From positions 192,001 through 256,000 of the forward strand of contig CBDCFN010000015.1 in the NCBI GenBank assembly GCA_965216315.1: a stretch of DNA of 64,000 nucleotides. Direction: 5' to 3'. Both the position numbers and the translations under genes were made by a program. Positions 1-64,000 of the stretch are shown one piece after another. The notes under the pieces were generated by a model. The model was given only the letters and a program-made list of their open reading frames with translations. It did not search any database and was not told the DNA's origin. Positions within the stretch are counted from its first letter, which is position 1, and every line of letters begins with the position of its first letter. The stretch is from a bacterium. GTDB taxonomy: Bacteria > UBA10199 > 2-02-FULL-50-16 > JAJFLM01.

Positions 1-1
1 T

Positions 2-1309
2 TTTCCGACGGCCAGCATCTCGGCGGCGCGCGACGTGCTGCAACATCAAGAAATTCAGGTCGTCCTCCTCGATGTCCGCCTCAAAGAAGAAAATGGCCTC
101 GATTTTCTCCCCGAAATTCTGGAACTCAATGACCAAATTGAAGTGATTGTCATCACCGTCATTTCGGATGTTCAGACAGCGGTCAGAGCGATGAAGAGTG
201 GGGCCTTCGACTACATTAACAAGGAATTCGACTACAATGAATTAACCACTATCATTGAACGGGCCTTAGACAAGCAAAAATCAACCAAAGAAATTCTCTA
301 TCTCCGTGATGAAGTCCGGCAACAAGAACCGGACGATTTTTATTTTGGCTCCAGCCCCCAAATGCTGAAAGCCCGTGAAATCGCCGATCGGGCGGCGCCA
401 CTCCCAACGACCGTACTCATCACCGGTGAGACTGGAACCGGCAAGGAACTGATGGCGCGCTACATCCACAATCAGAGTCACTTGGCCGATAAACCCTTCG
501 TTACTGTCAACCTTTCATCGATTCCATCGGAGCTGATGGAATCGATTCTCTTTGGACACGAAAAGGGTTCTTTCACCGGCGCCCACCAATTGCACTACGG
601 CAAGTTTGAACTCGCGAATGGAGGCACACTCTTTCTGGATGAAATCGGTGAACTGCGTTTTGAACTCCAATCGAAACTGTTGCGGGTCTTGCAAGAGAGC
701 GAGATCGAGCGGGTCGGCAGCAATAAAATGATTCCCATCCGGGTTCGTCTCATTGCAGCAACTAATGTGGATTTGCAGGAAAAGGTGCACGAAAGAAGTT
801 TTCGTGACGACCTCTATTATCGACTGAATGTCGTGCCTATCCATATGCCGCCGTTACGCGAACGTGTTGCCGATATCGGCAGACTCATCGAGATTTTCCT
901 GCAACGCTACAATCGAAAATTCAACCGACAGGTCAAGGCCTTGCAAGCCGACGTGATCGAAACGATCTCTAGCTATGATTGGCCGGGAAACATCCGTGAG
1001 CTGGAGAACCTCGTCGAACGGCTGGTCGCTATCTCCAATAAGGAAACCGTCGGTTTTGCCGATGTTCCCATCGAATACCAGCTCTGCAAGGTAGAAAACT
1101 CCGAGACCAAGGAAGGTGAAGAATTGCTCCAGAAAAGCCTTGACGCCTTTGAGCGAAGTTTCTTACTCCGAATACTAGAAGAGGAGTCATGGAACCAGAG
1201 CCAAGCCGCCAAGCGTCTGGGCATTCACCGCAAGACTCTTGAATATAAAATTAAGCGTCTCGAGTTGGGGGACATCATTCAAAACGAACGTACTCGTACT
1301 CACAATTAA
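2..1309 (+). CDS. Sigma54-dependent response regulator (NtrC family: REC, AAA+, HTH); 5' end runs off the window
   Basis: REC (VVLLDVRL), Walker A GETGTGKE, GSFTGA loop, LFLDEIGE, WPGNIRELEN, C-terminal HTH (NQSQAAKRLGIHRKTL). Frame is open back to position 2. Confidence 0.95.
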   Translation, partial: FPTASISAARDVLQHQEIQVVLLDVRLKEENGLDFLPEILELNDQIEVIVITVISDVQTAVRAMKSGAFDYINKEFDYNELTTIIERALDKQKSTKEILYLRDEVRQQEPDDFYFGSSPQMLKAREIADRAAPLPTTVLITGETGTGKELMARYIHNQSHLADKPFVTVNLSSIPSELMESILFGHEKGSFTGAHQLHYGKFELANGGTLFLDEIGELRFELQSKLLRVLQESEIERVGSNKMIPIRVRLIAATNVDLQEKVHERSFRDDLYYRLNVVPIHMPPLRERVADIGRLIEIFLQRYNRKFNRQVKALQADVIETISSYDWPGNIRELENLVERLVAISNKETVGFADVPIEYQLCKVENSETKEGEELLQKSLDAFERSFLLRILEEESWNQSQAAKRLGIHRKTLEYKIKRLELGDIIQNERTRTHN

Positions 1310-1314
1310 TTTTC

Positions 1315-3327
1315 ATGACAGCAAAGTTTATCCGCAACAGTAGCATCATCTATCTGATGCTCACAGCGGTTCCAAATCTCTACAGCGCCGAGGACGCAAC
1401 CACCGAGTTAACTCAGGTCGTTGTCACAGCGGACAAGCGTGAACAGGAACTCGGCGACACGCCGGCGTCCGTCACGATTATTTCCCGCGATGACATTGAG
1501 AGCCAAGCGGCTGACACGGTGCCTGAAGTCCTGCGCCATGTCGCCGGCGTCGATGTCGTCTCCATCGGAGCACCGGGTGACGATCTGGACATCCGCATGC
1601 GGGGTTCTGATCGAGATGAAGTGTTAATCATGATTGACGGCGTCGCCATCAACAACATCCGCGAGCATCGGGCCTTATTCTTAGGATCGATTCCTTTAGA
1701 TAATGTCGAGCGCATCGAAGTTGTCCGCGGATCCCAAAGCATACTCTACGGATCCGACGCTATCGGTGGTGTCATTAATATTATTACACGCAAGGGGACC
1801 GAAGAGCCTCAATACTTCGTGGGCTTTGAAGCGGGGACACTCCAGCGCTTTAAAGAAACGGCGGGACTCTCCGGGCATCCCGGCAAAAACCGCTATAGCC
1901 TAACTATCTCCCGCACCGACCAAAGAGGGCGCTTTGATCGCGATCGATTCGGTGAAATCGCCGCCTCAGCTAATTTTGGTCGTCAGCTCACTCCAGAAGT
2001 TGATCTTGAGGTGGGCGTCAACTACCTGCATACGAATCAAGACCTTTTTTATGAATTTCTAACCGGTTTTGACCCAGCGACAGGAAGTGTTCAGGTACGC
2101 ATTGATCCAGACCGTAATCGCGATCTCACCCGCGATCTCATCACGGGACGCCTCGCTTTGGAAGCCTACCCGCTACCCTGGTGGCAACTGCAATTTCACT
2201 ATGGTTTGTTCGTCGACAAGGACAGCGTCAGCAACCCCACAACCGGCGACACCGCGCCGACGGGCTTTGCGGTCGGGACGCAGGACTTTTCGGGCACGGG
2301 CTATTCCAATACGATCGACCTCCGCAATTTCTTTACACTCTATGAGTCCAGCCCAATCACCGCCGAACTCCTCGTCGGTTTTGAGTTTCAGGATGAACGT
2401 GTCAGTTTCACCGATCCGCCCCTCACTTTTCCAGGACCTGGTCAAGAAGGTGACCGTCAAAACATCGCGCCCTATGCCCAAATAAGTTTTCGCCTCTTAG
2501 ATGAAACTCTGTTCATCACCGGTGGCGCCCGTTTTGACCGGAATACCACCTTCGGACATGAACTAAGCCCCCGCGCTTCGATCCTCTACAAACTAGAAAA
2601 GACAGGGACTCGTTTTCGGGCGAGTTACTCCGAGGGGTTTCATGCCCCAACGATACTCGAGTTCTTCACCCAGACCTTATTGCGCGATTTAGGAGACCCT
2701 CAATTCCAAGCAATTCGTCTCCAAGAAGAACTCTCGCAGAGTTATGAGGTCGGCGTCGAGCAAGAGCTCTGGGATTGGGGCCAGATTTTCGCAACCTTCT
2801 TTTACGTTGATTATGATCGGCTCTTTGATGAATTGCAGTTTATTCAAGACGCCTTTGCAACCGGCGTCGAAACCGGATTTTCCATCCAACCCTGGGACTT
2901 TTTAGCTTTCGGCGGCAATTACACGCTACTCCATGCCCGCGATGAGACCAATAGCCGCCGCCTCCCCAATCGCCCACGGCACCATTTCAACACTTTTGTG
3001 CAAGGAACTCCGATTAGCGATCTGTCTCTCCGCCTTGATCTTAACTTCGTTAGCAGCCGGCGCGTGCCCGACACGATCAGCACTGCGGCAGGAGACCTCC
3101 CCTTTGTCTTCATCGACCAGAACGGCAACGCGACCAGCGGCACGGTAGGGAGCTACGTCAAACTCAACTTCGCCGCCGCCTATACCTTTCTCAAGGACTA
3201 CGGCCCTTTAAATAACTTAAGGACTTATTTACGCATCGATAATCTCCTGGATCGCAACTACCAAGAAAAATTCGGTTTCCCGGCGCCGGGCATCACCGTT
3301 CGCGGTGGGGCGACGGCGACATTTTAG
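1315..3327 (+). CDS. TonB-dependent receptor (plug + beta-barrel)
   Basis: Signal peptide, TonB box-like QVVVTA, plug motif ERIEVVRGSQSILYGSDAIGGVINIIT, DNLLDRNY, terminal Phe. Confidence 0.93.
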   Translation: MTAKFIRNSSIIYLMLTAVPNLYSAEDATTELTQVVVTADKREQELGDTPASVTIISRDDIESQAADTVPEVLRHVAGVDVVSIGAPGDDLDIRMRGSDRDEVLIMIDGVAINNIREHRALFLGSIPLDNVERIEVVRGSQSILYGSDAIGGVINIITRKGTEEPQYFVGFEAGTLQRFKETAGLSGHPGKNRYSLTISRTDQRGRFDRDRFGEIAASANFGRQLTPEVDLEVGVNYLHTNQDLFYEFLTGFDPATGSVQVRIDPDRNRDLTRDLITGRLALEAYPLPWWQLQFHYGLFVDKDSVSNPTTGDTAPTGFAVGTQDFSGTGYSNTIDLRNFFTLYESSPITAELLVGFEFQDERVSFTDPPLTFPGPGQEGDRQNIAPYAQISFRLLDETLFITGGARFDRNTTFGHELSPRASILYKLEKTGTRFRASYSEGFHAPTILEFFTQTLLRDLGDPQFQAIRLQEELSQSYEVGVEQELWDWGQIFATFFYVDYDRLFDELQFIQDAFATGVETGFSIQPWDFLAFGGNYTLLHARDETNSRRLPNRPRHHFNTFVQGTPISDLSLRLDLNFVSSRRVPDTISTAAGDLPFVFIDQNGNATSGTVGSYVKLNFAAAYTFLKDYGPLNNLRTYLRIDNLLDRNYQEKFGFPAPGITVRGGATATF

Positions 3328-3584
3328 CGCAAGCTGGCACGCAGATTGAGCCAACAACACGCTGTCTGGACCCCCCAAGACGACGTTTAAGCCCCCCAAC
3401 ACGGATAAATTTTATTGAAATTATGCCTAAAAATTTATCCAGTTTGCCGACAAAATACAGCGGCCTTGATCCCATTTCCCCGTAATTCTTCCGCCCCAAA
3501 GTCGTTAAATTTACACTATAATTTAGCAGGTTAGGCATCGCCCCCCTGAGCCGCTCTTATCCACATGGTGCAATTTTTCACCAG

Positions 3585-3600
3585 TGGCCCCGCGATTGCA
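3585..3600 (+). promoter_or_regulatory. Sigma54 -24/-12 promoter for the radical SAM gene
   Basis: TGGCCCCGCGATTGCA (GG-N10-GC), about 50 nt upstream of the likely start. Confidence 0.65.
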
Positions 3601-3649
3601 TCTATCGACAGCAGCAATTCACGAGTCACCAATCCGGGGGGAGAACGTG

Positions 3650-5041
3650 ATGAAGGGTTCAAGGTTTAATGTCCTGACCCGTGCTCAGGATGACCCGACT
3701 ACCTACTTGCTGTATAATACGCTTCACGATCATCGAATCCTCTTTGATGACCCAGAGTTAAATCCTCGTCGGCTCTTAGCCAAACTCAAAAAAAACGAGC
3801 CCCTCAACCCTAAAGAAACGGAAACAGCGGAAGTCCTTTATGAGATGGGCGTGTTAATCGACGATGACACTGATGAGAATAAGATTTTTAAAGAATGGTA
3901 CCTGGAAAAAATCCAAGAGCGCACGGACTACATGCAAATCACGATCCTACCCACCATGAAATGCAACTTGGCCTGCGATTACTGTTTTGAAAATGATGTC
4001 CGTGAATATGAACGACTAACGCCGGAACGCACCGAACAACTAATTCGCTTTCTCAAAGCACGCGTCAAAACCGTGCGCCCCAAAACTTTTCATATCACTT
4101 TTTTCGGAGGAGAGCCGCTAACCCATCCCGAAGCCGTAAAAGATATTTCCCGACAAATGTGGGAGTACTGTGAGAATTTTCCCGACGTCACAATGGAAAT
4201 CGGCATGATTACCAATGGGGTTTTCTTAACTCCGGAGTTTGTCGATGCGTTGCTGCCATACGGATTTGAATGGGTCAAGATCACTTTTGATGGAGATCGC
4301 GACGAACACGACAAAAAGCGCATCTGGCACAATGGGAGGGGAACTTTCGACACGATTTACGATAATCTTTCCCGGATCGCTGGTAAACTCAAGATAGCCA
4401 TCGGAGGCAATTTCGATCAGGCCAACTACGAGAGTATGTTCAGCCTGATCGAACGCCTCCGTAGCAGCCCTTTCGCCGACGACATATTTATTGCTCGTTT
4501 TAAGCCTATCATCGACGTTCAGCCGGACATCGCACTCAAGCGCGAAGGCGGACGCCTGACCGACGCTTGCAATGTTTGCACTTATAACAACGAGCAAATC
4601 AACCAGATGCAACGACTCCGGCAAAAAACTTTTGAAAGCGGCCTACCGATTGAAGACCGTCCGGTCGTGGGCCCCTGTGAATTTCATCAACACCACTCGA
4701 TGACAATTGGCCCCAATGGCCTGATCTACAAGTGTCCGGCTTTCGTGGGGCTACACAATCTAGCCGCCGGCGATATCTATCACGACGAATTCAACCAGTA
4801 CGGTGAATGGCAGCACACTTTTACTAAATGGGACTCAGAATGTGAAGAGTGCGCCTATTTACCCAACTGCGCCGGCGGCTGTCGCTTCAATGCAGTTAAC
4901 ACAACGGGAAGCTTAGAACCTAAATCTTGTGAACTCAATCTGCTTGTAAAATCCACCGAGAATTTCATGCAGAGGGAAATCGTAAAAATGCGTGCCGACG
5001 GCGAGAAAGAGGAGATCCTCCCCGTTTACTCGGCAGCTTAA
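3650..5041 (+). CDS. Radical SAM/SPASM domain protein, probable peptide maturase
   Basis: CNLACDYC (CxxxCxxC), FFGGEPL, ITNG, SPASM cysteines (GPCEF..YKCP..ECEECAYLPNCAGGC..KSC), ~100-aa N-terminal extension. Start placed at GTG/ATG 3647/3650 after a GGGGGGAG SD. Confidence 0.92.
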   Translation: MKGSRFNVLTRAQDDPTTYLLYNTLHDHRILFDDPELNPRRLLAKLKKNEPLNPKETETAEVLYEMGVLIDDDTDENKIFKEWYLEKIQERTDYMQITILPTMKCNLACDYCFENDVREYERLTPERTEQLIRFLKARVKTVRPKTFHITFFGGEPLTHPEAVKDISRQMWEYCENFPDVTMEIGMITNGVFLTPEFVDALLPYGFEWVKITFDGDRDEHDKKRIWHNGRGTFDTIYDNLSRIAGKLKIAIGGNFDQANYESMFSLIERLRSSPFADDIFIARFKPIIDVQPDIALKREGGRLTDACNVCTYNNEQINQMQRLRQKTFESGLPIEDRPVVGPCEFHQHHSMTIGPNGLIYKCPAFVGLHNLAAGDIYHDEFNQYGEWQHTFTKWDSECEECAYLPNCAGGCRFNAVNTTGSLEPKSCELNLLVKSTENFMQREIVKMRADGEKEEILPVYSAA

Positions 5042-5073
5042 CATTTCGACTAACGACTAATCCGGAGGTTTAA

Positions 5074-5142
5074 ATGAAAGTATCCAAAGGCAAAAAAGTA
5101 ACAGATCCCAAACCAGCAGTATGCGTACCTGTCGCATTCTGA
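5074..5142 (+). CDS. 22-aa putative RiPP precursor MKVSKGKKVTDPKPAVCVPVAF (not in the ORF track)
   Basis: GGAGG SD at 5064-5068; ATG 32 nt after the radical SAM stop; terminator follows immediately. Confidence 0.75.
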   Translation: MKVSKGKKVTDPKPAVCVPVAF

Positions 5143-5159
5143 CGCACGAATAGAACAAG

Positions 5160-5200
5160 AAAAAAGGGTCGCTCTGCCTGGCAGAGTAGATCCTTTTTTT
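5160..5200 (+). terminator. Intrinsic terminator after the peptide ORF
   Basis: AAAAAAGGGTCGCTCTGC-CTG-GCAGAGTAGATCCTTTTTTT hairpin with T tract. Confidence 0.8.
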
Positions 5201-5225
5201 CTTGTCGCGCTTTACATTAAGTGGC

Positions 5226-6827
5226 ATGGTCGCCTTCTTCATGCTGGCCCGGCCCGTCGCATTTGTTTCCATTATTCTTGTTTTCCTAGCGTTTATTTCC
5301 TGCACCCAACAAGCCACTCAACCTCAGCAAGGTGGGATTCTGCGCTTAGGCAGCTTTCATAAACCGACCGAGATCAATCCGCTCACCACTGACTCGAGCA
5401 TCTCGGCCAACCTATTAGACCTCATCTTTGACAGCCTGGTTCGATTGGATAGTGAACAAAACATTGAGGCCGAACTCGCTAAACGCTGGGAGGTCTCTCC
5501 GGATGGTCTCCAGTGGACCTTTTACTTGCGCCCGGACATCGTGTTTCATGATGGCACTGCACTAACAGCCGAGGATGTTAAATTTACCTATGATCATATT
5601 ATTAACAGTCATCGGGGTGCCTATACCGTCTATTTTCAGTTTGTTAAAGAGGTCCGTGTCCTCGATACGCATACGGTGCAAATCAGTTTATCTCAATTCG
5701 ACAACGTGTTGTGGACCGGATTGGCCTATGTGGGCATTGCCCCCAAACATTTACTCGCCAAACCCGCAGCAAGCGCCCAATTCAACCAACATCCTATCGG
5801 TAGCGGCGCCTACCGTTTTGTCCGCCGCACGCCTCAAGAAATTATTCTAGAGGCAAACCAAAACTATTACCAACAGCGCCCTTATCTCGATCGCATCGCC
5901 ATCGTCATCTTGCCAAGTCAGGGCGCCGTCTTGAATCATCTGATTGCCGAGCAACTTGATATGGCGTTTCTATTGAATCCAGAAGACTATGGCGCCCTCA
6001 ACCAAATCCCTTCCATTAAAATCTATAATAATTGGTATCCTTTTTTGTACCTCCTCACCCTCGACAACCGCAATCCACTCTTTCGCTCTACAACCAACCG
6101 TCGGCTGCTCAATCAGGCCATCAACAAAGAACAAATTATTCAACGCCTCCTCAAGGACCAAGGGGAGATTGCCGCCAGTACTGTCCCGAGTAAAAGCCCT
6201 TTTTATAATGCCGCAGTGACCCCTTACCCTCATGACCCAAAAGGAGTCGCAAAAATGTTGGCCAAAAGCGGCTGGAAAACCCACAACAAGGACCACATCC
6301 TGCGTAAAAACAATCGTTATTTTGAATTTACCGCTTATGCGATGGAAGGGCATAGTATGGAAGAAAGAATCTTACTTAATGTTCAAGAACAATTACTCCT
6401 CCTCGGCATCAAAATGAACATTACCGTTCTCCCCTTCGATCAATATATAAAGAAAATATTTCGCGAACAGCATTTCGATGCAAATTTGATTTTTTTCGTT
6501 TTTCGAGATTTTTACGGAAACAATTCTAATATATGGGATTCCCAGCAGATCAAAAAGGGCATCAACTATTTATCGTATGCAAACCCTGAAATTGACCGCC
6601 TCTTAAAAACAATTCGCTTAGCGCGTTCCAAGCCCGATCAAATCGCCGCACTCAAAGAATTCCAAAGAATCATCCACGACGACCCTCCCGGTATTTTTCT
6701 CTTTTGGCGCAACATGCCCATTGCCGTTCACAAACGCTTCCGCGGCATTCCTACAGAGCAGATGAAGTCTCTGCGCGATCTTGTGCATGTTTGGGTGCCG
6801 AAGGAGGAGCAGATTTCTAAAAATTGA
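5226..6827 (+). CDS. ABC transporter family-5 (OppA/DppA-like) substrate-binding lipoprotein
   Basis: Lipobox FISC; LAKRWEVSPDG..WTFYLRPDIVFHDG..LTAEDVKFT; PIGSGAY. Start could be 5226 or 5241. Confidence 0.92.
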   Translation: MVAFFMLARPVAFVSIILVFLAFISCTQQATQPQQGGILRLGSFHKPTEINPLTTDSSISANLLDLIFDSLVRLDSEQNIEAELAKRWEVSPDGLQWTFYLRPDIVFHDGTALTAEDVKFTYDHIINSHRGAYTVYFQFVKEVRVLDTHTVQISLSQFDNVLWTGLAYVGIAPKHLLAKPAASAQFNQHPIGSGAYRFVRRTPQEIILEANQNYYQQRPYLDRIAIVILPSQGAVLNHLIAEQLDMAFLLNPEDYGALNQIPSIKIYNNWYPFLYLLTLDNRNPLFRSTTNRRLLNQAINKEQIIQRLLKDQGEIAASTVPSKSPFYNAAVTPYPHDPKGVAKMLAKSGWKTHNKDHILRKNNRYFEFTAYAMEGHSMEERILLNVQEQLLLLGIKMNITVLPFDQYIKKIFREQHFDANLIFFVFRDFYGNNSNIWDSQQIKKGINYLSYANPEIDRLLKTIRLARSKPDQIAALKEFQRIIHDDPPGIFLFWRNMPIAVHKRFRGIPTEQMKSLRDLVHVWVPKEEQISKN

Positions 6828-6872
6828 ATCCCCCTTAATCCCCCTTTACAAAGGGAGGCTAGTAGGGATTTA
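6827..6872. repeat. Repeat family R1, collapsed copy
   Basis: AATCCCCCTTAATCCCCCTTTACAAAGGGAGGCTAGTAGGGATTTA matches both ends of the copies at 37888 and 63065. Confidence 0.75.
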
Positions 6873-6955
6873 GGCGAAAATAAATAGTTTCCAGATAGTC
6901 GAATCTTGCCTAGCAATATTTGAAGTAGCTTTTTTCATGATTTGTAAAGTTGGAG

Positions 6956-7156
6956 CTACTCTTTGTTACCTTCATGGGAGAACGTTGCCAAACTAGTATC
7001 ATTACTATCGTCTGTCGATGAAATGCTTATATCAGCACTAGATAATACAGGCGTTAAAACTGCGCCTTCTTTAACCTTACTTGCAATTTTCCGTACAGCT
7101 TCAATTAAATCTTCAGACCAACCAAGCTTTTCTAATTGTTTATCAAGCTCCATCAT
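6956..7156 (-). CDS. Small hypothetical protein (66 aa)
   Basis: ORF 15 nt downstream of the SDH protease, same strand, same AT-rich composition. Confidence 0.55.
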   Translation of the reverse strand: MMELDKQLEKLGWSEDLIEAVRKIASKVKEGAVLTPVLSSADISISSTDDSNDTSLATFSHEGNKE

Positions 7157-7171
7157 TTTATTGTATAATGC

Positions 7172-8209
7172 CTATATCTGATTTGCACTACGTATTAAAG
7201 AATATTTTTGAGACAGAAACATCTTTACTATCATAGATTTATCAAAAGTATAATAAATTAATGCCCAGAACCTACGAATAGCACGCTGTAGCCCTGGTAC
7301 AGACTCTATCTCGTGGATTTTAAGCTTCAACTCCTCACTAATAGCAACATCTCTTGTAATTCCATGCGCGTGTGATTTCCAATATTCGTTACTGCATAAT
7401 TTATCAGCGATCCATTTTGCACGAGAATACTTCTCTTCTTCCGTGACAGTGTTATTTGTACTAGAATGCTTAGTCCAGTTCTTGAATTTATATTGATTCA
7501 AAAAAGAAGTTGCCATTTTTATCGAATATTCAGATAGGCTTATAGCATCACCTATCTGTCGTTGATCCATTGTATCTACCAGCCTGATGTAGTGCCATGG
7601 AGGGTTGTTGCCTTTCTTCAGTGCTTCCTCGCCATCCTGTTTAATTTTATTAAGTAGTACTAATATAGATTGTGCAGGCACAAGATTGCCATCTTTAGAC
7701 CTTACTTGCGGGTCTATCGGACCTATATACGCTCGCTTATCCATCCAAATATCATCCCCAGATAATGCCCATAACGTGCCCGCACTCATGCATGCATGAG
7801 GAAGAATGAAATTAACGATTTCAAAACGTGGCCTAAGGCAGTTAACAAATTGTGAAACTTGCTGCCCCGAACCACCACCTGTAGCTAGTAAGATGTCAAG
7901 ATCGGTTTGCTGATCATCTATACTACTAACTAATTCATTGAAAGGAAGATCATCGCTAAGATCAATAGACGTATTCGGCAATGGTTTTATGACGTTCGCG
8001 AGATAGCACACAGCTGGGCGCTCTCGAATTTTTTCAACTTCCGCAAGAGCTTTCCTTATATCAGGGATAACGTTTCCACTGCGGGGGACGAATGACACAA
8101 TACTTCCATATTCATTTCCATCCTCCATCTTATCCAATAATGAATCAACCTCCTTTGTTTCTTGCGTTTTCTGACGCCCCCGGGCAATTTGCCGGCTTTT
8201 CCTTCCCAT
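7172..8209 (-). CDS. SDH-family ClpP/crotonase-fold serine protease
   Basis: LATGGGS, CMSAGTLWAL (catalytic Ser), IGPIDPQ (Asp), KSHAHGI (His). Confidence 0.85.
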   Translation of the reverse strand: MGRKSRQIARGRQKTQETKEVDSLLDKMEDGNEYGSIVSFVPRSGNVIPDIRKALAEVEKIRERPAVCYLANVIKPLPNTSIDLSDDLPFNELVSSIDDQQTDLDILLATGGGSGQQVSQFVNCLRPRFEIVNFILPHACMSAGTLWALSGDDIWMDKRAYIGPIDPQVRSKDGNLVPAQSILVLLNKIKQDGEEALKKGNNPPWHYIRLVDTMDQRQIGDAISLSEYSIKMATSFLNQYKFKNWTKHSSTNNTVTEEEKYSRAKWIADKLCSNEYWKSHAHGITRDVAISEELKLKIHEIESVPGLQRAIRRFWALIYYTFDKSMIVKMFLSQKYSLIRSANQI

Positions 8210-8277
8210 TTTAAGTATCTTTCATAGCTTTCGTCTCTTCATTAATAGTGAAAAATAGAATTTCTCTGGCAATTGCT

Positions 8278-9570
8278 CTACTTGATCAAACTACAGCCAC
8301 CTGCTGAACTCGAACTCCCACTGCTGATATCCTCTGCAATTTCCCCATCATATTCATCTGCGCCCATATCCGGCACATCCCAAATGACTCGATCATCTCC
8401 ATCAAAATCAGTCTCGAGCATTTGAGGGGCATCATCGTAACCAGTATTTATACAAGGAGATGAGGCCTGAAGATGAAAATCACCATTTTCCGCATCGACA
8501 AAGAGTGGGTCGGCACTGATGCTATCAAATTCTTCTTTCTGAACACTGCATTCAAAACAACTAGCTTTCAATTTTCCATAATTATTATTAAATAAGCGAA
8601 TCAATCCCCCTTTGCCATCATTATTAAAATCAATACCAGAATCAAAATGAATGTCATTGATAGCTTTCCCTAATGGAGTCAAGTTATTCACAATAATGTT
8701 ACTATATAATTCTGCCTGAGCCTCATCTGTTCGTAGCCGCAACAATAAACCACTCCATGTGCCTTCTTCATCTAACGAGAAATTATTTGAAATAGTATTG
8801 TTCACAAGAATTGTATCAGCGCCATCAACCGTATCTGTCACATCTGTTATGGTAAGTGCACCACTACTATTTCTCTCAAAAATATTGCCACTTACAACAA
8901 CATATTCTGCTTCAATATTTGCTCCTCCGCCGGTACCAACATTTAATGAATTATTACTAAATAGATTATTTTCCAGTACGACTGAATCTGCTGTTCCATT
9001 TGATATATTTAGGCCTCCATTAGTATCACTTTCATTATAAATAAAGCGACTATTTCTAACTAAAATAGTGGATGAGCTATTGGAAATTATTAGACCACCG
9101 GCATTAGTATCAAATGAACTAGATTCAATCTTTATATTGACTTTAAATGGCTCAATATTGACTCCACTGAGGTTAGAAGGTTTTCCGTTAGAAAAACTTA
9201 TACCTTCAATAGAAATATTACCCCGGATATTAATTAAATCTAAAATTCCTAACCCACCGCTCATATTTGAACCGTCAATAATTGTGTTGTCTATCCCTTT
9301 TCCGATTAGACTCAGAGAAAAAGACTCTGACTCTAATGGATCGTAAATAAAATTACCTCCCGAGGAATTCTTATTATAAGTCCCAGATTCTAAATAAAGA
9401 TTGTCGTCTTGATTATTTATGCCTGCTAGATTTAGAGCGGCTTGTAAATCACATATCAAATCTGAACAATCGCTATCTTGATCTAAGCTAACAGAAATAT
9501 CAGCAGCATTAGTTTCAACTGACATTAAAAAAATAACGGCGTAGATTACTGCCCATGCTATTTTGTTCAT
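8278..9570 (-). CDS. Secreted parallel beta-helix protein with choice-of-anchor-Q-like end and short GGCSLIK tail
   Basis: Signal peptide, Asn-rich beta-helix repeats, DPLFVD..GDFHLQASSPCINTG..DMGADE. Confidence 0.75.
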   Translation of the reverse strand: MNKIAWAVIYAVIFLMSVETNAADISVSLDQDSDCSDLICDLQAALNLAGINNQDDNLYLESGTYNKNSSGGNFIYDPLESESFSLSLIGKGIDNTIIDGSNMSGGLGILDLINIRGNISIEGISFSNGKPSNLSGVNIEPFKVNIKIESSSFDTNAGGLIISNSSSTILVRNSRFIYNESDTNGGLNISNGTADSVVLENNLFSNNSLNVGTGGGANIEAEYVVVSGNIFERNSSGALTITDVTDTVDGADTILVNNTISNNFSLDEEGTWSGLLLRLRTDEAQAELYSNIIVNNLTPLGKAINDIHFDSGIDFNNDGKGGLIRLFNNNYGKLKASCFECSVQKEEFDSISADPLFVDAENGDFHLQASSPCINTGYDDAPQMLETDFDGDDRVIWDVPDMGADEYDGEIAEDISSGSSSSAGGCSLIK

Positions 9571-9590
9571 TAGATTCCCAGTTTCTATTT

Positions 9591-10691
9591 TTATCGCGTT
9601 CCTATGGCTATTATTGTAGCTTGATTAGGTAATTTGCCATCTGATCCATCACTACAGCGACTGTCTGCACATATGTTCAATCTGAAAGTTCCATCGATGA
9701 AAACAGTAACCCTTTCCGTGCCACCCCCGTCGCCTTCATATTGACTCAAAGAAGGTACAAATGTCACAGCTGATCCACAGTCTGAAACACCGAATCCACT
9801 AGGTATATATATTAAAGAGCAAACGTTTGTTCCGTGCACAACATTTTGGCTAACTCTGAATCCAATCCCCGAATACCCAGCCCCTTTAATCGATCCATCC
9901 GAATTAAGTGCTGAATTTGAATCATTAAGATCAACTCCATCTACAAAACCAACATTTGTGATGTTATTGCCTCCCATGCTTAGATTGCCACTCATAGTGT
10001 CGCCACCAACGTTGACATAGGCTGAATCATGATTATGACCTGCGGTTGCAGCTCCTACCTGGGCTGCGGTGACGTTGTGCGGATTGGACGTATCACTTGT
10101 ATGACTACTTAGTTCTGTATCCATAGTAACTTCAGGAGGTAATTGAGTCACATCCAGCACACCCGTCAGTTGAGAAATACTAATATTCTCCAAATGCTCG
10201 ACCGTAATCGCGCCATTCTCAATACTAGTCGCGGTAATAGCCCCCTCTGCCACGGTTAATGCCTGTTGGGCATAAAAGGCATATGGCACCGAGGTCAGCT
10301 CTAATTGATCTAACGTAGTGACATTCTTAACCGTGACTTCGAGAAAAAGCGGGTTCGCCGGATTAAAATCAGTAAATATCAGCCCCCCCGTTGGAACGGC
10401 AGGATTGGAATTCGGGACAATACCGGAACCCAGGAGCACATTGATCATTCCATCAAAAATTTGCACCGCGGGCTGTTCTTCGGCATAGAGTTCCGTTCCC
10501 TGATCATCGAGGATACGAAACAGAATATCAGCACTATCATCTTCGATGACATTCCCGCCATCATCGAAAATAACCGACTGAAAGGTAATCACATTAGGGA
10601 CCGACTGGGCCTGCCCTATAACTGACACCAGCATCACTGCTAATATCAGAATAGATCCAAATAATTTTCTCTGTATTTTATACAGGCCCAT
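9591..10691 (-). CDS. Secreted tail-fibre-like adhesin
   Basis: Signal peptide; QSVPNVITFQ..LFLEVTV..LTSVPYAFYA N-domain; fibre-type repeats HTSDTSNPHNVTAAQVG, HNHDSAYVN, GDTMSGNLSMGGNNITNV. Confidence 0.65.
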   Translation of the reverse strand: MGLYKIQRKLFGSILILAVMLVSVIGQAQSVPNVITFQSVIFDDGGNVIEDDSADILFRILDDQGTELYAEEQPAVQIFDGMINVLLGSGIVPNSNPAVPTGGLIFTDFNPANPLFLEVTVKNVTTLDQLELTSVPYAFYAQQALTVAEGAITATSIENGAITVEHLENISISQLTGVLDVTQLPPEVTMDTELSSHTSDTSNPHNVTAAQVGAATAGHNHDSAYVNVGGDTMSGNLSMGGNNITNVGFVDGVDLNDSNSALNSDGSIKGAGYSGIGFRVSQNVVHGTNVCSLIYIPSGFGVSDCGSAVTFVPSLSQYEGDGGGTERVTVFIDGTFRLNICADSRCSDGSDGKLPNQATIIAIGTR

Positions 10692-10715
10692 ACGTTACCT
10701 CGCTTTCATTCATAA

Positions 10716-11150
10716 TTACCTTATCTTAATTTCGACCCGCCGATTCCGTGATCGGCCGCTTTCATGGCTATTACTCGCCACTGGCTTTTCTTCCCCAAAT
10801 GACAAAACAATCAGCTGTTCCGGTGCAACCCCCGCTAAAACTAAAAGTTCTTTAATAGTACGCGCACGTTTATCGCCTAAACGTAAATTGTATGCCGAAT
10901 CTCCAATCGCATCGGCATGACCCTCAAGTTGGGCAATCCAACTCGGATGCCGACGAAGATAATCTACTGTCGGACTCAGTTTGCGACGCTCTTCTGATTG
11001 GAGATTCGATTGGTCGGAAGCAAAATACAAAGATGTGAGATCACGTGGTTTTTGGACAATGGGTTCGGGAGCCTTGCGATGAGATGAAGCACAAGCAGAC
11101 ATCATCATGATCAATCCCAATCCAAAGAGTGAAAGGGCCTTAGCGTTCAT
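10716..11150 (-). CDS. Pal/OmpA-family peptidoglycan-binding lipoprotein
   Basis: Lipobox SAC; LEGHADAIG..YNLRLGDKRA; SFGEEKPV; NRRVEI. Confidence 0.9.
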   Translation of the reverse strand: MNAKALSLFGLGLIMMMSACASSHRKAPEPIVQKPRDLTSLYFASDQSNLQSEERRKLSPTVDYLRRHPSWIAQLEGHADAIGDSAYNLRLGDKRARTIKELLVLAGVAPEQLIVLSFGEEKPVASNSHESGRSRNRRVEIKIR

Positions 11151-12016
11151 TGCACACTCCTTTGCATCACACCCGGGAAATGGGCTAAATCCACATCAAA
11201 GCTATGGACTGGCACACCACCCGCGCTTACATGTGATGCCTCAATCCCCCCAAACGAAACGATCCCGATACCGGGCAAAGAACCCGGAGGGATCAAGCGA
11301 ACACTAACCTGACTTTGTTCGCCGTTATCTAAATCGCGAACCGTAAATGTATGCCGCCCCAGCGCGAGCGTATCTGGCGCCATTGTGAAGGTACCAAGGC
11401 TTATTGACGGTGAAATAACTGAATCTCCCAAGGAAACATCTAAGAGTACGTCGCTACTGCCCTCGGTGGCATCATCGATCTCAAGACGTCCCCCCGGCTC
11501 ACCGACACCGAGTAATTTAAGACGGTTTACGATAACGCGATTACCCGAACGCAAGTTCGTAAATAGTGGGACTGTGTTGAGCGACACAACGATGGGTTCG
11601 GCATTGTCTTTATCAATCGTAACATTCATGATCTGCTTGCGCCGAACCACCATTCCTTCTGAATTGAAGGCCTCGACCAAGAAAGTCCGTGCGGTACCAT
11701 CCGGAAGTTCATTAAGTTCCGTCCCGGTTGAATCAGCATCAAGATTAATGACCACGGGTTCTGCTAAATCCTCACCCGTCACGGTAACGACAAAGCGCAC
11801 GACACGTTGAATTTCGGGTAATTGCTCGACAGATAATCCAGCCGGACTGAGCGCATTTTCAATAATGAGATCGATGTTGACGTTTTCGTGGCGCGTGCAT
11901 GCAGTGCTAAGAAGAAGCAACACAGTCAATAAAATCCCCCTCAATCCCCCTTTGCAAAGGGGGAGGTGCCGGTGGTCCAAAATTACGCCCTTCTCTTTAT
12001 CAACGAAAAATGACAT
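11147..12016 (-). CDS. Hypothetical lipoprotein (Ig-like)
   Basis: LLLLLSTAC lipobox; beta-rich. Start uncertain (ATG 12016 overlaps the upstream gene end). Confidence 0.7.
   Translation of the reverse strand: MSFFVDKEKGVILDHRHLPLCKGGLRGILLTVLLLLSTACTRHENVNIDLIIENALSPAGLSVEQLPEIQRVVRFVVTVTGEDLAEPVVINLDADSTGTELNELPDGTARTFLVEAFNSEGMVVRRKQIMNVTIDKDNAEPIVVSLNTVPLFTNLRSGNRVIVNRLKLLGVGEPGGRLEIDDATEGSSDVLLDVSLGDSVISPSISLGTFTMAPDTLALGRHTFTVRDLDNGEQSQVSVRLIPPGSLPGIGIVSFGGIEASHVSAGGVPVHSFDVDLAHFPGVMQRSVQ
11931..11965. repeat. Repeat family R1 half copy, at or inside the lipoprotein 5' end
   Basis: AAAATCCCCCTCAATCCCCCTTTGCAAAGGGGGAG; translates as PLCKGGLRGIL. Confidence 0.75.
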
Positions 12017-13307
12017 TGATCGCTCCTGTCGTATTGGTTCCCGTAGCCACCATCGCTCCTGCCGTCGCTCCACCCGCCAACGCTCCCATCCCGACCCAGA
12101 ACCAAGGATTTTTAAGTAAAGAGCGGCTCTTTCCAATCAAAACAACGTCGCCATAATAAGGGGCCGCCGCTAAGCCCGCCGGATCATCCATAATGGTCTG
12201 ATCCATCTCAGCTAGGACCTGAGTTGCCAGAGTCGCGGATACTTGAGCCGACTGACGTTGAACTCTTTTGGTTGTTGCCTCTACAGGACGATGAAAGGTC
12301 GAAAGGCTTTCATCAATGATATGCGCACGCACGATGTCATTGCCTTTTTCGCGCCGCAGATCGACCAAGATCAGCTTACGCACGCGCATTGACTGTGCCG
12401 CTGCTGAGGCTGTTCCGATCAATTCTTCCAAATCATCAAACTGATCTCGATGAAAACCAACCATGTCCTTGGGATAACGGTTATTCTTCCCTTTCCAACC
12501 AAGCTTCAGTTTGACTTGTTCGGTTTGACCCGCCGTAACTGACACGGTTTCGCTTTTAGAGGTATAATTTGCCGCCTTGACCGTAACAACATGCTCACCG
12601 ACGGGGTAATTCCCAAGCTTTAAGGGCGCGGCTCCCTTATAAATCCCATTTATGTAAACATCCGCCGCCGATGGTTGAGAGCGAACTTCAATGTGCCCCG
12701 ATGGCTGTTCCTTAAGCTCACGTTTGGCCCGCTCAATGCGCTTAATGACGGATGGGGCAAAATACTTTTCATCTAATTCGACGTACGGATCATAACGAAC
12801 TAACTTACGAAAAGACTCGGTCGCATCTCGTTTGCGATGTTGGGCCAACAAGACAATTCCCTGAACGGTATAAGCTTCCTGCAGTGAACGATAATCACGT
12901 GTGAGTTGACTCGTTTGCAGACAGTTCTCGATGGCTTCATCTGTCAGCCGTTTTGCTTTGGCTAACTGCAATGCGAAATAGGCCTTCTTCGCATCGGCCA
13001 CCATTCCATGGATTGGGCTCACCTGACCCGCCTCTAAGACGGCTGACTTCTTATAATCGAGAATCGCCTTACTTTCTTCTCGAGATAGGATTTTAAGGTG
13101 ACGATATCGCGATAGTTCCTCGCGAAAACGATCGGTAATTTTGCGGGTATAGTCTGGTCGCGTCCCGCGTTGATGCAGTTCAACGACCGCTATATATTCA
13201 GGTTCATTGGCAGCTACCGTGGCCGGCACCTGTAAAATCATTGCGGCACTTAACAAAATGCTCAGCAACTTTCGAACTCGGGTTTGACGAACCTCCCTGT
13301 TGCCCAT
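12000..13307 (-). CDS. PEGA domain protein with signal peptide, TPR-like helices and C-terminal hydrophobic segment
   Basis: GHIEVRSQPSAADVYINGIYKGAAP..GEHVVTVKAANY (PEGA); C-terminal WFWVGMGALAGG. Confidence 0.85.
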   Translation of the reverse strand: MGNREVRQTRVRKLLSILLSAAMILQVPATVAANEPEYIAVVELHQRGTRPDYTRKITDRFREELSRYRHLKILSREESKAILDYKKSAVLEAGQVSPIHGMVADAKKAYFALQLAKAKRLTDEAIENCLQTSQLTRDYRSLQEAYTVQGIVLLAQHRKRDATESFRKLVRYDPYVELDEKYFAPSVIKRIERAKRELKEQPSGHIEVRSQPSAADVYINGIYKGAAPLKLGNYPVGEHVVTVKAANYTSKSETVSVTAGQTEQVKLKLGWKGKNNRYPKDMVGFHRDQFDDLEELIGTASAAAQSMRVRKLILVDLRREKGNDIVRAHIIDESLSTFHRPVEATTKRVQRQSAQVSATLATQVLAEMDQTIMDDPAGLAAAPYYGDVVLIGKSRSLLKNPWFWVGMGALAGGATAGAMVATGTNTTGAINVIFR

Positions 13308-13410
13308 TCCCCATCCCTTTCTACCGCACCCGAACTTGCCTAACATTTAATCAGCCCCCAACCCCCTGTAAACGGAAAATATTTATCCAACTCGCCACCC
13401 CAAGTTATAT

Positions 13411-13426
13411 TGCAGTCTTCGTGCCA
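13411..13426 (-). promoter_or_regulatory. Sigma54 promoter for the PEGA operon
   Basis: Minus strand TGGCACGAAGACTGCA (GG-N10-GC). Confidence 0.75.
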
Positions 13427-13524
13427 GACTGGGCGACAGATACAAATGAATAGGAATACGTTGGTATTATTGAGGATTTATTACGTCGGGCCCGAACCAG
13501 CTGATACTCATCAGGTGACGACAA

Positions 13525-13560
13525 GTTTCATTTTGAGACGGTGGGGTTTCAATTAGGTCC
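13525..13560. promoter_or_regulatory. Paired putative enhancer-binding-protein sites
   Basis: GTTTCATTTTGAGAC and GTTTCAATTAGGTCC, 21 nt apart, ~100 nt upstream of the 13426 promoter. Confidence 0.6.
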
Positions 13561-13954
13561 GTGCTTTGAGCGCCTCGATCTCTCGGTCGTGATAGGTCAG
13601 CTGCTCCGCGAGGCCATCAAATTTGCTGTCCAAACGATCAACTTTATTATCTAAACACCCAACTTTTCGGTCTAAATGCTCAACTTTATTATCCAAACAC
13701 TCAACTTTTTCTTCAAGGCTCCCAATTCTTTGCGCATTGGCTTCAATCGCCTCGCCATTCGCTGCAATGGCCCGGCTGTTATGCCGTACGGCAAGATTGA
13801 GTACTTCTATCTTTTCATCTAAGCGATTATAGCGCACATCCACCTCTTTCAGGATATCGGTCTTAAACTGTTCCTGACGCTCAATAACAAGCTGAAGCTG
13901 AGATTGCATATGTTCCAGCAGAATAAGTTGTCTCGAATCATGCGTATCTGACAT
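13553..13954 (-). CDS. Small coiled-coil protein with heptad repeats
   Basis: GGAGG SD; LEEKVEC/LDNKVEH/LDRKVGC/LDNKVDR/LDSKFDG repeats. Confidence 0.8.
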   Translation of the reverse strand: MSDTHDSRQLILLEHMQSQLQLVIERQEQFKTDILKEVDVRYNRLDEKIEVLNLAVRHNSRAIAANGEAIEANAQRIGSLEEKVECLDNKVEHLDRKVGCLDNKVDRLDSKFDGLAEQLTYHDREIEALKART

Positions 13955-14045
13955 AAGGTTCCTCCGATAACAAAGTCTTCATGACGAATAAAGACTGATT
14001 TCTAACCATTGAAATCTACAAACAAAGTTTATCGGGAAGAATTCT

Positions 14046-14061
14046 TGCAGAATCGATGCCA
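14046..14061 (-). promoter_or_regulatory. Sigma54 promoter for the coiled-coil gene
   Basis: Minus strand TGGCATCGATTCTGCA. Confidence 0.7.
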
Positions 14062-14134
14062 GTTAAATCTGCCCCTTAACTACATAAAACTCATCACTTT
14101 TTAGAGCTGCTAAATCATTGATCATTCAGGCAGG

Positions 14135-14170
14135 GTTTTATGTTGAGACGGTCGAGTTTCAATTAAATAC
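14135..14170. promoter_or_regulatory. Paired putative enhancer-binding-protein sites
   Basis: GTTTTATGTTGAGAC and GTTTCAATTAAATAC, 21 nt apart. Confidence 0.55.
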
Positions 14171-14331
14171 CCCTTAGATAACGGTCCCAAATAGAGTCCC
14201 TCCCCTGCGTAAAGCGAGGCTTGGAGGGAAGTTGCCGCCAATTTCCCCCACAATTTCAACGCCCTAGCGCCGGGGCCCAAAATCGACAAAATCCGCAACA
14301 ATTTCAGGCACATGCCGAAGATTGCCTGGAT

Positions 14332-17300
14332 TATTATGCTTGCTTTAGGCCTTCAACAATCAGCCCTCATGCAATCCGGAATGCTCCTTGCGGGCTCCGG
14401 CTTGTCCGACTTCACGGCGATCTCGGGACAGATCTCTAATGAACTGCGGCTAAACATCGACGCAACCGACGTCGCACAAAACATTACGCCCGCTGTCGAG
14501 GGACTCGTTGTTGACGAAAGTACTCCGGCTACATTGGCAACGGCCCACAGCATGTTGTCGCACATCACGCACGGACATATCCCGGTTGAGCATGGTGCAC
14601 TGGAAAATGCACTGCAAAGTGCTTCGAGTATTATTCAGTTGTTCTCAATGCAACAGAGGATGGCCGATACCTTGCCGGATAGTCTCACGCAACCACCTAG
14701 TATCATTCCAGAGAGCAGGCTGTCTCATCCAACTTCTCGTCATCTCACCGCTCGCCTGCGACGCGCGTCAACAATGTCAATGGCTCCGGTAACGCTAGAG
14801 GGACAAGAGAACGTCAGTCATTGTGCGGTCTGTGAATCCGCCAACGATATCAGTCATCAGTTCTGTAAAGACTGCGGTTTTCCCATGATGGAGGTCGAGG
14901 AGATCTCGCCACAAAAGATCGACGGAACGATGATTTTTGGGGACCTTAGTGGTTTCTCCAGTTACGTTGAAAAGACGACGGAGGATGTGCTCTTTCCAAC
15001 GATCAATGAGATCCAGGCCGGTCTCGCCGCCCAGGTCTTGAGTATGGGCGGTTACGTCATCGGTTATTGGGGCGATGCGATCTTCGCCGTTTTCGGCATG
15101 GACAAACATCGTGAGGATGATGCCGAACGGGCCGTGCGTTGTGCCCTGCGAATGCAGCAGTTCATGCAACAAAGAAACGCAGGCCTAGCGGAAGAAAACC
15201 AGATCCATTTAAGACTCGGCATTAATACGGGGCGCGTCTCCAAAGGTATTATGGGTGGGGCCGGCCGCAAGATACTCACGGTACTTGGCAACCAGGTCAA
15301 TATTGCCGCGCGTTTGGAACCCCTGGCCAAGCCAGGTGGAATAGTAATTAGCCGTGCAACGATGTTGCGCACGAGTCATGCGTTTGAGGAAAATTATGAA
15401 GGTCTGACTCAGGTCAAGAACATCATAGAACCCGTTGAATATTATGAGGTCACCGGAGAAAAACCCGGTGCCATTGTCGGGACAAGACGCGGAGAAGAAG
15501 TCCAGTTTATGGGTCGCACGACCGAACTCGTCGAATTAGAGGCACGGCATAAATTAGTCACGGATCTGAAGAAGCCGCATTTTACTCTGATTGAAGGTGG
15601 GGCCGGGATGGGAAAGAGTCGCCTCGTCGAAGAGTTCCTCGCTACCTTGCCTAGCGTGAAAGGCCATTCTTTGATTGCCGCACGGGGTGAAAACCTCCCG
15701 GCCTTGCGGCCCTATCGCGTCATGATCAATGCACTCCGCCGCCTCGCTAATATTGATGATACTGACGAACTTGAAGATGCGCGCGAAAAGCTTCGTACCT
15801 TAGTTCGCCTCGCGCTCGGCACGTCAGACGAGCTTGAATTTATTGAGCAAGTCTTAGGCAACTTGATTGGGCTCTCTTACGAAGAAATGCACCCCCGCAT
15901 GGAGGTACTTGTTAGCGATGCTAAGGCCTTGCGTGATGAAACCTTCGAGGCTTTAATTGCGCTGTTTGAAGGGCTCAGCCGTAATCAAAATATTATTCTT
16001 CTCCTTGAGGACCTCCATTGGTTCGATCCCGGCACGGAGAGTCTGATTCGTTCAATGATGGATCGACTCGAAGATCGTGCCATCCACGTTATTGGCCTCG
16101 CGCGCCCTCGGTATCGTTCCGGCAACCCGGAACTCCTGACCGGAGAGTATAGCGTCGATCGTATCATCCTCGATCGCATGGATGAAACCACCTTAATAGA
16201 GATGTTCGACCAGATTAGTCGCACCCCCCTCGATGACGAGGAGCGTTCCTTTGTCCTCGACGAATCGGGCGGCAGTCCCTTCATGGTGCAGGAAATCGCC
16301 CGCGGGATTCGCGATGACTGGAAGATCGTCAAGGACGAAACCACAGGCCGGATGGGCTTCCAATCCCCGGATGGGAAGTCCGTCACGATGGGGGCCGAAG
16401 CGTTGCTGCTCGCACGCGTCGATGGCTTGCCGCCGGATGAACGTGAAATCCTCGAGGCCGCGGCGGTCGTCGGCGGGACCTTTACCTATCGCGATTTGGA
16501 ACCGATACTTGGCGGTTATGACGAGCACTCCCTCGAAAATCTCGCCGGTGCACAGTTATTGCTCCGCGTTGGTGAGGGCGAGTATCAATTCTACCATGCT
16601 ATGTTACGCGATGCTGTATATAACAAGATCGGTCAGCGAGTTGCGAAAATGCATCGCTTAATCGCACAAGGAATGCTTGCTTGTAATTCAAATGATCTCC
16701 CGGCCATAGCATCACATTTTGAAAGAGGAAATCGGGATATTAAAGCCGCTAGATTCTATTATAAAGCAGCTAAGAAAGCCTATTTGAGAGAAGGTGAAAA
16801 CGAATCTGCAATAAAATTTTACACCACAGTTTACGGTCTCTCAGTTGCGGAAAGGCCAGAACTGGCTCTAAAAGCGCTGATCGGTTTAAGCGAAGTGTCG
16901 CTATCATACAGCAGATATAATGAAGCCCTAGAGTACATATTAAAAGGACAAGATCTATTAGATCGCGAGGATATAAGTACAGAAGTTATTGGAAAGTACT
17001 ATTATCAGTATGCTACTGTATTATTAAACAGGCGAGATGAAAAAAATTATGCTGATACTGCGATAGATGTAGCGAAAGATGGATTGAAGCTATTTACACC
17101 TAGCGAACAGTCACTCAGTAAAGCCTGGCTCCTACACTTTATCGGTCGAACTTATACTTACGAGCAGCAAAAATACGCTCTTGGAGAAAAATACACGAAG
17201 GCTGCTCTACAGTTAGCCCTTTCTGTTGGTGATGATGAAATCATTGCCGAGTGCCACGTAGATCTAGTAGTTTTAGCAATGCAACATAGTGATTATGTAA

Positions 17301-18721
17301 CGGCACTTCATCATATTGAAAAAGCGATTCCGCTTGTTAGCACGCCTGATCTTGCTAGACGACGCATGAAAGCTATCGGAAGTAAGGCCGGAATACTCAT
17401 CAACTTAGGGAAATATGACGAAGCGTTGGAATTATACTTAGAAACTGAAAAACTATCTAAAGAACGATTCAAATCCGATTCACTCGCCGAGATTCTATCA
17501 AATTTAGCAATGACTGCGTATCGCTTACATGATCCTCGCGCTAAAGAATTTATGCTACGAGCAAGTGAATTATATATGAAACAGCCGGTAAGATTTTTTA
17601 CGGGTGTTAACTATTTGTATGCTTCTTTAATATACATGGCCGAAGGCAATTTAGATAAAGCACATCAAGCAGCTAACGATTCACTAGGTGTGGCATACAA
17701 ATACGGCAATAATGATAAACTCGCGTCCATGGCATATATGGCAAGAGCGCAGGTATACTTGAGAATGGGAAATTATGCTGATGCACTCGAAGATAGCACA
17801 AAAGCCTATCAGATATTGAAAAAATACAACATGGCGATAGAGGAGTATGACTTGGAGATCATGCTGACACACAGCCGCGTTCTTCATGCCAATGGTCAAG
17901 TTGATGATGGCTGGCATGTTATTGATGCTACAAAAAAAGAACTCAACGAGAGAGCAAAGAAGCTCAGTGACGAAGATCTAAAAGACAGTTTCTTGAACAA
18001 CGTTGAGGTAAACCAAACTATCATACAGTGGTGGGAAACCCTCCGACGAGCATCATCGGCCGATGATCAGGGAGCTTTTGAACGCATCATTGCGCCACAC
18101 CTTCCTTTTCATGTACCCACTGAATTGCCACCGGATATGGCGCGCTACGCCAATCAAGATCCCGGTCGCGTCAGTGGGGATAGTAAATACAACGGCGGAG
18201 CAATTGCGGGTGTGATCTTGAATATCCCTATTGTCGACGCCGTCCGGGGCGTCATGGAAGAGGACATAGAAGAAATCCCCGAAAACCTCGGGAAGCCGGG
18301 CTCGCTCTGGTATGATTACTTATCCGCCCAGGGAATCAGTTGGAAAACGATGAAGCAGGATGGCAAGCCCGCCGCGCTGGTTACCTTTAAACTCGGCCAC
18401 CGCAAGAGAATCGTCGGCCCCGTGCTCAAGGCCATCGAAGCACTTGGTTTTGCGACGAATTATGAGATCAAGCTTGTCGATGACCTGGAGAAGGACGGTG
18501 AAGTCCTGCGCATGACCATGAAAGTCGATCCGGACGAGAGCAACGTCAGTCCCTCGCAGTTCGGCCCGCTTGAATTCAGTTTTGCGATGCTAGGACCAAA
18601 CCGTAGCCTTATCACACTCCATATGAAAGACACAGACTTTACCCAGCATCCCCGGGTGGTCCTACTCGCCTTTGCTAGAATACTACTGCGAAAGGCTAAC
18701 GAATCCCCTCAATCTGAGTAG
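14332..18721 (+). CDS. Zn ribbon, class III nucleotide cyclase, STAND-type AAA ATPase and TPR protein
   Basis: CAVC..FCKDCG; IFGDLSGFS, WGDAIFAVFG, RLGINTG, VNIAARLE; Walker A GGAGMGKS; Walker B LLLEDLHW; GGSPF; FYHAMLRDAVY; TPR-like repeats. Start uncertain; the ATG of MPKIAW reads at 14332 in the sequence. Confidence 0.88.
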
Positions 18722-19124
18722 AATTGAGACGAAGTTTTTCTGTCGTCACGGTATCCGTCGATAGAACTCCCGAATATTTACTGACCAGACTGTTCGTTTG
18801 ACGAGTATTGAGATCGATCGAACTCCACTTGCCATCCGTGTTGCGCAGATAGGCCCGATCGTTCCAGATAAACATGAATTTACTGCCTTCAGAAAATTGA
18901 ATCATCTTACTATCGCTGAACAGCAAACGACCTTTATTATTATCCAGGTGAATCGTGATGCCATCACCCGTCGTGGCATTGAGGCGTTCCGACGTGAACG
19001 AATCTAAATTATTACCCAAGTCACCAAAGCCACTTTTTGAGAGCCATTGCATGGCTAAGGCATTTTGTGAACTGATCATCGTAACAACCAGGGCTACCAA
19101 TAGGCTACGAACTACTTTCTTCAT
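18696..19124 (-). CDS. Hypothetical secreted protein
   Basis: Signal peptide MKKVVRSLLVALVVTMISSQNALA; GGGGGAG SD. Confidence 0.7.
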   Translation of the reverse strand: MKKVVRSLLVALVVTMISSQNALAMQWLSKSGFGDLGNNLDSFTSERLNATTGDGITIHLDNNKGRLLFSDSKMIQFSEGSKFMFIWNDRAYLRNTDGKWSSIDLNTRQTNSLVSKYSGVLSTDTVTTEKLRLNSTQIEGIR

Positions 19125-19180
19125 TTTAACACTCCCCCGAGTATTTAGTGACTAATCGTTAGTTTACGCCTGCAATTCGA

Positions 19181-19196
19181 TGCAATGGGGATGCCA
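19181..19196 (-). promoter_or_regulatory. Sigma54 promoter for the 19124 gene
   Basis: Minus strand TGGCATCCCCATTGCA. Confidence 0.7.
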
Positions 19197-19518
19197 GATA
19201 ATCCACAATTGTGGATAAACTTATATTCTCCTTATATATCAGTTAGTTATCATTATTTTTGGCTGGGTAAATTATACATCTTTTGGGCGGGGATTTCCTC
19301 TCAAAATGATAAAAATTATCATAATGATAAGGATTTGTGCACTTTTCTGACACCTCTAAGGTGGCGAAATCTTGTCCATTTTGGGCGAAATCCGTGTCGG
19401 ATTTGGGTGCGATTAGGGGGTCTTATCAGAGACGCCGCCGGAGCTGGCGAGTGGGATTTTACCCTGAGATAAGAGTCCGCAGATTGGGGAGCGGACCCCG
19501 CAAATTTCCGGAAAACGG

Positions 19519-19543
19519 TTGGCACGCTTGCAAGACGTGCCAA
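19519..19543. terminator. Inverted repeat, probable terminator for the 1530-aa gene
   Basis: TTGGCACG-CTTGCAAGA-CGTGCCAA, 15 nt past the stop at 19559. Confidence 0.5.
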
Positions 19544-19558
19544 CAATGAGCGTTGGTC

Positions 19559-22500
19559 TTACCTTACCAAGGTACAACCTGCCGCGCCGCCATAATACGG
19601 AGTCGACGGCCGCGGGGATTTTGGTACTGGCGTAACTCCGCCACCTCCAAGCGATTCACTCGCGGACGTTGCAATCTGGACGGAAGGTAGACTACCGCCA
19701 CCATGATCGATGTAGGTCGCTACCGGATTTGGCGTCGAGGCCTTGAGAATCACGGCATTCGCAGTCGCCTTGGTATTGGAATCAATCCATAAGAGAGATT
19801 CGTAACGCGCCTCAATGCTCGGTGCGAACTCTATCGATACCTCGATCGATTGACCTGATTGTACGGTAAGCCGGTCGAGATTCACGGCAAAGACATCACG
19901 ACTGACTCCAATCTCGTTTATTATGAGCGGCTCATTCCCAACATTTCTAATCGTGAAATTCTGAGAAACGCTTTCTCCCACGTTGACGACACCGAACTGA
20001 AGTTGTCCATCGGATAACTCCAGCTTGGCATAGGAGCTATCGCGAACAGAAACACTGACTGTATCAGTACTGAAGTGGCCATTTCCGTCGGAGACCTGAA
20101 CTTGGAAACGCAGTTCCGTATCTGCTTTGACCGTTGGCGCTGTAAATGAAGGCTGATCAATCTGTGTATCGTCTAGAGTCACGGTTGGGCCGGCAATCTG
20201 CTGCCAACTGAAACTCAAGAGATCCTTATTCGGATCCGTACTAGCACTCCCATCCAGGTTGACCTGATCCCCTTCATCGACTTTTTGGTCGACACCAGCA
20301 TCTGCCCGCGGAGCCTGAGTTCCATCTACAACAAAGACCTTCACTTCATCTTGACTCGACTGCCCATCACTGTCCTGCACGCTGGCCGTCAGGGTATGCT
20401 CGCCCTCAGTTAGAACAACCGCTAAGGGATTCCCCATTCCGAGCGTTCCATCTAAATTGGATTGCCAGGATACCGCCGATCCGGGCAAGAGACCATCTTC
20501 CAGATCAAAGACCTCTGCTTGGAGTGATGCGGACGCGCCGGATAAATGCGTCGCGTTCTCTTGAGGCGACAAAATCGCGATATTTGGCACCTTCCGATCG
20601 ACAGTGAATGGAGACGACTCGACTGTCCGCGTGATGAATCCATCGGTCACCATGACGCGAACTATACTCTGCAAACTACCTGCGAGTTGACTCGCATCAT
20701 AATGAAATTCCGTTCCACCAATATCAACACCCAGTGTCTGAAAGGTCTGCCCTCCATCCGCACTGTAGGACACCGTCGCAAGCAAAATATCTTGATCTTG
20801 ATCCTCCGCCAGCCAACGAACAGTAAGGACACCACTGTAATGTTCGCCACCCTGAGGCTCTAATAGTTCCAACTGCGGCGCATACGAACTCTGGGTGCGT
20901 TCCGCAACGACAGCACCATCTTTAATGATTTGAACCTTTTTCAAGTTATCAAATGCCGGTGCGGCTATCGAAAAGAGGGAACGATCATTCGCCTCATCGT
21001 TGCCTTCTTGTTCGCCGGAATCTACATCAACCGCGAGTGGATATTCCAATAAGATTGACCCGTCATTATCAACCAAACGCAACGAATAATCCGCCAGGAT
21101 CTCATCATTCGGTTGATCGGGCACGGACTCGGCACTATACAAGGGATCCAGTAATTGATCATTGACACCAACGGACCCGGATATGAGCACGACGGGTTCT
21201 TGAAGGCTATTGCATTCACTCGTCAAGCATGAAACGGCGTGTGCCGGATCACTATTGAGATCCCGCAGAGAATTGAACAACGACAACCATCTCTTCGGGT
21301 TGATCCAACGGCGGTACGAAGCGTTTCCTTCATAAGACATAAGGTCAATGTATCCAAACCCTGAGCAATAGGGCACAGAGCATCCCTCACAACTATTCTG
21401 GCTAAAACAACATTCATGCCATGCAATATATTGATCCGTGCAAGACTTCCACTGATCAGTAGGGACCGGCTTCCGTGCTTTCATTAGCTCCGTATCAAAT
21501 CCAACTTCGGCTATCGTACCATCTTCCGGTAAGTGTCCATCTGGATAATTAACTGGGCAACTATAAGCCTCAGGAACATGTGTATGACAGAGACCATAGG
21601 TGTGTCCAATTTCATGCGCAAACGTGGATTGAGCACGTTGGGAATCACCATCATTGTATCCTACTGCAACACGACCGGGAATCGATTGAGCAAAGCCGGC
21701 AGTGCTGCCAAGACTTCTCGACAACCAGCCATAAGTCCGGTCCGGTGCATCTTCGACACCGATATGAGAGGCGACAAAAAGACCCCTGAGAAGATTGTAG
21801 GTACTACTCATCCATACGTAGGAGAGTGGCGGTCGCCGGACGTAGTTGAGTCCTTTAACGGGAAAGATTTTCTTAAAGAGTTCCGGCCCTTCGAGCATTT
21901 CCGTTTCGGAGGGCATCGCATGCAGCAAATTGCCATAGATATCGGTGCCAACAATAGGAATATAAAAAATCGTTGGCTTATAGTTATCTGTAAAAACAGC
22001 CGCCCGCGACAAGATGTTGTTTGAGGTATTCGTTTCCGGCATGCGAGGAACGCGCGCCCCGCTTATCGGGTTAATCTCGACCTCAAATTCAAAATTATAG
22101 GGGATACAGTCCGGACAGTTGGTCACTGAGACCGGTACGGCGAAATTAAGTGAGTGTTTCTCATTCGCACGGTCATTGATGGCGTGCGCCGTGATCGGAC
22201 CGTTGTGCGATTGAAAGGGAGATCCCGACACCTCTTCCCCTAAACGATACACGCGTAATACCGCGTCAACGTTTTGGACGATATCATTGGAACCTGCACC
22301 CCCAGTCAATTCAATTTGCGGATAGGCGCGCACGACAGTCTTTTTGCCCGCAACCATTGGTAAATTATTCATCTCATCCTGGATACTTTGAGTGACTTCG
22401 ATACTAGCTAAACTCAGATCGAGAGAAGAGACCCCTTCGCCGCTGAGATTGACAGCTTGCACCGGTGTATCGGCATCATTCGAACTGATCTGCAATTGAG

Positions 22501-24151
22501 CGTTTACCCCTCCGACGGTTTGAGGTTTATAGCGCACTTGTAATGTTCGCGTATCGCTCACCGGCACGCTTAATGACGTTGTCAATGGCTGGAATGCTGC
22601 ATTGGCACAGGTGACATTCGTAATTTGCAAGGTCTCATCACCCACATTAGCAATATCAAGATCGATGGTCTGAGTCCCCGCATTCTCCGGATCTCCCGGA
22701 TTGATCAACACGCTCCCGAAATCAGCAGACGCGGCGCTATTAATTTCGGGACTCACCCCACGCCCGGTTAAATTGACCGCCAGGTTGGGGATGGCCGGAT
22801 CGTTGCTGTGCACAATTAATGTGTCATTAATAGCAATATGACTCGTCGGGTTAAAACGAACCGCAAAAGACCGATTACTTCCCGAGGTCAGGGAGGCCGA
22901 ACCGGGCTCAACGACAATCATCCCGTTAGGAGTCGAAAAACTACTGATCGTCAAGGTTCCAGGGCCGTCATTTGTAACATTTAGCTGTAAAGTATCCGTT
23001 GTCCCAATGTGCACATCCCCATAATCGAGATCGAGTGTCGACGGATTAATCCAAGGGATCGCCGCCGCTCCAGTCAGGCTGATCGTCTCGGTCGCATTAG
23101 CCGGGTCATTCGTATCAAAACTAAAGGTCCCAACTTTGGCTCCCGTCGAGGCCGGGGAAAAAGTCAACTCGATCGTCGTCTCGTCACCCGGCTCAATACT
23201 AGTATCACCTGGAGGCGCATAGGAATATGAACTTCCCGTCATACCCAATGATGTCAGATAAAGCGTCGTTGAATTAGCCCAGTTCTGATTTTTGATCGTA
23301 AACAACTGGCTAACATTTTCACCGACGGGTATCGTTCCATAATCATGACTTATTGGCGTCACCTCGACGTAAGGCGCCACACCTGTTCCATCGAGTCCAA
23401 TGCCCAGCGTTCCCGTATCAGGGTCGTTGCTATTGATTGTTAAGTTATTGCTATTCGCTCCACGGACACTCGGGGTGTATCGAACACTGAGTATACGTTG
23501 ATTGCCGGGGGCGACGCTGAAACTCGTTGGAGTTACACTAAACGGTACTGACGCTGTGATCGAAGTGACATTAAGAGTTGCATCCCCGACGTTGTAGACG
23601 GTTAAATTTTGGGTGGTTTGCTCCCCAACTTGTGAATCACCAAAATCTACACTGGTCGCACTCACATCGATGTTCGGCTTTGGTTGATAGCCAATCCCGG
23701 CAAGCGTCAGCTCGACAGGCGTCACTTTATTCCACCCTGGCAAATTACCTCCACCAATCAAGTTGGTGACCGTCATGTGCACTGTATCCGCAAAAATAGC
23801 TTCCGTATTGGGCTGAAAGGTAATACTAACTGTTTCTTGTTCACCGGGATTAAGTGAAAGTGAGTTCTTGTCGATTGAAAAACGTGGATTACTCGAAGTG
23901 ATATTTACTTGGGCAACGTTCGGCGTATCGCAGTTACAGACACATGCTCCATCTTCTACGATGTAAGGACGATTGTAACGGACAGTCATCTGGATAGTTT
24001 TCTGATCCCCTACATCAACCGCACCGAAATCAATTGCTGTAACGCTAGGAGCTAGACGCGCAACAAAACATAATGCCGCCTCGGCGGAAGAACTCAGCAA
24101 TAAAATAATAAGACAAACGACCCCTACGAGAAGATTGCGAAGACATAACAT
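19559..24151 (-). CDS. Large secreted protein: choice-of-anchor-D/ASH Ig repeats, zinc metalloprotease domain, PKD-like domain, short AAGCTLVR tail
   Basis: Repeated DFG..VG..NxGxxxLxI..I.SNDP units; HEIGHTYGLCH (HExxHxxGxxH) with DLMSY Met-turn; ADAGVDQ..LDGSASTDPNKD..WQQIAGP. Confidence 0.85.
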   Translation of the reverse strand: MLCLRNLLVGVVCLIILLLSSSAEAALCFVARLAPSVTAIDFGAVDVGDQKTIQMTVRYNRPYIVEDGACVCNCDTPNVAQVNITSSNPRFSIDKNSLSLNPGEQETVSITFQPNTEAIFADTVHMTVTNLIGGGNLPGWNKVTPVELTLAGIGYQPKPNIDVSATSVDFGDSQVGEQTTQNLTVYNVGDATLNVTSITASVPFSVTPTSFSVAPGNQRILSVRYTPSVRGANSNNLTINSNDPDTGTLGIGLDGTGVAPYVEVTPISHDYGTIPVGENVSQLFTIKNQNWANSTTLYLTSLGMTGSSYSYAPPGDTSIEPGDETTIELTFSPASTGAKVGTFSFDTNDPANATETISLTGAAAIPWINPSTLDLDYGDVHIGTTDTLQLNVTNDGPGTLTISSFSTPNGMIVVEPGSASLTSGSNRSFAVRFNPTSHIAINDTLIVHSNDPAIPNLAVNLTGRGVSPEINSAASADFGSVLINPGDPENAGTQTIDLDIANVGDETLQITNVTCANAAFQPLTTSLSVPVSDTRTLQVRYKPQTVGGVNAQLQISSNDADTPVQAVNLSGEGVSSLDLSLASIEVTQSIQDEMNNLPMVAGKKTVVRAYPQIELTGGAGSNDIVQNVDAVLRVYRLGEEVSGSPFQSHNGPITAHAINDRANEKHSLNFAVPVSVTNCPDCIPYNFEFEVEINPISGARVPRMPETNTSNNILSRAAVFTDNYKPTIFYIPIVGTDIYGNLLHAMPSETEMLEGPELFKKIFPVKGLNYVRRPPLSYVWMSSTYNLLRGLFVASHIGVEDAPDRTYGWLSRSLGSTAGFAQSIPGRVAVGYNDGDSQRAQSTFAHEIGHTYGLCHTHVPEAYSCPVNYPDGHLPEDGTIAEVGFDTELMKARKPVPTDQWKSCTDQYIAWHECCFSQNSCEGCSVPYCSGFGYIDLMSYEGNASYRRWINPKRWLSLFNSLRDLNSDPAHAVSCLTSECNSLQEPVVLISGSVGVNDQLLDPLYSAESVPDQPNDEILADYSLRLVDNDGSILLEYPLAVDVDSGEQEGNDEANDRSLFSIAAPAFDNLKKVQIIKDGAVVAERTQSSYAPQLELLEPQGGEHYSGVLTVRWLAEDQDQDILLATVSYSADGGQTFQTLGVDIGGTEFHYDASQLAGSLQSIVRVMVTDGFITRTVESSPFTVDRKVPNIAILSPQENATHLSGASASLQAEVFDLEDGLLPGSAVSWQSNLDGTLGMGNPLAVVLTEGEHTLTASVQDSDGQSSQDEVKVFVVDGTQAPRADAGVDQKVDEGDQVNLDGSASTDPNKDLLSFSWQQIAGPTVTLDDTQIDQPSFTAPTVKADTELRFQVQVSDGNGHFSTDTVSVSVRDSSYAKLELSDGQLQFGVVNVGESVSQNFTIRNVGNEPLIINEIGVSRDVFAVNLDRLTVQSGQSIEVSIEFAPSIEARYESLLWIDSNTKATANAVILKASTPNPVATYIDHGGGSLPSVQIATSASESLGGGGVTPVPKSPRPSTPYYGGAAGCTLVR

Positions 24152-24438
24152 GACCCACCTCCCTTGTCCCTAGTGAGCGAAATGATCCCATGACCAAAGC
24201 GCGTTTCGAATTTTTTTGAATTAAGTTGCTAACGCGATGCGCTAACGGTGCGGATAAACTGATACAAAGCTTAATACTAATGAGACAGAGTTCTAACGGT
24301 CCGTGCACGATACACCCTCCCCGTAGTCCGTCACTTAACGTGACTTACTCTGCGATTGGCATGTATCCCCCTTACATAAGCCTGATGACACTTCCTTAAC
24401 TTTTCTTGGCAGGGATTCATTCAGCACCCCGCCTGTTA

Positions 24439-25164
24439 TTACTCAACCGATACGCTGTAATGGATACACTGGCGTTCCGATTCTGGTAACTGAAACTCTT
24501 CACCGAGCGACTCAACATCCTCAAAACTCAGCTTAAAAAGACCTTGCTGGGTAAGAGCATACAAGCTCTTTTCATCTGCCAGGTACTCAAAGTCACTGAC
24601 GATGTCCGGTAATCCGTCGCTCCACTGCTGCCAACCGAAGCCGTCCTCAAAGAAATAAACGCCATCATCAGAGGAAAGGGCAACAACACACCGCCCAGCT
24701 ACTGCAAACTTGATGGCCTTAAGAACCGGCGTCGGCGCATCATCCGGCAGGTCGTAAAAATATTTTTCCTTGGTAATCAAATCACCCGGGTCGCGTTCTT
24801 CCCATTGGCCCGGCGCTACCTGCTTAACGACTAACTCACCTCCACCACACATCATCGGAGGCAAAAAATCATCGAACGAGCACTGAAACACTTTGGCTAT
24901 GTAGACGACAAATAGCTGCTCTGCCCATACGTAGAGCCTTTCGAGACGATCCAAATCGTCTATCTCATCAAGCCCCGCAACCGCCTGCCACGATGACAAC
25001 AATGAAGCAAACGACGACGGTTCTTCGGAGGCAGATGAGTTGCCGGCATTCGCACTCGGATTGGTTGTTTGTTGATTATTATCTTGCTGACAAGACATTG
25101 CAGAAAAAGAGATCATGATCCCCATAAGAAGAGCTAAACCCGTATTCAGAATCTGTTTCATCAT
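24439..25164 (-). CDS. Hypothetical lipoprotein (paralog of 25202..25921)
   Basis: Lipobox AMSC; shares ERLYVW, KQVAPGQWEERD and SDDGxYFFEDGFGW with its neighbour. Confidence 0.8.
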   Translation of the reverse strand: MMKQILNTGLALLMGIMISFSAMSCQQDNNQQTTNPSANAGNSSASEEPSSFASLLSSWQAVAGLDEIDDLDRLERLYVWAEQLFVVYIAKVFQCSFDDFLPPMMCGGGELVVKQVAPGQWEERDPGDLITKEKYFYDLPDDAPTPVLKAIKFAVAGRCVVALSSDDGVYFFEDGFGWQQWSDGLPDIVSDFEYLADEKSLYALTQQGLFKLSFEDVESLGEEFQLPESERQCIHYSVSVE

Positions 25165-25201
25165 GTGTAACCGCCTCCGGAGACTATCCGGATTTCATGC
25201 A

Positions 25202-25921
25202 TTAAAATTCTATCGTAACGTTCGTTTCCTTACATAAACGTTCGGACGTAGGAACTTGCATCTCCTCCGCCAAGGCCTCAATGCCGTTCAAGTCAAGCCG
25301 GTAAAGCTCATCCTGAGTCACGGCATACAGAATTTTTTCTTCCGGTACATAGTCTATGTCTAAAATCTCATAACCCTGTATGCCCTCGCTCCACTCCTTC
25401 CAACCGAATCCATCCTCGAAGAAATAAATACCGTCATCGGAGACAAGAGTGATAATACAGCGCCCTTCGATGGTAAATTGCGTGGTGGCCAACACGGGGG
25501 CAGGTGAGTTCTCTGGCAAGATGTCTACCGTTGATTCGTCGGCAATATAGGCATCGGTCAGGTCGCGCTCCTCCCATTGACCCGGTGCAACCTGTTTAAT
25601 CACGACTCTCTTGTTTTCACAGATAGAGGACACATCATCAAAAAAACACTCAATTTCTTTAGATATATACTCAACAAATAAGAGACCCGACCACACATAC
25701 AGTCGTTCAAGTGTCTGAACATCATCGAGAAGTCCAACCTCTGTCCACGATGAGAGAAATGAGGAAAACGAACGAGCTTCCGGGCTTGATTCTGAATTCT
25801 CGGGGTTCACGTTCACATCATTTGGATTATTTTCTTGCTGACAGGCCGTCGTAGTAAGGATGCAGGTGCACGAAATGATGAGTAAAAAGTTTCGAAAGAC
25901 CTCTTTAATATAACCCTTCAT
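25202..25921 (-). CDS. Hypothetical lipoprotein (paralog of 24439..25164)
   Basis: Lipobox TTAC; same shared motifs. Confidence 0.8.
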   Translation of the reverse strand: MKGYIKEVFRNFLLIISCTCILTTTACQQENNPNDVNVNPENSESSPEARSFSSFLSSWTEVGLLDDVQTLERLYVWSGLLFVEYISKEIECFFDDVSSICENKRVVIKQVAPGQWEERDLTDAYIADESTVDILPENSPAPVLATTQFTIEGRCIITLVSDDGIYFFEDGFGWKEWSEGIQGYEILDIDYVPEEKILYAVTQDELYRLDLNGIEALAEEMQVPTSERLCKETNVTIEF

Positions 25922-26150
25922 TGAAACTCCCTAAAGACCTCGCGTGAGACTTATCGACAAGCCAGTAACAAAGTTGCTGACGCATAGCAATAAAAGCCAA
26001 TAATAGAGCGGCTTTTTCGAATTCTTATAAACACGCTGCTGGTGATATACTGAGGATTAACTGTGGATAAGTCCCATCTTGGACAAATTCGTATCCATAA
26101 AAAATCCTCTTAAAAATATATCAATTTAGTCATTAATCCCCCGAGTAAAA

Positions 26151-26166
26151 TGCACACGGCATGCCA
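26151..26166 (-). promoter_or_regulatory. Sigma54 promoter facing the lipoprotein pair
   Basis: Minus strand TGGCATGCCGTGTGCA. Confidence 0.6.
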
Positions 26167-26240
26167 ACCACTTAGTGACGCTATCTTACTGAAATAACTG
26201 CCTAGAGATCAGATCTTGTATCCTCACGGGAACAAACACC

Positions 26241-26276
26241 GTCTCAAATTGCGTCGGAAGCGTTTCATTTTGAGAC
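26241..26276. promoter_or_regulatory. Paired putative enhancer-binding-protein sites
   Basis: GTCTCAAATTGCGTC and GTTTCATTTTGAGAC, 21 nt apart. Confidence 0.6.
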
Positions 26277-26315
26277 GGTTTGCAAGTCTGCCGAAATAAA
26301 CTATAAATACAGCCT

Positions 26316-28064
26316 ATGTGGCTGAAGCACATTTCCATCTCCACCCGACTGATTGTCCTCCTCATCTTTGCCGTCCTGCTGCCGCTGCTTATCTTTGGGG
26401 CCCTTGCCGAATGGCAGGTACGCGAAGCCACTGAAATTTCGGTGACGGAAGGCAACGCCCGCGTAGCCAAACGGGCCGCTGAACAGATTCAACAGTATGT
26501 CAGCAGCGCCCTGACCCTGTTGAAGTCAACCGCCGAAAATATTAACAACGCAGACCTGGCCGATTGGCAAAAAGAACGCATTCTCAAGAATTACCGGAAT
26601 CAATTTGACCAGTTCAACGAACTGACCATCTGGGATCTCCAGAAAAAAGCACTGGCGACCAGTCGCCTCGTCGCGGCTCAGCTCAATCAACGCGAACAAA
26701 AGGCCTATACCGCGGCTTTAAGCGGCAAAATGTATTTATCGCCGGAATACATCCGCGAAGATCTATCGCCGGCCATGGTTGTTGCCGTCCCGCTGAAGCG
26801 ACTCACCGAAGTGAATGGAATCCTTATTGCCGAGTTGAATTTGATGCACATGTGGTACCTCGTCGATAGTATTCGCATTGGTAAAAAGGGCGTGCTCCAC
26901 ATCGTTGACGAAGATGGGCGTCTCCTGGCGACGGGAGATGGCGAACGCAAGAAGAGCGTGTTTCAGGGTGGGCATTTTGAGGCCATGGCATTAATGCCGA
27001 AAATACTCGAACCCCATGGAACCCGCTTTACCAATTTTCTTAATACAGAGGTCCTTTCCGTCGGTACCCGGCTCAAAGATCCTTTGCACTGGAGTGTGAT
27101 CGTCGAACAACCGACGCGCGAAGCCTATGCCCTCGCCACTCGCATTGGGTATTATTTGGCTGCTATCACGCTTCTGTTTTTAGTCGTGGCCTTAGGGTTG
27201 GGCTTTTACAGTGGGAAACGTCGTATCATTGATCCTATCCGCGTACTTTCCGCAGCCACGGAAGAACTGGCCCGCGGTAATCTTGACTATCGCGTTGAAC
27301 TGGATACCGGCGATGAGTTTGAGCAATTGGGCCAAGCCTTCAATGACATGGCAGCACGTTTAAAGAACGTTCAAGAAAAACTGATCCAAGAAGAAAAACA
27401 CGCGATGTTCGGTCGCATTGCCTCGGGACTCGCCCATGACCTCAAGCACCCGATCCAGGCAATTGAAACGTCGAGTCGCCTTATTGATAAAAAGTATGAT
27501 GATCCGGAATTCAGGAGCATGTTTCAACGAACCGTCAATCGCGAATTTAAAAAGATCAATAATTTTCTCAATAATCTACACAACCTCACCCACGACATTC
27601 CCTTCCGCCCCGTACCCATAAAAGTAAACTCTCTGCTCGTTGAAACACTCGAGACATTTGAAGCAACGGCAAATGAACGCGATATCGCGATCGACCGTCA
27701 CTGGGAGGATAACGGCCTCCGCATTGAAGCAGACCCGGCCACCCTCAACCGCGCCCTTTCCAATCTCGTGTCCAATGCCATCGAGGCCATCGGGACTCAT
27801 GGAACGTTGACCATTCGAGCGGAAAAAGTGGACGACCATGTTAATGTCACGGTCCAAGACAGCGGCAAAGGGATCGCCGCGGAACGGCTCAAAAGCCTCT
27901 TTGATGATTTCGTCACGACCAAGCGTCGCGGCCTCGGGCTGGGTCTCGCCATCACGAAGAAAATCATTGCTCAGCATCAAGGCCAGCTTTCGGTAAGCAG
28001 TACCGTCGGGGTCGGCACCCGCTTTGTCATTCACATACCGACCCTACCCACGTCAGAAACTTGA
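26316..28064 (+). CDS. Membrane sensor histidine kinase (Cache, HAMP, HisKA, HATPase)
   Basis: Two TMs, HAMP (DEFEQLGQAFNDM), H-box LAHDLKHP, NLVSNAIEA, DSGKGI, GLGLGLAI. Confidence 0.95.
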   Translation: MWLKHISISTRLIVLLIFAVLLPLLIFGALAEWQVREATEISVTEGNARVAKRAAEQIQQYVSSALTLLKSTAENINNADLADWQKERILKNYRNQFDQFNELTIWDLQKKALATSRLVAAQLNQREQKAYTAALSGKMYLSPEYIREDLSPAMVVAVPLKRLTEVNGILIAELNLMHMWYLVDSIRIGKKGVLHIVDEDGRLLATGDGERKKSVFQGGHFEAMALMPKILEPHGTRFTNFLNTEVLSVGTRLKDPLHWSVIVEQPTREAYALATRIGYYLAAITLLFLVVALGLGFYSGKRRIIDPIRVLSAATEELARGNLDYRVELDTGDEFEQLGQAFNDMAARLKNVQEKLIQEEKHAMFGRIASGLAHDLKHPIQAIETSSRLIDKKYDDPEFRSMFQRTVNREFKKINNFLNNLHNLTHDIPFRPVPIKVNSLLVETLETFEATANERDIAIDRHWEDNGLRIEADPATLNRALSNLVSNAIEAIGTHGTLTIRAEKVDDHVNVTVQDSGKGIAAERLKSLFDDFVTTKRRGLGLGLAITKKIIAQHQGQLSVSSTVGVGTRFVIHIPTLPTSET

Positions 28065-28229
28065 TAAAATTACGCCCACTTTTTGACAAAAGCTGGAAAA
28101 AAAATTATCCGGTGCGCGCCTGATCCCACTCACGCCTGTTAGAGAATATCCTTATAATTCATATAGATAGATCTAAATAACCCTTTAGACCTTAGTTGGC
28201 ATGCGAATTGAATAGTACAAAGTGCACAT

Positions 28230-28448
28230 ATGGGATCATTACTTGAAATATCGACAGTCAAAAAGTGCCGCGTCTTCTTTGAAAAGACCTGCGATGAACA
28301 GGCACGCTATTTTTTCAGTGCCTATGTCCAATTGCCGGATCACACGCAGTTTATCATGGACGACCGCCATCTTCCTCGCCTCAAAAAACGGATCCATGCC
28401 GTCTTAGAGGTTCTCGCGTTCAGCGGTTCAGTACCTTTAGAAGTTTAA
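28230..28448 (+). CDS. Small hypothetical protein (72 aa)
   Basis: ORF preceded by a sigma54-like TGGCATGCGAATTGAA (28197-28212, non-canonical -12). Confidence 0.5.
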   Translation: MGSLLEISTVKKCRVFFEKTCDEQARYFFSAYVQLPDHTQFIMDDRHLPRLKKRIHAVLEVLAFSGSVPLEV

Positions 28449-28456
28449 TTTGTAGT

Positions 28457-28495
28457 TTATACCTTTACGGACGCGTCAAAGAGCCGGGCATGCTC
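28457..28495 (-). pseudogene. Orphan duplicate of the dgt 3' end (EHARLFDASVKV*)
   Basis: 39-nt copy of 28585-28623 with 7 synonymous third-position differences. Confidence 0.9.
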
Positions 28496-28499
28496 GTCG

Positions 28500-28579
28500 A
28501 TTCGCAAAGCGAAAGCGCAGCTTCCGCTTTGCTTGAGTCATGGGGAAGAAAACTCTCTCCCCCCTGACAACCCCCCATC
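28500..28579 (-). repeat. Repeat family R2 (two-hairpin element), copy C
   Basis: Minus strand GATGGGGGGTTGTCAGGGG..CCCCATGACTCAAGCAAAGCGGAAGCTGCGCTTTCGCTTTGCGAAT. Confidence 0.85.
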
Positions 28580-28584
28580 GCGAG

Positions 28585-29730
28585 CTACACCTTAACAGAC
28601 GCATCGAAAAGCCGGGCATGCTCTTCCAAAGCAAAGCGGTCAGTCATGCCCGCGATATAATCGCAGACAACGCGCTCGACACGGATATCATCGACTTTGT
28701 GACTGACATCGGCGGGTAGGATGTTGGGGTTTTTGCAATAGGCGCGAAAGAGATCTTCTAGGATGAGCTTCGCCTTCTCAGCCATACGTTCCACGCGAAA
28801 ATGTTTATAGAGTTTGCTATATAGAAACGCCTTGAGCTCTTTATTGGCGTGTTTCATTGTCGCCGAAAAGCCAACGCATTTGGCAGCGGCCTGCCGAACA
28901 TCCTCTAAACTACTAATGTCATGCGTCTCAATCGTTGCTTCCGTCGTTTGAACGAGGTCGGTTACCAGGGCATTGAGAATCGCCTTGACTGTTTGTCGTT
29001 GATGAACGAGTTCATGCTCGGAACAAGTCGCGCGCGTTTGTTCATAATGCTCCTTCCACAGGCTCACCTCTTGTAATTGCTCAACTGTAATCAGGCCCGA
29101 ACGCAACCCGTCATCTAAGTCATGGCTATTGTAAGCAATCTCATCGGCGATATCGACGAGTTGGGCTTCCAGTGTCGGTTGACCAATTTTTTGAAAGGCC
29201 GCTTGGGATTCATCATAAGACGTCGCGTGTTTGGCAATACCTTCGCGAACCTCATAACTGAGATTCAGCCCCGGAAAATCGGGATACCGTTTTTCAAGCA
29301 AGGTAACAATTCGTAGTGACTGCTTGTTATGCTCAAAACCCCCGAACTCTTTCATCAAATGATTCATGACATCCTGACCGGAGTGCCCAAAGGGAGTATG
29401 CCCTAAATCATGTGCCAGAATAATCGCTTCAGCGAGTTCTTCGTTGAGACGCAGCGCTCGCGCGATCGTCCGCGCAATCTGTGAACCTTCTAAGGTATGC
29501 GTCAGGCGCGTCCGGTAGTGATCACCTTCATGGAAGACAAAGACCTGCGTCTTATATTCAAGCCTTCTGAAGGCATTGGAATGGATAATACGATCACGAT
29601 CGCGTTGAAAAGCCGTTCGATAAGTGTGCTCTGGTTCTTCATATTCACGACCCTGCGAGGCCTTGCTCTGACAGGCATAAGGAGCCAGCATCTTGGTCTC
29701 TAAATTTTCATATTCCTGGCGGGTTAACAC
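28585..29730 (-). CDS. dgt: Deoxyguanosinetriphosphate triphosphohydrolase
   Basis: RTAFQRDRDRIIHS.AFRRLEYKTQVF, RTRLTHTLE, HDLGHTPFGHSG, DYIAGMTDRFA. Confidence 0.95.
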   Translation of the reverse strand: MLTRQEYENLETKMLAPYACQSKASQGREYEEPEHTYRTAFQRDRDRIIHSNAFRRLEYKTQVFVFHEGDHYRTRLTHTLEGSQIARTIARALRLNEELAEAIILAHDLGHTPFGHSGQDVMNHLMKEFGGFEHNKQSLRIVTLLEKRYPDFPGLNLSYEVREGIAKHATSYDESQAAFQKIGQPTLEAQLVDIADEIAYNSHDLDDGLRSGLITVEQLQEVSLWKEHYEQTRATCSEHELVHQRQTVKAILNALVTDLVQTTEATIETHDISSLEDVRQAAAKCVGFSATMKHANKELKAFLYSKLYKHFRVERMAEKAKLILEDLFRAYCKNPNILPADVSHKVDDIRVERVVCDYIAGMTDRFALEEHARLFDASVKV

Positions 29731-29794
29731 AGCCCTGGTGGTAGCGAAATGTATTCATTTCCGCAAGATGCATATTAGTATATTATCTCCCTCC

Positions 29795-31114
29795 ATGGGT
29801 TTTCGTCGCATCCTGGTTATTGCCCTCTGTATCGGGTTGCCATTGACCGGCCTGGCAGCCGGCCTGCAAGGGCAGGCAGAGATTGCCTTTGCGGAGGGAT
29901 TGATCGCCTACCAAGAGCAAGACTATGTCGGCGCCCAACTCTATTTTGATCGTGCCGCCCAACTCAATCCACAACATGAAAGTGCTGCTTTTTTTAGAGG
30001 CCTGAGTTCCTACCAACGAGGCCAATATGCTAAAGCCATCCCTGACTTCAAAGCAGCGGCGGCGGCCAATCCTCAGGCTGTCGAACCGCATTACTATCAG
30101 GGCCTTGCCTATTATCATCTTAATCGTAAAGACGAGGCCCTGCGCGCCTTTAAGCAAACGTACAAGCAGGCACCACCAGGCGATATCAGCAGGAATGCCA
30201 GCAATTACATTGCAGAAATTACCGGTACGGTTCCGACATACCGTGGCCGCCATGGCAAACCTTGGTTTTTCTTTGCCAACGTAGGCACTTTGTATGACTC
30301 CAATGTCTCCTTAGACCCTGAAGACCTTACTCTCGCGACATTGCCCAGCGATCAGGATGACATCCAAATCTCAGCCTATGTTGGTGCTGGTTACCATCTC
30401 GTGAGTGGCCCCGTGTACCGTTTCACAAGCGCGGCCTCTTATTATCAGGCATTTTATCCTGATCTTAACTCATTCGATTTTGGTCTCGCTCGGGCTGAGT
30501 TACGTCACCAATGGACTGTTGGAAAATTTTTATTCAAATTACCCTTTGCCTATGAATTTTCTTTGCTCGGACATGATAAATATATGCAACGACCTGAAGT
30601 GGCCCCGTCAATAGCTTATTGGGCCGGCAAGCAATACCTAATCCGTATGCGTACACGACTCCGCTACAATGATTTCTTTCAAAATCCTTCAAGTGCTGCC
30701 CAAGATCGCGATGCATGGAATATGGGAATCGAGCTGGCGCAGTTTTTTTATTTTGATAAACAGCGGCGCTATTTTAAATTGTCTTATAATTTTGAACGTA
30801 ACTGGGCCCAAGGAAATGACTGGGACTATCTGGCTCACACGATCGGAGCCGCCTTCTTCAATCCAATAGTTTGGAAAATCGATTCTTATCTGTTTGCCAC
30901 GTACACCGTTAATCGTGACTACGATAATGTCGATTCTATCTTTGGGAGTCGCCGGCAGGATAATTATCAAAACTATGGAATTCGTTTTTCCCGACCTATT
31001 GTTAAAGGCCTAAGTCTAAGTCTTCATTATGGTTTTCAACGTAATCGTTCCAATTTGGCTATTTTCCAGTACAATAAACATACAGCAGGGGTAACATTTG
31101 CGTTTCGCATCTAA
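29795..31114 (+). CDS. TPR plus outer-membrane beta-barrel protein (Slam/DUF560-like architecture)
   Basis: Signal peptide, N-terminal TPRs, YDSNV barrel start, aromatic-rich alternating strands. Confidence 0.8.
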   Translation: MGFRRILVIALCIGLPLTGLAAGLQGQAEIAFAEGLIAYQEQDYVGAQLYFDRAAQLNPQHESAAFFRGLSSYQRGQYAKAIPDFKAAAAANPQAVEPHYYQGLAYYHLNRKDEALRAFKQTYKQAPPGDISRNASNYIAEITGTVPTYRGRHGKPWFFFANVGTLYDSNVSLDPEDLTLATLPSDQDDIQISAYVGAGYHLVSGPVYRFTSAASYYQAFYPDLNSFDFGLARAELRHQWTVGKFLFKLPFAYEFSLLGHDKYMQRPEVAPSIAYWAGKQYLIRMRTRLRYNDFFQNPSSAAQDRDAWNMGIELAQFFYFDKQRRYFKLSYNFERNWAQGNDWDYLAHTIGAAFFNPIVWKIDSYLFATYTVNRDYDNVDSIFGSRRQDNYQNYGIRFSRPIVKGLSLSLHYGFQRNRSNLAIFQYNKHTAGVTFAFRI

Positions 31115-31115
31115 G

Positions 31116-32078
31116 ATGAAGAGGGGTGCCCTTTTTATCACGCTAAGCCTGTCGCTACTCACGTTCCCCGCCTTAGCGAAAGCTGCACCCCCATCCATAG
31201 GCCGCGTTGTCCATGTTCAGGGGGAAGTGCATGTCACGCGTGCCGAAACAAGCCACACCCTCTCTTTTAATGATGCTATCTACCCGATGGATATCCTCGA
31301 AACGGGTGATGGCGAGCTAAAAGTCCTCTTCAAAGACCAAACCCTATTACGACTCATTGCCCATTCTAAAGTCTTAGTCTCCAAATACGTTTATAATCCC
31401 CAACACGGAATACGCGAGGGCATTTTTGATATCATCAAAGGCAGTGTCCGAACGATTGTTGAAAAGATGGCAAATATGAAAAACGACGACATTGTCTTGC
31501 GCACACCGACGGCGGTCGCAGGTATTCGCGGTACCGACGTCGGAACCCGCGTTGCCGGCAAGAAAACTCAATATCTGTGCTTTGATGGCCTTATTGAAAC
31601 ATTCTTTCGCAAAATGCCTAATCTCAAAGTTTTAGTTGGTGCGGGACTATTTACGACAATCGACGGATCCCCACCAACTACGCCTCGGCCCATTCCCACA
31701 CGACTTCGTAAAATGTTTTCCGGCAACCCGCAGCTCACAGACATCCTCTCACAACAGGGGTTTGCGCCACTGCCTGCTGGAACAATTAATCTACCGGATG
31801 TGAGTGGTGAAAACCCATTTGCAAGCACCTCCCCCGCCGCCGAAGCGCTTCTGCCCGGTGGCGCTAACGATATACGTGAAGTGATCCCCGCGGCAGGAAG
31901 CGGTGGCGATAACGACATTCCGGGCGATCCCCCCATCGACACAGGTCCCGCAGGAGATCCAAACGGGAATGGAACCGGTGGGGGCACAACTCCTCCGACC
32001 GACCCGCCCGACAATGGAGGGAATAGCGACCAACATTCACCCGTTAAAGTCCCAACGAATTTTCCGGAGGGTGGGTGA
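31116..32078 (+). CDS. FecR-domain periplasmic protein with Pro/Gly-rich tail
   Basis: IGRVVHVQGEV..DILETGDG..LRTPTAVAGIRGT. Confidence 0.88.
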   Translation: MKRGALFITLSLSLLTFPALAKAAPPSIGRVVHVQGEVHVTRAETSHTLSFNDAIYPMDILETGDGELKVLFKDQTLLRLIAHSKVLVSKYVYNPQHGIREGIFDIIKGSVRTIVEKMANMKNDDIVLRTPTAVAGIRGTDVGTRVAGKKTQYLCFDGLIETFFRKMPNLKVLVGAGLFTTIDGSPPTTPRPIPTRLRKMFSGNPQLTDILSQQGFAPLPAGTINLPDVSGENPFASTSPAAEALLPGGANDIREVIPAAGSGGDNDIPGDPPIDTGPAGDPNGNGTGGGTTPPTDPPDNGGNSDQHSPVKVPTNFPEGG

Positions 32079-33067
32079 TGCGACGCTCATTTACCCTCAT
32101 CAGCTATGCTTGTCTCGTCTTGCTCGCCGCTTGTCAGGGGAATGAAAAAGCTATGGTCACGGTTGAAGTTCCCGCCGGCTTTGCCGCTGAAAATCTCGTC
32201 GAACGCATTGTCTTGCAGGTTACGGCTCCGGACATGACTCCCATCACGGACACGCTGTTACCCCCTTTTACAAGTAACCGAACCTTCAATCTGCAAGTCC
32301 CTGTCGGAACGGAACGCTTTTTTACAGTGACAGCCATCCTCTCCACAACGCCCACCGCCGGCTTTATTGGATCCGCGATCAGTGATATTGATAAAGGGCT
32401 TCATACGATCCCGGTCACAATGAACTTCGTGAATTTTGCTGAGGACCTCCCGGATGACGGTCTCAACGGCAACCCTATTGATCACCCGGAACTAATGGAT
32501 GTTGCTTTCGAGCGCGACAACATCGATGCGCTATGCTCACAAGAAGATGCTGTCTTCATCGACATGCGGCTCGATAGCAACTTCAATAATTTCCCAATTG
32601 GTCCACGCTTTATTATCGAATTTGATCACGATGCCGACGCTACAACAGGCAGCCAGAGCTCATTTATTGAACAAACTATTGCTAAAGCAGGTGTGAATCT
32701 CCCCACCGCTTTTAGCCAAGGGACCGAACGTTTTATTCTTATCGATGCCGACAACCGTTCTCCTAATGGCATCGCACGACTTGAACTTCATGAAATATTT
32801 GAAGACAACTCGATAACTCTCCTATTGATTGGACCCCAACGGCCGCTCTTTGAAGCAGGTTATGATTCAACTCTCCAAATTCTTACGCTCTGTATCGCGG
32901 AATCCTTATTCAATGAGCTCAAAGCGGGCATCGATGATGATGGCCTTGGCCTTTTTAACGTGTTAACAGGGCATTTGAATGGTACCGGTCAGTTCTTGCC
33001 AAATGATATGGCCTATACCAATGGAGCGATTATTTACGATTTCTCTTTTAGTACGAGCGGACTCTAA
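32075..33067 (+). CDS. Hypothetical lipoprotein
   Basis: Lipobox LAAC; translationally coupled to both neighbours. Confidence 0.8.
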   Translation: MMRRSFTLISYACLVLLAACQGNEKAMVTVEVPAGFAAENLVERIVLQVTAPDMTPITDTLLPPFTSNRTFNLQVPVGTERFFTVTAILSTTPTAGFIGSAISDIDKGLHTIPVTMNFVNFAEDLPDDGLNGNPIDHPELMDVAFERDNIDALCSQEDAVFIDMRLDSNFNNFPIGPRFIIEFDHDADATTGSQSSFIEQTIAKAGVNLPTAFSQGTERFILIDADNRSPNGIARLELHEIFEDNSITLLLIGPQRPLFEAGYDSTLQILTLCIAESLFNELKAGIDDDGLGLFNVLTGHLNGTGQFLPNDMAYTNGAIIYDFSFSTSGL

Positions 33068-33921
33068 TGGAACTCTATTTTTGGGGCGTAAGAGGCTCCA
33101 TCCCAGCACCCGGCGCCAAGACCCATCGATATGGCGGTAATACCTCCTGCCTTGAAATTAAAAGCGGTCGCCAGCGGCTCATCTTTGATGCGGGCACTGG
33201 GCTGCGGGAACTGGGACATAAAATTCACGTGCGCCCAGGGACTGAACTTCATATTTTTTTGAGTCACTGTCACTTAGACCACATGAGTGGCCTGCCTTTT
33301 TTCCATCCCCTGCACAAACGGGGCGTTACGGTCCATCTATATGGGCCGCACGGCAAACAACGTCCCTTACGTCAAATCATCCAGTCCTTGTTCTCCGAGG
33401 AATTCTATCCGATTCCGTTTAACAAACTCGCCGCCACACTACGCTTCCATTCTTTGCAGAAGTCACAGCGTAAAATAGGGCCCTTTACGATTACAAGCCA
33501 CCCTTTAAACCATCCAGGCTCCACCTTGGGCTACGTCATCGCAACCAGCAACAAACGCGTCGGCTATGTCACCGATCACGAACCTATTGAAGGTTTTAGA
33601 CACGTCAAAGGAATATCTTCACGCCAATATGAAACAAATCTTCACCAATGGCTCACGGGCCTCGATGTCCTCATTCATGACGCCCAGTATTTAGACCGCC
33701 AATACGGACAATACCGCGGTTGGGGTCATTCACCGTGGCACTATGTCATCTCGCTTGCAGAACAGATCGTCGCCAAACAACTGATTCTTTTTCATCATTC
33801 TCCGGATAATAGCGATGCGCTCCTCGAAAAGGAGCTCATCCGTGTGCAGAAGCGTCTAGCGAAACAAAAACACCGGTTGCGTATTTCGCTGGCCAAAGAA
33901 CGAAAGCGATACAAGCTGTGA
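33067..33921 (+). CDS. MBL-fold metallo-hydrolase (RNase Z/phosphodiesterase-like)
   Basis: WGVRGSIP, YGGNTSC, DAGTG, SHCHLDH, HDAQY, GWGHS, LFHH. Confidence 0.9.
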   Translation: MELYFWGVRGSIPAPGAKTHRYGGNTSCLEIKSGRQRLIFDAGTGLRELGHKIHVRPGTELHIFLSHCHLDHMSGLPFFHPLHKRGVTVHLYGPHGKQRPLRQIIQSLFSEEFYPIPFNKLAATLRFHSLQKSQRKIGPFTITSHPLNHPGSTLGYVIATSNKRVGYVTDHEPIEGFRHVKGISSRQYETNLHQWLTGLDVLIHDAQYLDRQYGQYRGWGHSPWHYVISLAEQIVAKQLILFHHSPDNSDALLEKELIRVQKRLAKQKHRLRISLAKERKRYKL

Positions 33922-35810
33922 AACGCCGTTGGATCCATTTCGTCCTCGTCATCGTCCTCCTTTTCGCGCTCTTCCCGATACTCTTTGATTTACCACTGAT
34001 CCATTGGCTTGAGCTCAAGTCGATTGACCAGCGTTTTCATAACCGCGGGCCCATTCCAGCTACCGGTGACGTTGTTGTCGTCGCCATTGATGAAAAAAGC
34101 CTCCACAAAATCGGCCGCTGGCCGTGGTCTCGTGACAAGGTCTCCCAGCTCATTGAAGGTGTTCGCAAGGCCGGGGCGCGCTGGATTGAAATGGATATCG
34201 TTTTTTCAGAGCCATCTCCTCAAGACACGCAACTCGCTCAATCGTTACAAGCAAGTGACAACGTTATTTTAGGTTATTTCTTTTACCAAGATCCGGACGA
34301 GCTTGAATTAGCTGAATTGACTCCTGCGATGATCGAATCAAGCTATCAGTCTATTTTACCAACGGCCCTTCCGGATATCTCCGCTTTAGATCAGGCATTG
34401 ATACCCATGGTGGGCGTCCTCTCCAATACCACAATGCTGGCCCAGGCAACTCGAAGTCGCGGCTTTTTTAACGCCGTACCCGACGAGGACGGCGTCATTC
34501 GTCATTTTCCTCTCATGGTCAGCTATCGCAATCATATTTTCCCCTCACTAGCTCTCGAAACATTCTCCCACCATGAGAGTTTCGATGCGGTGCCGGTAAG
34601 CGATAGAAATGGTGCGTTAGAAGGTTTAAGTATCGGCAAGCGTTTTATTCCCACTGACAGTAAAGGACAGATCTGGATCAACTATCGGGGGGGACGTGAG
34701 CAATTTCAGATCTACTCGGCAGCTGATATTTTAGACGGAAGCGTGGATCCAAAGACACTGCGAGATAGAACGGTCCTCATCGGCGCAACCGCTGTGGGAG
34801 TTTATGATCTGCGCGTCACTCCCATCTCACCTAATTTTCCCGGGGTCCTTATCCAGGCTAATCTGATCGACAATCTATATAAGGGTGATATTTTAATCTC
34901 CAACCCATGGACCAAATTTGCTTCCTTAGTACTGACCTTGATCGTCATTTTTGGGCTCGTTATCATCTTGCCACGCATTCGCATTCTATACGGTTTGGTT
35001 CTCATGGTTGCGCTGGTAGGACTCCACTATATTTTGGTTCAATGGTCATTCGGACAGGGCTATATCCTCGCCCAAATCGTGCCAGCGACCAGTTGGACGC
35101 TTCTCTTTGTCAGTTTGACTCTCTACCGGGGGCTGACCGAAGAAAAGGAAAAGCGACTGATCCGCAAGGCCTTTCAATCCTACCTGCACCCTGACATCGT
35201 CGCTGAGCTAACGAATGACCTGGAGAAATTAAAGCTCGGCGGACAACGTATGGACTGCACCATTCTCTTTGCAGATGTAAGAAACTTTACCGTCATTTCA
35301 GAACGGATGTCTCCAGAGAAGTTAGTCGAACTCATGAATGCTTATTTTGATCCCATTGCAAAAGCAATCATTCAGGCAGGCGGCTACATTGATAAATTTA
35401 TTGGCGATGCCATCATGGTCGTGTTTGGGGCTCCCAAACCCAGTAACAAGCACGCGGTCATGGCCTGCCGAACAGCCCTCGCCATGCAACGGATCGTCAC
35501 AAACTTGGCGCCTTCATTAGAAGAAAAATTCTCAATAGAACATTTTGCCATCGGCATCGGCCTGCATAGCGGACCCGTTATTGTCGGTAATATCGGGACG
35601 AAAGAACGTCTCAACTACACGGTCATGGGCGACACAGTGAATCTGGCCTCAAGGCTGGAAGAAGCTACCAAGGCCCTAGAAGTCAGCATCTGTTTGAGTG
35701 AAACAACTCAGCAACTCATCGCCAACCAGTTGGAAACGCATTATCTCAATGAAATCACCGTCAAAGGGAAACAGGCCCCAATTCGGGTCTATGAACTTAT
35801 CGATGAATAA
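33918..35810 (+). CDS. CHASE2-domain adenylate cyclase
   Basis: IDEKSL..GRWPWSR, DEDGVIR, 3 TMs, LFADVRNFT, DKFIGDAIM, YTVMGDTVNLASRLE. Confidence 0.95.
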   Translation: MKRRWIHFVLVIVLLFALFPILFDLPLIHWLELKSIDQRFHNRGPIPATGDVVVVAIDEKSLHKIGRWPWSRDKVSQLIEGVRKAGARWIEMDIVFSEPSPQDTQLAQSLQASDNVILGYFFYQDPDELELAELTPAMIESSYQSILPTALPDISALDQALIPMVGVLSNTTMLAQATRSRGFFNAVPDEDGVIRHFPLMVSYRNHIFPSLALETFSHHESFDAVPVSDRNGALEGLSIGKRFIPTDSKGQIWINYRGGREQFQIYSAADILDGSVDPKTLRDRTVLIGATAVGVYDLRVTPISPNFPGVLIQANLIDNLYKGDILISNPWTKFASLVLTLIVIFGLVIILPRIRILYGLVLMVALVGLHYILVQWSFGQGYILAQIVPATSWTLLFVSLTLYRGLTEEKEKRLIRKAFQSYLHPDIVAELTNDLEKLKLGGQRMDCTILFADVRNFTVISERMSPEKLVELMNAYFDPIAKAIIQAGGYIDKFIGDAIMVVFGAPKPSNKHAVMACRTALAMQRIVTNLAPSLEEKFSIEHFAIGIGLHSGPVIVGNIGTKERLNYTVMGDTVNLASRLEEATKALEVSICLSETTQQLIANQLETHYLNEITVKGKQAPIRVYELIDE

Positions 35811-35811
35811 A

Positions 35812-35853
35812 TAAAAAAGGGCAGAGGTTGCGTAGAACCCCTGCCCTTTTTAT
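35812..35853. terminator. Bidirectional terminator
   Basis: TAAAAAAGGGCAGAGGTT..AACCCCTGCCCTTTTTA between convergent genes. Confidence 0.8.
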
Positions 35854-35870
35854 TCAAACCCTGCTGCTAA

Positions 35871-36995
35871 TTACTTACGACGTCTCAAAATCCCGAGCGT
35901 CCCAAGTCCCAAGGCGAGTAGCGTCGCACCCGCAGTTGAACTTCCCGCTGCCGTGATCAAGGAACAACCCCCCGCGGCATTGAGTGCATCTTCAAGGGAA
36001 CCATCGTCGGCGGCACTGCCTTCATCACCACTCCCGGTCCCATCGTCACTGCCTGCGGTGCCGTCGGAACCACCTGTGACGGGATCGGCACTTTCAGAAC
36101 CTTCTCCGCCGTCACCTTCTCCGCCGTCGTCGCCATCGCCGCCGTCGCCGCCGTCGCCGCCGTCACCACCATCACCGCCGTCGCCGCCGTCACCACCGTC
36201 ACCACCGCCGCAATCGCCGGCACAGTTTTCGGCATCTTCTCCACGCTCGCAAACGCCATTGCCACATTCGACAGATGGATCTTCATCGACGCACGAATTC
36301 GAACAACCGTCTCCGTCGACGTTGTTGCCATCATCGCAAGACTCGGGAACATCGACAACGCCATTGCCGCATGTCGTCGTTCCATCACCATGATTGGTGC
36401 AATCATTGCGGCACATGTCACCATTGTTGGTCACGTTGCCGTCATCGCAACCCTCACCATCATCTAAAAGGCCATCACCGCATTCACCCGCTTCGATCAG
36501 ACAATTTTCATCACAGCCATCTCCATTGTCGGTGCCTCCATCTTCACATTCTTCACCGGCTTGGAGAATACCGTCGCCACATGCTGGAGACCCTTCATTC
36601 GTACAATCGGCAGCACAGCCATCGCCATCCTCATTATTGCCATCATCACATTCTTCTAGATCGGGAGCTTCATTATCGCCCCAGAAATTGGCATCCGGGA
36701 TGGTATCTTCCGCGTTTGTATTGCTATGAGAGTCATGAATTACTCCATCACCACATCTCGCTAGAATACAATTTGACTTACAATCATCATTGTCATTCGC
36801 GTTATAGTCTTCGCAATGCTCGCTGTCACCTTCGCCATTCTCAAGCCCATCGTTGCAGACAGTATTAACCGCTGTGTCAGCGTAGGTTGTTACCGTAAAA
36901 CCCAGCGCGAGCACACAGGCGAAAACTCCCATTAAAGTATATTGAACTAGTCGTGTCATATCCCGACCCCCTATATCTGAACCCATCATATTCAT
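35871..36995 (-). CDS. Myxococcus-type Cys-rich repeat (DUF4215-like) surface protein with full GGC-TM-RRRK tail
   Basis: CGDG..EECDDGN..DGDGC repeats; tail GGCSLITAAGSSTAGATLLALGLGTLGILRRRK. Start may be 36959. Confidence 0.88.
   Translation of the reverse strand: MNMMGSDIGGRDMTRLVQYTLMGVFACVLALGFTVTTYADTAVNTVCNDGLENGEGDSEHCEDYNANDNDDCKSNCILARCGDGVIHDSHSNTNAEDTIPDANFWGDNEAPDLEECDDGNNEDGDGCAADCTNEGSPACGDGILQAGEECEDGGTDNGDGCDENCLIEAGECGDGLLDDGEGCDDGNVTNNGDMCRNDCTNHGDGTTTCGNGVVDVPESCDDGNNVDGDGCSNSCVDEDPSVECGNGVCERGEDAENCAGDCGGGDGGDGGDGGDGGDGGDGGDGGDGDDGGEGDGGEGSESADPVTGGSDGTAGSDDGTGSGDEGSAADDGSLEDALNAAGGCSLITAAGSSTAGATLLALGLGTLGILRRRK
36105..36210. repeat. 9-nt tandem repeat encoding a (GGD)n linker
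   Basis: Repeated ccgccgtcg/ccaccgtca units. Confidence 0.85.
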
Positions 36996-37133
36996 TAAGC
37001 GAAACGCGTTCGTTTCCCTACGGTTTCACTTAAGCCCTGAAATTGTGTATGCGAATTTCCCCGAGATTCCCAAACCAATGTCTATCAATGGACAAAATTC
37101 ACTCCAAAGTCAATGAATTTGGTCTGATTGGGG

Positions 37134-37883
37134 TCACAGGACCCGGAGCATTTTGTGTAGCTGGGGGATGACGCGTACGTCCTGCAAGACCTGTTGGGCC
37201 TCGACCTGCCAGGCCGCCAGTTGCTCTAAAGCCGGCGCCTGCCGGAAGGCAGCGAAATCACTCGCTGGTTGCAGAATGAACGGAATCATAGGATTCGCCG
37301 CGGCCACGAGACGCACGGCTTCGCTCCAATCATCAGCCTTGGTCGCAGCTGAAACCACGACCTTGATATAGAGTTCTTTATCCCGGCCGAGCGTGATAAA
37401 GCGGCGATGCGCTTCCCATTGGGCGGCAACGCCCGTCACCGAGGGCAACTTGAGATCCATGGAGATAATGTTGATCCACGGCAGGAGGCGCGCTAACTCC
37501 TCATAATGAATCCCCGCCGTCTCCAGGAGGATTTGATAACGCCCCTGCAGGGTCGGCAGCCATTCAACGAGAAAATCCGTACTCTCCAGGGGCTCGCCCC
37601 CGGTAATCGACAAGACCTTAACATCGGTAAAGTCGCTCAAAATCTCATTGAGCTGACGGATGCTGACCGGGTTGGGATAGTTCTCAAACTGCTTGGTGAA
37701 GGGGACGCGTTCAACCCGACAGTATTCATTCTGAATAAAAGAGGTCGGTGTATCGCAGTACTGACAACCAATCGAGCAGCCTTGAAAGCGCACAAAGAGA
37801 TGGCGTTCCCCGAGCCGGGTTCCTTCACCTTGGAGGCTGGAAAAAATTTCGATGATGGGAGTTGCTACTGTCATAGTTGGCAT
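37134..37883 (-). CDS. queE: 7-carboxy-7-deazaguanine synthase
   Basis: EIFSSLQGEG, FVRFQGCSIGCQYCDT, ITGGEPL, IPQLHK. Confidence 0.93.
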   Translation of the reverse strand: MPTMTVATPIIEIFSSLQGEGTRLGERHLFVRFQGCSIGCQYCDTPTSFIQNEYCRVERVPFTKQFENYPNPVSIRQLNEILSDFTDVKVLSITGGEPLESTDFLVEWLPTLQGRYQILLETAGIHYEELARLLPWINIISMDLKLPSVTGVAAQWEAHRRFITLGRDKELYIKVVVSAATKADDWSEAVRLVAAANPMIPFILQPASDFAAFRQAPALEQLAAWQVEAQQVLQDVRVIPQLHKMLRVL

Positions 37884-37887
37884 CCAA

Positions 37888-37981
37888 TTAAATCCCTCCT
37901 AGCCTCCCTTTACAAAAGGGAGGGACCTCAAGTGGAAACCGATATCTCCCCCTTTGTAAAGGGGGATCGAGGGGGATTTAA
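37888..37981. repeat. Repeat family R1, full TTAA-bounded MITE-like copy
   Basis: TTAAATCCCTCCTAGCCTCCCTTTACAAAAGGGAG...CTCCCCCTTTGTAAAGGGGGATCGAGGGGGATTTAA. Confidence 0.85.
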
Positions 37982-37982
37982 C

Positions 37983-38525
37983 CTACAACACCGGCCGGAC
38001 CTTAGAAATATCCCGACTGATACTCTCAAATTCCTGTTTAAAATCCGCTAAGACATCCTGCGCAAATGAAATAGGATCAATCTTATAATCCGCTAAGCCT
38101 CTGGTCGGTACGGGCGTCCCTTGCGATGAGATGTTGATCCCGGCATGCAACAAAGTCGAGACCTGAGAGGCCGTCGCTATGGAGACGGTGAGCTTATCAT
38201 CCCCCTCATACAGGTCATTACCGGTTCGTCGCAAAGGCGCTTGAATCCTTTGCTGTATCAGGCTGACCAGCAAGCGCTGCAACAAGATAGTCTGCGGCAA
38301 ATCATTGTTAAAAAACTCGCCGATGAAATGGAGCATCCGCTGACTCGCAATCGGCCGTTGATGGCGGACATCTTCAAGATCGACCATGCGCTCGAGACTG
38401 ACATCACAGGCCCCGACAAAGGCAACGAGGGCGTCCCCTAATTGACCGGTTTTCTCATAGATCCAGTGCGAACGTAATTGGGACCCGTCGTAAGTTATCT
38501 CGTTGTCGATTAATTGGACTCTCAT
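37983..38525 (-). CDS. DUF366 family protein
   Basis: YDGSQLRSHW, GACDV...MVDLED, MLHFIGE, GNDLY..KLTVSIAT, HAGINI; ATGA overlap with queC. Confidence 0.8.
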   Translation of the reverse strand: MRVQLIDNEITYDGSQLRSHWIYEKTGQLGDALVAFVGACDVSLERMVDLEDVRHQRPIASQRMLHFIGEFFNNDLPQTILLQRLLVSLIQQRIQAPLRRTGNDLYEGDDKLTVSIATASQVSTLLHAGINISSQGTPVPTRGLADYKIDPISFAQDVLADFKQEFESISRDISKVRPVL

Positions 38526-39208
38526 GCAAAGCGCTCCTTCATCCGCTCCCAAATCCCCGCTTCTTTATACGCACGGATGGAACGCAGACAAGATTCACAT
38601 TGACTACATTGGATTGAGTCCGCCTCATAACAGCTCCAAACCAAATCGAAAGGAACATCCATTTCGATACCCTGACGCACAATCGTCGCTTTATCCCAGT
38701 CTTGCGTGTAACTGACGACCTGCACTTTGTTAAGAGTCGAATAGCTCAAAAATTGAGTTGCCACCTCGACGAAGGCCGCACTATTATCGGGAAACGTCAC
38801 CGCTTCTTCCGCATTAAAACCTGTCACAACCCACTGGGCATGTCGCTCTTCAGCATGGGCCGCAGCAATATTCAGAAAGATCCCATTGCGATTCGGGATC
38901 CAGACGGCCTGTGCGGATTCCGTCGTTCGCACTTTATCATCGAGCTCATCGTTCGCTAATAACGGCAAGGCACGCTCACGGTTTGTCAGTGCACTCTGGC
39001 CCAACGACGCCAGCCAGGGAAGTTTGATAGCTTGAAAAGGAACCTTCAAGCGTTGCGCAATCTCTCGGGCTGCATTCCGCTCCGGAGTGGCCGCTCGTTG
39101 ACCATAGTCAAAATAGAGGGCGAGGCACGGCGGACTGAACTCACGGGCACGATACGCCGAAACACACGAATCGAGTCCCCCGGAGAGGATAAGCACTGAA
39201 GATGTCAT
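38522..39208 (-). CDS. queC: 7-cyano-7-deazaguanine synthase
   Basis: LSGGLDS, FDYGQR, WIPNRNGIFL, FPDNS, WSCY..CSQCESC. Confidence 0.95.
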   Translation of the reverse strand: MTSSVLILSGGLDSCVSAYRAREFSPPCLALYFDYGQRAATPERNAAREIAQRLKVPFQAIKLPWLASLGQSALTNRERALPLLANDELDDKVRTTESAQAVWIPNRNGIFLNIAAAHAEERHAQWVVTGFNAEEAVTFPDNSAAFVEVATQFLSYSTLNKVQVVSYTQDWDKATIVRQGIEMDVPFDLVWSCYEADSIQCSQCESCLRSIRAYKEAGIWERMKERFA

Positions 39209-39225
39209 GGGGAAAGGCTAAGCTA

Positions 39226-39873
39226 TTATACCGCTTCCGGCAACTGCAGGCTGAGATAATCACGATAGGCATTCATGACCTTAAGGTAGTAGCGCCGAGA
39301 GGGATTCTGGCCCCGCTTGACCTGGCGGCCAACGGCCGTCGGACCCATGTTGTAGGCTGCAAGGACATGGTACCAATTATCCGCCCCAAAGCGTTCCCTT
39401 AAAAAAGAGAGATAACTGACCCCAGCCTCAATATTAGCCGTCGGGTCTTGCAACAGACCCATTGCAGAGCCATAGGGACGGACATCCAGCTCAAGCTCAC
39501 GGAGCACGATCGGCTTGATCTGCATGAGGCCAACGGCGCCCGCGTAAGAAACGACTTCAGGTCGGAACGTGCTCTCTACCTTAATAATAGACAGGACCAT
39601 GAGGGGGTCCATTTGGTTTTTCTTGGCAACATGCAAGACCTGCTCGGCAATGCGCCGCTGTTCCGGTACGGAGATCTGCTGCGACTCCTGCCGAATAATC
39701 TGCTGGACCCGCATCGTGGCCTCATGGCCGTAACGACTCGCCAGTCCCGCTGATCCTACGCCGGTGCGCAGTTCTAAGTTATGGTTAATAATGCCTAATG
39801 CGAGGGAGAGGGCAAACAGGGCCGTCCAGAGGATATTCCAGCGATATAGGGGGTTGATCAGTATTTTTGTCAT
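39226..39873 (-). CDS. SLT-domain lytic transglycosylase
   Basis: IIKVESTF, SYAGAVGLMQI, LAAYNMGP. Start uncertain (39873-39906). Confidence 0.9.
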   Translation of the reverse strand: MTKILINPLYRWNILWTALFALSLALGIINHNLELRTGVGSAGLASRYGHEATMRVQQIIRQESQQISVPEQRRIAEQVLHVAKKNQMDPLMVLSIIKVESTFRPEVVSYAGAVGLMQIKPIVLRELELDVRPYGSAMGLLQDPTANIEAGVSYLSFLRERFGADNWYHVLAAYNMGPTAVGRQVKRGQNPSRRYYLKVMNAYRDYLSLQLPEAV

Positions 39874-39888
39874 CGTGACCATAGATTG

Positions 39889-39905
39889 TGCAATCCCTAT
39901 GCCCA
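39889..39905 (-). promoter_or_regulatory. Possible sigma54 promoter for the SLT gene
   Basis: Minus strand TGGGCATAGGGATTGCA (GG-N10-GC). Confidence 0.5.
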
Positions 39906-40092
39906 CGGCAAGTAATCCCCCTTAACTAACCGATATCATTAAATTAATAATCTTTATCGACCCACGGACCCCCCTCAAAATCCGCCTCAATCTGACCTCA
40001 ATACCCCCCCAAAGCGATGTCCGCAGTCCCCACACCTACGCAATCCTCTCAGCCCACCTTTAATTAAGGGGTTCCCCTAGAGAGCAACGTCA

Positions 40093-40171
40093 GATGAGGG
40101 ATTGTTAAGGGAGAGCGCGGTATCTCTCCCTTAACTAAAGCCTCCTGGAAGCTGTGCTTTCAGGAGGCGAA
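40093..40171 (+). repeat. Repeat family R2, copy B
   Basis: GATGAGGGATTGTTAAGGGAGAGCGCGGTATCTCTCCCTTAACTAAAGCCTCCTGGAAGCTGTGCTTTCAGGAGGCGAA. Confidence 0.85.
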
Positions 40172-40262
40172 ACGAGTTACCCCGCCTTCCGGTATGCCCT
40201 TAAAAAGGGCTCCAGACAAAGGCGGGGCGAGGGAGGTACTTTTAATGGATGACGCTAACGCG

Positions 40263-40892
40263 TTAAGCGGCCTTCTTATTTATCGTGTTAAGCCGTTTCT
40301 CCAGATTTGAGATCTTCTTCTGGAGCTTAACGAGTTCACCATGCGACGGAATACTCAAGATGCTTAAGACCTGCTCCTTGGTGTTACTCGCGGAAACGCG
40401 GGCCCGTGCAATCCACTCAGTGGCGTTAATGCGATCACGCAAATCTTCCAGATTGCGCTTAGCTTCGCTAATGATGCGATCGCGATTGGCGGCGTTGAAC
40501 GGAATTAATTCAACATCCTTCGCACGATCAACAACGTCCTCGGCCAGACGGCGGATTTCCCGCTCCAGGTCTTCTTTTTTATCCGCAGCAACAGTGTAAA
40601 TGCCATTGGCACGAACCTTTTCTAACAGGTCCTCAACACTGTTCCGAAGCTCACTCGTCGCTTCTTCGGCACGATCGATCACCCGCTTGGCAATCTTTTC
40701 CGCTTCAACCTCGATCTTGTTGATCAGATCCGTCAAAGAATCGAGTTTTGCGATCGAAATTCTTGAATTGCGTTTCGGAGCGCTGCGCTTCTTAGTCGCC
40801 TTGCTTGCCTTCTTGGCAGGACTTTTCTTGGCAGCCGGACGCTTGCGCGTCGTCTTCTTCAAAGTCTTAGTAGCTTTTTTCGTAGTGGCCAT
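40263..40892 (-). CDS. Protein with Lys/Ala-rich histone-H1-like N-terminus and amphipathic helical (phasin-like) body
   Basis: KKATKTLKKTTRKRPAAKKSPAKKASKATKK; C-terminal LSIPSHGELVKLQKKISNLEKRL; GAGGAGG SD. Confidence 0.7.
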   Translation of the reverse strand: MATTKKATKTLKKTTRKRPAAKKSPAKKASKATKKRSAPKRNSRISIAKLDSLTDLINKIEVEAEKIAKRVIDRAEEATSELRNSVEDLLEKVRANGIYTVAADKKEDLEREIRRLAEDVVDRAKDVELIPFNAANRDRIISEAKRNLEDLRDRINATEWIARARVSASNTKEQVLSILSIPSHGELVKLQKKISNLEKRLNTINKKAA

Positions 40893-41074
40893 TCCTAGTA
40901 CCTCCTCTTTAAGATAAATAAACGCGATATGCGCGGTTTAGCCTTTTCCTAACAATCAGGCCCCACAGGTAACACGGCGCGTTAAAGTTGTCAACAGTTT
41001 TTGTGCACCGTGTCATACACTGTTTTGTTTCACGCCACATATTACAACTAACTGAAATTATTAAATATATTAAG

Positions 41075-42805
41075 TTAGCGGGCGGCCTGAATTTGTTGGA
41101 TCTTTAGCTGAATACTGCGCTGGCCCCGGAACTCATTCCATTCGGGACGATAGGCAAGACGAAAGAATTCCGCCTCTCGTTGCGACTCATAAATCGCCGC
41201 CAGATTGAAACCGATTGCTGACCATTGGCGACTCTCACCGGCCACTGTCACCTTGAGGTGTTGATCCCCGAGAATGCGCGGGCTCACCAAGCGCACCGAC
41301 TCCGTAACAAAAAGAGGCGCCCGAAAACCCATGCCATAGGGACCGATCCGAATCAGGTCATTCACCACCTGTTCACAAATCTCGGCGGTTGTTAAGACCT
41401 GATCAATCTTGAGCGTGGCGCGAAAGCCTTCTGGCGCCAAAGCCGCAACGGCCGCTTGGAGAGCAACGGTAAAATCAGTCAGTTGGGCCGCATCAATCTT
41501 AAGCCCCGCGGCCGCCTGATGACCTCCATAGCGAAGCAAGTGTTCTGAGCAAGCCGCAATTGCATCATAAACACTGACGCCCCCATAGGTGCGCGCACTG
41601 CCAACACCCACATCACCTTGGAGCGCGATGACAATCGCCGGGCGTTTGAAGTGTTCTGTCAACTTAGCCGCAACGATGCCCATGACACCGGGATGCCATT
41701 GATCGGCGGCCACCACGATCGCCCATTGTTTGTGCGCCTCGTCTTGACTCTCCACCTGGGCAATGGCTTCAGCAATCATCTGGGCTTCCACTTTGCGGCG
41801 CTCTTGATTGAGCTGATCCAAATGTTGGGCAAGATGATCGGCCTCTCGTCTATCTTGAGTCGTCAATAACTGAACTCCCAAACGCGCATCCGCCATACGT
41901 CCGGCGGCATTGAGACGCGGGGCGATTTGAAAACCGACTTCCCAGGTATCCACGGCCCTACCACTCGTCGACGTCACTGCCTTGAGAGCCGCAATGCCGG
42001 GGCGTTGTCCGGTTTCGAGGATCTGCAGTCCATAGCGCACCAGCAAGCGATTCTGCCCCAACAAAGGAACCATGTCCGCAACCGTACCCAAGCATGCAAG
42101 ATCAAGTTCCTCTTTGAGATCCGGTTCGCTCCGACCGCGAAAAAAATCCTGTGCTCTCAACTGAGCACGTAAAGCAATCACGAGATTAAACACAAGTCCC
42201 GCACTGCACAGAGTCTTATCGGGATGCAAACTTTCCGGGTGCTTCGGATTGACAAGGGCCTCACACGGAGGAATCTTGGTTGGACTCTCATGATGATCCA
42301 CAACAATCACTCGTAAGCCATTGGCGCGCGCCCATTCGAGTTCTTCAAAGGCACTCGTTCCATTATCAATGGTCACCACGACGTCAGCACCAGTTGCCTT
42401 GATGCGTTCAAGTCCGGCTATACTAACACCATAACCGTCGTGAATCCGGTCGGGAATGAACACATCGACATCAAGCCTGCAGTGCTTAAGAAACTGGGAG
42501 AGAATCGCACATCCCGTCATCCCGTCCACATCATAATCGCCGAATAAAGCGACGCGCTGTCCCTGTTCGATGGCCTCGATAAGCACACGGCAGGCATCCT
42601 GAATTCCCGGAATCTGCATGGGGTCAGGAAGATCGGCCAAACGCCCATTAAGATGTTGATGAATTTCACCTGATTCCGTCAGACCTCGGTTGATAAGGCA
42701 CTGAGCGACGACCGGCGAAAGTCCGTGTTCAGCGGCTAGTTGGTTAGCGAGGGCTTGTTGGGGTTCTTGGATAATCCATTCAGCGTCGCAGCTGATGAAA
42801 CTCAC
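41075..42805 (-). CDS. recJ: ssDNA exonuclease RecJ
   Basis: GDYDVDG, TIDNG, VDHH, GTVADMVPL, PRLNAAGR, GGHQAAAG. Confidence 0.96.
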   Translation of the reverse strand: MSFISCDAEWIIQEPQQALANQLAAEHGLSPVVAQCLINRGLTESGEIHQHLNGRLADLPDPMQIPGIQDACRVLIEAIEQGQRVALFGDYDVDGMTGCAILSQFLKHCRLDVDVFIPDRIHDGYGVSIAGLERIKATGADVVVTIDNGTSAFEELEWARANGLRVIVVDHHESPTKIPPCEALVNPKHPESLHPDKTLCSAGLVFNLVIALRAQLRAQDFFRGRSEPDLKEELDLACLGTVADMVPLLGQNRLLVRYGLQILETGQRPGIAALKAVTSTSGRAVDTWEVGFQIAPRLNAAGRMADARLGVQLLTTQDRREADHLAQHLDQLNQERRKVEAQMIAEAIAQVESQDEAHKQWAIVVAADQWHPGVMGIVAAKLTEHFKRPAIVIALQGDVGVGSARTYGGVSVYDAIAACSEHLLRYGGHQAAAGLKIDAAQLTDFTVALQAAVAALAPEGFRATLKIDQVLTTAEICEQVVNDLIRIGPYGMGFRAPLFVTESVRLVSPRILGDQHLKVTVAGESRQWSAIGFNLAAIYESQREAEFFRLAYRPEWNEFRGQRSIQLKIQQIQAAR

Positions 42806-43719
42806 TAGGCTTTCTTTCCAGAGACAGCAGGTGATACCCGAGGCCACCACTTGTGGACCAGAAGATAAACGGGGCTCGCCACAAAAATTGACGAGTAGGT
42901 CCCGGCAATGACCCCAACGATCAGGGCAAAAGCAAAGTCCCTAATCGCCCCTTCAGCGATGACATACAGCACGACCACCACAAAAAGCACGGTGATTGAA
43001 GTAATAAGCGTCCGACTCATCACCTGGTTGATAGACTTGTTAATGATTTCTTCCGTCTCTTCTCCGAGATCCGCCGCAGTATTCTCACGAATTCGATCAT
43101 AGAGAATAATCGTATCGTTGATAGAATAGCCGAGTATGGTCAGCAGCGCCGCGACGGAGGTCAGGCTAAAACTCGCTTGCACTAATGCGATAGCGCCGAG
43201 AGTAATCATGATATCGTGAACAAGAGCCACGATGGCACCGGGTGCAAACTGGAAATCAAAACGGAAACCAATATAAATGAGGATTAGTAAACAACTGACC
43301 AGGATGGCCACCTGAGCCTTACGGCGTAACTCTTTTCCCGCCTTGGGACCCACCGATTCTTGCTGTTGAAGCGTCACTTGATCCGCCCCAAAGACCCCTT
43401 GAATTGCTACGGTAATTGGGTCGGTCGCATCATCAACGCCCTCCGGTGCCAAACCTGCTTTGATGGAAAAACGATTTTCGTCCGCATCTCCATAATGGCG
43501 AACCGTTGCATCGCTGATACCCGCCTGGTCCAGCGCCTCGCGGATCTGCCCTTCAGTGACGGCTTCACTAAAACTATAGAGCAGTTTGCGCCCGCCGGTA
43601 AAATCCGTATCAAAGTTCAGTCCCTTCGTCGCCACCAAATATATAGAGGCCACTACGACAACGAGCGAAAGTACGGCCGAAGGGATGCGATATTTAGTAA
43701 AAGCGATATGTGTTCTCAT
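42805..43719 (-). CDS. secF: Protein translocase subunit SecF
   Basis: DFTGG, VGPKAGKEL, GYSINDTIILYDRIRE, GTYSSIFVA. Confidence 0.97.
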   Translation of the reverse strand: MRTHIAFTKYRIPSAVLSLVVVVASIYLVATKGLNFDTDFTGGRKLLYSFSEAVTEGQIREALDQAGISDATVRHYGDADENRFSIKAGLAPEGVDDATDPITVAIQGVFGADQVTLQQQESVGPKAGKELRRKAQVAILVSCLLILIYIGFRFDFQFAPGAIVALVHDIMITLGAIALVQASFSLTSVAALLTILGYSINDTIILYDRIRENTAADLGEETEEIINKSINQVMSRTLITSITVLFVVVVLYVIAEGAIRDFAFALIVGVIAGTYSSIFVASPVYLLVHKWWPRVSPAVSGKKA

Positions 43720-45443
43720 TAGACACTCAACTTATCTGGGTTGCGCCCATAGACATACCAGGTCTGCAATAGCTTGGTGAACACCAGGGCTGTAAATAAA
43801 GTCGTCGTTATGCCAATCATCAGCGTAACCGCAAAACCACGGATGGGGCCCGTTCCAAATTGATAGAGGACCACTCCCGCTAAAAAAGTCGTTACATTCG
43901 CATCAATAATCGCACTCGTTGCATTGCTATAACCGGCTTCCATCGCCGCCCGCGCCTTGCGACCATCGCGCACCTCTTCTCGAATCCGCTCAAAGACAAT
44001 GATATTGGCATCCACCGCCATCCCGAGCGTGAGAATAATCCCCGCCAGCCCCGGAAGGGTCAACGTCGCCTGAAATAAGGTGAGGATGGAAAAAAGCAGG
44101 AGAACATTGACCGTTAACGCCACCGTCGCAAAAATCCCGGACAGTTTATAATAAATCATCATAAAGATAACGACGAGCAGACCTCCGATCAGCAAGGCCT
44201 TGATGCCTTTTTCAATGGAGATCTTACCCAGCGACGGACCAATGATCGTTTTGGTCCGCTCTTCCAAGGTTGCCGGCAAGGCCCCCTCACGAAGCACCAA
44301 GGTCAGGTCCTCGGCCTCGCGCAACAAACTCTGATAATCACCATAGCCCAAGGTGATCTGCGCGCGCCCCTGGGGGATCTTTGATTTAATGACCGGGGCC
44401 GAACTGACACGATCATCTAAAACAATCGCCAAACGCTTATTGACGTTGGCGCCGGTCAATTCACCGAATAGCTCCGCCCCCGCATCATTAAAAGTAAGAC
44501 TGACGTAAGGCTCATTGCCCTGTACCTGCACTTGCGCGTCCGACAACATATCGCCGGTTAGCTCGGCTTTTCTCTTGAGCAAATAAGGCGTCCCCCCGGT
44601 AATTTTTTTAGCCACCGGATCGTATTTTACGGAGAACGACACCTCATCACCCTCAGGAATCTTGTCTTTGAGTGCCGCGCGGATTGCAGCCACATCCTTG
44701 TCGGTATACCCTTTGATGTCCTGTTCTTGACGAACCTCCGCCACCAATTGTGCTAAGGTGGCATCATTGATTTCCTCATCAACGAGTTTGAACTCGAGAC
44801 GCCCTCCCCGTTTAATCAGCTGGATGGCGCGTTCCGGGTCACGCACGCCGGGCAATTCCACGGCAATTTTTTCGGTCCCTAACTTCTGAATAGAGGGTTC
44901 GGACACCCCGTGTTTATCAATGCGGTTACGAATGGTCTCAACCGCCTGCCTCATGGTGAGATCTTTGGTCCGTTGTTGAAACGAAGGCGTCAGCATCAAG
45001 ACATTGTTGGTCGCGTCACTTTCCTCAGGGACACGTGCAAGTACTCCATCGTAATTATTAATGATGTAAGACCGAAACTTCTGGCTGGCGGCTTCATCAG
45101 GAAGAGCCACCTTGATCTTGTATGAATCGGGAACACGCTCAATACTCGTCACTTGAATTTTTTCGCGCTTCAACAAACGTTCCAGCTCAGACGCGAGTAT
45201 ATCCGCCCGGGCCTGTAAGGCCTCCTCAATCACCACATCAAACTCAATATAGATACCTCCGCGCAGGTCCAGGCCGAGGTTAAGCCCTTTTTTGGGAAAA
45301 ATTCCCGCAACCGCCGGCAACTTCGCCGCATCCCCTTCGGCCAATTCATTACTCCAACCCATCAGGGTCGGAGTGAGCACATAAAGAGAGGCCACGATAG
45401 CCACGGCAATACTCAGAGCTTTCCAACGCCAATTCTCGGGCAT
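43719..45443 (-). CDS. secD: Protein translocase subunit SecD
   Basis: LGLDLRGG, IRNRIDKHGVSEP, TLPGLAGIILTLGMAVDANIIVFERIREE. Confidence 0.97.
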   Translation of the reverse strand: MPENWRWKALSIAVAIVASLYVLTPTLMGWSNELAEGDAAKLPAVAGIFPKKGLNLGLDLRGGIYIEFDVVIEEALQARADILASELERLLKREKIQVTSIERVPDSYKIKVALPDEAASQKFRSYIINNYDGVLARVPEESDATNNVLMLTPSFQQRTKDLTMRQAVETIRNRIDKHGVSEPSIQKLGTEKIAVELPGVRDPERAIQLIKRGGRLEFKLVDEEINDATLAQLVAEVRQEQDIKGYTDKDVAAIRAALKDKIPEGDEVSFSVKYDPVAKKITGGTPYLLKRKAELTGDMLSDAQVQVQGNEPYVSLTFNDAGAELFGELTGANVNKRLAIVLDDRVSSAPVIKSKIPQGRAQITLGYGDYQSLLREAEDLTLVLREGALPATLEERTKTIIGPSLGKISIEKGIKALLIGGLLVVIFMMIYYKLSGIFATVALTVNVLLLFSILTLFQATLTLPGLAGIILTLGMAVDANIIVFERIREEVRDGRKARAAMEAGYSNATSAIIDANVTTFLAGVVLYQFGTGPIRGFAVTLMIGITTTLFTALVFTKLLQTWYVYGRNPDKLSV

Positions 45444-45446
45444 AAC

Positions 45447-45890
45447 TTACTTCTTTTTTTCCTTAGAGTCTTTTTTTTCAGCTGGTTCGGCCCCCGTGAG
45501 CACTTGGGCCACCTGTTTCTTATCCAACTTGATGCGGACATTTTCGGCAATCTCCACACCAACCGTCGCATCAGTGACCGAAGTAATCTTTCCGAAGATG
45601 CCCGAAGCCGTCACGACCTCGTCGCCCCGTTTCACTTCGCTGAGCATCGCTGCGTGTTTCTTTTGTTGTTTCGCTTGGGGACGAATGAGGAGAAAATAGA
45701 AGATCAAGAAAACCAAGATCATCGGCATAAAGAGACCGAGACCGCCGCCGGCTCCCTTGCCGCCTTCCCCGCCTGGAGCCGACATCGCCCAAGAGACGAT
45801 GGGTAGAAGACTTAATAAAATTCCCCCGAGGCCCCCTTTATAAAGAGGGGAAGCCCAGGTGCTAATCAATGCCTTGCGCCCGTTTCTCAT
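45447..45890 (-). CDS. yajC: Preprotein translocase subunit YajC
   Basis: IFYFLLIRPQAKQQKKH..GDEVVTASGIFGKI. Start uncertain. Confidence 0.95.
   Translation of the reverse strand: MRNGRKALISTWASPLYKGGLGGILLSLLPIVSWAMSAPGGEGGKGAGGGLGLFMPMILVFLIFYFLLIRPQAKQQKKHAAMLSEVKRGDEVVTASGIFGKITSVTDATVGVEIAENVRIKLDKKQVAQVLTGAEPAEKKDSKEKKK
45817..45851. repeat. Repeat family R1 half copy, in the yajC 5' region
   Basis: AAAATTCCCCCGAGGCCCCCTTTATAAAGAGGGGA; translates as PLYKGGLGGIL. Confidence 0.65.
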
Positions 45891-47010
45891 AAAATTCCTT
45901 TTTAAAGGCCACGAAACGATCGGCCTCGATAGCCACCCTCATCTCGCGCATCAAGTTCAAATAATAATAAAGGTTGTGATACGTCCCCAACCGTGAAGCC
46001 AAAATCTCTTTAGATACAAAGAGATGGCGAAGGTAGGCCCTACTATAATGACGACAAGTCGTGCAAGAACAATCTTGCTGAATAGGGCGCTCATCCCGGC
46101 TAAAGCCCGAATTACGGATGTTCATGTCGCCGTAACTCGTGAAGAACTGGCCATTGCGGGCATTGCGCGTCGGCAGGACACAATCAAACAGATCGGAACC
46201 GGCGGCGACCCCTTCGACGAGGTCTTCCGGATAGCCCATGCCCATCAGGTAACGCGGCAGGCTTGCGGGAATCCGCGGCGTAATTGCTGAAACGATCTTG
46301 CGCGTCTCAGCAATGGGCTCACCAATAGCCAATCCGCCCAGCGCAATCCCGGCAAAACCTTCACCGGGAGATTTCTCATTGAATTCAAGTAAGCGTTCCA
46401 GACATTCTTGTCGCAAATCGCTATAGACCGAGCCTTGGACAATACCGAAAAGTCCTTTGTCCGCAGGCGATGAAGATCGAAAATGTTGAAGACTCTGTTC
46501 TTCCCACTGCAGGGAAAGCTCCATGGAACGCCGCGCTTCTTCCGCGGTCGCCGGATAAGGTGTACATTCATCCAGCACCATGATGATGTCACTGTCCAAG
46601 GCAAGTTGGATTTCGATCGAACGCGCGGGGCTTAAGAAAAATTCCGTCCCATCGACGTGGGAACGGAACCGTATCCCCTCCGGTTCGAGCTTGCGCGTCG
46701 CCGCCAACGAATAGGCTTGGTACCCCCCGGAATCCGTCAGGATGAGCCCCGGCCACTGCATGAATCGATGGAGACCCCCGAGTTCCGCAATCGTCTTCTC
46801 ACCCGGTCGCACCATCAGATGATAGGTATTGCAAACCAACAGCTCGGTCCCGATGGCATCGAGTTCATCGACCGTCATCGCCTTGACCGTCGCCTGGGTT
46901 CCGACCGGCATAAAGGCCGGCGTATGAACCCGCCCACGAGCGGTCTCAATCAAACCCGTCCGCGCTTCACTCTCGGACGAATTCGCATCGATTTGGAATG
47001 AAAAGGCCAT
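45862..47010 (-). CDS. tgt: tRNA-guanine transglycosylase
   Basis: TPAFMPVGT, NTYHL, LTDSGGYQ, DCVLPTRNARNG, CSCTTC..HN. Confidence 0.97.
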   Translation of the reverse strand: MAFSFQIDANSSESEARTGLIETARGRVHTPAFMPVGTQATVKAMTVDELDAIGTELLVCNTYHLMVRPGEKTIAELGGLHRFMQWPGLILTDSGGYQAYSLAATRKLEPEGIRFRSHVDGTEFFLSPARSIEIQLALDSDIIMVLDECTPYPATAEEARRSMELSLQWEEQSLQHFRSSSPADKGLFGIVQGSVYSDLRQECLERLLEFNEKSPGEGFAGIALGGLAIGEPIAETRKIVSAITPRIPASLPRYLMGMGYPEDLVEGVAAGSDLFDCVLPTRNARNGQFFTSYGDMNIRNSGFSRDERPIQQDCSCTTCRHYSRAYLRHLFVSKEILASRLGTYHNLYYYLNLMREMRVAIEADRFVAFKKEFYEKRAQGID

Positions 47011-47113
47011 GGGCTCACCCTCTTAACCTATCAATAACACTTCGACAAGAAATCGCGTCTTGGCTGATCGGGGTCCAATATGCTAGCCCTGTCGCCTCAG
47101 TGAGGAGGACTGC

Positions 47114-47344
47114 ATGGAATCCGAATTCTTATTTGCAACGATGTTTAATCTGGGAATTAACCTTATCTACACCATCTTGGCGCTGGTCTTAGGTATTGTC
47201 GCTCTTGTCGTCATCGACAAGAAATTACTGAAGTCGATTATCGTTGAGGACGAGTTAAAGAATGGGAATATCGCGATCGCTATTTTCGCCTCAACGATCT
47301 TGATCTTTGTGGCCCTCATCGTTTCGTTCGGCCTCAAAGGGTGA
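47114..47344 (+). CDS. DUF350-like small membrane protein
   Basis: Two TMs flanking EDELKNGNIAIAI; GAGGAGG SD. Confidence 0.75.
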   Translation: MESEFLFATMFNLGINLIYTILALVLGIVALVVIDKKLLKSIIVEDELKNGNIAIAIFASTILIFVALIVSFGLKG

Positions 47345-47359
47345 CCAAGGTAGTCCGCA

Positions 47360-48172
47360 GTGAAACGATCTAAATTCGCCATCTTTGTTGTAATTGTACT
47401 CTTGATCCTGCCTTACGTGTACCGACAGTTACAGGATAAAAATGAGGTTCAATCGAACATTGATGCCTCCTTAGCAGAGCTCAACAAGAAAATGTCACAA
47501 CCGGTGAACCAAGCCGGCTTCATCGAGGAAGTCGGTTCGGGCAATGTCCTCACAGAACAACACGTTCAATATACTGTCAGGGATTTGAGTCGCGAAACCC
47601 AAGCTCGGGTCCGCTCCTGGACTTTCGGCCAGGCGCCGACGGCGACATTATCCGCCCAGGGTCTCGACACCCTCCATCACTTTGTAAACAGTTATCTGAT
47701 CGGATTCAAACCATTCGATACCGATAAAATTTGGGTTCCCCTCTATACCTTGGCGTTGCGGAAAAAATACCAATACGATCATCTGCAATACAGTGGGCTC
47801 ACGGATATTTGGCAGAACTCTTTGCAAGCATACTATTATACCCGTGGTGATTGCGAGGACCATGCAATTGCATTGGCCGACTGGCTGATCAGTGCCGGTC
47901 ATGATGCCCGTGTCGTCTTAGGTAATTTCAAAGGAGGTGGCCACGCATGGGTCGTCTTGCTGCAGGACGGAAAGGAATATATTATTGAAGCCACCAATAA
48001 AGAGAAAATACGAAAACTCAAACATTATCCGCTCGCTCGCCTCGCGACTCAATACCATCCCAAATACCAATTTAACCGCACCAATTTTTGGGCCAATACG
48101 GGAAACCAATTCACAACCCGTTATTCGGGTTCTCACTGGGTCTTACGGTCCCGATTTAGTGGCACGCTGTAA
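47360..48172 (+). CDS. Transglutaminase-like cysteine protease domain protein
   Basis: GDCEDHAI, GHAWV, IEAT; N-terminal anchor. Confidence 0.8.
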   Translation: MKRSKFAIFVVIVLLILPYVYRQLQDKNEVQSNIDASLAELNKKMSQPVNQAGFIEEVGSGNVLTEQHVQYTVRDLSRETQARVRSWTFGQAPTATLSAQGLDTLHHFVNSYLIGFKPFDTDKIWVPLYTLALRKKYQYDHLQYSGLTDIWQNSLQAYYYTRGDCEDHAIALADWLISAGHDARVVLGNFKGGGHAWVVLLQDGKEYIIEATNKEKIRKLKHYPLARLATQYHPKYQFNRTNFWANTGNQFTTRYSGSHWVLRSRFSGTL

Positions 48173-48212
48173 TTGATTGCCGCCAGCGGCTAAACTGCAG
48201 TATAGAGACGCC

Positions 48213-48599
48213 GTGAAGTTTTTGCGTCTTATAATCACCCTCATGCTGCTCGTCAGCGCGCCTTCCCTAACGAAGGCCGCCGATGAAATCGCTGACGCCA
48301 ATCCAGATGTCGATTTCTCAGACCTTATCGTCGGCATCAGCTACGCGATAAGCGCACCGGAGGCCACGGACTCTTGTTTATGCGACTGGTCGCTCTCTAA
48401 TGAATTTATCGCCGCTCTCAATCCTGCCGATGAATGCGACACCCTACTCATCGTCTTTATCCGCGGGGGTGGGCAATTGACTGTCGAGCTTGACTGCGAA
48501 GGGGAGGAAATAACCGAGTTCACTCAAGTTTTCATGGCACACACCCCTGACCCGGCATTAACTATATTCAAAGGAAGTGGCTGCTCACTACGCCCTTGA
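48213..48599 (+). CDS. Small secreted protein with short GSGCSLRP tail
   Basis: Signal peptide after GTG 48213; C-terminal FKGSGCSLRP. Confidence 0.6.
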   Translation: MKFLRLIITLMLLVSAPSLTKAADEIADANPDVDFSDLIVGISYAISAPEATDSCLCDWSLSNEFIAALNPADECDTLLIVFIRGGGQLTVELDCEGEEITEFTQVFMAHTPDPALTIFKGSGCSLRP

Positions 48600-48699
48600 C
48601 CATTTTTACAATCTTTTAACATCGGTTCGCTTGATTTCTTCGACAAAAGCACGCAGCCTTCAAAGATAGTTATGGAAATATCTTTCTAGGAGGTTCAGG

Positions 48700-50163
48700 A
48701 TGGGTGCAAATCGATTGATGGGAGGCGTTGTTTTTGGAGCCTTCCTGATATTTTTTTCATCACAGGTATCCGCTGCGGTTTTCACTGTTACAAATACGGA
48801 TGACGCGGGAGCGGGCTCGCTGCGGCAGGCTATTATTGATGCCGAGACCTCCGGTGGATCCGATGACATTAATTTTGATGTGACAGGGACGATCACACTA
48901 AACAGTGCCTTACCGACCTTGACACAAAGTGTGAGCCTATTGGGGCCCGGTGCCAATCAGCTAACAATTGATGCCAACGGCGCCACGACAAGTGCCCGCA
49001 TTTTTACACTCGATAGCCCCGCTGATGACCAAAGTTTCAACATCTCGGGGCTGACCCTGACCGGGGGACGCTCTGCCGGCGGCCCTAACAGTGATGGTGG
49101 GGCCATCCGCATCGAAAGTGGAGACACACTCGATCTTGCTTTTTGCACCTTCACAAATAATGACACTTCGATCGCAGACCGTAATGGTGGTGCTATTGAC
49201 ATTGACTTTAATGCTACCGTCACAATCGACAGCTGCACGTTCAGCAACAATAATGCAACTGACGGCGGCGCTATTCAAAGTGGTGGGAGTCTCTCGATAA
49301 ACAATAGTACGTTCTCCAGTAACGAAGCCAAGAACACTGGAGGAGGTGGTGCTGTATTGAGTAACGGCGGCGATCTCGTAATCACGAATAGCACATTTAA
49401 TAACAATAAAGCCGAAGGAAGTGCCGGCGCTCTCTATACCAGTGTCAATGCATCTATCAGCAACTCAACCTTTGCGGCAAATGAAGCGGGCCCCACTGAG
49501 GACGGCGGTGCTATCTATATTGTCGCAGGCGCGAATGTCACCATAGACAACGTAACAGTTAGCGGGAACACCGCTGGCTCTGGCGCGGGTATCAGCGCAG
49601 TAACGGGAACCGGTACGATCAAGAATACTATTCTTGCCAATAATACCGGCGGCAACTGCGACGGGGCTGTCGTCTCCGCTGGCAACAATATCGACAGTGG
49701 AACAAGTTGTGGCCTAGGCAGCAGCGGTGACCAGAGCTCGACCGATCCTTTGTTAGCCACTCTGCAAAATAACAGTGGGCCCACTCGGACTATGGCCCTG
49801 CAAGCAGGAAGTCCCGCCATCGATAAGGGATCCTGTACGGATATCGGCGGCAACGATGTATTTCTTGATCAGCGCGGTTCCGAGCGTCCTGCCGGGACAA
49901 CCTGTGACATCGGTGCCTTTGAAGTTTCGGTCTGTGGAGATGACATATTAGGTGCGGATGAAGAATGCGACGACGCCAATACAATCGATACCGACGACTG
50001 CACCGCCGCATGCAAAGACAACATTTGTGGAGACGGGAGCGTCCTCGAAGGCTTTGAAGATTGCGATGACGGCAATACTGACGATGGCGACGGCTGTGAC
50101 AGTACTTGTGTCGATGAAGAAGGGGTCGCCGGCATCGGCGGATGTGCTCTAATCCGCCGCTAG
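48700..50163 (+). CDS. Beta-helix/choice-of-anchor-Q surface protein with Cys-rich repeats and short GGCALIRR tail
   Basis: VTNTDDAGAGSLRQAI, GGAI repeats, DPLLATLQNNSGPTRTMALQAGSPAID..DQRG..CDIGAFE, CGD..ECDD repeats. Confidence 0.88.
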   Translation: MGANRLMGGVVFGAFLIFFSSQVSAAVFTVTNTDDAGAGSLRQAIIDAETSGGSDDINFDVTGTITLNSALPTLTQSVSLLGPGANQLTIDANGATTSARIFTLDSPADDQSFNISGLTLTGGRSAGGPNSDGGAIRIESGDTLDLAFCTFTNNDTSIADRNGGAIDIDFNATVTIDSCTFSNNNATDGGAIQSGGSLSINNSTFSSNEAKNTGGGGAVLSNGGDLVITNSTFNNNKAEGSAGALYTSVNASISNSTFAANEAGPTEDGGAIYIVAGANVTIDNVTVSGNTAGSGAGISAVTGTGTIKNTILANNTGGNCDGAVVSAGNNIDSGTSCGLGSSGDQSSTDPLLATLQNNSGPTRTMALQAGSPAIDKGSCTDIGGNDVFLDQRGSERPAGTTCDIGAFEVSVCGDDILGADEECDDANTIDTDDCTAACKDNICGDGSVLEGFEDCDDGNTDDGDGCDSTCVDEEGVAGIGGCALIRR

Positions 50164-50218
50164 GGCCCTATTTTTTAGTCTTGCATAATGATAGGGAATC
50201 CGGTCAGACTAGGTCACC

Positions 50219-51460
50219 ATGAGCCAACAAGAACCCAAAAAACGTCCGGCGGTTTCAAGCCATTTTGATGACGATGCCTTTGCCCCCGGGCAGATTATCC
50301 GTAAGGGCATGGGGCATAAAGAGGCCATCCAATCCGACTTTGAACGGGATTACCACAGCGATATCATTAGCAAAATAATCGCTAACGATTACATTTACAC
50401 TGAAAAGGATATTACTTTCTATTTGGCCACGGATTTTGGTTTTTGTTACGGCGTCGATCGTTCTTTAGAGCTGGCTCACGAAACAATTAAACACTTTCCG
50501 GACCGGCGTATCTTTCTAACAACTGAAATCATCCATAATCCCTATGCGAATAAAAATTTGCGCAAGCTGGGGGTCCAATTTCTTTCCGGTCAGTACAAAG
50601 CCGAGCTAGGGATCGAAGATGTGACTCGAGAGGACATTGTCATCCTGCCTGCATTTGGCACCGACGTCGCCATGCTGAAAACGCTTAAGACCAAAGGATG
50701 CACGATGGTCGATACTATTTGTGGTTCCGTACTCAATGTCTGGAAGCGCGTCGAAGATTATGCCAGCGACGGATATACATCCATCATTCACGGCAAGTAT
50801 TACCACGAAGAATCGGTAGCGACTTCGTCGCGGGTACTCGAATATAATGGCGGCAAATATCTTCTCGTGCTCGACATGAAAGAAACCGAGTATGTCGCCA
50901 ACTACATCCTGAACGGCGGCAATAAAGCTGAATTTCTTGAAAAGTTTAGCAAGGCGGTTTCACCGGGCTTTGACCCGGATAAAGATCTGGAAAAAATCGG
51001 CCTGGCCAATCAAACAACTATGCTCTCTAGTGAGTCCTTGGCAATTGCTGATTATTTAAAAGATGTCATGATCCAAAAATACGGGGCTGGCAAACTTGCG
51101 GAACACTTCCGCAACTTCGATACGATTTGTTCGGCGACTGAAGACCGTCAACAGGCGATTCTCAAACTGAAAGATGCACCGCTTGATGTCATGATCGTCA
51201 TTGGTGGCTACAACTCTTCGAATACCAACCACTTGTGCAAAATTGCCGGTGAGTATTTTACTAGCTTCCATATTGAATCGGCAGAGTGCATACTATCGGC
51301 TCAGGAAATTCAACATAAGCCTTACGGTCAATGGGAGACGGCAATCACTCAAGACTGGCTCCCTGAAAAACCCTGCCGTATCGGAATCACGGCTGGCGCT
51401 TCAACGCCAAATCAGGTGCTCGGTTCTGCGATTGAAAGGATCTTATCGTTTGATTTTTAA
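50219..51460 (+). CDS. ispH: 4-hydroxy-3-methylbut-2-enyl diphosphate reductase (long form)
   Basis: FGFCYGVDR, EIIHNP, DTIC, NQTTM, DTICSATEDRQ, GGYNSSNT, ITAGASTP. Confidence 0.95.
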   Translation: MSQQEPKKRPAVSSHFDDDAFAPGQIIRKGMGHKEAIQSDFERDYHSDIISKIIANDYIYTEKDITFYLATDFGFCYGVDRSLELAHETIKHFPDRRIFLTTEIIHNPYANKNLRKLGVQFLSGQYKAELGIEDVTREDIVILPAFGTDVAMLKTLKTKGCTMVDTICGSVLNVWKRVEDYASDGYTSIIHGKYYHEESVATSSRVLEYNGGKYLLVLDMKETEYVANYILNGGNKAEFLEKFSKAVSPGFDPDKDLEKIGLANQTTMLSSESLAIADYLKDVMIQKYGAGKLAEHFRNFDTICSATEDRQQAILKLKDAPLDVMIVIGGYNSSNTNHLCKIAGEYFTSFHIESAECILSAQEIQHKPYGQWETAITQDWLPEKPCRIGITAGASTPNQVLGSAIERILSFDF

Positions 51461-51478
51461 TGGAGATAGGGAGGAACT

Positions 51479-52084
51479 ATGAAAAACAGTCATAAAATAA
51501 CCTGCTTAGTTATGGGTATGAGTTTAGTTGCATTCGCGCACTCCGGTCTCGCTAAGGGTACGGAAGTTCCGGAAGACACGTCCCCTTCTGCGTGTTCCGG
51601 ATCGATGAGCAAAGCAGAATGCCACCGCTGGTATGAAATGGTCGAAAAAGAAAATCCCGACGCCTGTGCCGGCTATAAAAAGGGCTCCAGAGAGTGCGGC
51701 GACTGGCATGCCGTCAAAAAATATGTTCCACCACCGCCGCCGCCTAAAGTCGAACCGCTTGTCTTGCACGGCGTAACCTTTGAGCTTGATAGCAGCCAAA
51801 TCCGTCCTGAATCGTATCCTGTGCTTGATGCGAACGTCACCATGCTGCAAAAGCATCCGAATGCCAATGTCGAAGTCGTTGGACATACGGATAGCACCGG
51901 CTCCGAGGCCTATAACCAAAAACTCTCGGAGGCACGCGCCAAGTCGGTCATGAACTACTTCATCAGCAAGGGTGTCTCCGCAAGTCGACTATCGGCGAGC
52001 GGACGCGGGGAAAGCAGTCCGGTAGCTGATAATAAAACGAAGGAAGGGCGCGCACAAAACAGGCGCATCGAACTGCACCGTTAG
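51479..52084 (+). CDS. OmpA-family peptidoglycan-binding protein with Cys-rich N-terminus
   Basis: Signal peptide; GVTFELDS; VGHTDSTGSEAYNQKLSEARA; NRRIE. Confidence 0.9.
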   Translation: MKNSHKITCLVMGMSLVAFAHSGLAKGTEVPEDTSPSACSGSMSKAECHRWYEMVEKENPDACAGYKKGSRECGDWHAVKKYVPPPPPPKVEPLVLHGVTFELDSSQIRPESYPVLDANVTMLQKHPNANVEVVGHTDSTGSEAYNQKLSEARAKSVMNYFISKGVSASRLSASGRGESSPVADNKTKEGRAQNRRIELHR

Positions 52085-52085
52085 A

Positions 52086-53153
52086 CTAAGTCGAAGACGG
52101 GCTGTTCAGGATCAACATCGCATCGCCGAAACTAAACAGTCGGTAATGCTGAGCGACCGCTTCGCGATAGGCGTCCAAGATAAATTCGCGACCGGCAAAT
52201 GCGGAGACCAGCATCAACAAGGTCGACTTGGGCTGATGGAAGTTCGTCAGGATACGGTCCACAACTTGAAACCGGTAGCCCGGATAAATAAATTTCCGCG
52301 TATATCCGGGTCCGGCCTGGAGGGGAGACTGTCCGGTCTCTCCTCCAGGATCCCAGACTGACTCCAAAGTTCGTACTGTTGTCGTCCCTATCGCCGTCAC
52401 CCGTCGCCCTTCTTTTTTGGCACGTTGAATTTTCTCAAGGCTTGCCGCAGGGATCTCATAACTCTCTCCGTGCATTTTATGTGCGGTCACATCATTCGCT
52501 CGGACGGGCTGAAAAGTATCGCGACTCACGTGCAAGATCACTCCCGCGGTCTCACAGCCACGCGCATTGAGATCTGCCAATATCTCGTTCGTAAAATGAA
52601 AACCCGCTGTCGGCGCCGCCGCTGCGGTCCCAGTCTTGGCGTATACCGTCTGGTAGCGTTGCACGTCCTCGTGTTTGGATTCAAAGGGGGCGTCACGTTT
52701 GATGTAAGGCGGTAGTGGTGGAAGACCGGCAGCCGTGATTAAATCAAGTAAGTCCCGTGAAATAGGCGAAAAAATAATCGTCCATTCATCTCCACGACCC
52801 GACAGTCTCCCTTTCAGTTTACCGCTAAATGTAACCTCCACTCCATCTTTCAGTTTATTTGCCGGACGTACCAAGCAGGTCCATTCAGCATCGCGCCGTT
52901 GATCGAGTAAAAGAACTTCCACCTGGCGGCCTGTTTTCGTCTGTCCATACAGGCGTGAAGGCATGACTCTCACTTCGTTGAAGACCAGAAGATCCTCAGG
53001 ACCAAAAAAGCTCGTGAAATCAATGAAGCGCTTGTGTTGCCAACTTTTTTGGAATGGATCGAGGACCATCAGACGAGAAGCACTGCGGTCGGGAAGTGGT
53101 TGCTGCGCAATAAGTTCCTCGGGGAACTCATAATTAAATAATTCGATGTCCAT
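52086..53153 (-). CDS. queA: S-adenosylmethionine:tRNA ribosyltransferase-isomerase
   Basis: PEELIAQ, PLPPYI, RYQTVYA, AAPTAGFHF, TNFHQPKSTLL, FSFGDAM. Confidence 0.97.
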   Translation of the reverse strand: MDIELFNYEFPEELIAQQPLPDRSASRLMVLDPFQKSWQHKRFIDFTSFFGPEDLLVFNEVRVMPSRLYGQTKTGRQVEVLLLDQRRDAEWTCLVRPANKLKDGVEVTFSGKLKGRLSGRGDEWTIIFSPISRDLLDLITAAGLPPLPPYIKRDAPFESKHEDVQRYQTVYAKTGTAAAAPTAGFHFTNEILADLNARGCETAGVILHVSRDTFQPVRANDVTAHKMHGESYEIPAASLEKIQRAKKEGRRVTAIGTTTVRTLESVWDPGGETGQSPLQAGPGYTRKFIYPGYRFQVVDRILTNFHQPKSTLLMLVSAFAGREFILDAYREAVAQHYRLFSFGDAMLILNSPSST

Positions 53154-53156
53154 GGA

Positions 53157-54047
53157 TTAATAGGAACGTTTAATTTCAACGCCCGGATAATAAAAATTCA
53201 ATATCTCACGATACCCTCTACCGCGATCCGCCATTCCGCGTGCGCCCCACTGGCAAAGCCCGACGCCGTGCCCATTACCCGAACCGACAAGTATCAATTG
53301 TTCGTTGAGTTCAAGTATATTGAAATTGGTCGAACGAACCCGACTATAGCCCAAGAGCTGTCGAAAGCGATTGCTGTTAAGCGCAACCGTTTCAGCATCC
53401 GTAATGATGGCAACCTCATGAACGCGTTGGCTGTCCTCGTCGTTGATGGGAATCACATGACTGACTTCACCGCTCGCAAGACGCTGATCTTGAAGCATCA
53501 AGCTGAGTTCCGCTTTGCTCAATTCGATTTCCCAACCCTGATCAGGACACGCACGACAAAAAGGATCGGCCTTCGCCGTATAAAAAGTCAGTTGTTTCGC
53601 CCAGGTCCAGACGTTCGCCGCCTGCTCAGACCGCCCGCCACAACAGCTATGAAAAAAAGCCGGTATTACATTTCCCTGCCACATCAGGGTCTGTCCGCGT
53701 GTCGTCCGCACGGCTGTCACCAGCTTGGAGGGATATTCATCCAGCATGCGGAAGGCCTGGTCATTAACGGATGCCTCCAGATCATAAGCCGCATGCTGCG
53801 GATGGGCCTTGCGGTAAAGTGCGTAGGTACGTGCCGCAATCGCCTGCGCCTTCTGCGCCTCCAGCGGCCATTCCTTAGGAAGCTCCGCGGCCAAGACACC
53901 GAACAAATAGTCATCCATTGCCATTTCAACCACCTGAAGCGGATAGCGCGAGAGTGCCACGCGCACCACCGGCGTCACCCCCGCAAAAGCCGTATTCGCA
54001 AGGATTAACAAACAACAAACGACAAAAATGTGACGAAGACGGAGCAT
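53157..54047 (-). CDS. SpoIID/LytB domain protein
   Basis: YLFGVLAAE..WPLEAQKAQAIAARTYA, FHSCCGG, GNGHGVGLCQWGA. Confidence 0.93.
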   Translation of the reverse strand: MLRLRHIFVVCCLLILANTAFAGVTPVVRVALSRYPLQVVEMAMDDYLFGVLAAELPKEWPLEAQKAQAIAARTYALYRKAHPQHAAYDLEASVNDQAFRMLDEYPSKLVTAVRTTRGQTLMWQGNVIPAFFHSCCGGRSEQAANVWTWAKQLTFYTAKADPFCRACPDQGWEIELSKAELSLMLQDQRLASGEVSHVIPINDEDSQRVHEVAIITDAETVALNSNRFRQLLGYSRVRSTNFNILELNEQLILVGSGNGHGVGLCQWGARGMADRGRGYREILNFYYPGVEIKRSY

Positions 54048-54095
54048 AGAAGTGCCTGAATAGATGCCAAGAATAAGCTGGAATTGCAATTTACA

Positions 54096-54172
54096 GATGG
54101 GGGTTGTCAGGGGGAGCGCGGTATCACCCCCTGACTAGAGCACAATGGAAGCTCAGCTTTCATTGTGCGAAT
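54096..54172 (+). repeat. Repeat family R2, copy A
   Basis: GATGGGGGTTGTCAGGGGGAGCGCGGTATCACCCCCTGACTAGAGCACAATGGAAGCTCAGCTTTCATTGTGCGAAT. Confidence 0.85.
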
Positions 54173-54233
54173 TGACAAGGCGCGTCATTTAGGGTAAAGA
54201 GCTATCCAGTCTTGCCTGGGACAGGAGACTCAG

Positions 54234-55505
54234 ATGAGCTTAAAACACATTCCGATCGGCCCCAAACTCTCTTTGCTGGTCATCTTATTCGTCAGCGGCC
54301 TGACCGCCGGGATCCAGGGACTGATTTATCTCTACCAGCCGGAAATCTTTCAGCTCGTTTCGGCTCCCGTCGCCGTGACCCTATCGGCGGCCCTCTCCGC
54401 GGTCCTCACCGGCATCACCCTTCTCCTCCTGACCCGGCGTCTGGTCGATAAGCCGTTAGAGCGGCAAAATCGCCATCTGATCCTCCTCTATGATATCGCG
54501 CGGCTGTTGAGCGAATCCGTCGCCTCCGAAGATGCCTATCAGGAAATACTCGATATTGTCGGCTGCATGCTGGATTACGACGAACTCGTCCTGTTGCTGC
54601 ACCAACCCCAATCCGATACATTGAAAGTCGCCGCTACTTACGGACTCAAGCATCCCAATGATATCGTCGGTATGGAATTTGCCGCCGGCGAAGGGGTCAC
54701 GGGTGCGGCCATTGCGCAGCGGGCCCCTATCAGTATTCCCAATACCCGCAATGATGAACGCTACCTCTATTACAAGGGCTTGAAGCCGGAAGACGTTTCA
54801 TTCTTAACGGTCCCGTTACTCGACCCAGCGGGCGATAAGGCCATCGGCACGCTTAACGTAAGCCGCCCTGCGGATAAACCTTTTGGACAACATGAACGCG
54901 AAACAGTTCAAGCGGTTTCCAACCTCGTGTCGCTCGCGCTCCGTAATGGAAACCTGTACGGCCGTCTCAAAGAACTGTCCGTGCGTGATGAACTCACAGG
55001 TCTCTACAATAGACGCGATTGCGACAAAACGATTCAACGCGAACTGATTCGCGCCACTCGCTTCAAGCGTCAGTTGTCCGTGTTAATGATCGATATCGAC
55101 CACTTCAAGAAATTCAATGACCGCTATGGCCATCAAGAGGGCGATAAGATGCTCCAAGAATTCGCCGCGCTCTTAAAGGCATCGCTGCGTGACGTCGATT
55201 ATATTTCGCGCTGGGGGGGTGAAGAGTTTTTAGTTATTCTACCAAGTACGGAACCTGAAGGCGCATTAAACGCCGCTGAAAAAATCCGTCGCCGCGTCAG
55301 CCAACATAGCTTTGATAATCTCAAAATCACTTCTGATTTTCAATTTACGGTCTCCATCGGCGTCGCTACCTTTCCCGATGACGGAAAAACTGCCGAAGAG
55401 CTGGTCAGCCGTGCCGATCAAGCCCTATATACGGCCAAGGGCGGTGGTCGTAATCGTGTAATCGTCGCAGGCGCTCACGAGAAAGCCAAACAAAAGGTTG
55501 TATAA
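54234..55505 (+). CDS. Membrane GAF-GGDEF diguanylate cyclase
   Basis: Two TMs, GAF, DELTGLYNRR, DIDHFKKFNDRYGH, RxxD I-site (RDVD), RWGGEEF. Confidence 0.95.
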   Translation: MSLKHIPIGPKLSLLVILFVSGLTAGIQGLIYLYQPEIFQLVSAPVAVTLSAALSAVLTGITLLLLTRRLVDKPLERQNRHLILLYDIARLLSESVASEDAYQEILDIVGCMLDYDELVLLLHQPQSDTLKVAATYGLKHPNDIVGMEFAAGEGVTGAAIAQRAPISIPNTRNDERYLYYKGLKPEDVSFLTVPLLDPAGDKAIGTLNVSRPADKPFGQHERETVQAVSNLVSLALRNGNLYGRLKELSVRDELTGLYNRRDCDKTIQRELIRATRFKRQLSVLMIDIDHFKKFNDRYGHQEGDKMLQEFAALLKASLRDVDYISRWGGEEFLVILPSTEPEGALNAAEKIRRRVSQHSFDNLKITSDFQFTVSIGVATFPDDGKTAEELVSRADQALYTAKGGGRNRVIVAGAHEKAKQKVV

Positions 55506-55508
55506 GAA

Positions 55509-55572
55509 TTATTTCTTTGCGGGAATAGGCATTCCCAATTTCTTCATTACCTGCTGCAGATCCTCCCACACA
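55509..55572 (-). pseudogene. Orphan duplicate of the udg 3' end ([20 protein letters not shown])
   Basis: Copy of 55665-55725; near-identical on the gene-proximal side, diverging towards the stop. Confidence 0.88.
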
Positions 55573-55664
55573 CTATTCATAGGGGCTTGCGTCGCCCCCT
55601 CCGGTCGGCAAAGCCGCCGGAACCTCCCCCTCTCGGACGCTTTGCGTCCTAGGTCGGATCTGCT
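55573..55664 (-). repeat. Three-hairpin element (R3) between the duplicated udg ends
   Basis: Minus strand GGACGC-AAA-GCGTCC; TCCGG-CGGC-TTT-GCCG-A-CCGGA; GGGGC-GACGCAA-GCCCC. Single copy in this window. Confidence 0.6.
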
Positions 55665-56357
55665 TTATTTTTTAGGTATTGGTAAATTCAATTTCTTCAT
55701 GACCTGCTGCAGATCCTCCCACACATCCTTCTTCTTGTATTCGTTACGGAGGAGATAGGCGGGGTGATAGGTGGGCATCATATCAATACCGGCCACCTGG
55801 TGAAACTGGCCCCGCAAACGCGTGATTCCCATTTCGGTTCCAAGTAAAGCCTTCACCGCAACATTCCCAAGGCCAATCAACATCTTCGGGCTAACCGTTG
55901 CAATTTGGCGCAACAAGAAGGGGTAGCACGTCTCTATCTCGGAAGGTTCCGGATTGCGATTATTGGGTGGGCGGCATTTGACGATATTGGCAATGTAGAC
56001 ATCGTCCCGTTTCAGGCCCATCGCCTCAATCATCCGCGTCAACAACTGTCCGGCACGTCCGACAAAAGGTTCGCCCTTTACGTCCTCATCTTGCCCCGGT
56101 CCTTCACCGATAAACATAATATCCGCGTTAGGGCTACCGACTCCAAAAACAATGTTGGTTCGACCACTGCAAAGCTTGCAGCGCTCACAGTCACCTATAT
56201 CTGCTCTAATGTCTTCGAGACTCTCCTTTTTCAACTCATCGCTACTTGATTTTGCGAGCTGATTCGACTGCGGTAAATCGGGAATCCCCAGTTCCGCTTG
56301 ATACTCAAGTTCCGCTTTGAGCTGATTGGCAATTTGCTCTCGCTCACCCATCGCCAA
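55665..56357 (-). CDS. udg: Family-4 uracil-DNA glycosylase
   Basis: [43 protein letters not shown]. Confidence 0.95.
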
Positions 56358-56463
56358 TGATCACTAGGACCATTCACACCCTAGAGTCAACCGGTGCCTC
56401 TCCTGCCACCGCGCTCCCCCGTATAGACCTTGTTATTTGCTCGGAAGCGACTATGATGGTCCC

Positions 56464-57387
56464 ATGTTCCTGCTTATGCTGCTAAGCGGTCTCATCGGCT
56501 CGTTCGTCATTTTGTGTCCCGGTGAGGCTTTTGCCTGGGGACCCATCACTCATCTGGATTTCGCCACCGAAGCCCTGCGCCATACGGCCGCCTATCCGGC
56601 AGCCATACGTAATATCCTCATGGCCTTTCCCAATGATTTCTTATACGGAACGCTGGCCGCCGACATCACCGTCGGCAAAAGCTACGTGGATTACATCTAT
56701 AACTGTCATAATTGGCGCGTGGGCTTTCTACTCCTCAATGAAGCCAAGGATAAACGCCAGCAGGCCTGCGCTTATGGCTACCTGACCCATCTGGCGGCCG
56801 ATATCATCGCCCATAATTTCTTTGTCCCGGCAACAACGATACGCAGCTATTCAACTCGCGCCTTAGGTCATGTTTATTGGGAAATGCGCTTTGATTCACG
56901 CCGCCCTAAACGTACTTGGAATCTCGCCAAAGAGATTTGCAGTGCCGATTTTTCTCATGACGACGAACTCTTTCAACGCATGCTCAAACGGACTCTCTTT
57001 TCTTTCAAAACGAACAAACGCATCTTCAATTCCATTCTTAATTTGCACAAACTGCGCCAATGGCGTGGTGGAATGAAACAACTGGACCGCAAATCAAAGT
57101 GGACTCTCTCGCGAACAGATATCTCACTCTTTCGGGGCATGGCGATAGACTCCGTCGTCACCTTCTTAGAAGATCCCGCTCATGCCCCCTGCACCCGCGT
57201 CGACCCGACAGGAGCTGACAAGCTTCTCTATGCTAAACAAACCTGTCGCCACCTCAAACGCGCCTACAAGCGACGTCTCATTACCGAAACAGAAGCCAAT
57301 GCTTTTACGCGTGAGGCCCAAAACGCCCTCCAGCAGGCCGTCTATGAAGACGTCCCATTGCCGGAAGTGGCTGATATGTTTGAATAA
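56464..57387 (+). CDS. Zinc-dependent phospholipase C family protein
   Basis: AWGPITH, GYLTHLAADIIAHN, GHVYWE. Confidence 0.82.
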   Translation: MFLLMLLSGLIGSFVILCPGEAFAWGPITHLDFATEALRHTAAYPAAIRNILMAFPNDFLYGTLAADITVGKSYVDYIYNCHNWRVGFLLLNEAKDKRQQACAYGYLTHLAADIIAHNFFVPATTIRSYSTRALGHVYWEMRFDSRRPKRTWNLAKEICSADFSHDDELFQRMLKRTLFSFKTNKRIFNSILNLHKLRQWRGGMKQLDRKSKWTLSRTDISLFRGMAIDSVVTFLEDPAHAPCTRVDPTGADKLLYAKQTCRHLKRAYKRRLITETEANAFTREAQNALQQAVYEDVPLPEVADMFE

Positions 57388-57485
57388 AATCCCGCTTCCC
57401 ACAATTAGCAACTTTTTCAGTGACTTGACGAGACTCAGCTGGCTTATCGTTGCTTTCGGTTGAGATTCGGGGAGGGGAGGCTATC

Positions 57486-58904
57486 ATGAAAAAAATCATC
57501 ACTCTTTTATTAGCAGGGGTCCTCTGGCTATTGCCCACGGGTTCACAATCCGTGCACGCTGCCGCCAGCTTCGATTCCTTAAATTATAAACCCGCTTCTG
57601 ATCACGGTTTTTATCTCACTGTTCAAGGCTCACAAACACTGGGCAAGGGACAATTTCACGGCGGAATGAGCTTCGTCTTTGCAGATTCACCCCTGATCCT
57701 CTTAAACGCCGCCGGTACAAAAGTTCGCGACATCGTCGAAAATCAGATCTCCGCTCATGCCGCTGTCGCGGTCGGTGTCACGGATTGGTTGAATCTTGGC
57801 GCCGTGATTAGTTTTGTTCCCTATCAGAATTTCTTGTCCCCCGCGACCGGCGCCAGTGACGATGGACCGCGCATGGGAGACATTCGCCTGGATGCAAAGT
57901 TTCGCCTCCTCAATCGGGAAACGTATCCGGTCGGGATCGCTTTTGTTCCGTTTATCACCTTCCCCAGTGGCAGTAGCTCTCACTTTACTGGTGAAGGCAA
58001 CGTCACCGGTGGGGCCGAAATTGTCGTTGAGTCCAAGCGCTTTGCCGACCGTTTTTCCGTATCCGCTAACGTCGGTGCGGTGATTCGTGACGACACAAAT
58101 CTGAGTGCCGGTACCGATATTGGTGATCAACTGACCTATGCCGTCGGCGCCAACTTTGCCGCGCTACGCGAGCTAGAGTTCATCGCTGAACTGCGCGGTT
58201 GGACCCAATTCGATGATTTTTTCGGCTCGCAACATCGCCCACTGATGGCGCGAGGCGGTATCCGCTACTTTCCGATCCCGGAACTCGCTTTTACGGCGGG
58301 TGGCGGTGGCGCCGTCATCAAGGGCATGGGCGCTCCTAACTATGAAACTTTCCTTACTGTTGCCTACACCCCGGCTTACGACCATTATGAACCGACTCCT
58401 CCGGTTGCCTGTCCGGATAACGACAACGATGGCGTCTGTGACATGGACGATCGTTGTCCTGCCGAGGCGGGGCCGTCATCTAATTGCGGGTGTCCTCCCC
58501 AACCCGCCATGGAAGTCGATCATGAGGCCAAACAGATTCGCAGCCAAAAGATCCATTTCGCGCTCGATAAAGCGGTGATTCAGCTCAATTCACACTACAT
58601 TCTGGATACAATCGCCAAGACACTGAAAGTCCGCCCGGACATCACCCATATGCGCATTATTGGGCACACGGATAGTACCGGTTCCGACGCCTACAACCAA
58701 AAACTGTCAGAACGCCGCGCGAGTGCCGTTCGCGATTACCTCCAAGGCAAAGGGATCAAGGGCGATCGTCTCTCGCATTTCGGCAAGGGTGAATCGCAAC
58801 CGATTGCCTCCAACGGTACAACCGCGGGCCGAGCGAAAAACCGCCGCGTTCAATTTGATATCGACGTACTGCCGCGGACAGTTAAATCCGCCTGTGGACG
58901 CTAA
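57486..58904 (+). CDS. OmpA-family outer membrane protein (beta-barrel, TSP3-like repeat, OmpA_C)
   Basis: Signal peptide; MGDIRLDAKF; DNDNDGVCDMDDRCP; GHTDSTGSDAYNQKLSERRA. Confidence 0.9.
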   Translation: MKKIITLLLAGVLWLLPTGSQSVHAAASFDSLNYKPASDHGFYLTVQGSQTLGKGQFHGGMSFVFADSPLILLNAAGTKVRDIVENQISAHAAVAVGVTDWLNLGAVISFVPYQNFLSPATGASDDGPRMGDIRLDAKFRLLNRETYPVGIAFVPFITFPSGSSSHFTGEGNVTGGAEIVVESKRFADRFSVSANVGAVIRDDTNLSAGTDIGDQLTYAVGANFAALRELEFIAELRGWTQFDDFFGSQHRPLMARGGIRYFPIPELAFTAGGGGAVIKGMGAPNYETFLTVAYTPAYDHYEPTPPVACPDNDNDGVCDMDDRCPAEAGPSSNCGCPPQPAMEVDHEAKQIRSQKIHFALDKAVIQLNSHYILDTIAKTLKVRPDITHMRIIGHTDSTGSDAYNQKLSERRASAVRDYLQGKGIKGDRLSHFGKGESQPIASNGTTAGRAKNRRVQFDIDVLPRTVKSACGR

Positions 58905-58931
58905 GCACATTCTGAATTTCAAGATTTGCGA

Positions 58932-58963
58932 AAGCCCCTAGCCGATTGCGCTAGGGGCTTTTT
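58932..58963 (+). terminator. Intrinsic terminator
   Basis: AAAGCCCCTAGC-CGATTGC-GCTAGGGGCTTTTT. Confidence 0.85.
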
Positions 58964-59076
58964 AGCTTCTATTAAGTAGGCCTTCGGTTGACAGAAGGTC
59001 GGCTTTCCCTCAATATCGCAGCAATTTCAGGAGTTCATCAGGCCTCCATTACAATCATTATTTGAGGAAATACCTT

Positions 59077-60384
59077 ATGTCATCGCTAAAGAAATTTTTA
59101 CTCATCGGCGCCGTTGTTATCACGAGCTTTAGTGCCACCAAGGTCCATGCGGCTGCCAGCTTTAACGCGATCAGTTTCAAACCGACTCCGAGTCAGGGTC
59201 CTTACTTTACAATCGAAGGCTCCCAAACGCTTGGACAATGGGGCTATGCGATGGGGCTCTGGTTTGAACTCACCAATAATTCGGTCATTGCATCCACCCC
59301 AACTGGCGTGCTGATTCGCGATGTCGTCAATCATGAGTTCAATATTCATGCCGGGGGTGCCGTGGGTGTCACCGACTGGCTGGACCTCGGTCTCACCATT
59401 ACTTTCGTCCCTTATCAGAATTTTGACAACCCCACCTCGGGTGTCAGTGATAATGGCGCGCGCATGGGCGATATTCGCTTCGCGCCTAAATTCCGCATCC
59501 TCGACAGTGAGAAGTATCCGGTCGGCCTCGCCTTCGTTCCTTTTGTCACCTTCCCAACCGGAAATGACGCTCATTTTACCGGCGATGGCAAGGTCACCGG
59601 AGGAGGCTCACTGGTCGTTGAATCACCGCTGCTCTGGAACCGCGTCCGCATCGCCACGAACCTGGGAGGGGAATTCCGTCAGTCTGCCATGCTGGGGACG
59701 GGTAACAGCATCGACGACCGTTTTTTGTACGGGGTGGGCGCCAATGTCAGCATCATCAAGCCCGTCGAAATTATCGCGGAACTGAGCGGCTGGACTTTAT
59801 TCGATAATTTTTTCAGCAACAACGCCCGCAATCTGGAAATCAACGGCGGCGTGCGTTTCATTCCGATGAAAGGCCTGCAACTCGTTGCCGGCGGGGGAAC
59901 CGGCATACTCGATGGCATGGGCGCTCCGACGTATCGCCTCTTTACGAACATTTCATACCGGCATCCGGCGGAAGAGCGCATCGAGGTTCTGGCAACAAAC
60001 AAGGTTCACTTTGAATACGACAAGGCGCGTATTTTGCCTAAATCCTATCCGGTTCTCGATGAGATCGCACAGACAATTCAAAAACGTGCCGTCAGTCGGG
60101 TCACTGTCGAAGGCCACACGGATAGCCACGGTTCCGATGCTTACAATATGCGCCTTTCACAACGGCGTGCCGAATCCGTCAGACAGTATCTAATTAAAAA
60201 GGGTATTCCAGCGTCTAAACTTGATTCTGCTGGTCGCGGGGAATCAAGACCTGTCTCGACTAATGAGACTCGTGAAGGGCGTGCACTCAATCGCCGCGTT
60301 GAATTTCATTTACACTTGAGGTCATCATCAAAGACTCGCATTGTGGAAAAAGACAGCGCACCGACATTCTTGGAAGGCCATTGA
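59077..60384 (+). CDS. OmpA-family outer membrane protein (paralog of 57486)
   Basis: VHAAASF, GSQTLG, FVPYQNF, RMGDIR shared with neighbour; EGHTDSHGSDAYNMRLSQRRA. Confidence 0.9.
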   Translation: MSSLKKFLLIGAVVITSFSATKVHAAASFNAISFKPTPSQGPYFTIEGSQTLGQWGYAMGLWFELTNNSVIASTPTGVLIRDVVNHEFNIHAGGAVGVTDWLDLGLTITFVPYQNFDNPTSGVSDNGARMGDIRFAPKFRILDSEKYPVGLAFVPFVTFPTGNDAHFTGDGKVTGGGSLVVESPLLWNRVRIATNLGGEFRQSAMLGTGNSIDDRFLYGVGANVSIIKPVEIIAELSGWTLFDNFFSNNARNLEINGGVRFIPMKGLQLVAGGGTGILDGMGAPTYRLFTNISYRHPAEERIEVLATNKVHFEYDKARILPKSYPVLDEIAQTIQKRAVSRVTVEGHTDSHGSDAYNMRLSQRRAESVRQYLIKKGIPASKLDSAGRGESRPVSTNETREGRALNRRVEFHLHLRSSSKTRIVEKDSAPTFLEGH

Positions 60385-60512
60385 GGCGCTTTAAGCGAAC
60401 ATTTGTATTCGTAGATTCTGTGGGATACAATAGGCGCCATTAGGGTATCTGGCTCCTTCCCCCTGAGACAGAATCGACATAAAAGTACCGCATTCTTTTA
60501 AGGAGAAAAGTT

Positions 60513-62399
60513 ATGTATTTCCCACGTATTATGCAAAGAGCCTTATTGGTCATCACTGCACTCAGCTTCGTATCCGTCGGGATCCATTCAACGGCTCTTG
60601 GGGCCACCTTCAATGTCAATAGCACAACGGATGCCGTTGATAGCAGCCCGGGAGACGGCAGTTGCAATGACGGCAGTGGGAATTGCACGCTGCGCGCCGC
60701 CGTGATGGAGATCAATGCCTTGGGGGAAAACAGCAACACGATTAACTTGCAGGCCCAGATCTACCGATTGACGATCGATCCGAGCACGACCCCCTCAGAA
60801 GGATCTTTTTTCTCCAATGATGCCAAAGGAGACCTAGATATCGCCGTCAGTACCGACATCCTCGGGCAAGGCGCCGATCAAACTGCCATTGAGGCCGACT
60901 ATGATAATAACCAAGCGGCGCGCGTTATTCATGTTGTCAGCAATGATGCCACCAACACGGTTTCGCTCTTTAATCTGACAATTAGAAACGGCAACGAACC
61001 AGCTGCTGTGACCGGTGATGGCTGCGGAGGCGGCATTTTCGTTGAATTCAATCAGAATCTTAACCTCAATCGCGTCGCTGTCACTAATAACAGCGGAGAT
61101 GCCGGCGGGGGGATCTATCATTCGGGTGGACAAGGTGAGATCGCGATTAATGACAGCACGATCAGTGGCAATCATGCCTTCGGCTCAACCGTCTGCGGCC
61201 CTCCAGGAGGCGGGGGAATCTATACGCGGGCGTTTACCACCATTATCAACAGCACCATTAGTGGCAATACGACCAATAACTACGGTGGAGGCCTTTTCAA
61301 CGACGGCTCGGCGAGCTCCGTATTACGCAACGTGACCGTATCCAATAACACGGCCGACTTAGACGAGAACAATACCGGAAACGGCGGGGGTATCTATGAC
61401 CGATCACCAACGACGATCTTCCTCCGCAATACTATTGTTGCGGGCAATTTCGATAATTCAACCTCGATTCCCGTCGTTAATCTGACCCCGGGTCTGAGCG
61501 CTCAGGTTGCCGTGCCGACGATTCATCCCGATTGCTCGGAAAACGGCGGCAGTATCGTTTCCGAGGACTATAACTTGATCGGTGATGAGACCGGGTGCGC
61601 GAGTGCCGCGTCCTGGAATCTCTCAACAGATCTAGTCGGAACCAGTGCTAGTCCGATTCCCCCGCAATTGGATCCCTTGGCCGACAACGGCGGTCCGACC
61701 CGCACCCATGCGCTTCAGGATGACAGCCCGGCCCTCGATGGCGCCGACCCGAGCGGTTGTACCGCGGACTCTGATTTCACCGTCCCCTTAACAGCGGATC
61801 AACGCGGTGAGCCGCGCCCGGTCGATGGCGACGAGAACGGCTCCGCGATCTGCGACATCGGAGCCTTTGAGTTGCAACCGACAGCCTGTGGCGACGGAAC
61901 GGTCGATGCCGGCGAGGAATGCGATGACGGAAACACCGCGGACAACGACGGCTGCTCCGCCACCTGCGTCATTGAGGCCTGTGGTGACGGTGTCCTGCAA
62001 ACCGACGAAGAATGTGACGACAGCAATACTGTCAATGGAGATGGCTGCGACAGCACCTGTCAGAACGAGGCGGGATTCACGCCAACATGTGGTGATGGTA
62101 TTCTTCAAACCAACGAAGAGTGTGATGACGGCAACAAAACGAATGGAGACGGTTGCGATGCCAACTGCAATTTCGAATGCGGTAATGGCACGCGTGAAGG
62201 CAATGAACAATGCGATGATGGCAACGTCGTCGACGGCGACGGTTGCTCGGCCACGTGTACCACTGAAAACCTCCCGTTTGTGCTCATCGGCAAAGGCGGC
62301 TGTAGCCTGAACCCAGCCATGACCGGAAGCATCGGTGGAAGCCTTGTCTGGCTGCTGGTACCCTTTGCCGGCCTGGTCTGGAGACGTCGTCGAAGTTAA
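60513..62399 (+). CDS. CSLREA/choice-of-anchor-Q surface protein with Cys-rich repeats and full GGC-TM-RRRR tail
   Basis: VNSTTD..GDGSC..CTLRAAV; LADNGGPTRTHAL..SPALD..DQRG..CDIGAFE; tail KGGCSLNP..LVWLLVPFAGLVWRRRRS. Confidence 0.9.
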   Translation: MYFPRIMQRALLVITALSFVSVGIHSTALGATFNVNSTTDAVDSSPGDGSCNDGSGNCTLRAAVMEINALGENSNTINLQAQIYRLTIDPSTTPSEGSFFSNDAKGDLDIAVSTDILGQGADQTAIEADYDNNQAARVIHVVSNDATNTVSLFNLTIRNGNEPAAVTGDGCGGGIFVEFNQNLNLNRVAVTNNSGDAGGGIYHSGGQGEIAINDSTISGNHAFGSTVCGPPGGGGIYTRAFTTIINSTISGNTTNNYGGGLFNDGSASSVLRNVTVSNNTADLDENNTGNGGGIYDRSPTTIFLRNTIVAGNFDNSTSIPVVNLTPGLSAQVAVPTIHPDCSENGGSIVSEDYNLIGDETGCASAASWNLSTDLVGTSASPIPPQLDPLADNGGPTRTHALQDDSPALDGADPSGCTADSDFTVPLTADQRGEPRPVDGDENGSAICDIGAFELQPTACGDGTVDAGEECDDGNTADNDGCSATCVIEACGDGVLQTDEECDDSNTVNGDGCDSTCQNEAGFTPTCGDGILQTNEECDDGNKTNGDGCDANCNFECGNGTREGNEQCDDGNVVDGDGCSATCTTENLPFVLIGKGGCSLNPAMTGSIGGSLVWLLVPFAGLVWRRRRS

Positions 62400-63064
62400 C
62401 GACGACGTTTCTTGATAAAATCCCAGATCTTATGAGACAGCCGCTCCTTTGTCATCCGAGGGAGCGGCTGCTTTTTGCCTGCGGCATCGATGACAACGAC
62501 TTCATTTTTTGAGTCACCGAAGGCATTCCCCTGCCGAACTCGATTGGCCACAATCATATCAAGATTCTTGCGTCGCAATTTATCCGTTGCATTCTTGATA
62601 AGGGCATTCGTCTCCGCAGCAAAGCCCACGAGAAACTGCTGGGACTTTTTACGTTGGCCCAGCGTGGCCAGAATATCTTGCGTCGCTTCGAGCCGCAGCG
62701 TCATCCCACGTGACTGGGTCGAAACAGACTTTTTTAACTTTTGTTTCGCCGGTTGAACCGGACGGTAATCGGCTACCGCCGCGGTCATGATAATGACATC
62801 CGCTGACTTCGCCTTTTTTAGAGTCGCGCGCGCCATCTCGGCAGCGCTAACGACTTCAATCACCTCGACACGCTTTGGCTTGGCAAGCGCAACCGGGCCA
62901 CTTACGAGCGTCACCTTAGCACCGCGTTCCTGGGCAGCGCTCGCCAAGGCATAACCCATGCGCCCTGTAGAAGGATTGGAAAGGAAGCGAACGGGGTCGA
63001 GGTACTCGCGCGTGGGGCCGGCGGTTATAAGGACATTGAGGTTTTTGAGATCTCGTTTGGGCAC
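62396..63064 (-). CDS. coaB: Phosphopantothenate-cysteine ligase (stand-alone CoaB domain)
   Basis: LITAGPTREYLDPVRFLSNPSTGRMG, AAVADY, VGFAAET, MIVAN. Confidence 0.92.
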   Translation of the reverse strand: MPKRDLKNLNVLITAGPTREYLDPVRFLSNPSTGRMGYALASAAQERGAKVTLVSGPVALAKPKRVEVIEVVSAAEMARATLKKAKSADVIIMTAAVADYRPVQPAKQKLKKSVSTQSRGMTLRLEATQDILATLGQRKKSQQFLVGFAAETNALIKNATDKLRRKNLDMIVANRVRQGNAFGDSKNEVVVIDAAGKKQPLPRMTKERLSHKIWDFIKKRRR

Positions 63065-63189
63065 TTAAATCCCCCTTAGCCAGCCTTGCCGGCAGGCTGG
63101 TCCCCCTTTACAAAGGGGGAGATCACGGTTTCAATTTATGTCCCCATTCTTGTCCCTCCCTTTGTAAAGGGAGGTTAGGAGGGATTTAA
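63065..63189. repeat. Repeat family R1, full TTAA-bounded copy with nested palindrome
   Basis: TTAAATCCCCCTTAG[CCAGCCTTGCCGGCAGGCTGG]TCCCCCTTTACAAAGGGGGAG...CTCCCTTTGTAAAGGGAGGTTAGGAGGGATTTAA. Confidence 0.85.
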
Positions 63190-63206
63190 TCTACCTCAAA
63201 CTCCAT

Positions 63207-63788
63207 CTACACCCGATGTAAGGTTTTCGATCTCTTACTAAGCATCGCCTCCAGCGCCTCGACAATCCTCGCCGGATCCGGCAGCCGCCCCCTGCCCTCC
63301 CAACCACAGGCCAGATAGCCTGCCTCCGGATCGAGCAACTGATAACCTAATTCCTGCAGGCACTGAATATTCAACTGCGTCGCCGGATGTTCCCACATAT
63401 TGACATTCATCGAGGGACAAATAAGCACCGGTGCTTTCGTGGCCAACACCACCGTCGTCAAGATATCATCCGCCTGCCCATGCGCGAGCTTGGCCACCGT
63501 GTTGGCCGTTGCCGGAGCAATCACGACGGCATCGGCTCGGTCCGCGAGGGAAATATGCCCGATCTCCTGCTCCTGGGTCAGGTTAAAAAGTTCCGTATGG
63601 ACGGGGTTCCCTGATAAGGCCTGAAAGGTCATGGGCGTCACAAACTCCTGCCCACTCGCGGTCATCATCACATGGACATCGGCACGCGCTTCAATGAGCA
63701 AGCGGACGAACTCACAGGCCTTGTAGGCGGCAATCCCCCCACAAACCCCAACAAGTATCGTTTTATCTTTTAGCATATTGGCCATCAA
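63207..63788 (-). CDS. coaC: Phosphopantothenoylcysteine decarboxylase (stand-alone CoaC domain)
   Basis: GVCGGIAAYK, GHISLAD, APATANTVAK, PSMNVNM, LACGWEGRGRL. Confidence 0.93.
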   Translation of the reverse strand: MMANMLKDKTILVGVCGGIAAYKACEFVRLLIEARADVHVMMTASGQEFVTPMTFQALSGNPVHTELFNLTQEQEIGHISLADRADAVVIAPATANTVAKLAHGQADDILTTVVLATKAPVLICPSMNVNMWEHPATQLNIQCLQELGYQLLDPEAGYLACGWEGRGRLPDPARIVEALEAMLSKRSKTLHRV

Positions 63789-63917
63789 TCGACCTTTCGC
63801 CCCCGCCAGGGAACACTAAACCGTAACACATTGATCCGCAAACCGAAAATCGATTTTGACTCTACGGACGGGATTATATAGGGTGCAGCCTCCACTGGGA
63901 GAAGGAGAGCAAAAATA

Positions 63918-64000
63918 ATGGCTGGAACAAAAAAAACCCTATTGGCTTCATTGTTAATCTTTTCAATATGGCTGCCACAGCGCGCGGTCCATGCCGCGGC
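63918..64000 (+). CDS. Partial CDS, probably a third OmpA-family paralog
   Basis: AAGGAG SD; MAGTKKTLLASLLIFSIWLPQRAVHAA resembles the VHAAASF signal ends at 57486 and 59077. Confidence 0.55.
   Translation, partial: MAGTKKTLLASLLIFSIWLPQRAVHAA

Follow-up and report, generated by a model that had tools for sequence, protein, structure and literature searches.

The locus and its features

The window (the whole stretch of 64,000 nucleotides that was analysed) opens inside a regulator gene and carries, around a gene for a radical SAM/SPASM enzyme and a short open reading frame (ORF) behind it, the features given here by coordinates, strand and identity.

2..1309, + strand: sigma54-dependent response regulator of the NtrC type (Pfam Sigma54_activat 9.8e-69, Response_reg, HTH_8)
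1315..3327, + strand: TonB-dependent outer-membrane receptor, 670 aa (Pfam Plug 1e-28, residues 47-153)
3403..3440, no strand: inverted repeat GGATAAATTTT-N16-AAAATTTATCC, with 11-nt arms that are 100% complementary
3585..3600, + strand: putative sigma54 -24/-12 element TGGCCCCGCGATTGCA, matching 10/11 defined positions of TGGCAC-N5-TTGCW
3650..5041, + strand: radical SAM/SPASM peptide maturase, 463 aa (from domain scores, an AlphaFold2 model, Foldseek and phmmer)
5063..5067, + strand: Shine-Dalgarno sequence GGAGG of the precursor gene
5074..5142, + strand: predicted precursor peptide gene, 22 aa, MKVSKGKKVTDPKPAVCVPVAF
5156..5205, + strand: intrinsic-terminator-like hairpin (stem 5171-5187) and T-run, closing the enzyme-peptide unit
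5202..6827, + strand: family-5 solute-binding lipoprotein (Pfam SBP_bac_5 2.5e-73), probable start ATG 5226
26316..28064, + strand: dCache-HAMP histidine kinase (Pfam domains), orthologue of the kinase found at the end of the cassette in relatives

The maturase

A preliminary description of this DNA had reported a radical SAM/SPASM gene with an N-terminal extension, and our analysis bears this out in each part of the protein. The frame is open from 3584; we place the actual start at ATG 3650 because homologues align from residue 1 and GGGGGGAG lies ahead of that codon. The radical SAM motif CX3CX2C (C105/C109/C112) is invariant in the 64 aligned homologues, and with 67 bits the protein clears the Pfam Radical_SAM threshold of 29.5. 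Equally invariant in this set are C343-x13-G-x4-C362, C398-x2-C401-x5-C407-x3-C411 and C427, the seven cysteines of the SPASM pattern that goes with two auxiliary 4Fe-4S clusters, and 90% or more of the same homologues also retain C307. An AlphaFold2 model of the enzyme reached a pLDDT of 91.7, and its residues 1-90 (pLDDT above 95) adopt a beta3-alpha3 fold of three strands and three helices that resembles an RRE. The best Foldseek match of the model was CteB (5why/5wgg, E about 1e-18) over alignments of 472-489 columns, and no PqqD-type Pfam match was returned at E up to 0.01. SuiB, TigE, ChlB, anSME and PqqE were among the further structural matches, and a phmmer search of the PDB again returned CteB (2.2e-14). 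In its predicted layout the enzyme resembles the three-domain maturases that form thioethers.

Scoring against SPASM maturase models had been proposed as a check in the preliminary description. The enzyme passed the general SPASM model TIGR04085 with 52.3 bits (cut-off 27), and the top NCBIfam family was the geopeptide maturase TIGR04280, whose 249.7 bits lie below its cut-off of 400. NF047865 (PapB) gave 128.3 bits against a cut-off of 340 and TIGR03974 (SCIFF maturase) 89.3 bits against 425, neither cut-off being reached. Among characterised families, the nearest ones (PapB, SCIFF/CteB-type, QhpD) chiefly make Cys thioethers, with cyclophane formers of the DynA, YhhB and FxsB type among the weaker matches. 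The closest families overall, namely geopeptide, CefB and TIGR04463, are all uncharacterised.

The short peptide gene

The preliminary description had also pointed to a 22-aa ORF behind a GGAGG sequence, and we found it where it had been placed, its ATG at 5074 lying 32 nt past the end of the enzyme gene (5041). Its product MKVSKGKKVTDPKPAVCVPVAF consists of a basic leader, Cys17, five further residues and a C-terminal Phe22. Length alone would make such an ORF unremarkable (the first 10 kb of the window contain 149 ORFs with a length of 20 aa or more), and it is conservation in 24/26 loci that leads us to regard these 22 codons as a gene. The locus set comprised 26 enzyme loci out of 93 genomes of the phylum. 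The comparison that had been suggested, a search downstream of radical SAM homologues for a conserved short ORF, revealed one 12-161 nt 3' of the enzyme gene at all but two of these loci, and at those two the contig ends 55-75 nt past the enzyme gene. One locus carries three tandem copies. A short adjacent precursor gene therefore co-varies with the enzyme gene.

Alignment of the homologous ORFs left Met1 and Cys as the only invariant residues. The Cys is always sixth from the C-terminus, with exactly five residues after it in 24/24 distinct peptides, and its distance from the N-terminus is variable. The leader follows the pattern MK-I/V-x-KKG-x-K. The core is hydrophobic and aromatic and has no conserved His, Asp or Glu, and the aromatic positions of the tail vary (F/Y/W/H/M/L/V). 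A sister clade, whose enzymes are 32-36% identical, has the same leader, and in 9/9 of its peptides an Asp stands at Cys+5, followed by a tail; this Asp occupies the exact offset of the C-terminal residue in the window's clade. The enzyme has 399 homologues in all, and besides peptides with a single Cys at -6 and those with C-x4-D and a tail there is a Cys-Cys type. We rejected one metagenome locus (L070) as a member: it has a 30%-identical enzyme and an ORF with Cys sixth from its end, but this ORF overlaps a 209-aa ORF and the context is different.

We considered whether the ORF might be untranslated, the conserved stretch being merely a regulatory RNA or terminator region. The precursor ORF is missing from all gene calls, an exact look-up of 10 of the peptides in a collection of 15 billion proteins found 0/10, and among the sequencing runs searched no RNA run contained the locus, all of which would agree with that explanation. 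Against it, conservation operates at the amino-acid level: synonymous changes account for 345/872 codon differences in the 22-aa group and 505/1703 in a second count, and both Cys codons are in use (TGC 19, TGT 7). An SD-like motif and an ATG are present in 26/26 homologous copies, the reading frame persists at 34-59% enzyme identity, and the hairpin lies 3' of the ORF, outside its coding part. We therefore regard an untranslated ORF as very improbable. Judged by this conservation, the short ORF is a real, conserved and previously unannotated gene. With E values up to 10 allowed, none of the 24 peptides matched an NCBIfam model, in keeping with the earlier suggestion of an unannotated precursor belonging to no recognised family.

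Promoter, upstream repeat and terminator

A sigma54 box had been proposed at 3585-3600, and it is present there. In 25/26 loci a box matching at least 9/11 positions lies upstream of the enzyme gene, mostly 29-90 nt ahead of the start codon, and 5.5% of random 350-nt windows score as highly. Its significance derives from this conservation across loci, since the count in the window alone (3 matches against 1.16 expected, a number reached by 12/100 shuffles) is within chance. The -24 GG and -12 GC elements are correctly spaced, rpoN is found in the genome (208 bits), and an AAA+ activator gene (2-1309) is adjacent.

About 150-180 nt upstream of the box lies the inverted repeat 3403-3440, and a repeat resembling it is also found upstream of the regulator gene. 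GGATAA/TTATCC half-sites occur at -300 to -100 in 23/26 loci, compared with 13% of background 200-nt windows and with a mean of 2.9 loci (maximum 9) in a shuffle control. We regard the repeat as a candidate UAS that the response regulator may bind. As a regulon marker within the window, GGATAAATTT was discarded: its 9 matches with at most one mismatch do not differ significantly from the 6.8 expected.

On the 3' side, the hairpin and T-run that had been described after the peptide ORF are indeed there. RNAfold gave -30.8 kcal/mol (z = -5.0) for the 75 nt past the peptide stop, and a comparable hairpin (z below -2) follows the ORF in 20/24 loci. On these predicted signals, sigma54 would govern the enzyme and peptide genes as one unit that ends at a terminator. 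The earlier view of a closed two-gene unit thus holds in part: the two genes do appear to be a single transcription unit, but this unit sits inside a larger cassette, to which the regulator and TonB receptor as well as the binding protein and the kinase belong. That the locus encodes a real precursor-maturase pair under sigma54 control we consider very probable.

The surrounding cassette

The regulator has a receiver domain, an AAA+ sigma54-interaction domain and a Fis-type HTH; its first ~36 codons precede the window, with a probable GTG start at position 9892 of L032. The receptor gene begins 5 nt past the regulator gene and its product is without an N-terminal signalling extension; the top NCBIfam match of the receptor is the BtuB-type TIGR01779, whose 203 bits are far under the cut-off of 600. 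The lipoprotein has a lipobox ending in FISC, the Cys of which is shared by 90% or more of 12 orthologues. Its top NCBIfam matches are NikA, Opp4A, Opp5A_nikA and CntA, all far under their cut-offs, and no ABC permease genes adjoin the lipoprotein gene at 5202-6827. A second family-5 binding protein and two permeases are encoded 6-10 kb upstream in the same genome (L032).

The kinase gene at 26316-28064 is displaced about 19 kb downstream of the cassette. We identified its product as the orthologue by comparison with the kinase in the cassette of another locus, L035 (37% identity, E 3.8e-117), the next match in the genome being 1e-25, and in a genome of the same family (G025, locus L055) the kinase gene directly follows that of the binding protein. 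At the 12 loci for which a wide context was available, the binding protein gene lies directly 3' of the peptide gene in 12/12, a TonB receptor gene is beside the enzyme gene in 10/12 and a homologous regulator gene is present in 8/12; the kinase gene is part of the cassette at 8/12 and elsewhere in the genome for the other 4. Across the 93 genomes, 24 have both enzyme and kinase, 2 the enzyme only, 2 the kinase only and 65 neither, counts that overstate independence since the genomes are related. The two genomes with kinase and no enzyme carry the kinase gene in an operon with genes for an ABC ATPase and a UPF0014 permease, which we take to be FetB-like, and the same ATPase and permease genes flank the cassette in some families. 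The cassette is single-copy per genome and its distribution looks vertical within families. On the evidence of gene order and homology, the enzyme-peptide unit forms part of a conserved cassette, together with the regulator, TonB receptor, family-5 lipoprotein and dCache kinase.

At the wide-context loci the cassette has neither a conserved exporter nor a conserved leader protease. We examined two candidates and set both aside. An MFS gene occurs in 2/12 of these loci, but here it is represented just by a 32%-identical homologue elsewhere in the genome. The split FetAB-like ABC pair is found in some families only, and as a general peptide exporter it was rejected because the window's genome, which is 98% complete, has no UPF0014 gene.

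Proposed chemistry and function

We infer the chemistry from the relatives of the enzyme and from residue spacing in the peptides. That a Cys thioether is formed seems fairly probable, and the exact coincidence of the sister-clade Asp with the C-terminal offset suggests a thioether from Cys to the Cys+5 residue, placed next to a carboxylate. The fixed five-residue spacing after Cys, together with the Asp at the same offset in the sister clade, gives indirect support to involvement of the C-terminal Phe, as the preliminary description had supposed; the C-terminal residue itself as thioether acceptor we put forward tentatively.

In the mechanism we propose, the N-terminal RRE-like domain would bind the basic, strand-prone leader (MK-I/V-x-KKG-x-K), and the enzyme would take a hydrogen from the carbon beside the carboxylate on the Cys+5 residue and join that carbon to the Cys sulfur. 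The acceptor here would be the C-terminal Phe, attached at C-alpha or C-beta, and in the sister clade the Asp side chain. The product would be a thioether ring of six residues, with a mass 2 Da below that of the precursor, and would work outside the cytoplasm: the TonB receptor would carry it over the outer membrane, the lipoprotein would bind it and the dCache kinase would sense it. The response regulator of this kinase would then bind the GGATAA repeats and activate the sigma54 promoter, closing a self-sensing loop.

These parts do not carry equal weight. The explanation as a whole, a RiPP system of an undescribed family whose modified peptide is re-imported and sensed, is the one that we favour and hold to be reasonably likely. 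That the cell takes up and senses its own peptide, considered separately, is a more tentative proposal, and the complete quorum-like self-sensing circuit (C-terminal thioether ring, TonB re-import, lipoprotein capture, dCache read-out and sigma54 switch-on) is rather unlikely to be correct in every element. The kinase may sense something other than the peptide, since two genomes have it without the enzyme, in the ABC ATPase/UPF0014 operon. A predicted complex between residues 35-541 of the binding protein and residues 33-277 of the kinase (its dCache domain) scored 0.02 against a mark of 0.32, which speaks neither for nor against sensing. We also counted against the sensing model that the cassette conserves no exporter or leader protease, that the kinase gene is not adjacent in the window's genome and that the best matches of the binding protein are of nickel/metallophore type, which would fit a metallophore. 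The sister-clade cassette, which comprises regulator, enzyme, peptide, binding protein and dCache, is without a receptor.

Alternative explanations

The chemistry could differ while the precursor-maturase pair remains the same. SPASM enzymes of this fold, including the structural matches SuiB, anSME and PqqE, also perform C-C or C-O cross-linking, which could here involve the aromatic tail, reactions on the Cys itself of the anSME type, epimerisation and decarboxylation; mycofactocin MftC, for example, decarboxylates a C-terminal residue. The DynA, YhhB and FxsB-type cyclophane formers among the weaker family matches, together with a tail rich in aromatic residues, could be read in the same way. 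However, apart from Met1 it is the Cys that never changes and the aromatic positions that do, the best-scoring characterised relatives are thioether formers, and a carboxylate-directed thioether would agree with the Asp that the sister clade has at Cys+5. We consider one of these other chemistries unlikely, if less so than a function in metal or nutrient scavenging. In that explanation the peptide would be a metallophore or other scavenging peptide recovered via the TonB receptor and family-5 protein, with the two-component system sensing supply. In its favour are the presence, beside a RiPP pair, of a TonB receptor and of a family-5 binding protein that is an orphan, the resemblance of this protein to NikA, Opp5A_nikA and the staphylopine-metal binder CntA, the ABC ATPase and UPF0014 genes that flank the cassette in some families, the operon with only the kinase in two genomes, and the second family-5 protein with its two permeases 6-10 kb upstream. 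Yet the single Cys is the sole conserved metal ligand and a thioether would consume it, no His, Asp or Glu is conserved in the hydrophobic/aromatic core, and none of the NikA- and CntA-type models comes near its cut-off. Moreover, no MbnB/MbnC-type families were among the Pfam matches of the neighbourhood, and the window's genome is without UPF0014.

Many radical SAM-modified peptides are antibiotics, sactipeptides and darobactin among them, and the operon is tightly regulated, so that a bacteriocin-like antimicrobial RiPP directed at competitors, with neighbours that are unrelated or serve only immunity and regulation, also deserved consideration. We found this improbable: an immunity gene, dedicated exporter and leader protease are not conserved, it would be unusual for a producer to keep an importer and a periplasmic binder beside the gene of its toxin, as would be the case at 10-12 of the 12 loci, and the single-copy cassette has a vertical-looking distribution within families.

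Radical SAM-modified peptides are a known kind of product, but the precursor family of the window is new, being present in no model library and no gene call, and its gene illustrates what gene callers overlook. A C-terminal acceptor, if true, would be a natural version of the C-terminal thioether macrocyclisation that is now obtained from the promiscuity of PapB. The constant pairing with an importer, a binder, a kinase and a sigma54 activator suggests that peptides serve in signalling, or mediate uptake, in uncultured diderm bacteria, a group in which peptide autoinducers are, to our knowledge, barely known.

Comparison with known systems

A search of the openly licensed PMC and bioRxiv literature, which could miss subscription papers, found no description of the cassette or the peptide. 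One paper that came up, PMC8939145, is concerned with graspetides and not relevant to the window peptide.

The geopeptide system (TIGR04280) is the top family, end-to-end, for the enzyme and all 64 aligned homologues. Nevertheless, the best E among these homologues was 2.6e-82, all of them scored under the 400-bit cut-off, and the peptides match no NCBIfam model. NCBIfam grades TIGR04280 as a 'hypothetical equivalog'; no paper in the openly licensed PMC and bioRxiv full text mentioned 'geopeptide' or TIGR04280, and no members above the cut-off were present in 14 control genomes. Among proteins of solved structure the best match in both sequence and structure is CteB, the thermocellin (SCIFF) maturase (PDB 5WGG, 5WHY), whose N-terminal RRE, radical SAM core and SPASM domain with two auxiliary clusters are mirrored in the predicted layout of the window enzyme. 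The two differ in that identity is 16-18% and in that SCIFF precursors have six Cys, compared with one in the window peptide.

PapB, the ranthipeptide enzyme that makes freyrasin, is likewise a radical SAM/SPASM enzyme, one that connects Cys sulfur to a carbon beside a downstream carboxylate, and the C-x4-D motif of the sister clade extends the likeness to the peptide side. According to PMC12373016, PapB in vitro also links Cys to a C-terminal residue with a free carboxylate, and this cross-linking is reported there for termini made of D- or beta-amino acids; ribosomal peptides have an L-residue at their end, which limits the precedent. PapA differs in having six CX3D repeats, whereas the window peptide has 22 aa, one Cys, no Asp or Glu after it and an offset of +5. 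The genomic setting of the window pair, with TonB receptor, binding protein, two-component system and sigma54, also differs from that of freyrasin.

Two further systems offer analogies for the cassette rather than for the enzyme. The methanobactin operon encodes the TonB importer MbnT and the family-5 periplasmic binder MbnE for its own product, and the window cassette would parallel it as a RiPP operon encoding a TonB importer and a family-5 binding protein. It departs from methanobactin in having no MbnB/MbnC families among the Pfam matches of the window neighbourhood and 9 wide loci, in a peptide without evident metal-binding chemistry, and in its apparent control by a two-component system and sigma54. 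Staphylococcal Agr autoinducing peptides are short and ribosomal, with a Cys fixed from the C-terminal end, a small ring and a hydrophobic tail; the ring is a thiolactone made by a protease, and the peptide is sensed by a histidine kinase and turns on its own operon. Here there are no AgrB/AgrC homologues, and a radical enzyme, an outer membrane, a TonB receptor and a binding protein set the cassette apart. As a working analogy only, the fixed spacing from Cys to the C-terminus and the possible sensing of the peptide by a kinase would liken the window's system to Agr.

Enzyme-peptide locus and its conservation

The preliminary description had placed a radical SAM/SPASM maturase gene and an unannotated 22-aa precursor under a sigma54 promoter, and its promoter box, maturase gene, GGAGG-preceded ORF and terminator were all found in the sequence:

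3585-3600, sigma54-type box TGGCCCCGCGATTGCA
3650-5041, radical SAM/SPASM gene, start ATG 3650, preceded by GGGGGGAG
5063-5067, GGAGG, within the 32-nt spacer between the enzyme gene and the peptide ORF
5074-5142, peptide ORF MKVSKGKKVTDPKPAVCVPVAF, ATG at 5074, stop ending at 5142, downstream of the GGAGG

A mechanical ORF call starts the enzyme at GTG 3584; we rejected this start because it would overlap the promoter and because homologue alignments begin at residue 1 of the ATG form. The peptide ORF is followed by a strong hairpin and T-run (-30.8 kcal/mol, z -5.0, over the 75 nt past the stop). The pair had been described as closed, and from promoter to terminator it is indeed one unit, but this unit sits inside a larger cassette.

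Taken alone, neither the sigma54 box nor a 22-codon ORF is beyond chance: a relaxed sigma54 pattern is expected to match 1.16 times in the window and does so 3 times, and ORFs of 20 aa or more number 149 in the first 10 kb. Comparison across loci settles the question. At E up to 1e-40, enzyme homologues of 34-59% identity occur in 26 of 93 genomes of the phylum, the window's own counted, and 3 of the 26 are also seen in named MAG records. At 24 of these loci a short ORF belonging to the peptide's family begins 12-161 nt past the enzyme gene; at the other two the sequence stops 55-75 nt past that gene. All 26 copies of the peptide ORF have an ATG and an SD-like motif; 19 encode the Cys as TGC and 7 as TGT. 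Of the codon differences, 345 of 872 are synonymous within the 22-aa peptide group, as are 505 of 1703 within the 25-aa group. At 25/26 loci the enzyme gene is preceded by a sigma54 box with a score of 9/11 or higher, compared with 5.5% of random 350-nt windows, and rpoN is present in the window's genome. Past the peptide ORF, 20/24 loci have a hairpin of z below -2. The enzyme-peptide finding is therefore real, in support of the first reading. One relative (L002 4399-4713, equivalent to L010 2899-3210) carries three tandem precursor gene copies, each with its own SD-like motif, in two sequence variants one residue apart.

Peptide family and maturase

Alignment of 24 distinct peptides leaves Met1 and a single Cys as the invariant positions, with Gly6 and Lys8 at 90%. 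The N-terminal half is a basic, strand-prone leader (MK-I/V-x-(V-V)-KKG-x-K), and exactly five residues follow the Cys in every case: one variable position, then P/G/A/S (small or turn-forming), then three hydrophobic or aromatic residues, the last being F/Y/W/H/M/L. The distance of the Cys from the N-terminus varies among groups. No peptide matched a Pfam or NCBIfam model (0 NCBIfam families for 24 peptides, E up to 10), and an exact look-up of 10 peptides in ~15 billion predicted proteins found none present. The family is thus unannotated, as had been proposed.

The enzyme carries CX3CX2C (C105/C109/C112) with the full SPASM cysteine pattern, invariant across 64 homologues, and scores over the cut-off of the SPASM model TIGR04085. 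Its AlphaFold2 model (pLDDT 91.7, pTM 0.89) predicts an N-terminal domain of three strands and three helices, a barrel core and a SPASM domain.

Cassette and neighbouring genes

The other cassette genes in the window, and the kinase orthologue, are:

2-1309, sigma54-dependent response regulator
1315-3327, TonB-dependent receptor
5202-6827, family-5 solute-binding lipoprotein, lipobox FISC, no adjoining permease genes
26316-28064, dCache-HAMP histidine kinase orthologue

Neighbours were compared at the window and eleven other loci with wide context; the binding protein lies directly 3' of the peptide gene in 12/12. A TonB receptor stands beside the enzyme-peptide pair in 10/12, a sigma54 regulator in 8/12, and the dCache-HAMP kinase, which closes the cassette, also in 8/12. 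The orthologue in the window's genome is 37% identical to the cassette kinase (E 3.8e-117; next best 1e-25). Among the 93 genomes, which are related so that counts are not independent, 24 have enzyme and kinase, 2 enzyme only, 2 kinase only and 65 neither; in both enzyme-only genomes the enzyme locus ends at a contig end.

The ~19 kb between the binding-protein and kinase genes (6828-26315) hold unrelated genes, encoding a ClpP-like SDH protease, DUF5123, OmpA and PEGA proteins, a 1469-aa adenylate cyclase-AAA-TPR protein and a 1530-aa Ig-repeat protein. Only one other genome of the window's family carries the enzyme (G025, locus L055); there the kinase gene comes directly after the binding-protein gene, and this gene order suggests an insertion or rearrangement in the window's genome.

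Several transport genes were observed nearby. In the window's own genome, 6-10 kb 5' of the window start (L032 806-4212), a second family-5 binding protein adjoins two ABC permease genes, which could supply the inner-membrane step missing from the orphan binding protein. In one family the cassette splits ABC ATPase and UPF0014 (FetB-like) permease genes, and in the two kinase-positive, enzyme-negative genomes kinase, ATPase and permease form one operon; the loci concerned are L035 (3730-4629 and 13677-14336), L039, L041, L037, L053 and L054. In two families the binding-protein and kinase genes are separated by an oppositely oriented MFS gene, a possible exporter (L034 11175-12458, minus strand; L040 5991-7193, plus strand); the window's genome has elsewhere a homologue only 32% identical. 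No exporter or leader protease is conserved in the cassette loci.

Candidate regulator site

A perfect inverted repeat, GGATAAATTTT-N16-AAAATTTATCC (3403-3440), lies upstream of the sigma54 box, and a similar repeat precedes the regulator gene. GGATAA/TTATCC half-sites occur at -300 to -100 in 23/26 loci (at least two in 15) versus 13% of background windows; composition-matched shuffles averaged 2.9 loci and never exceeded 9. The position is that expected for an enhancer-binding protein, making the repeat a candidate site. A second sigma54-like box, TGGCATCCCCATTGCA (19181-19196, minus strand), lies just upstream of a 142-aa ORF without a Pfam family (18696-19124, minus strand), with GGATAAACTT 17 nt past the box (region 19181-19222). 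This may be a further sigma54 target, perhaps under control of the same regulator.

Sister clade and the predicted ring

Metagenome contigs were profile-scanned with generic radical SAM patterns. The best 80 loci included a sister clade with enzymes 32-36% identical and a short ORF 9-37 nt downstream, encoding the same leader, a single Cys and a longer end, F-C-x4-D followed by 6-9 residues. Regulator, enzyme, peptide, binding protein and dCache domain are all retained in this clade, with no TonB receptor between them; of five scanned loci, 4 have the regulator directly upstream and 3 have the binding protein downstream. In a joint alignment of 27 sequences Met1 and Cys are again the sole invariant residues. 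The Cys+5 column holds Asp in 9/9 sister peptides and the C-terminal residue in all window-clade peptides, so a carboxylate stands at the same offset in both. PapB, the freyrasin ranthipeptide maturase, links a Cys sulfur to the carbon beside a carboxylate a few residues further on. A 2025 paper reports that it can also couple Cys to a C-terminal residue whose carboxylate is free, the bond forming at C-alpha or C-beta according to the side chain, in peptides that ended in D- or beta-amino acids (PMC12373016). From the shared offset and this reaction we infer a Cys17-Phe22 thioether, which would close a six-residue ring.

More distant metagenome loci were also noted. L072 2326, L076 187 and L092 2352 have 26-29% identical enzymes and, upstream of the enzyme gene, 30-31-aa ORFs with a Cys-Cys pair close to the end and a leader resembling the one here; they represent another type of precursor within this enzyme superfamily. 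At L070 (3903-4004) a 30%-identical enzyme precedes a 34-aa ORF that ends C-P-T-L-V-F, so that its Cys is sixth from the end. This short ORF is overlapped by a 209-aa ORF in another frame, a STAND NTPase lies upstream, no binding protein is present, and membership of the locus is uncertain.

Proposed function

We propose that the N-terminal enzyme domain would bind the leader, that the thioether would close at Cys+5 and that the product would leave the cell. The modified peptide would re-enter the periplasm in a TonB-dependent manner, since at ~2.3 kDa it exceeds porin size. The lipoprotein would then capture it, and the dCache kinase would signal to the regulator, which would turn on the sigma54 promoter. 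The main rival is that the peptide acts in metallophore-like scavenging, for which the TonB receptor, the NikA/CntA-like binding protein and the FetAB-like genes near some cassettes can be cited; however, the peptide core is hydrophobic, without conserved metal ligands, and the window's genome has no UPF0014 gene.

Relation to known systems

Scoring on NCBIfam SPASM maturase models, as had been suggested, gave as nearest family the 'geopeptide' maturase TIGR04280, at 249.7 bits against a cut-off of 400, followed below cut-off by CefB, TIGR04463, FlmE/OhkG and PapB. TIGR04280 is the best match for all 64 aligned homologues, none near 400 bits (best E 2.6e-82), and 399 homologues (E up to 1e-30) are publicly named only 'radical SAM protein', 'SPASM domain-containing protein' or 'uncharacterized'. 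A full-text literature search, with most subscription journals beyond its reach, found no paper on 'geopeptide' or 'TIGR04280' and no account of this peptide family or cassette. The best solved relative is CteB (phmmer E 2.2e-14; Foldseek E ~1e-18, TM 0.65-0.71), followed by SuiB, TigE, ChlB and anSME. By their family-model scores, the enzymes form a sister group outside every curated family. What is new is a single-Cys family whose C-terminal spacing is fixed, the conservation of the promoter and of the motif upstream of it, and the carboxylate-offset argument. We read the system as a radical SAM RiPP whose precursor family is new, in an unusual, conserved context of probable uptake and sensing.

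Follow-up and report, generated by a model that had tools for sequence, protein, structure and literature searches.

Small hairpin repeats between a gene end and its allele-like orphan copy in a bacterial genome

The 3' end of a dgt-like gene is present twice in the stretch of DNA analysed here (the window, 64,000 nucleotides of a bacterial genome), and the two copies, which encode the same residues through synonymous codons, enclose a small non-coding element built of two hairpins. This layout, in which a gene end is followed by a multi-copy element and then by an orphan gene end, is found at 15 sites of the genome, of which 12 concern protein genes and the remaining 3 tRNA or tmRNA genes. 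The account that we consider moderately probable is that the element and a replacement gene end arrived together from a diverged related lineage. What appears to be new is the small, non-coding, bacterial form of the arrangement, as the gene-end restoring layout itself is already known. The dgt locus consists of the following features.

28585 to 29730, minus strand: dgt-like HD-domain triphosphohydrolase gene, 381 aa (ORF list, translation, Pfam)
28585 to 28623, minus strand: working dgt 3' end, 12 codons and TAG, contiguous with the gene body
28500 to 28582, unstranded: repeat element of family E, 83 nt (nhmmer, alignment of copies)
28496 to 28499, unstranded: joint of 4 nt from the inner edge of the orphan to the left terminus of E (sequence)
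28457 to 28495, minus strand: orphan dgt end, the same 12 codons and TAA, untranslated, in its native downstream context
28230 to 28448, plus strand: convergent ORF of 72 aa, marking the native neighbourhood of the orphan (ORF list)

The product of 28585 to 29730 carries the Pfam domains HD and HD_assoc, from which it is classed by prediction as a dGTPase-like triphosphohydrolase; dgt was found in 41/41 genomes searched, the source genome counted among them. The C-terminus of this ORF (28623 to 28585) reads EHARLFDASVKV before the stop, and an identical 12-residue sequence with a stop is encoded by the orphan at 28495 to 28457, which has an in-frame stop codon 14 codons upstream. The two copies are offset by 128 nt from start to start. 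Their leading 14 nt are identical and the remaining 25 nt carry all 7 differences (7/39 bases), which are six synonymous third-position changes and the exchange of TAG for TAA. When 7 substitutions were placed at random on the 39-nt stretch, the peptide was unchanged in 0/20,000 placements. The dgt C-terminus is conserved among relatives and is therefore under selection. The 89 nt between the copies are made up of the 4-nt joint, which lies outside both the repeat consensus and the duplicated stretch, the 83-nt element and 2 nt before the stop. On the far side, 8 nt separate the stop of the orphan from that of the convergent ORF, for which no Pfam match was obtained and which may not be a real gene. 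Around dgt there are no intrinsic-terminator-like sites, and promoter-like sites are no more frequent than at shuffle level. A preliminary description of this DNA had claimed a dgt 3' end duplicated with silent changes only, around a hairpin element put at 80 nt; the first claim is confirmed, and the element proves to be a two-hairpin repeat of 83 nt. Its proposed order of core, new end, element, core and old end is likewise supported, since the orphan stands in its native context and the likeness of the copies stops at the stop codon.

The element at dgt begins with the left terminus ATTCGC, followed by hairpin 1 (28504-28532), hairpin 2 (28537-28568) and a conserved C-rich tail (28569-28582), and in the alignment these four parts are common to the copies of family E. 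The loop region of hairpin 1 is conserved and its outer stem varies from copy to copy. Compensatory changes preserve both stems across 24 aligned copies, and the 201-nt dgt region containing the element has a folding z-score of -3.8. The repeat pairs better on the minus strand, which runs with dgt, than on the other (consensus energy -27.2 vs -20.1; 39 G-U cells vs 1 in the 24 copies). In the 2.96-Mb genome 27 matches were obtained by blastn and 31 by nhmmer, one of the latter being an opposite-strand echo of another copy, which gives about 30 copies. No Rfam 15 family matches the repeat (0 around it at E up to 10), and across the whole window no match reaches the gathering score. The termini, ATTCGC at the left and CCCATCG at the right, are not inverted copies of each other, so that the terminal inverted repeats of a MITE are absent; the duplications, where present, are of variable length and not short and fixed as in a MITE.

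Family E behaves as a targeted element. In 15/31 matches the left end lies 0-7 nt from the end of a tRNA or tmRNA gene, in 7 cases the 3' end and in 8 the 5' end, and this adjacency cannot be due to chance because the genome has only 44 such genes. Two further copies occur in the window.

40091 to 40174, minus strand: further E copy, intergenic, flanking duplication not detected
54095 to 54174, minus strand: further E copy, intergenic, flanking duplication not detected

Sites were sought by comparing the flanks of every E copy, by self-BLAST and by scanning in a sliding window for direct repeats lying close together. The scan gave 54 candidates; the spacer reaches 40 nt or more in 45 of them and is multi-copy in 21/45. 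Outside the count of 15 are multi-copy-spacer repeats at C16:1483355, 2210461, 2266528 and 2355203 and two others, in the rRNA spacer and at a pair of tRNA-Ser genes, that reduce to repeated E or to paralogy among tRNA genes. The dgt duplication, for which the preliminary description had proposed a genome-wide scan, is not alone. Besides E, the repeat families at the sites are F (39 matches) and G (about 11 copies), and the targets are distributed as follows; gene names other than those of dgt and the UDG-family gene were read from translated termini and not from family searches.

Family E: dgt 3' end; secA 5' end
Family F: 5' ends of hisF and two other genes; two gene-pair junctions; 3' end of a UDG-family gene
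Family G: 3' ends of mnmE and three other genes
E followed by F: 3' parts of two tRNA-Ala genes; 5' part of the tmRNA gene
55536 to 55725, minus strand, same window: UDG-superfamily 3' end duplicated around an F repeat (gene at 55665 to 56360)

At the UDG-family site the gene copy (55689-55725) and the orphan (55536-55572) enclose an F repeat at about 55579-55646; the copies of 37 nt have one difference, which is synonymous, and then continue into tails that differ in amino acids. Rfam matches around F were at chance level only. The duplications vary in length, from 39 nt at dgt and 33-72 nt at the other protein sites to 33-81 nt overall, and neither a common motif nor an attachment core is shared by the inner blocks at the 12 protein-gene sites. 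The duplicate pairs at the tRNA-Ala genes are identical at 53/53 and 55/56 positions. On the large contig F tends to be oriented according to GC-skew half (7/10 plus vs 15/20 minus), but a replication-strand bias was dropped as an explanation, given that E shows no such lean and that gene orientation is a confound.

The changed codons over 11 protein sites are 59 synonymous and 2 non-synonymous, a count of sites detected by DNA likeness and thus biased toward pairs with few amino-acid changes. Both non-synonymous changes belong to mnmE, and the synonymous count takes in stop-to-stop changes and first-position arginine changes (CGA/AGG and AGG/CGG). The twelfth site, that of the UDG-family gene, was excluded from the codon count; there 12 conserved codons precede the tail that differs in amino acids. 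From the ratio it follows that the orphans are not decayed duplicates. The comparison of codons strongly supports the view that the orphans represent sequences of working alleles, both copies having evolved as coding sequence, and the same claim in the preliminary description, made there for dgt, may accordingly be extended to different alleles at 11 sites. Neutral decay of a duplicate in place, which would put most changes at codon positions 1 and 2, was ruled out by the codon counts.

The likeness of the copies ends at the start or stop codon, and the 3-35 nt that lead from the gene copy to the element are unique. This unique stretch has its own GGAG at ribosome-site distance in three of the F cases, all of them upstream of gene starts. 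Such a boundary fits two alleles with diverged non-coding flanks, unlike a target duplication. The orphans are found in native context at other sites as well. For example, the ATG of the hisF orphan lies 2 nt past the stop of an upstream ORF of 247 aa, and at C16:1841496 the orphan stop is 5 nt before the ATG that opens the long frame of the next gene, of whose start a diverged remnant lies equally far behind the gene-side copy. Over an inner block of 8-29 nt each orphan is identical to its gene copy, and the differences lie farther out, where 10/11 protein pairs differ. At dgt, mnmE and C16:359186 the inner block is estimated to be longer than chance would give for the outer divergence, the estimate resting on per-codon difference rates. 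Each family also presents one fixed terminus to the inner edge of the orphan, which is the left one in E and the right one in F and G, each a few bases beyond a GC-rich hairpin; this polarity argues for a joint specific to the element end and not for a random illegitimate one. As an observation in its own right, the inner parts of the orphans are undecayed, yet 10/11 pairs differ, and insertion and import are hard to separate in time.

These features could be best explained by an element that is imported with a new gene end. The E repeat would be a small non-coding hairpin repeat that entered the dgt end with replacement last codons, and these codons would stem from a related lineage whose dgt allele had diverged yet still worked. 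The gene as it now stands would then run from the resident body through the identical 14-nt stretch into an imported 25-nt end with its stop, 2 nt and E. The left terminus of E would be joined through 4 nt to the resident copy of the 14-nt stretch and hence to the resident old end, which would stay in its native place as an untranslated orphan. Entry may have required one homologous exchange within the gene and one joint specific to the element end, or alternatively a single exchange with a small circle. As the gene would be kept intact at little cost, such inserts would be tolerated at gene, tRNA and tmRNA ends.

We infer that the gene-side copy is the imported one and that the element and the new end came in one event. 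The latter is a matter of argument: the identity of the inner blocks and the absence of decay favour a single event, and separate events are disfavoured because a later import, ending within an orphan of 33-72 nt, would have to be assumed for each of 10/11 very young inserts. Hence, in the proposal of the preliminary description that a miniature element spreads with the gene end of a relative, the relative's end is favoured by the allele-like divergence and the recurrence of the layout, and the joint arrival is carried by this reasoning. Several facts weigh against import. Beside tRNA-Val the genome has an E copy with 95% identity to the one at dgt, which fits movement within the genome equally well. 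The confinement of the duplications to 33-81 nt would be simpler to obtain by a staggered cut than by a free choice of joint, and the inner block is just 8-13 nt at some sites, too short for ordinary RecA exchange. Past the core, 7/9 dgt codons are changed, so that synonymous sites are near saturation; relatives differ at 2-4 of the 12 C-terminal residues, and the lack of any amino-acid change over the 12 dgt residues is somewhat unexpected.

A staggered cut is the starting point of another explanation, in which breaks 40-110 nt apart would duplicate a long target in place as the element inserts, and the synonymous differences would have come later, through homologous recombination with element-free relatives that exchanged part of one copy. 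We hold it to be unlikely, though the narrow size range is explained better by it than by joint import, and it accounts for both flanking genes being intact where the stretch spans two genes (C16:752048 and C16:1841496). The pairs at RNA genes and one protein pair, which are identical or nearly so (53/53, 55/56 and 54/57), also agree with it, and there is precedent in the accounts of a long variable target duplication at restriction-modification genes (PMC2853133) and of YPAL repeats with variable duplications of 3-26 bp (PMC2229807), as far as the relevant sections of these reports go. However, duplication in place requires a later import at 10/11 protein sites, each of which must end within the 33-72-nt orphan, and the time available for it is too short for one neutral change in the untouched inner blocks. 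It also gives no cause for the likeness ending at start and stop codons and leaves the unique ribosome-site stretches beside the gene copies unexplained.

Integration that restores the end of the target gene is known from e14 and phage 21 at the 3' end of icd in E. coli. There, likewise, the gene body is followed by a new end borne by the insert, then by the insert and by the orphaned old end, and the two ends differ mainly synonymously, with a short identical stretch on the side of the gene body. Unlike the icd prophages, the dgt insert consists of 83 nt of non-coding hairpins without an integrase, the target genes are 15 with no common core, three repeat families that look unrelated act alike, and 5' ends of genes and of RNA genes are also hit. 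As in an integrative element, a direct repeat of the target end lies on both sides of the dgt insert and the gene is intact; no recombinase is present in the insert, whose 89 nt leave no room for a gene. The resemblance to attL and attR noted in the preliminary description therefore extends to the layout and not to an integrase in the element or a core shared among sites.

The locus might also be the scar of a larger prophage or island that lost its interior and left attL and attR, a reading that has the layout of gene-end restoring integration on its side as well as a mitochondrial analogue, in the sections of that account bearing on it (PMC3630166). It is nevertheless highly improbable and close to refuted: the DNA between the copies is a multi-copy 83-nt repeat and not unique sequence, the same families lie between the duplicated ends of 15 different genes without a common core, and the Phage_integrase matches of the genome, 5 in number, are all elsewhere.

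The mitochondrial analogue concerns fungi, where mobile endonuclease ORFs bring a foreign C-terminus and the native one is left downstream, as in atp6, atp9, cox2 and nad3 of Glomus and atp6 of Allomyces; the foreign ends are attributed in the cited sections to transfer from another lineage (PMC3630166). The mitochondrial ORFs and dgt are alike in that a foreign, mostly synonymously diverged end and a mobile insert are followed by the native end, to judge from what these sections describe. The mitochondrial inserts are there described as encoding the homing endonuclease that drives their spread, whereas the 89-nt dgt insert has no ORF. Unlike the mitochondrial case as set out in those sections, the dgt insert sits in a bacterial chromosome, where such inserts also affect the starts of genes and the ends of tRNA or tmRNA genes.

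Among bacteria, insertion with long variable target duplication is described for restriction-modification genes of Helicobacter, Haemophilus, Thermus and others (PMC2853133). The repeats in the portions of that work dealing with them are longer than 30 bp, the inserts lack a transposase, several of the repeats extend over 3' ends of genes or over tRNA genes, and the mechanism is given as unknown (PMC2853133). The repeat identities quoted there are high, for example 44/46 and 47/47, and the differences are not described as synonymous in those portions (PMC2853133). With this class (Nobusato/Furuta) the dgt locus shares a repeat of more than 30 bp, here 39 nt, and the lack of mobility genes; the restriction-modification inserts, as portrayed there, are gene-sized, whereas the dgt insert is a very small repeat with many copies in the genome, and the gene ends around it differ in the manner of alleles.

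Similarly, family E is short, structured, multi-copy and mostly extragenic, like REP/REPIN, YPAL/RU-2, Correia and RUP repeats in the accounts at hand, and it has the short palindromic multi-copy extragenic character of REP/REPIN; the RAYT gene flanked by its own repeats was absent for E and F, the families tested. In YPAL repeats variable duplications of 3-26 bp lie beside dyad symmetry, according to the part of the report on duplications (PMC2229807). Unlike the REP/REPIN and YPAL class as depicted in such parts, E lacks terminal inverted repeats and its duplications are longer (33-81 nt vs 2-26 bp), and a link to replacement gene ends is not mentioned for REP- or YPAL-type repeats in these excerpts. 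Full-text searches of the literature, covering main texts, yielded analogues but no account of bacterial repeats that are small and non-coding and lie between gene ends with synonymous divergence.

The junctions of the dgt locus are present in short-read contigs of two samples of one study, which may be the assembly's own source data. Contigs of both contain the orphan with the left part of E (28200-28539) and the right part of E with the gene end (28551-28900), each with 0 differences, and no short-read contig crosses the whole element at dgt. Contigs of X5 and X6 match conserved dgt parts only, with low likeness, and are uninformative on the source organism. The preliminary description had named a strain-chimeric misassembly as what would overturn it. 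An artefact of two strains is suggested by the metagenome-derived look of the genome (16 contigs) and by the element not being spanned in any single contig. Each of the two joints, orphan to element and element to gene, is however found inside contigs with 0 differences in two samples, an element-free strain would have the gene body and not the element beside the inner edge of the orphan, and the identical layout occurs at 15 sites. A chimera is hence very improbable.

Frequent exit and re-entry of the element, as in a prophage, would expose the orphan to selection at the empty site and so keep both ends working. This is quite improbable. It has in its favour that the identical 14-nt core would permit a precise loss that leaves an intact gene with an orphan-type end, and that the orphans show no decay. 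Against it, no empty-site contig or joint for dgt, which the preliminary description had proposed to look for among reads, was present in four runs (low coverage, contigs only), no recombinase is tied to the elements, and the two diverged ends would still need a separate origin.

The comparison with sister genomes, from which the preliminary description had hoped to learn the ancestral copy, reaches only distant alleles. The nearest dgt has 70-72% protein identity among 40 related genomes and 75% among 75 metagenome loci, and E was found beside dgt at 0/104 loci from relatives and metagenomes. Neither a donor allele nor an empty-site allele nor an excised form or circle junction was seen among these dgt loci of 70-75% identity and the short-read contigs. 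Hairpin 2 and the tail of E are matched in 9/40 related genomes of the same class, and in one of the nine (L141) a full E element again adjoins a tRNA-Ala 3' end. The exact tail motif of 19-20 nt occurs in at least 118 stretches of species-representative genomes; the 80 of these loci that were inspected are mostly of Nitrospirota/Nitrospiria and otherwise of 'Deltaproteobacteria' or Pseudomonadota, by MAG labels. Three cyanobacterial matches and one of Anaerolineaceae have no hairpin and look like coincidences in coding sequence. Flank repeats are present at 10/84 instances of the motif among the matches listed, and two of the 10 resemble the dgt layout, one of 81 nt at a tRNA (L180) and one of 53 nt at a gene start (L181); the remaining ones are tandem elements or paralogues. 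There were 0 exact motif matches in viral contigs, and no blastn match to the whole 90-nt element in plasmids.

A RAYT-like HUH transposase, single in the genome, is only a candidate for the mobilising enzyme. The one Y1_Tnp match scores 31 bits, over the Pfam cut-off, and the gene reaches 55 bits with the NCBIfam model REP_Tyr_transpos, under its 80-bit cut-off; no E or F match lies within 3 kb of it. The preliminary description had suggested a search for RAYT/HUH, recombinase or reverse transcriptase genes flanked by the repeat; in this genome neither E nor F flanks the RAYT-like gene, and RVT_1 has 0 matches. It is possible, and put forward here with low confidence, that E, F and G belong to a widespread, undescribed class of non-autonomous 'gene-end cassettes', each a hairpin with a host gene end as its address, moved in trans. 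Such cassettes might be mobilised by an enzyme specific for the hairpin, for which the RAYT-like HUH transposase is a conceivable candidate, or through breaks that the hairpin induces, and would pass from one lineage or even phylum to another by putting their own copy in place of the resident terminus of a gene, tRNA or tmRNA. Each orphan would then mark one invasion.

If import with a new gene end is correct, bacterial chromosomes hold very small mobile DNA that spares its targets by means of its own copy of a gene terminus. This would provide a route for short foreign segments into essential genes such as secA, hisF, mnmE, tRNA and tmRNA, and the resulting mosaic gene ends could mislead phylogenies and gene callers. 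Undecayed orphans would represent recent events and hence a dated record of exchange between lineages. The inserts split operon junctions and supply new ribosome sites, and they may thereby alter expression. The 15 sites also offer many small, clean cases of the unexplained 'insertion with long target duplication'.

A guide-like pairing of the variable stem of hairpin 1 with the copy's own flanks was considered and set aside, as the mean longest shared word is 5.4 and that of the mismatched stem/flank control 5.23 (sd 0.19), which amounts to no general signal. The sole match of 10 nt between the hairpin 1 stem and a flank is that of the dgt copy of E.

At the dgt-like gene, a 10-nt coding word (window 28631-28640), 8 nt upstream of the duplicated dgt stretch, is the same as the hairpin 1 stem of the adjoining copy of E, the 83-nt two-hairpin repeat. 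Such a match between stem and flank is not the rule at other E copies, and the word at dgt could be due to chance or could be a trace of the formation of the joint.

A repeated gene end is also found in the only RAYT-like transposase gene of the source genome, where the 3' end of about 40 codons recurs within tandem units of 356 nt (locus L145:392-1282, corresponding to G000 C16:1212440-1213330). The codon differences in the coding part of these units comprise six synonymous and two non-synonymous changes, and the likeness in the non-coding remainder is only about 80%.

The spacer of the rRNA operon (L018/L019, G000 C16:1707994-1708445) contains two copies of E and two of F, another repeat family of the genome, which are placed around tRNA-Ile and tRNA-Ala and are all antisense to the operon. 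In a related genome (L132:1501-1771), the complete tRNA-Ala gene is followed, about 113 nt downstream, by a partial tRNA 3' end, which E adjoins with its left end; the source genome shows the opposite order. Two copies of a third family, G, lie no more than 5 nt from tRNA 5' ends, a position resembling that of E at other tRNA genes:

G000 C15:71864-71946 and C16:2077801-2077888, G copies next to tRNA-Ser(gga) and tRNA-Glu

Nitrospirota MAGs carry a shortened E, made up of hairpin 2 and the tail, which often lies 3-6 nt from a CAT (L159, L164, L174, L192, L204, L206, L221 and other loci). On the other strand, this short form thereby stands directly upstream of a possible start codon.

The window also carries a further repeat family, with the palindrome TCCCCCTTTGCAAAGGGGGA as core and C-rich arms flanking it, and arrays of coding repeats rich in cysteine and aspartate, which are mutually related and occur on both strands:

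6822-6878, 11928-11973, 37886-37986, 45814-45847 and 63101-63194, palindrome repeats (families D3, D6, D8 and I4-I13)
36091-36660, 49960-50120 and 61882-62250, cysteine- and aspartate-rich coding arrays (families D1, D2, D4 and I1-I6)

Follow-up and report, generated by a model that had tools for sequence, protein, structure and literature searches.

The locus examined here raises the question of what a short, strongly folded repeat scattered between genes is, an RNA or a piece of DNA that spreads, and how it reaches the places where it is found. Three copies lie in the window (the whole 64,000-nt stretch analysed). These copies, and the stems quoted for them in the first-pass annotation, were located where that annotation had put them (Table 1), and a covariance model run with filters off recovered these three as the sole full copies in the window, with scores of 76-102 bits against 10 bits for the next non-overlapping match. 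The element is ~79 nt long, opens with GATG and a G-tract and closes with GCGAA(T/A). In between, hairpin 1 has 9 bp and a loop of 6-16 nt, hairpin 2 has 13 bp and a loop of 3 nt, and 4 nt join the two. It is non-coding, with near-terminal palindromes and no terminal inverted repeats.

Table 1 Element copies, family 2 copy and associated gene ends in the window
Feature	Position	Strand	Remarks
Orphan copy, last 13 codons + stop of dGTPase-like gene	28457..28498	-	Putative displaced allele
Linker CGAC (4 nt) after element 3' end	28496..28499	-	
Element copy (copy C of the first-pass annotation)	28500..28579	-	GATG-G-tract, hairpin 1 with G.A mismatch, hairpin 2, 3' GCGAAT
Working 3' end of dGTPase-like (HD + HD_assoc) gene 28585..29730	28586..28626	-	6-nt spacer to element; putative incoming allele
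Element copy (copy B)	40093..40172	+	Between SLT gene and 209-aa ORF; no duplication
Element copy (copy A)	54096..54172	+	Between divergent SpoIID-like and GGDEF genes
Orphan 3' end of uracil-DNA glycosylase gene	55536..55572	-	Adjoins family 2 copy; working copy 55689-55725; one silent difference
Family 2 copy	55577..55653	+	Polar behaviour like that of the element, on its reverse strand

The fold is apparent in single copies and in their comparison. DNA folding of the GATG..GCGAA strand gave z-scores of -5.4 (28500), -6.7 (40093) and -5.9 (54096), and 0/200 shuffles folded as well. Copies within the genome share 52-96% pairwise identity (median 73%), and the strong covariation reported for three copies holds in a larger set. 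Among 26 own-genome copies, two-sided changes occur in 13/22 pairs and 94.5% of cells are paired (slid controls 39-59%); among 63 copies from 12 other genomes, which were absent from model building but were aligned to the model, so that the alignment leans to structure, such changes occur in 20/22 pairs and 90.8% of cells are paired (slid controls 31-45%). Because G-T pairs outnumber A-C pairs (45 versus 4 in own copies, 45 versus 7 in relatives), the folded strand is the GATG strand. Selection on structure, proposed in the first-pass annotation for an 'RNA or ssDNA', is thereby upheld as strand-specific, and of its two alternatives a single-stranded DNA (ssDNA) repeat fits better than an RNA gene. 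The flanks described as invariant, 5' GATG(G/A)GGG and 3' GCGAA(T/A), are conserved class-wide. The G-T pair within GGAAGC/GCTTTC, also described as invariant, is kept in 25/26 own copies, but the inner stem is replaced in relatives, where the loop motif GCTTTGC occurs in 31/63 copies and tandem GA/GA in the outer stem in 36/62. The similar loops around GCGCGGTA represent a minority subtype (about 6/26), and the copy at 28500, thought to be the more degenerate, is instead close to the majority type of the genome. As the annotation had supposed, the element corresponds to no known Rfam family, with 0 matches in the window and none near the gathering threshold on the element in 9 loci.

A profile built from the three window copies (E<=1e-5) recovered 30 copies dispersed over the 2.96-Mb genome, and a covariance model, R1, built from 26 full-length own copies, gave 32 matches there at E<=1e-3. 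The copies are mostly extragenic, with a few inside genes; insertion is tolerated inside RNase P RNA. The copies show no replication strand bias (leading/lagging 15/30). R1 matched 42/93 genomes of the bacterial class, patchily within families, and a phylum-wide search returned matches from the same class only. A strict sequence pattern applied to 185,579 species found 18 loci, with titles mostly naming uncultured Deltaproteobacteria, and a looser one found 80 metagenome loci with 62 model matches. Two patterns run over viral contigs gave 0 full matches and 10 chance-level hairpin-2 matches that the model rejected, and BLAST of phages and plasmids with the element was empty.

The placement of copies is polar. 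In 13 full and two half copies of the 30 in the genome, the hairpin 2 (3') end, and always this end, lies 1-4 nt from the terminus of a tRNA or tmRNA, with 0.03 such contacts expected by chance; on the 5' side the nearest tRNA is 86 nt away. In relatives the 3' end lies within 4 nt of a tRNA or tmRNA terminus in 15/63 copies and the 5' end in 0/63, and in metagenome loci the tRNA junctions are again on the 3' side only. This polarity and the allele-like gene-end duplications described below were missed by the first-pass annotation. In the window, 0/3 of the copies are at tRNA genes. Eight own copies precede a tRNA 5' end on the same strand (sense) and seven lie at a 3' end on the opposite strand (antisense), and the junctions in relatives are likewise 8 sense and 7 antisense. 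An acceptor stem offers a stem foot on either strand, and the symmetry therefore points to DNA. One array, L144, comprises four copies with flank-like spacers ahead of tRNA-Cys.

Away from tRNA genes, the 3' neighbours are perfect hairpins in 2/14 own copies (background 0.1-0.9%), and one copy ends at a palindrome that, going by the consensus, we take to be parS. Other flush 3' neighbours are ribosome sites and start codons. In the window, the 40093 copy ends 7 nt upstream of a 9-bp inverted repeat (40180-40227), and the last T of the 54096 copy is the first base of a TTGACA hexamer. Next to the left (5') end of the element, the base at -1 is C in 22/29 own and 31/42 other copies and A in most others, with no fixed target tetranucleotide found. 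Pairing of the 5' G-tract with a C-rich target was considered and rejected as too weak (CCCC within 20 nt in 19/71, versus 5-9 in further windows).

These junctions bear on the reading of the repeat as a structured RNA signal that acts in the processing of tRNA precursors, in stability or in termination and is retained by selection beside stable RNA genes. Such a signal would produce the strong covariation and the one-strand G-T wobble, half of the own copies touch tRNA or tmRNA genes, and RNase P RNA tolerates a copy. The folded strand is, however, co-transcribed with the tRNA in only about half of the cases, one copy ends at parS, the 54096 copy has no terminator-like T run, a related strain carries an internal deletion, and the duplications would stay unexplained; we consider this reading very unlikely.

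The second footprint is duplication of gene ends. Five of the 30 own copies are flanked by a 41-57 nt direct repeat, a score reached by 1/300 random sites, and most element copies have no duplication. Across the element family the duplicates vary between 24 and 59 bp. The shared stretch stops at or near a gene terminus (start or stop codon) and gives way to a non-homologous spacer of 4-30 nt; only spacer and element lie between the duplicates, and the second (orphan) copy begins 0-5 nt after GCGAAT. The working gene is on the 5' side of the element in 11/11 protein-gene cases (2 own, 9 from relatives), and the eight tRNA cases have the same polarity. Pairs of tRNA-Ser with tRNA-Ser were left out of the duplications, as was a 20-nt match of low complexity (L062). 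The linker ends in C in 13/21 duplicated copies; copies flush with a tRNA have none. In five duplications it is the 5' side that holds the partial copy; an inverted family 2 copy is present in four of these five, and the fifth, L233, is unexplained.

Differences between the duplicates fall at third codon positions in 49/67 cases, versus at most 50% for one decaying copy, a share that we infer for a staggered-cut copy left to decay (P about 1e-4). Reading frames were chosen by hand from the longest recognisable gene and are ambiguous for L269; L259, whose frame could not be assigned, was left out of the count (worst case 49/69). Because of this third-position excess, both duplicates look like once-selected alleles. 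Several duplicates are identical. In 8/8 cases the orphan tRNA piece starts 0-4 nt ahead of an arm foot (D, anticodon or T arm), against a background of 37% (P 0.003 for 6 independent events). Targeting of hairpin feet inside protein genes found no support, with junctions at feet in 1/11 cases and a background of 14%.

An example is found in the window at the end of the dGTPase-like gene, where all seven differences between the working and orphan ends (41 aligned bases) are at third codon positions and six are silent. Of the dgt loci of ten relatives, nine include sequence beyond the stop codon and carry no element there; the 28500 copy is therefore lineage-specific. Contigs of five sequencing runs contained no empty allele at the dgt site, and no empty allele, circle or donor allele was observed in them. 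In a contig of a related strain (one contig, depth 5), 48 nt of the 54096 copy are gone, comprising hairpin 1 and half of hairpin 2, which suggests that this copy is old and able to decay.

A second repeat, family 2, has 40 profile matches in the genome and one copy in the window (Table 1). It has the same polarity as the element, and 18/19 differences between its duplicates are at third positions. We note that the viral contig search placed one family 2 copy inside a prophage protease-capsid gene.

The duplications also bear on whether the element is an ordinary non-autonomous transposon of the MITE, REP or PATE type, cutting with a long stagger and leaving duplicates that are identical at first and diverge later. 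Dispersed, species-typical copies with a median identity of 73%, the lineage-specific presence after dgt and the several identical duplicates are all consistent with this. Such a transposon would not account for the variable-length, non-homologous spacer separating the 5' duplicate from the element or for the third-position excess, and the element has neither a terminal inverted repeat nor a fixed duplication length; PATEs, in the sections of PMC3119063 that concern them, make no duplications. This rival is already weakened, and we regard it as unlikely.

No mobilising enzyme was found, and none of the enzyme families examined tracks the element. An HUH/Y1 gene flanked by element copies, which the first-pass annotation had suggested looking for, was not found: the flanks of the genome's own Y1 gene carry a different repeat, and a scan of 31 Y1 loci gave one weak partial match about 1.4 kb away, the 34 Y1, GIY-YIG and DUF559 loci together giving one weak partial match overall. 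Y1 is near-ubiquitous, yet Y1_Tnp is absent from the search results in 9/37 genomes with at least 2 copies, 98%-complete ones included, and Y1 and element counts correlate negatively, by a statistic that ignores kinship. Y2_Tnp occurs in only 12/93 genomes, and 15 Y2 loci are without the element. Linkage of the element to Y1 or IS91-type (Y2) transposases was rejected, and neither type tracks it. The genome encodes no reverse transcriptase, has no element copy near its GIY-YIG and DUF559 genes, and contains no split element copy around a gene. Its DUF559 gene is flanked by a third repeat type. The 240 ORFs neighbouring 85 loci, assessed from BLAST clusters and by reading of sequences, were housekeeping genes only, and no mobile gene recurred. 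ComEC and DprA are encoded.

Homology-facilitated illegitimate recombination offers a route through host functions only. Under this explanation, the hairpins would be passive hot spots where heterology at the element is resolved by one-sided illegitimate joining during natural transformation or repair, later deletions would leave the element flush with essential features, and there would be no dedicated enzyme. The lack of a linked enzyme is as expected, the same allele-like duplicates would result, and besides hairpins the element also abuts ribosome sites, start codons and a TTGACA. ComEC and DprA are present, and long target duplications occur mostly in competent species, according to the relevant sections of PMC2853133. 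This explanation does not account for the tandem GA pairs and unvarying ends seen across families, for the exclusive use of one end, or for the orphan tRNA pieces that start at arm feet, where selection is not at work. It remains a serious rival to an enzyme-driven reading, although we hold it to be rather doubtful.

Comparison with known systems draws on excerpts of the papers cited. Hairpins bound by HUH proteins are strand-specific and contain mismatches (PMC8266576), and those of class 3 Y1 proteins have GA/GA stems (PMC6006769 Table S1). REP and BIME repeats with TnpA-REP (RAYT) resemble the element in forming many intergenic, strand-specific hairpins with mismatches and in tandem arrays (PMC6006769, PMC3333891, PMC8266576), and the hairpins of class 3 and subclass 2.6 REPs share its GA/GA stems and TTT loops (PMC6006769). 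REPs are defined by GTAG/GTGG 0-2 nt 5' of the hairpin foot (PMC6006769), whereas the aligned element lacks this tetranucleotide at the hairpin foot, has two hairpins over ~79 nt and flanks no Y1 gene. In the parts of PMC6006769 Table S1 covered, no row matches the element, and the excerpts of PMC6006769, PMC3333891 and PMC8266576 describe no allele-like gene-end duplications for REP systems. The ends of IS200/IS605 elements and PATEs have in common with the element near-terminal palindromes, a lack of terminal inverted repeats and of coding capacity, and a C at or beside the 5' junction (PMC3119063). PATEs make no target duplication and match autonomous elements (PMC3119063), whereas the element has long duplicates and no parent was found; unlike a MITE, it has no terminal inverted repeats and no short, fixed target duplication.

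Closer parallels concern the outcome of insertion. By a rolling-circle route, ISCR1 mobilises upstream DNA, which homologous recombination then rescues (PMC3940617). ISCR1/IS91 share with the element one precise end and, on the mechanism proposed below, a flank carried on one side and recombination at a homologous locus that leaves a duplicate (PMC3940617). The element differs in having no Y2 transposase, in measuring 79 nt instead of kilobases and in a flank made of chromosomal core genes. Insertion with long target duplication likewise yields duplicates of variable length, >30 bp, with no transposase involved and often located at the ends of genes or tRNAs (PMC2853133); there the cargo is restriction-modification genes (PMC2853133), whereas here it is a hairpin repeat with fixed polarity and codon-biased duplicates, and no restriction-modification genes lie between the duplicates. 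Rickettsia palindromic elements are similarly tolerated when inserted into RNase P RNA or open reading frames, but they are single long stem-loops with terminal inverted repeats, and no polar tRNA junction is described for them in the excerpts of PMC2229807. On these comparisons, the element would in its working most resemble ISCR1 and insertion with long target duplication; its appearance is that of an atypical REP or PATE. By their defining features it belongs to none of the families compared, and the parts of the openly available full-text literature covered contain no description of its sequence, nor of any small repeat whose gene-end duplications are polar and mix alleles. It is a real, undescribed repeat family with an unusual, testable footprint.

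The element is a protein-less DNA repeat, and it likely spreads by riding in on homologous DNA instead of serving as an RNA gene. We place about even confidence in a more specific reading, namely that this non-coding, strand-specific two-hairpin repeat with a fixed 3' end likely spreads as ssDNA along with its 5' flank, the joining likely being done by a putative hairpin-reading strand-transfer enzyme. The steps of donor pairing, 3'-end joining, trimming and array growth are ones that we infer. A donor strand comprising a gene end, a short intergenic spacer and the element would pair with its counterpart gene in a related cell or on the sister chromosome, with the homology anchored in the gene body. 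The 3' end of the element (GCGAAT, often with 4 further nt ending in C) would then be linked to the resident strand close by. Joining 25-70 nt inside the gene would give the order new gene end, spacer, element and old gene end; joining further on would remove dispensable DNA until the element abuts the next hairpin or essential feature, such as a tRNA terminus, parS, a ribosome site or a start codon. Repeated rounds could build arrays such as L144. The enzyme is the least certain part. An HUH (Y1-type) protein acting in trans, although none is linked, would be the closest chemistry, which fits because of the strand-specific folding, the conserved mismatches (GA/GA in 36/62) and the precise end. 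More tentatively, the copies may be 'homing hairpins', in which the ssDNA fold would direct the putative enzyme to join the 3' end at the feet of resident stem-loops during strand invasion, so that the repeat could spread between strains without breaking genes while swapping core-gene and tRNA ends between alleles.

The spread of small bacterial repeats without a known transposase is a long-open question. Here the footprint can be read from a fixed end and from a putative donor and displaced allele, which makes the sequence of events testable with strain pairs, and a defined 79-nt bait could fish out the enzyme. For searches for RNA motifs the element is a caution, since covarying DNA folds can mimic new non-coding RNAs. 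If true, the proposed mechanism would provide a route for the exchange of core-gene ends and tRNA flanks between lineages.

The RNase P RNA gene of this genome is interrupted by a copy of the element, and that of a relative (loci L070/L266) carries the element at approximately the same place. At locus L144, tRNA-Cys is preceded by a tandem array of four near-identical copies, with spacers of ~50 nt that, judged by eye, are alike among themselves and to the 5' flank. An exact head-to-tail dimer of the element (75-nt unit) separates the carB ribosome site from the start codon at locus L129, and could be an assembly artefact. Another copy, whose hairpin 2 loop has an additional branch, ends flush against a parS palindrome, one of three. 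A related variant that lacks hairpin 1 lies flush with tRNA-Cys.

In two copies (loci L059 and L250), the hairpin 1 loop is enlarged by inserts of 60-90 nt, and the L250 insert is similar to another hairpin repeat of this genome. One contig from sequencing run X3 (depth 5, ~93% identical strain) lacks 48 bases of the window, with ATGG bounding the deletion on both sides in this single contig.

The second repeat family, family 2, has 40 profile matches in this genome, and its core motif is present in 41/93 class genomes, at up to 80 copies per genome. Its polar duplications are of the same kind as those of the element, and at six loci of this genome it lies inverted, 15-37 nt ahead of the element. 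A prophage protease-capsid gene carries one family 2 copy within its reading frame. A third, unrelated two-hairpin repeat has a C-tract and TTTACAAAAGGG and occurs in many copies in the genome; similar hairpins flank the DUF559 gene (locus L088). The genome has a single Y1 gene (RAYT-like, 247 aa), flanked by a repeat of its own as well as by a duplicate of its 3' end.

Locations of variant element copies and other repeats
Feature	Location
Element in RNase P RNA gene	L003:300-383 (= G000:C15:160349-160428)
Array before tRNA-Cys	L144:597-1054
carB dimer	L129:1501-1650
Extra-branch copy at parS	G000:C15:361335-361459
tRNA-Cys with variant	C16:1558843
Enlarged hairpin 1 loop	L059:1242-1389
Enlarged hairpin 1 loop	L250:401-539
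Deletion in X3 contig	window 54097-54144
Family 2 copy	window 55577-55653 (+)
Family 2 in prophage gene	L284:2501-2570
Third repeat	window 37887-37981
Y1 gene and flanks	L001:419-2040

Follow-up and report, generated by a model that had tools for sequence, protein, structure and literature searches.

The gene for a family 4 uracil-DNA glycosylase (udg) in this bacterium raises the question of why its 3′ end is present twice, on either side of a small hairpin element, and of how such an arrangement could have come about. The window, which is the whole stretch of 64,000 nucleotides that was analysed, contains the following features at this locus.

54234..55505, + strand: GAF-GGDEF diguanylate cyclase gene, the convergent neighbour (open reading frame; PF01590 and PF00990)
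55509..55535, − strand: orphan udg tail, diverged distal part and stop (GMPIPAKK-stop), likely the resident end (translation; stop at 55509-55511, 3 nt to the GGDEF stop)
55536..55572, − strand: orphan copy of the 37-nt core, abutting the fixed ("L") end of the element R3 (repeat comparison)
55573..55652, no strand assigned: R3 element, whole (folding and copy alignment), made up of a T-rich L end (55573-55581), hairpin 1 (55582-55598), hairpin 2 (55599-55622), a C-rich spacer and hairpin 3 (55635-55649)
55653..55664, no strand assigned: 12-nt linker from R3 to the functional udg stop (sequence), which probably entered with the element
55665..55688, − strand: functional udg tail, distal part and stop (NLPIPKK-stop), likely imported (translation; stop at 55665-55667)
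55689..55725, − strand: functional copy of the 37-nt core, past which the gene reads T-C-C on the + strand, that is, with C at +3 (repeat comparison)
55665..56357, − strand: udg, family 4 uracil-DNA glycosylase, 230 aa (open reading frame; PF03167; TIGR00758 above its cut-off)

In the window sequence, the two cores (55536-55572 and 55689-55725) form a direct repeat of 37 nt with 36/37 identity, and their sole mismatch, GTA against GTC, specifies valine either way. Past the core, the orphan and functional tails share five conserved codons, four of which carry a silent change, and differ by two residue changes and one additional codon. Changed codons are far more frequent there (4/5) than within the core (1/10; p = 0.017), and the orphan retains its frame and stop, the indel being a whole codon. 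The orphan stop lies 3 nt from the convergent GGDEF stop, which ends at 55505. The spacer from the functional udg stop to the orphan core measures 92 nt (55573-55664), and the core-to-core spacer of 116 nt holds no gene. The flanking-repeat score of the site is 69, a value to be read against the 2 of 400 random sites that score 40 or more. The original prediction described a udg 3′ end duplicated around a three-hairpin element, with about 37 proximal nucleotides differing by one synonymous base and divergence that climbs towards the stop with an in-frame codon indel, and every detail that was checked holds (the repeat, the two stops and the three hairpins). The orphan is also in frame with udg behind an ATG at 55580, which was put down to chance, since other loci have spacings not divisible by three.

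Assembly duplication is very unlikely as the source of the repeat, since the two udg copies differ in sequence. Contigs from three of four public runs (two samples of one study, which may be the source samples) join each udg copy to its own side of R3 with zero differences; these contigs stop inside R3, and none spans the whole element. An excised form, which had been proposed as something that reads might reveal, was looked for in the contigs: none of the joints listed skips the element, and as contigs drop rare variants this is not evidence of absence.

R3 is a non-coding three-hairpin repeat of about 80 bases with 39 copies in this genome, situated mostly at junctions of housekeeping genes. 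The 92-nt region at udg folds into three hairpins on both strands (z = −2.9 on the + strand and −3.1 on the − strand, relative to 200 shuffles). Among 35 sequences, hairpin 1 is invariant and hairpins 2 and 3 covary, with 92% of cells paired and 73 cells showing two-sided change, a count that relatedness can inflate and that 0/500 shuffles equalled. The two ends of the element are dissimilar, so that R3 has three local hairpins instead of terminal inverted repeats, and the hairpin foot preceding the G run is variable (ATA, ACA, TTA, GGA and others). The strict R3 pattern occurs in 13/93 genomes of the phylum and the loose pattern in 41/93, with no matches for the reversed control; the matches listed also include records titled Nitrospirae, Syntrophus, Syntrophorhabdus and Patescibacteria, one carrier being the cultured Syntrophorhabdus aromaticivorans. 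The copy at udg falls in an eight-copy subfamily that is absent from the loci of other genomes that were compared. R3 gave no match in viral contigs, plasmids or phages, and no RNA holder was among the matches listed. In a search of Rfam no known structured RNA exceeded its gathering score; the only hit, c-di-GMP-I, reached 16.7 bits against 35 (E = 0.73) and was taken as chance. Relative to the replichore, 27/39 copies share the orientation of the lagging-strand template (p = 0.024), a weak bias that is uncorrected for gene orientation; the corresponding counts for two other hairpin families, R4 and R5, are 15/30 and 6/12. In one genome, R3 forms head-to-tail arrays at loci L165 (seven hits) and L176 and is nested in composites with other hairpins at L029, L058, L059 and L061.

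The layout at udg is not confined to this gene. In this genome, 9/39 R3 copies are flanked by a repeat of 34-68 nt, duplicating the 5′ ends of hisF, smpB, an M16 peptidase gene and tmRNA and the 3′ ends of udg, sufD, nuoC and two tRNA-Ala genes (hisF, smpB, the M16 peptidase, sufD and nuoC are what we take these genes to be from their translations, which does not apply to udg, the tRNAs and tmRNA). Two additional scoring cases at an rRNA spacer were set aside as tRNA and R4 paralogy. Across many genomes, one uniform rule was applied to 265 R3 loci (89 for discovery, 96 held out mostly from other phyla and 80 held out from the same class), after removal of one identical locus, a run of N, two tandem arrays and two cases that involved another repeat; 35/265 carry a duplicated gene or RNA end, with repeats of 17-125 nt. 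The expectation that other R3 copies would also sit between duplicated gene ends was borne out for a minority, the nine copies here including the one at udg. As most copies lack a duplication (30/39 here and 230/265, or about 87%, overall), duplication is one outcome of R3 insertion and not the rule. In other genomes, non-duplicated R3 adjoins some of the same genes (M16 and nuoC). About 10 pairs of distant genomes have R3 next to the same gene, a number no higher than chance might yield.

The duplications have an invariant polarity. In 35/35 cases the orphan ends at the same end of R3, 4-12 nt before hairpin 1, and the mirror layout alone was seen at 0/270. Because 5′ and 3′ gene ends are duplicated with the same R3 polarity, the orientation follows R3 and not transcription. 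The hairpin families R4, R5 and R6 of this genome show the same gene-end layout, which together with the R3 cases substantiates the earlier suggestion that the architecture is general and extends to other element families. R4 has 30 genome copies, of which three lie in the window (28458-28626, 54098-54171 and 40093-40171); the copy at 28458-28626 brackets a duplicated gene end, and another immediately precedes the GGDEF gene. At two tRNA-Ala genes and tmRNA (C16:784882-785180, 1900267-1900573 and 1980661-1981020), R3 and R4 are found back to back within one duplication. A separate region (C16:137447-140600) contains several diverged copies of one gene tail with cargo between them, an orphan-tail array without R3. 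The window also harbours a palindromic family of a different kind, in which runs of C and G surround an A/T core (6822, 11928, 37886-37981, 45814 and 63062-63194).

The differences between duplicated copies are mostly silent. In 14 coding cases there are 59 silent changes and 6 replacements (59/65); this count leaves out the ortholog L031, two short or non-coding cases and nine cases found later, and as the repeat ends were set by score drop, diverged tails are trimmed from it. The silent-site fraction is 0.20, and 59/65 gives p = 2e-21 even against the 0.34 expected for a decaying orphan; with the distal udg tail included the count is 63/74 (p about 1e-19 against the same expectation). Since the differences are so largely silent, both gene ends evolved as coding sequence, and not as decayed target-site duplications. 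At distances above 27 nt from the junction the density of silent changes is higher (35/97 codons, against 17/94 nearer to it; p = 0.006), and the sufD and tRNA duplications are perfect.

A case in two species suggests that the cores evolve in concert. The argG gene is duplicated in genomes G008 and G081, whose argG gene bodies are 83% identical, and R3 and both distal tails are common to the two species. Within the 42-nt argG core there are four silent differences between the species, each present in both copies of each species. From this one species pair, the cores would seem either to convert each other or to be renewed by repeated insertion, because the species-specific differences sit in both of them. 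It had been predicted that recombination between the udg cores would swap the C-termini of the protein. Sequence does appear to pass between cores, judging by argG, but recombination between direct repeats would remove the insert with R3 and restore the orphan tail, and would not toggle between two ends. A repeat of 37 nt is near the lower limit for RecA.

Which of the two udg tails is resident can be approached through the convergent neighbour. The GGDEF stop could be placed beside udg in 8/19 relatives, where it lies −29 to +22 nt from the udg stop (one further relative has 703 nt). Here the gap is 3 nt for the orphan and 159 nt for the functional end. Since the spacing in relatives matches the former and not the latter, the orphan is most likely the resident udg end and the functional tail imported, which backs the earlier proposal that the orphan stop is the original one. 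Neither the 93 genomes of the phylum nor the 80 best metagenome loci yielded a relative with an empty site (the best udg match has 68-69% amino acid identity), so it is the stop spacing that points to the direction of transfer. The residues that differ between the tails are 224-230 of 230, beyond the UDG domain match (Pfam 71-217; TIGR00758 57-222), and an alignment of udg C-termini from relatives, as had been proposed, shows these residues to vary freely. For these two reasons a functional C-terminal switch of UDG is unlikely, and the exchange of tails probably has no effect on the enzyme. In two other genomes (G007:C93 and G013:C45), udg matches fall into two parts inside open frames of about 600 aa, which may contain inteins.

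The junctions carry a base preference of their own. The third base past the repeat in the working gene (+3) is C in 20/20 discovery cases against a background of 0.255, although tRNA ends and one orthologous pair mean that these cases are not all independent. As a prediction fixed before the held-out data, C at +3 recurred in 7/9 cases of the same class (p = 0.0015) and failed in the set mostly from other phyla (2/6; p = 0.48). Over all duplicated R3 cases it is found in 29/35 and is the only strongly conserved base. The bases that follow the orphan are borne by the element, with G first in 21/35 and usually C or T third. Plain R3 copies mostly start N-T-C-T-A-T-T, and C-T is frequent at both ends of non-duplicated R3; duplicated cases exchange about 2 nt before the C. 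Element end and target therefore share a C, with exchange about 2 nt ahead of it. At udg the target C is present, but its counterpart in the element is displaced by 2 nt and adjoins a CA run that may allow slippage. A proposal that the third hairpin of the same element is copied into the left-junction bases failed when the cases were compared.

What the data establish is thus a repeat family with a conserved structure and an invariant polarity, biases at silent sites and at the junction, and a single case of cores evolving in concert. To explain these observations we favour, with modest confidence, a non-autonomous R3 element that is joined to the chromosome through a sequence-directed cut at its fixed end and through homology on the far side. 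A strand-specific cut at one end combined with homology at the other fits because the joining end is fixed, the target bias concerns one base, the length captured is variable and transcription direction is irrelevant. R3 would first lie beside a gene end without duplication, the common state. A trans-acting enzyme, most plausibly a single-strand nuclease of the HUH/Y1 type, would then cut at the L end and at a loosely specified site lying 17-125 nt into the adjacent gene (3′ of A-G-N-N as read on the bottom strand), and so capture the gene end. The resulting unit, as a small circle or as incoming linear DNA, would use homology to enter the corresponding gene in a related strain or species, and later exchange between cores would keep these alike and the distal tails distinct. 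Individual steps have parallels in the available text on other systems: TnpA-REP cleaves between C and T at sites close to its hairpin or distant from it (PMC8266576), IS608 enters single-stranded targets 3′ of a tetranucleotide (PMC5027513), and IS91 carries adjacent DNA along by one-ended transposition (PMC13181058). R3 elements likely arrive together with a replacement gene end from a relative; at udg, R3 likely came as a unit with the short linker and the udg tail of a relative, leaving the likely resident tail as the orphan. A broader version, which we put forward only tentatively, is that R3 and the related repeats are mini-elements that need no integrase and create attachment sites for themselves: a one-ended single-strand cut would capture the end of an adjoining conserved gene, and the unit of 100-250 nt would home into that gene in other strains and species, enter and leave it repeatedly, and exchange the termini of essential genes and RNAs while leaving these intact.

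A search for the mobilising enzyme covered several families. A Pfam scan of 233/233 open-frame segments flanking 120 R3 loci in other genomes (cut-offs 1e-5 and 1e-8; the flanks of this genome and loci L162-L283 lay outside the scan) gave no transposase, integrase or small nuclease. The Y1 transposase family is present in 78/93 genomes of the phylum, including most of those without R3, and was not found in 3/13 genomes with the strict R3 pattern. R3-like hits lie near 2/12 Y1 loci, both in one genome with 54 copies. The sole Y1 gene of this genome scores below the cut-off of the REP-associated family, has no R3 within 1.5 kb and has a different repeat of its own. This RAYT-like gene (L021, C16:1205400-1214100) is accompanied by a 14-nt repeat that is fused to a 421-nt orphan argG tail (87% identical) and also to an orphan of the Y1 3′ end, with C at +3; cargo open reading frames lie between, and the junctions are on opposite sides of the motif. 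These fusions could bear on R3 by analogy only. This genome has two GIY-YIG genes and one DUF559 gene; IS110 transposase was not found in it, and Y2 transposase gave no match here, but its control was likewise silent.

The best surviving alternative, which we nevertheless regard as unlikely, dispenses with a dedicated enzyme: transforming DNA bearing R3 would recombine by homology on one side and join illegitimately on the other, with the hairpins marking donor breaks made by host nucleases or stalled strand exchange. It accords with the presence of comEC in this genome, with the layout shared by several unrelated hairpin families, with the search having linked no enzyme to R3 and with the observation that, in the available text of Furuta et al. 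(PMC2853133), most insertions with long target duplications fall in naturally competent species. Against it, a one-end junction in 35/35 cases with a shared C and recurrent G-G/T bases is too specific for random illegitimate joints.

Less probable again is that each case is the remnant of an island or prophage, mobilised by an integrase, that inserted in a gene end, brought in a substitute for it and was later reduced by deletion to a terminal hairpin. The outcome resembles that of e14 and phage 21 in icd of Escherichia coli and of tRNA and tmRNA islands, in which incoming DNA likewise brings a new end and leaves the old one orphaned; R3 targets include tRNA and tmRNA ends, and displaced tails with cargo exist in this genome (argG). 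Those elements, however, encode an integrase, use one site and restore the gene end, whereas R3 encodes nothing and sits at dozens of unrelated 5′ and 3′ ends. The 116-nt spacer at udg is free of genes, and a single family at nine or more unrelated targets in one genome, with a fixed end and a near-constant insert of 60-190 nt, is not what such remnants would leave. No left flank of R3 recurs further off around cargo, and no R3 lies near the five tyrosine recombinase loci.

It is more doubtful still that R3 is an ordinary MITE- or REP-like repeat that makes long target-site duplications, with the orphan decaying neutrally and conversion keeping the core alike. Some duplications are perfect (sufD and the tRNAs), the argG pair has species-specific cores in both copies, and insertion with target duplications of 44-400 nt is described in the available text of PMC2853133. 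The silent bias nevertheless far exceeds what decay would give, and the udg orphan keeps its frame and stop with a whole-codon indel, so that this explanation is largely refuted for the coding cases. R3 has neither the terminal inverted repeats nor the short fixed target duplication of a MITE. A gene-end repeat beside a hairpin recalls the anatomy of diversity-generating retroelements, but that the copies are the template and variable repeat of such a diversifying system is hardly credible, as the differences are silent and not limited to adenines and 5′ ends and RNA genes are hit equally, and the same verdict applies to an assembly artefact, given that the copies differ and that each is joined to its own R3 side in contigs of two samples.

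Among known systems, the insertions with long target duplications come close. The available text of Furuta, Abe and Kobayashi (2010; PMC2853133, which also cites work by Nobusato et al.) describes kilobase restriction-modification clusters between near-identical repeats. Inserts without mobility genes and unique direct repeats of about 45 nt or more, variable in length and able to overlap a gene end, are common to both, and R3 at udg likewise has unique direct repeats of more than 30 nt around an insert without mobility genes. R3 differs in being an 80-nt multicopy hairpin element with a fixed joining end, silently diverged repeats and no restriction-modification cargo. With REP/REPIN sequences and their TnpA-REP (RAYT) proteins, and with IS200/IS605 ends, R3 shares non-autonomous hairpin repeats, tandem arrays, a possible short cut-site signature near a hairpin foot and frequent C-T at the ends of plain copies, but it lacks the invariant GTAG tag and a linked Y1 gene; gene-end duplications are not described for these systems in the available text of PMC8266576 and PMC5027513. 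One-ended transposition of IS91/IS1294 also features one fixed end, variable capture and a short target with T at position 2, but IS91 has its own transposase, makes no target duplication and uses unrelated sites (available text of PMC13181058). A derivative of IS200/IS605 or IS91 would have a fixed tetranucleotide target and no duplication, whereas R3 has the single C in most cases and long repeats at a minority of loci.

R3 also resembles MIRU and RPE, as these are described, in being a repeat of 40-150 nt at operon junctions, with some small open reading frames that may be coupled to their neighbours and one in-frame insertion (nadC); MIRU, in the available text of PMC3184786 and PMC12548453, has direct repeats of 4 nt, and a crude rule finds coupling in only 11/70 co-oriented R3 cases. 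The available text of PMC2996986 lists multicopy palindromes of Geobacter without the R3 layout, and its supplements could hold R3-like families. A search of full-text literature, whose coverage leaves out most subscription papers, turned up no account of small hairpin repeats whose gene-end duplications are polar and have diverged silently. The junction rule (C at +3) and the two-species case of cores evolving in concert are new.

R3 insertions bear on the spread of short palindromic repeats among prokaryotic genomes, of which they leave an unusually readable record: one end that is fixed, a preferred base at the junction, and the donor allele next to the resident one. The layout thereby provides defined substrates for finding the enzyme. 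It also suggests a route by which tiny non-coding elements may settle in compact operons and essential genes without harm and carry gene termini from one lineage to another.

Within operons, the orphans may have a role in translation. The orphan starts of hisF, smpB and the M16 peptidase gene (C15:135437-135647, C15:400225-400406 and C16:391403-391631) read through R3 as mini-ORFs of 45-54 aa that stop −1 to +4 nt from the working start. By a crude rule, coupled mini-ORFs occur at 5/8 duplicated loci, against 6/61 other rows. Operon orphans may thus persist through keeping translation coupled, an explanation that is not applicable to the convergent udg site. A further R3 copy in this genome lies in frame inside nadC (C15:441370-441450), where it adds about 27 residues in a manner akin to a Rickettsia palindromic element.
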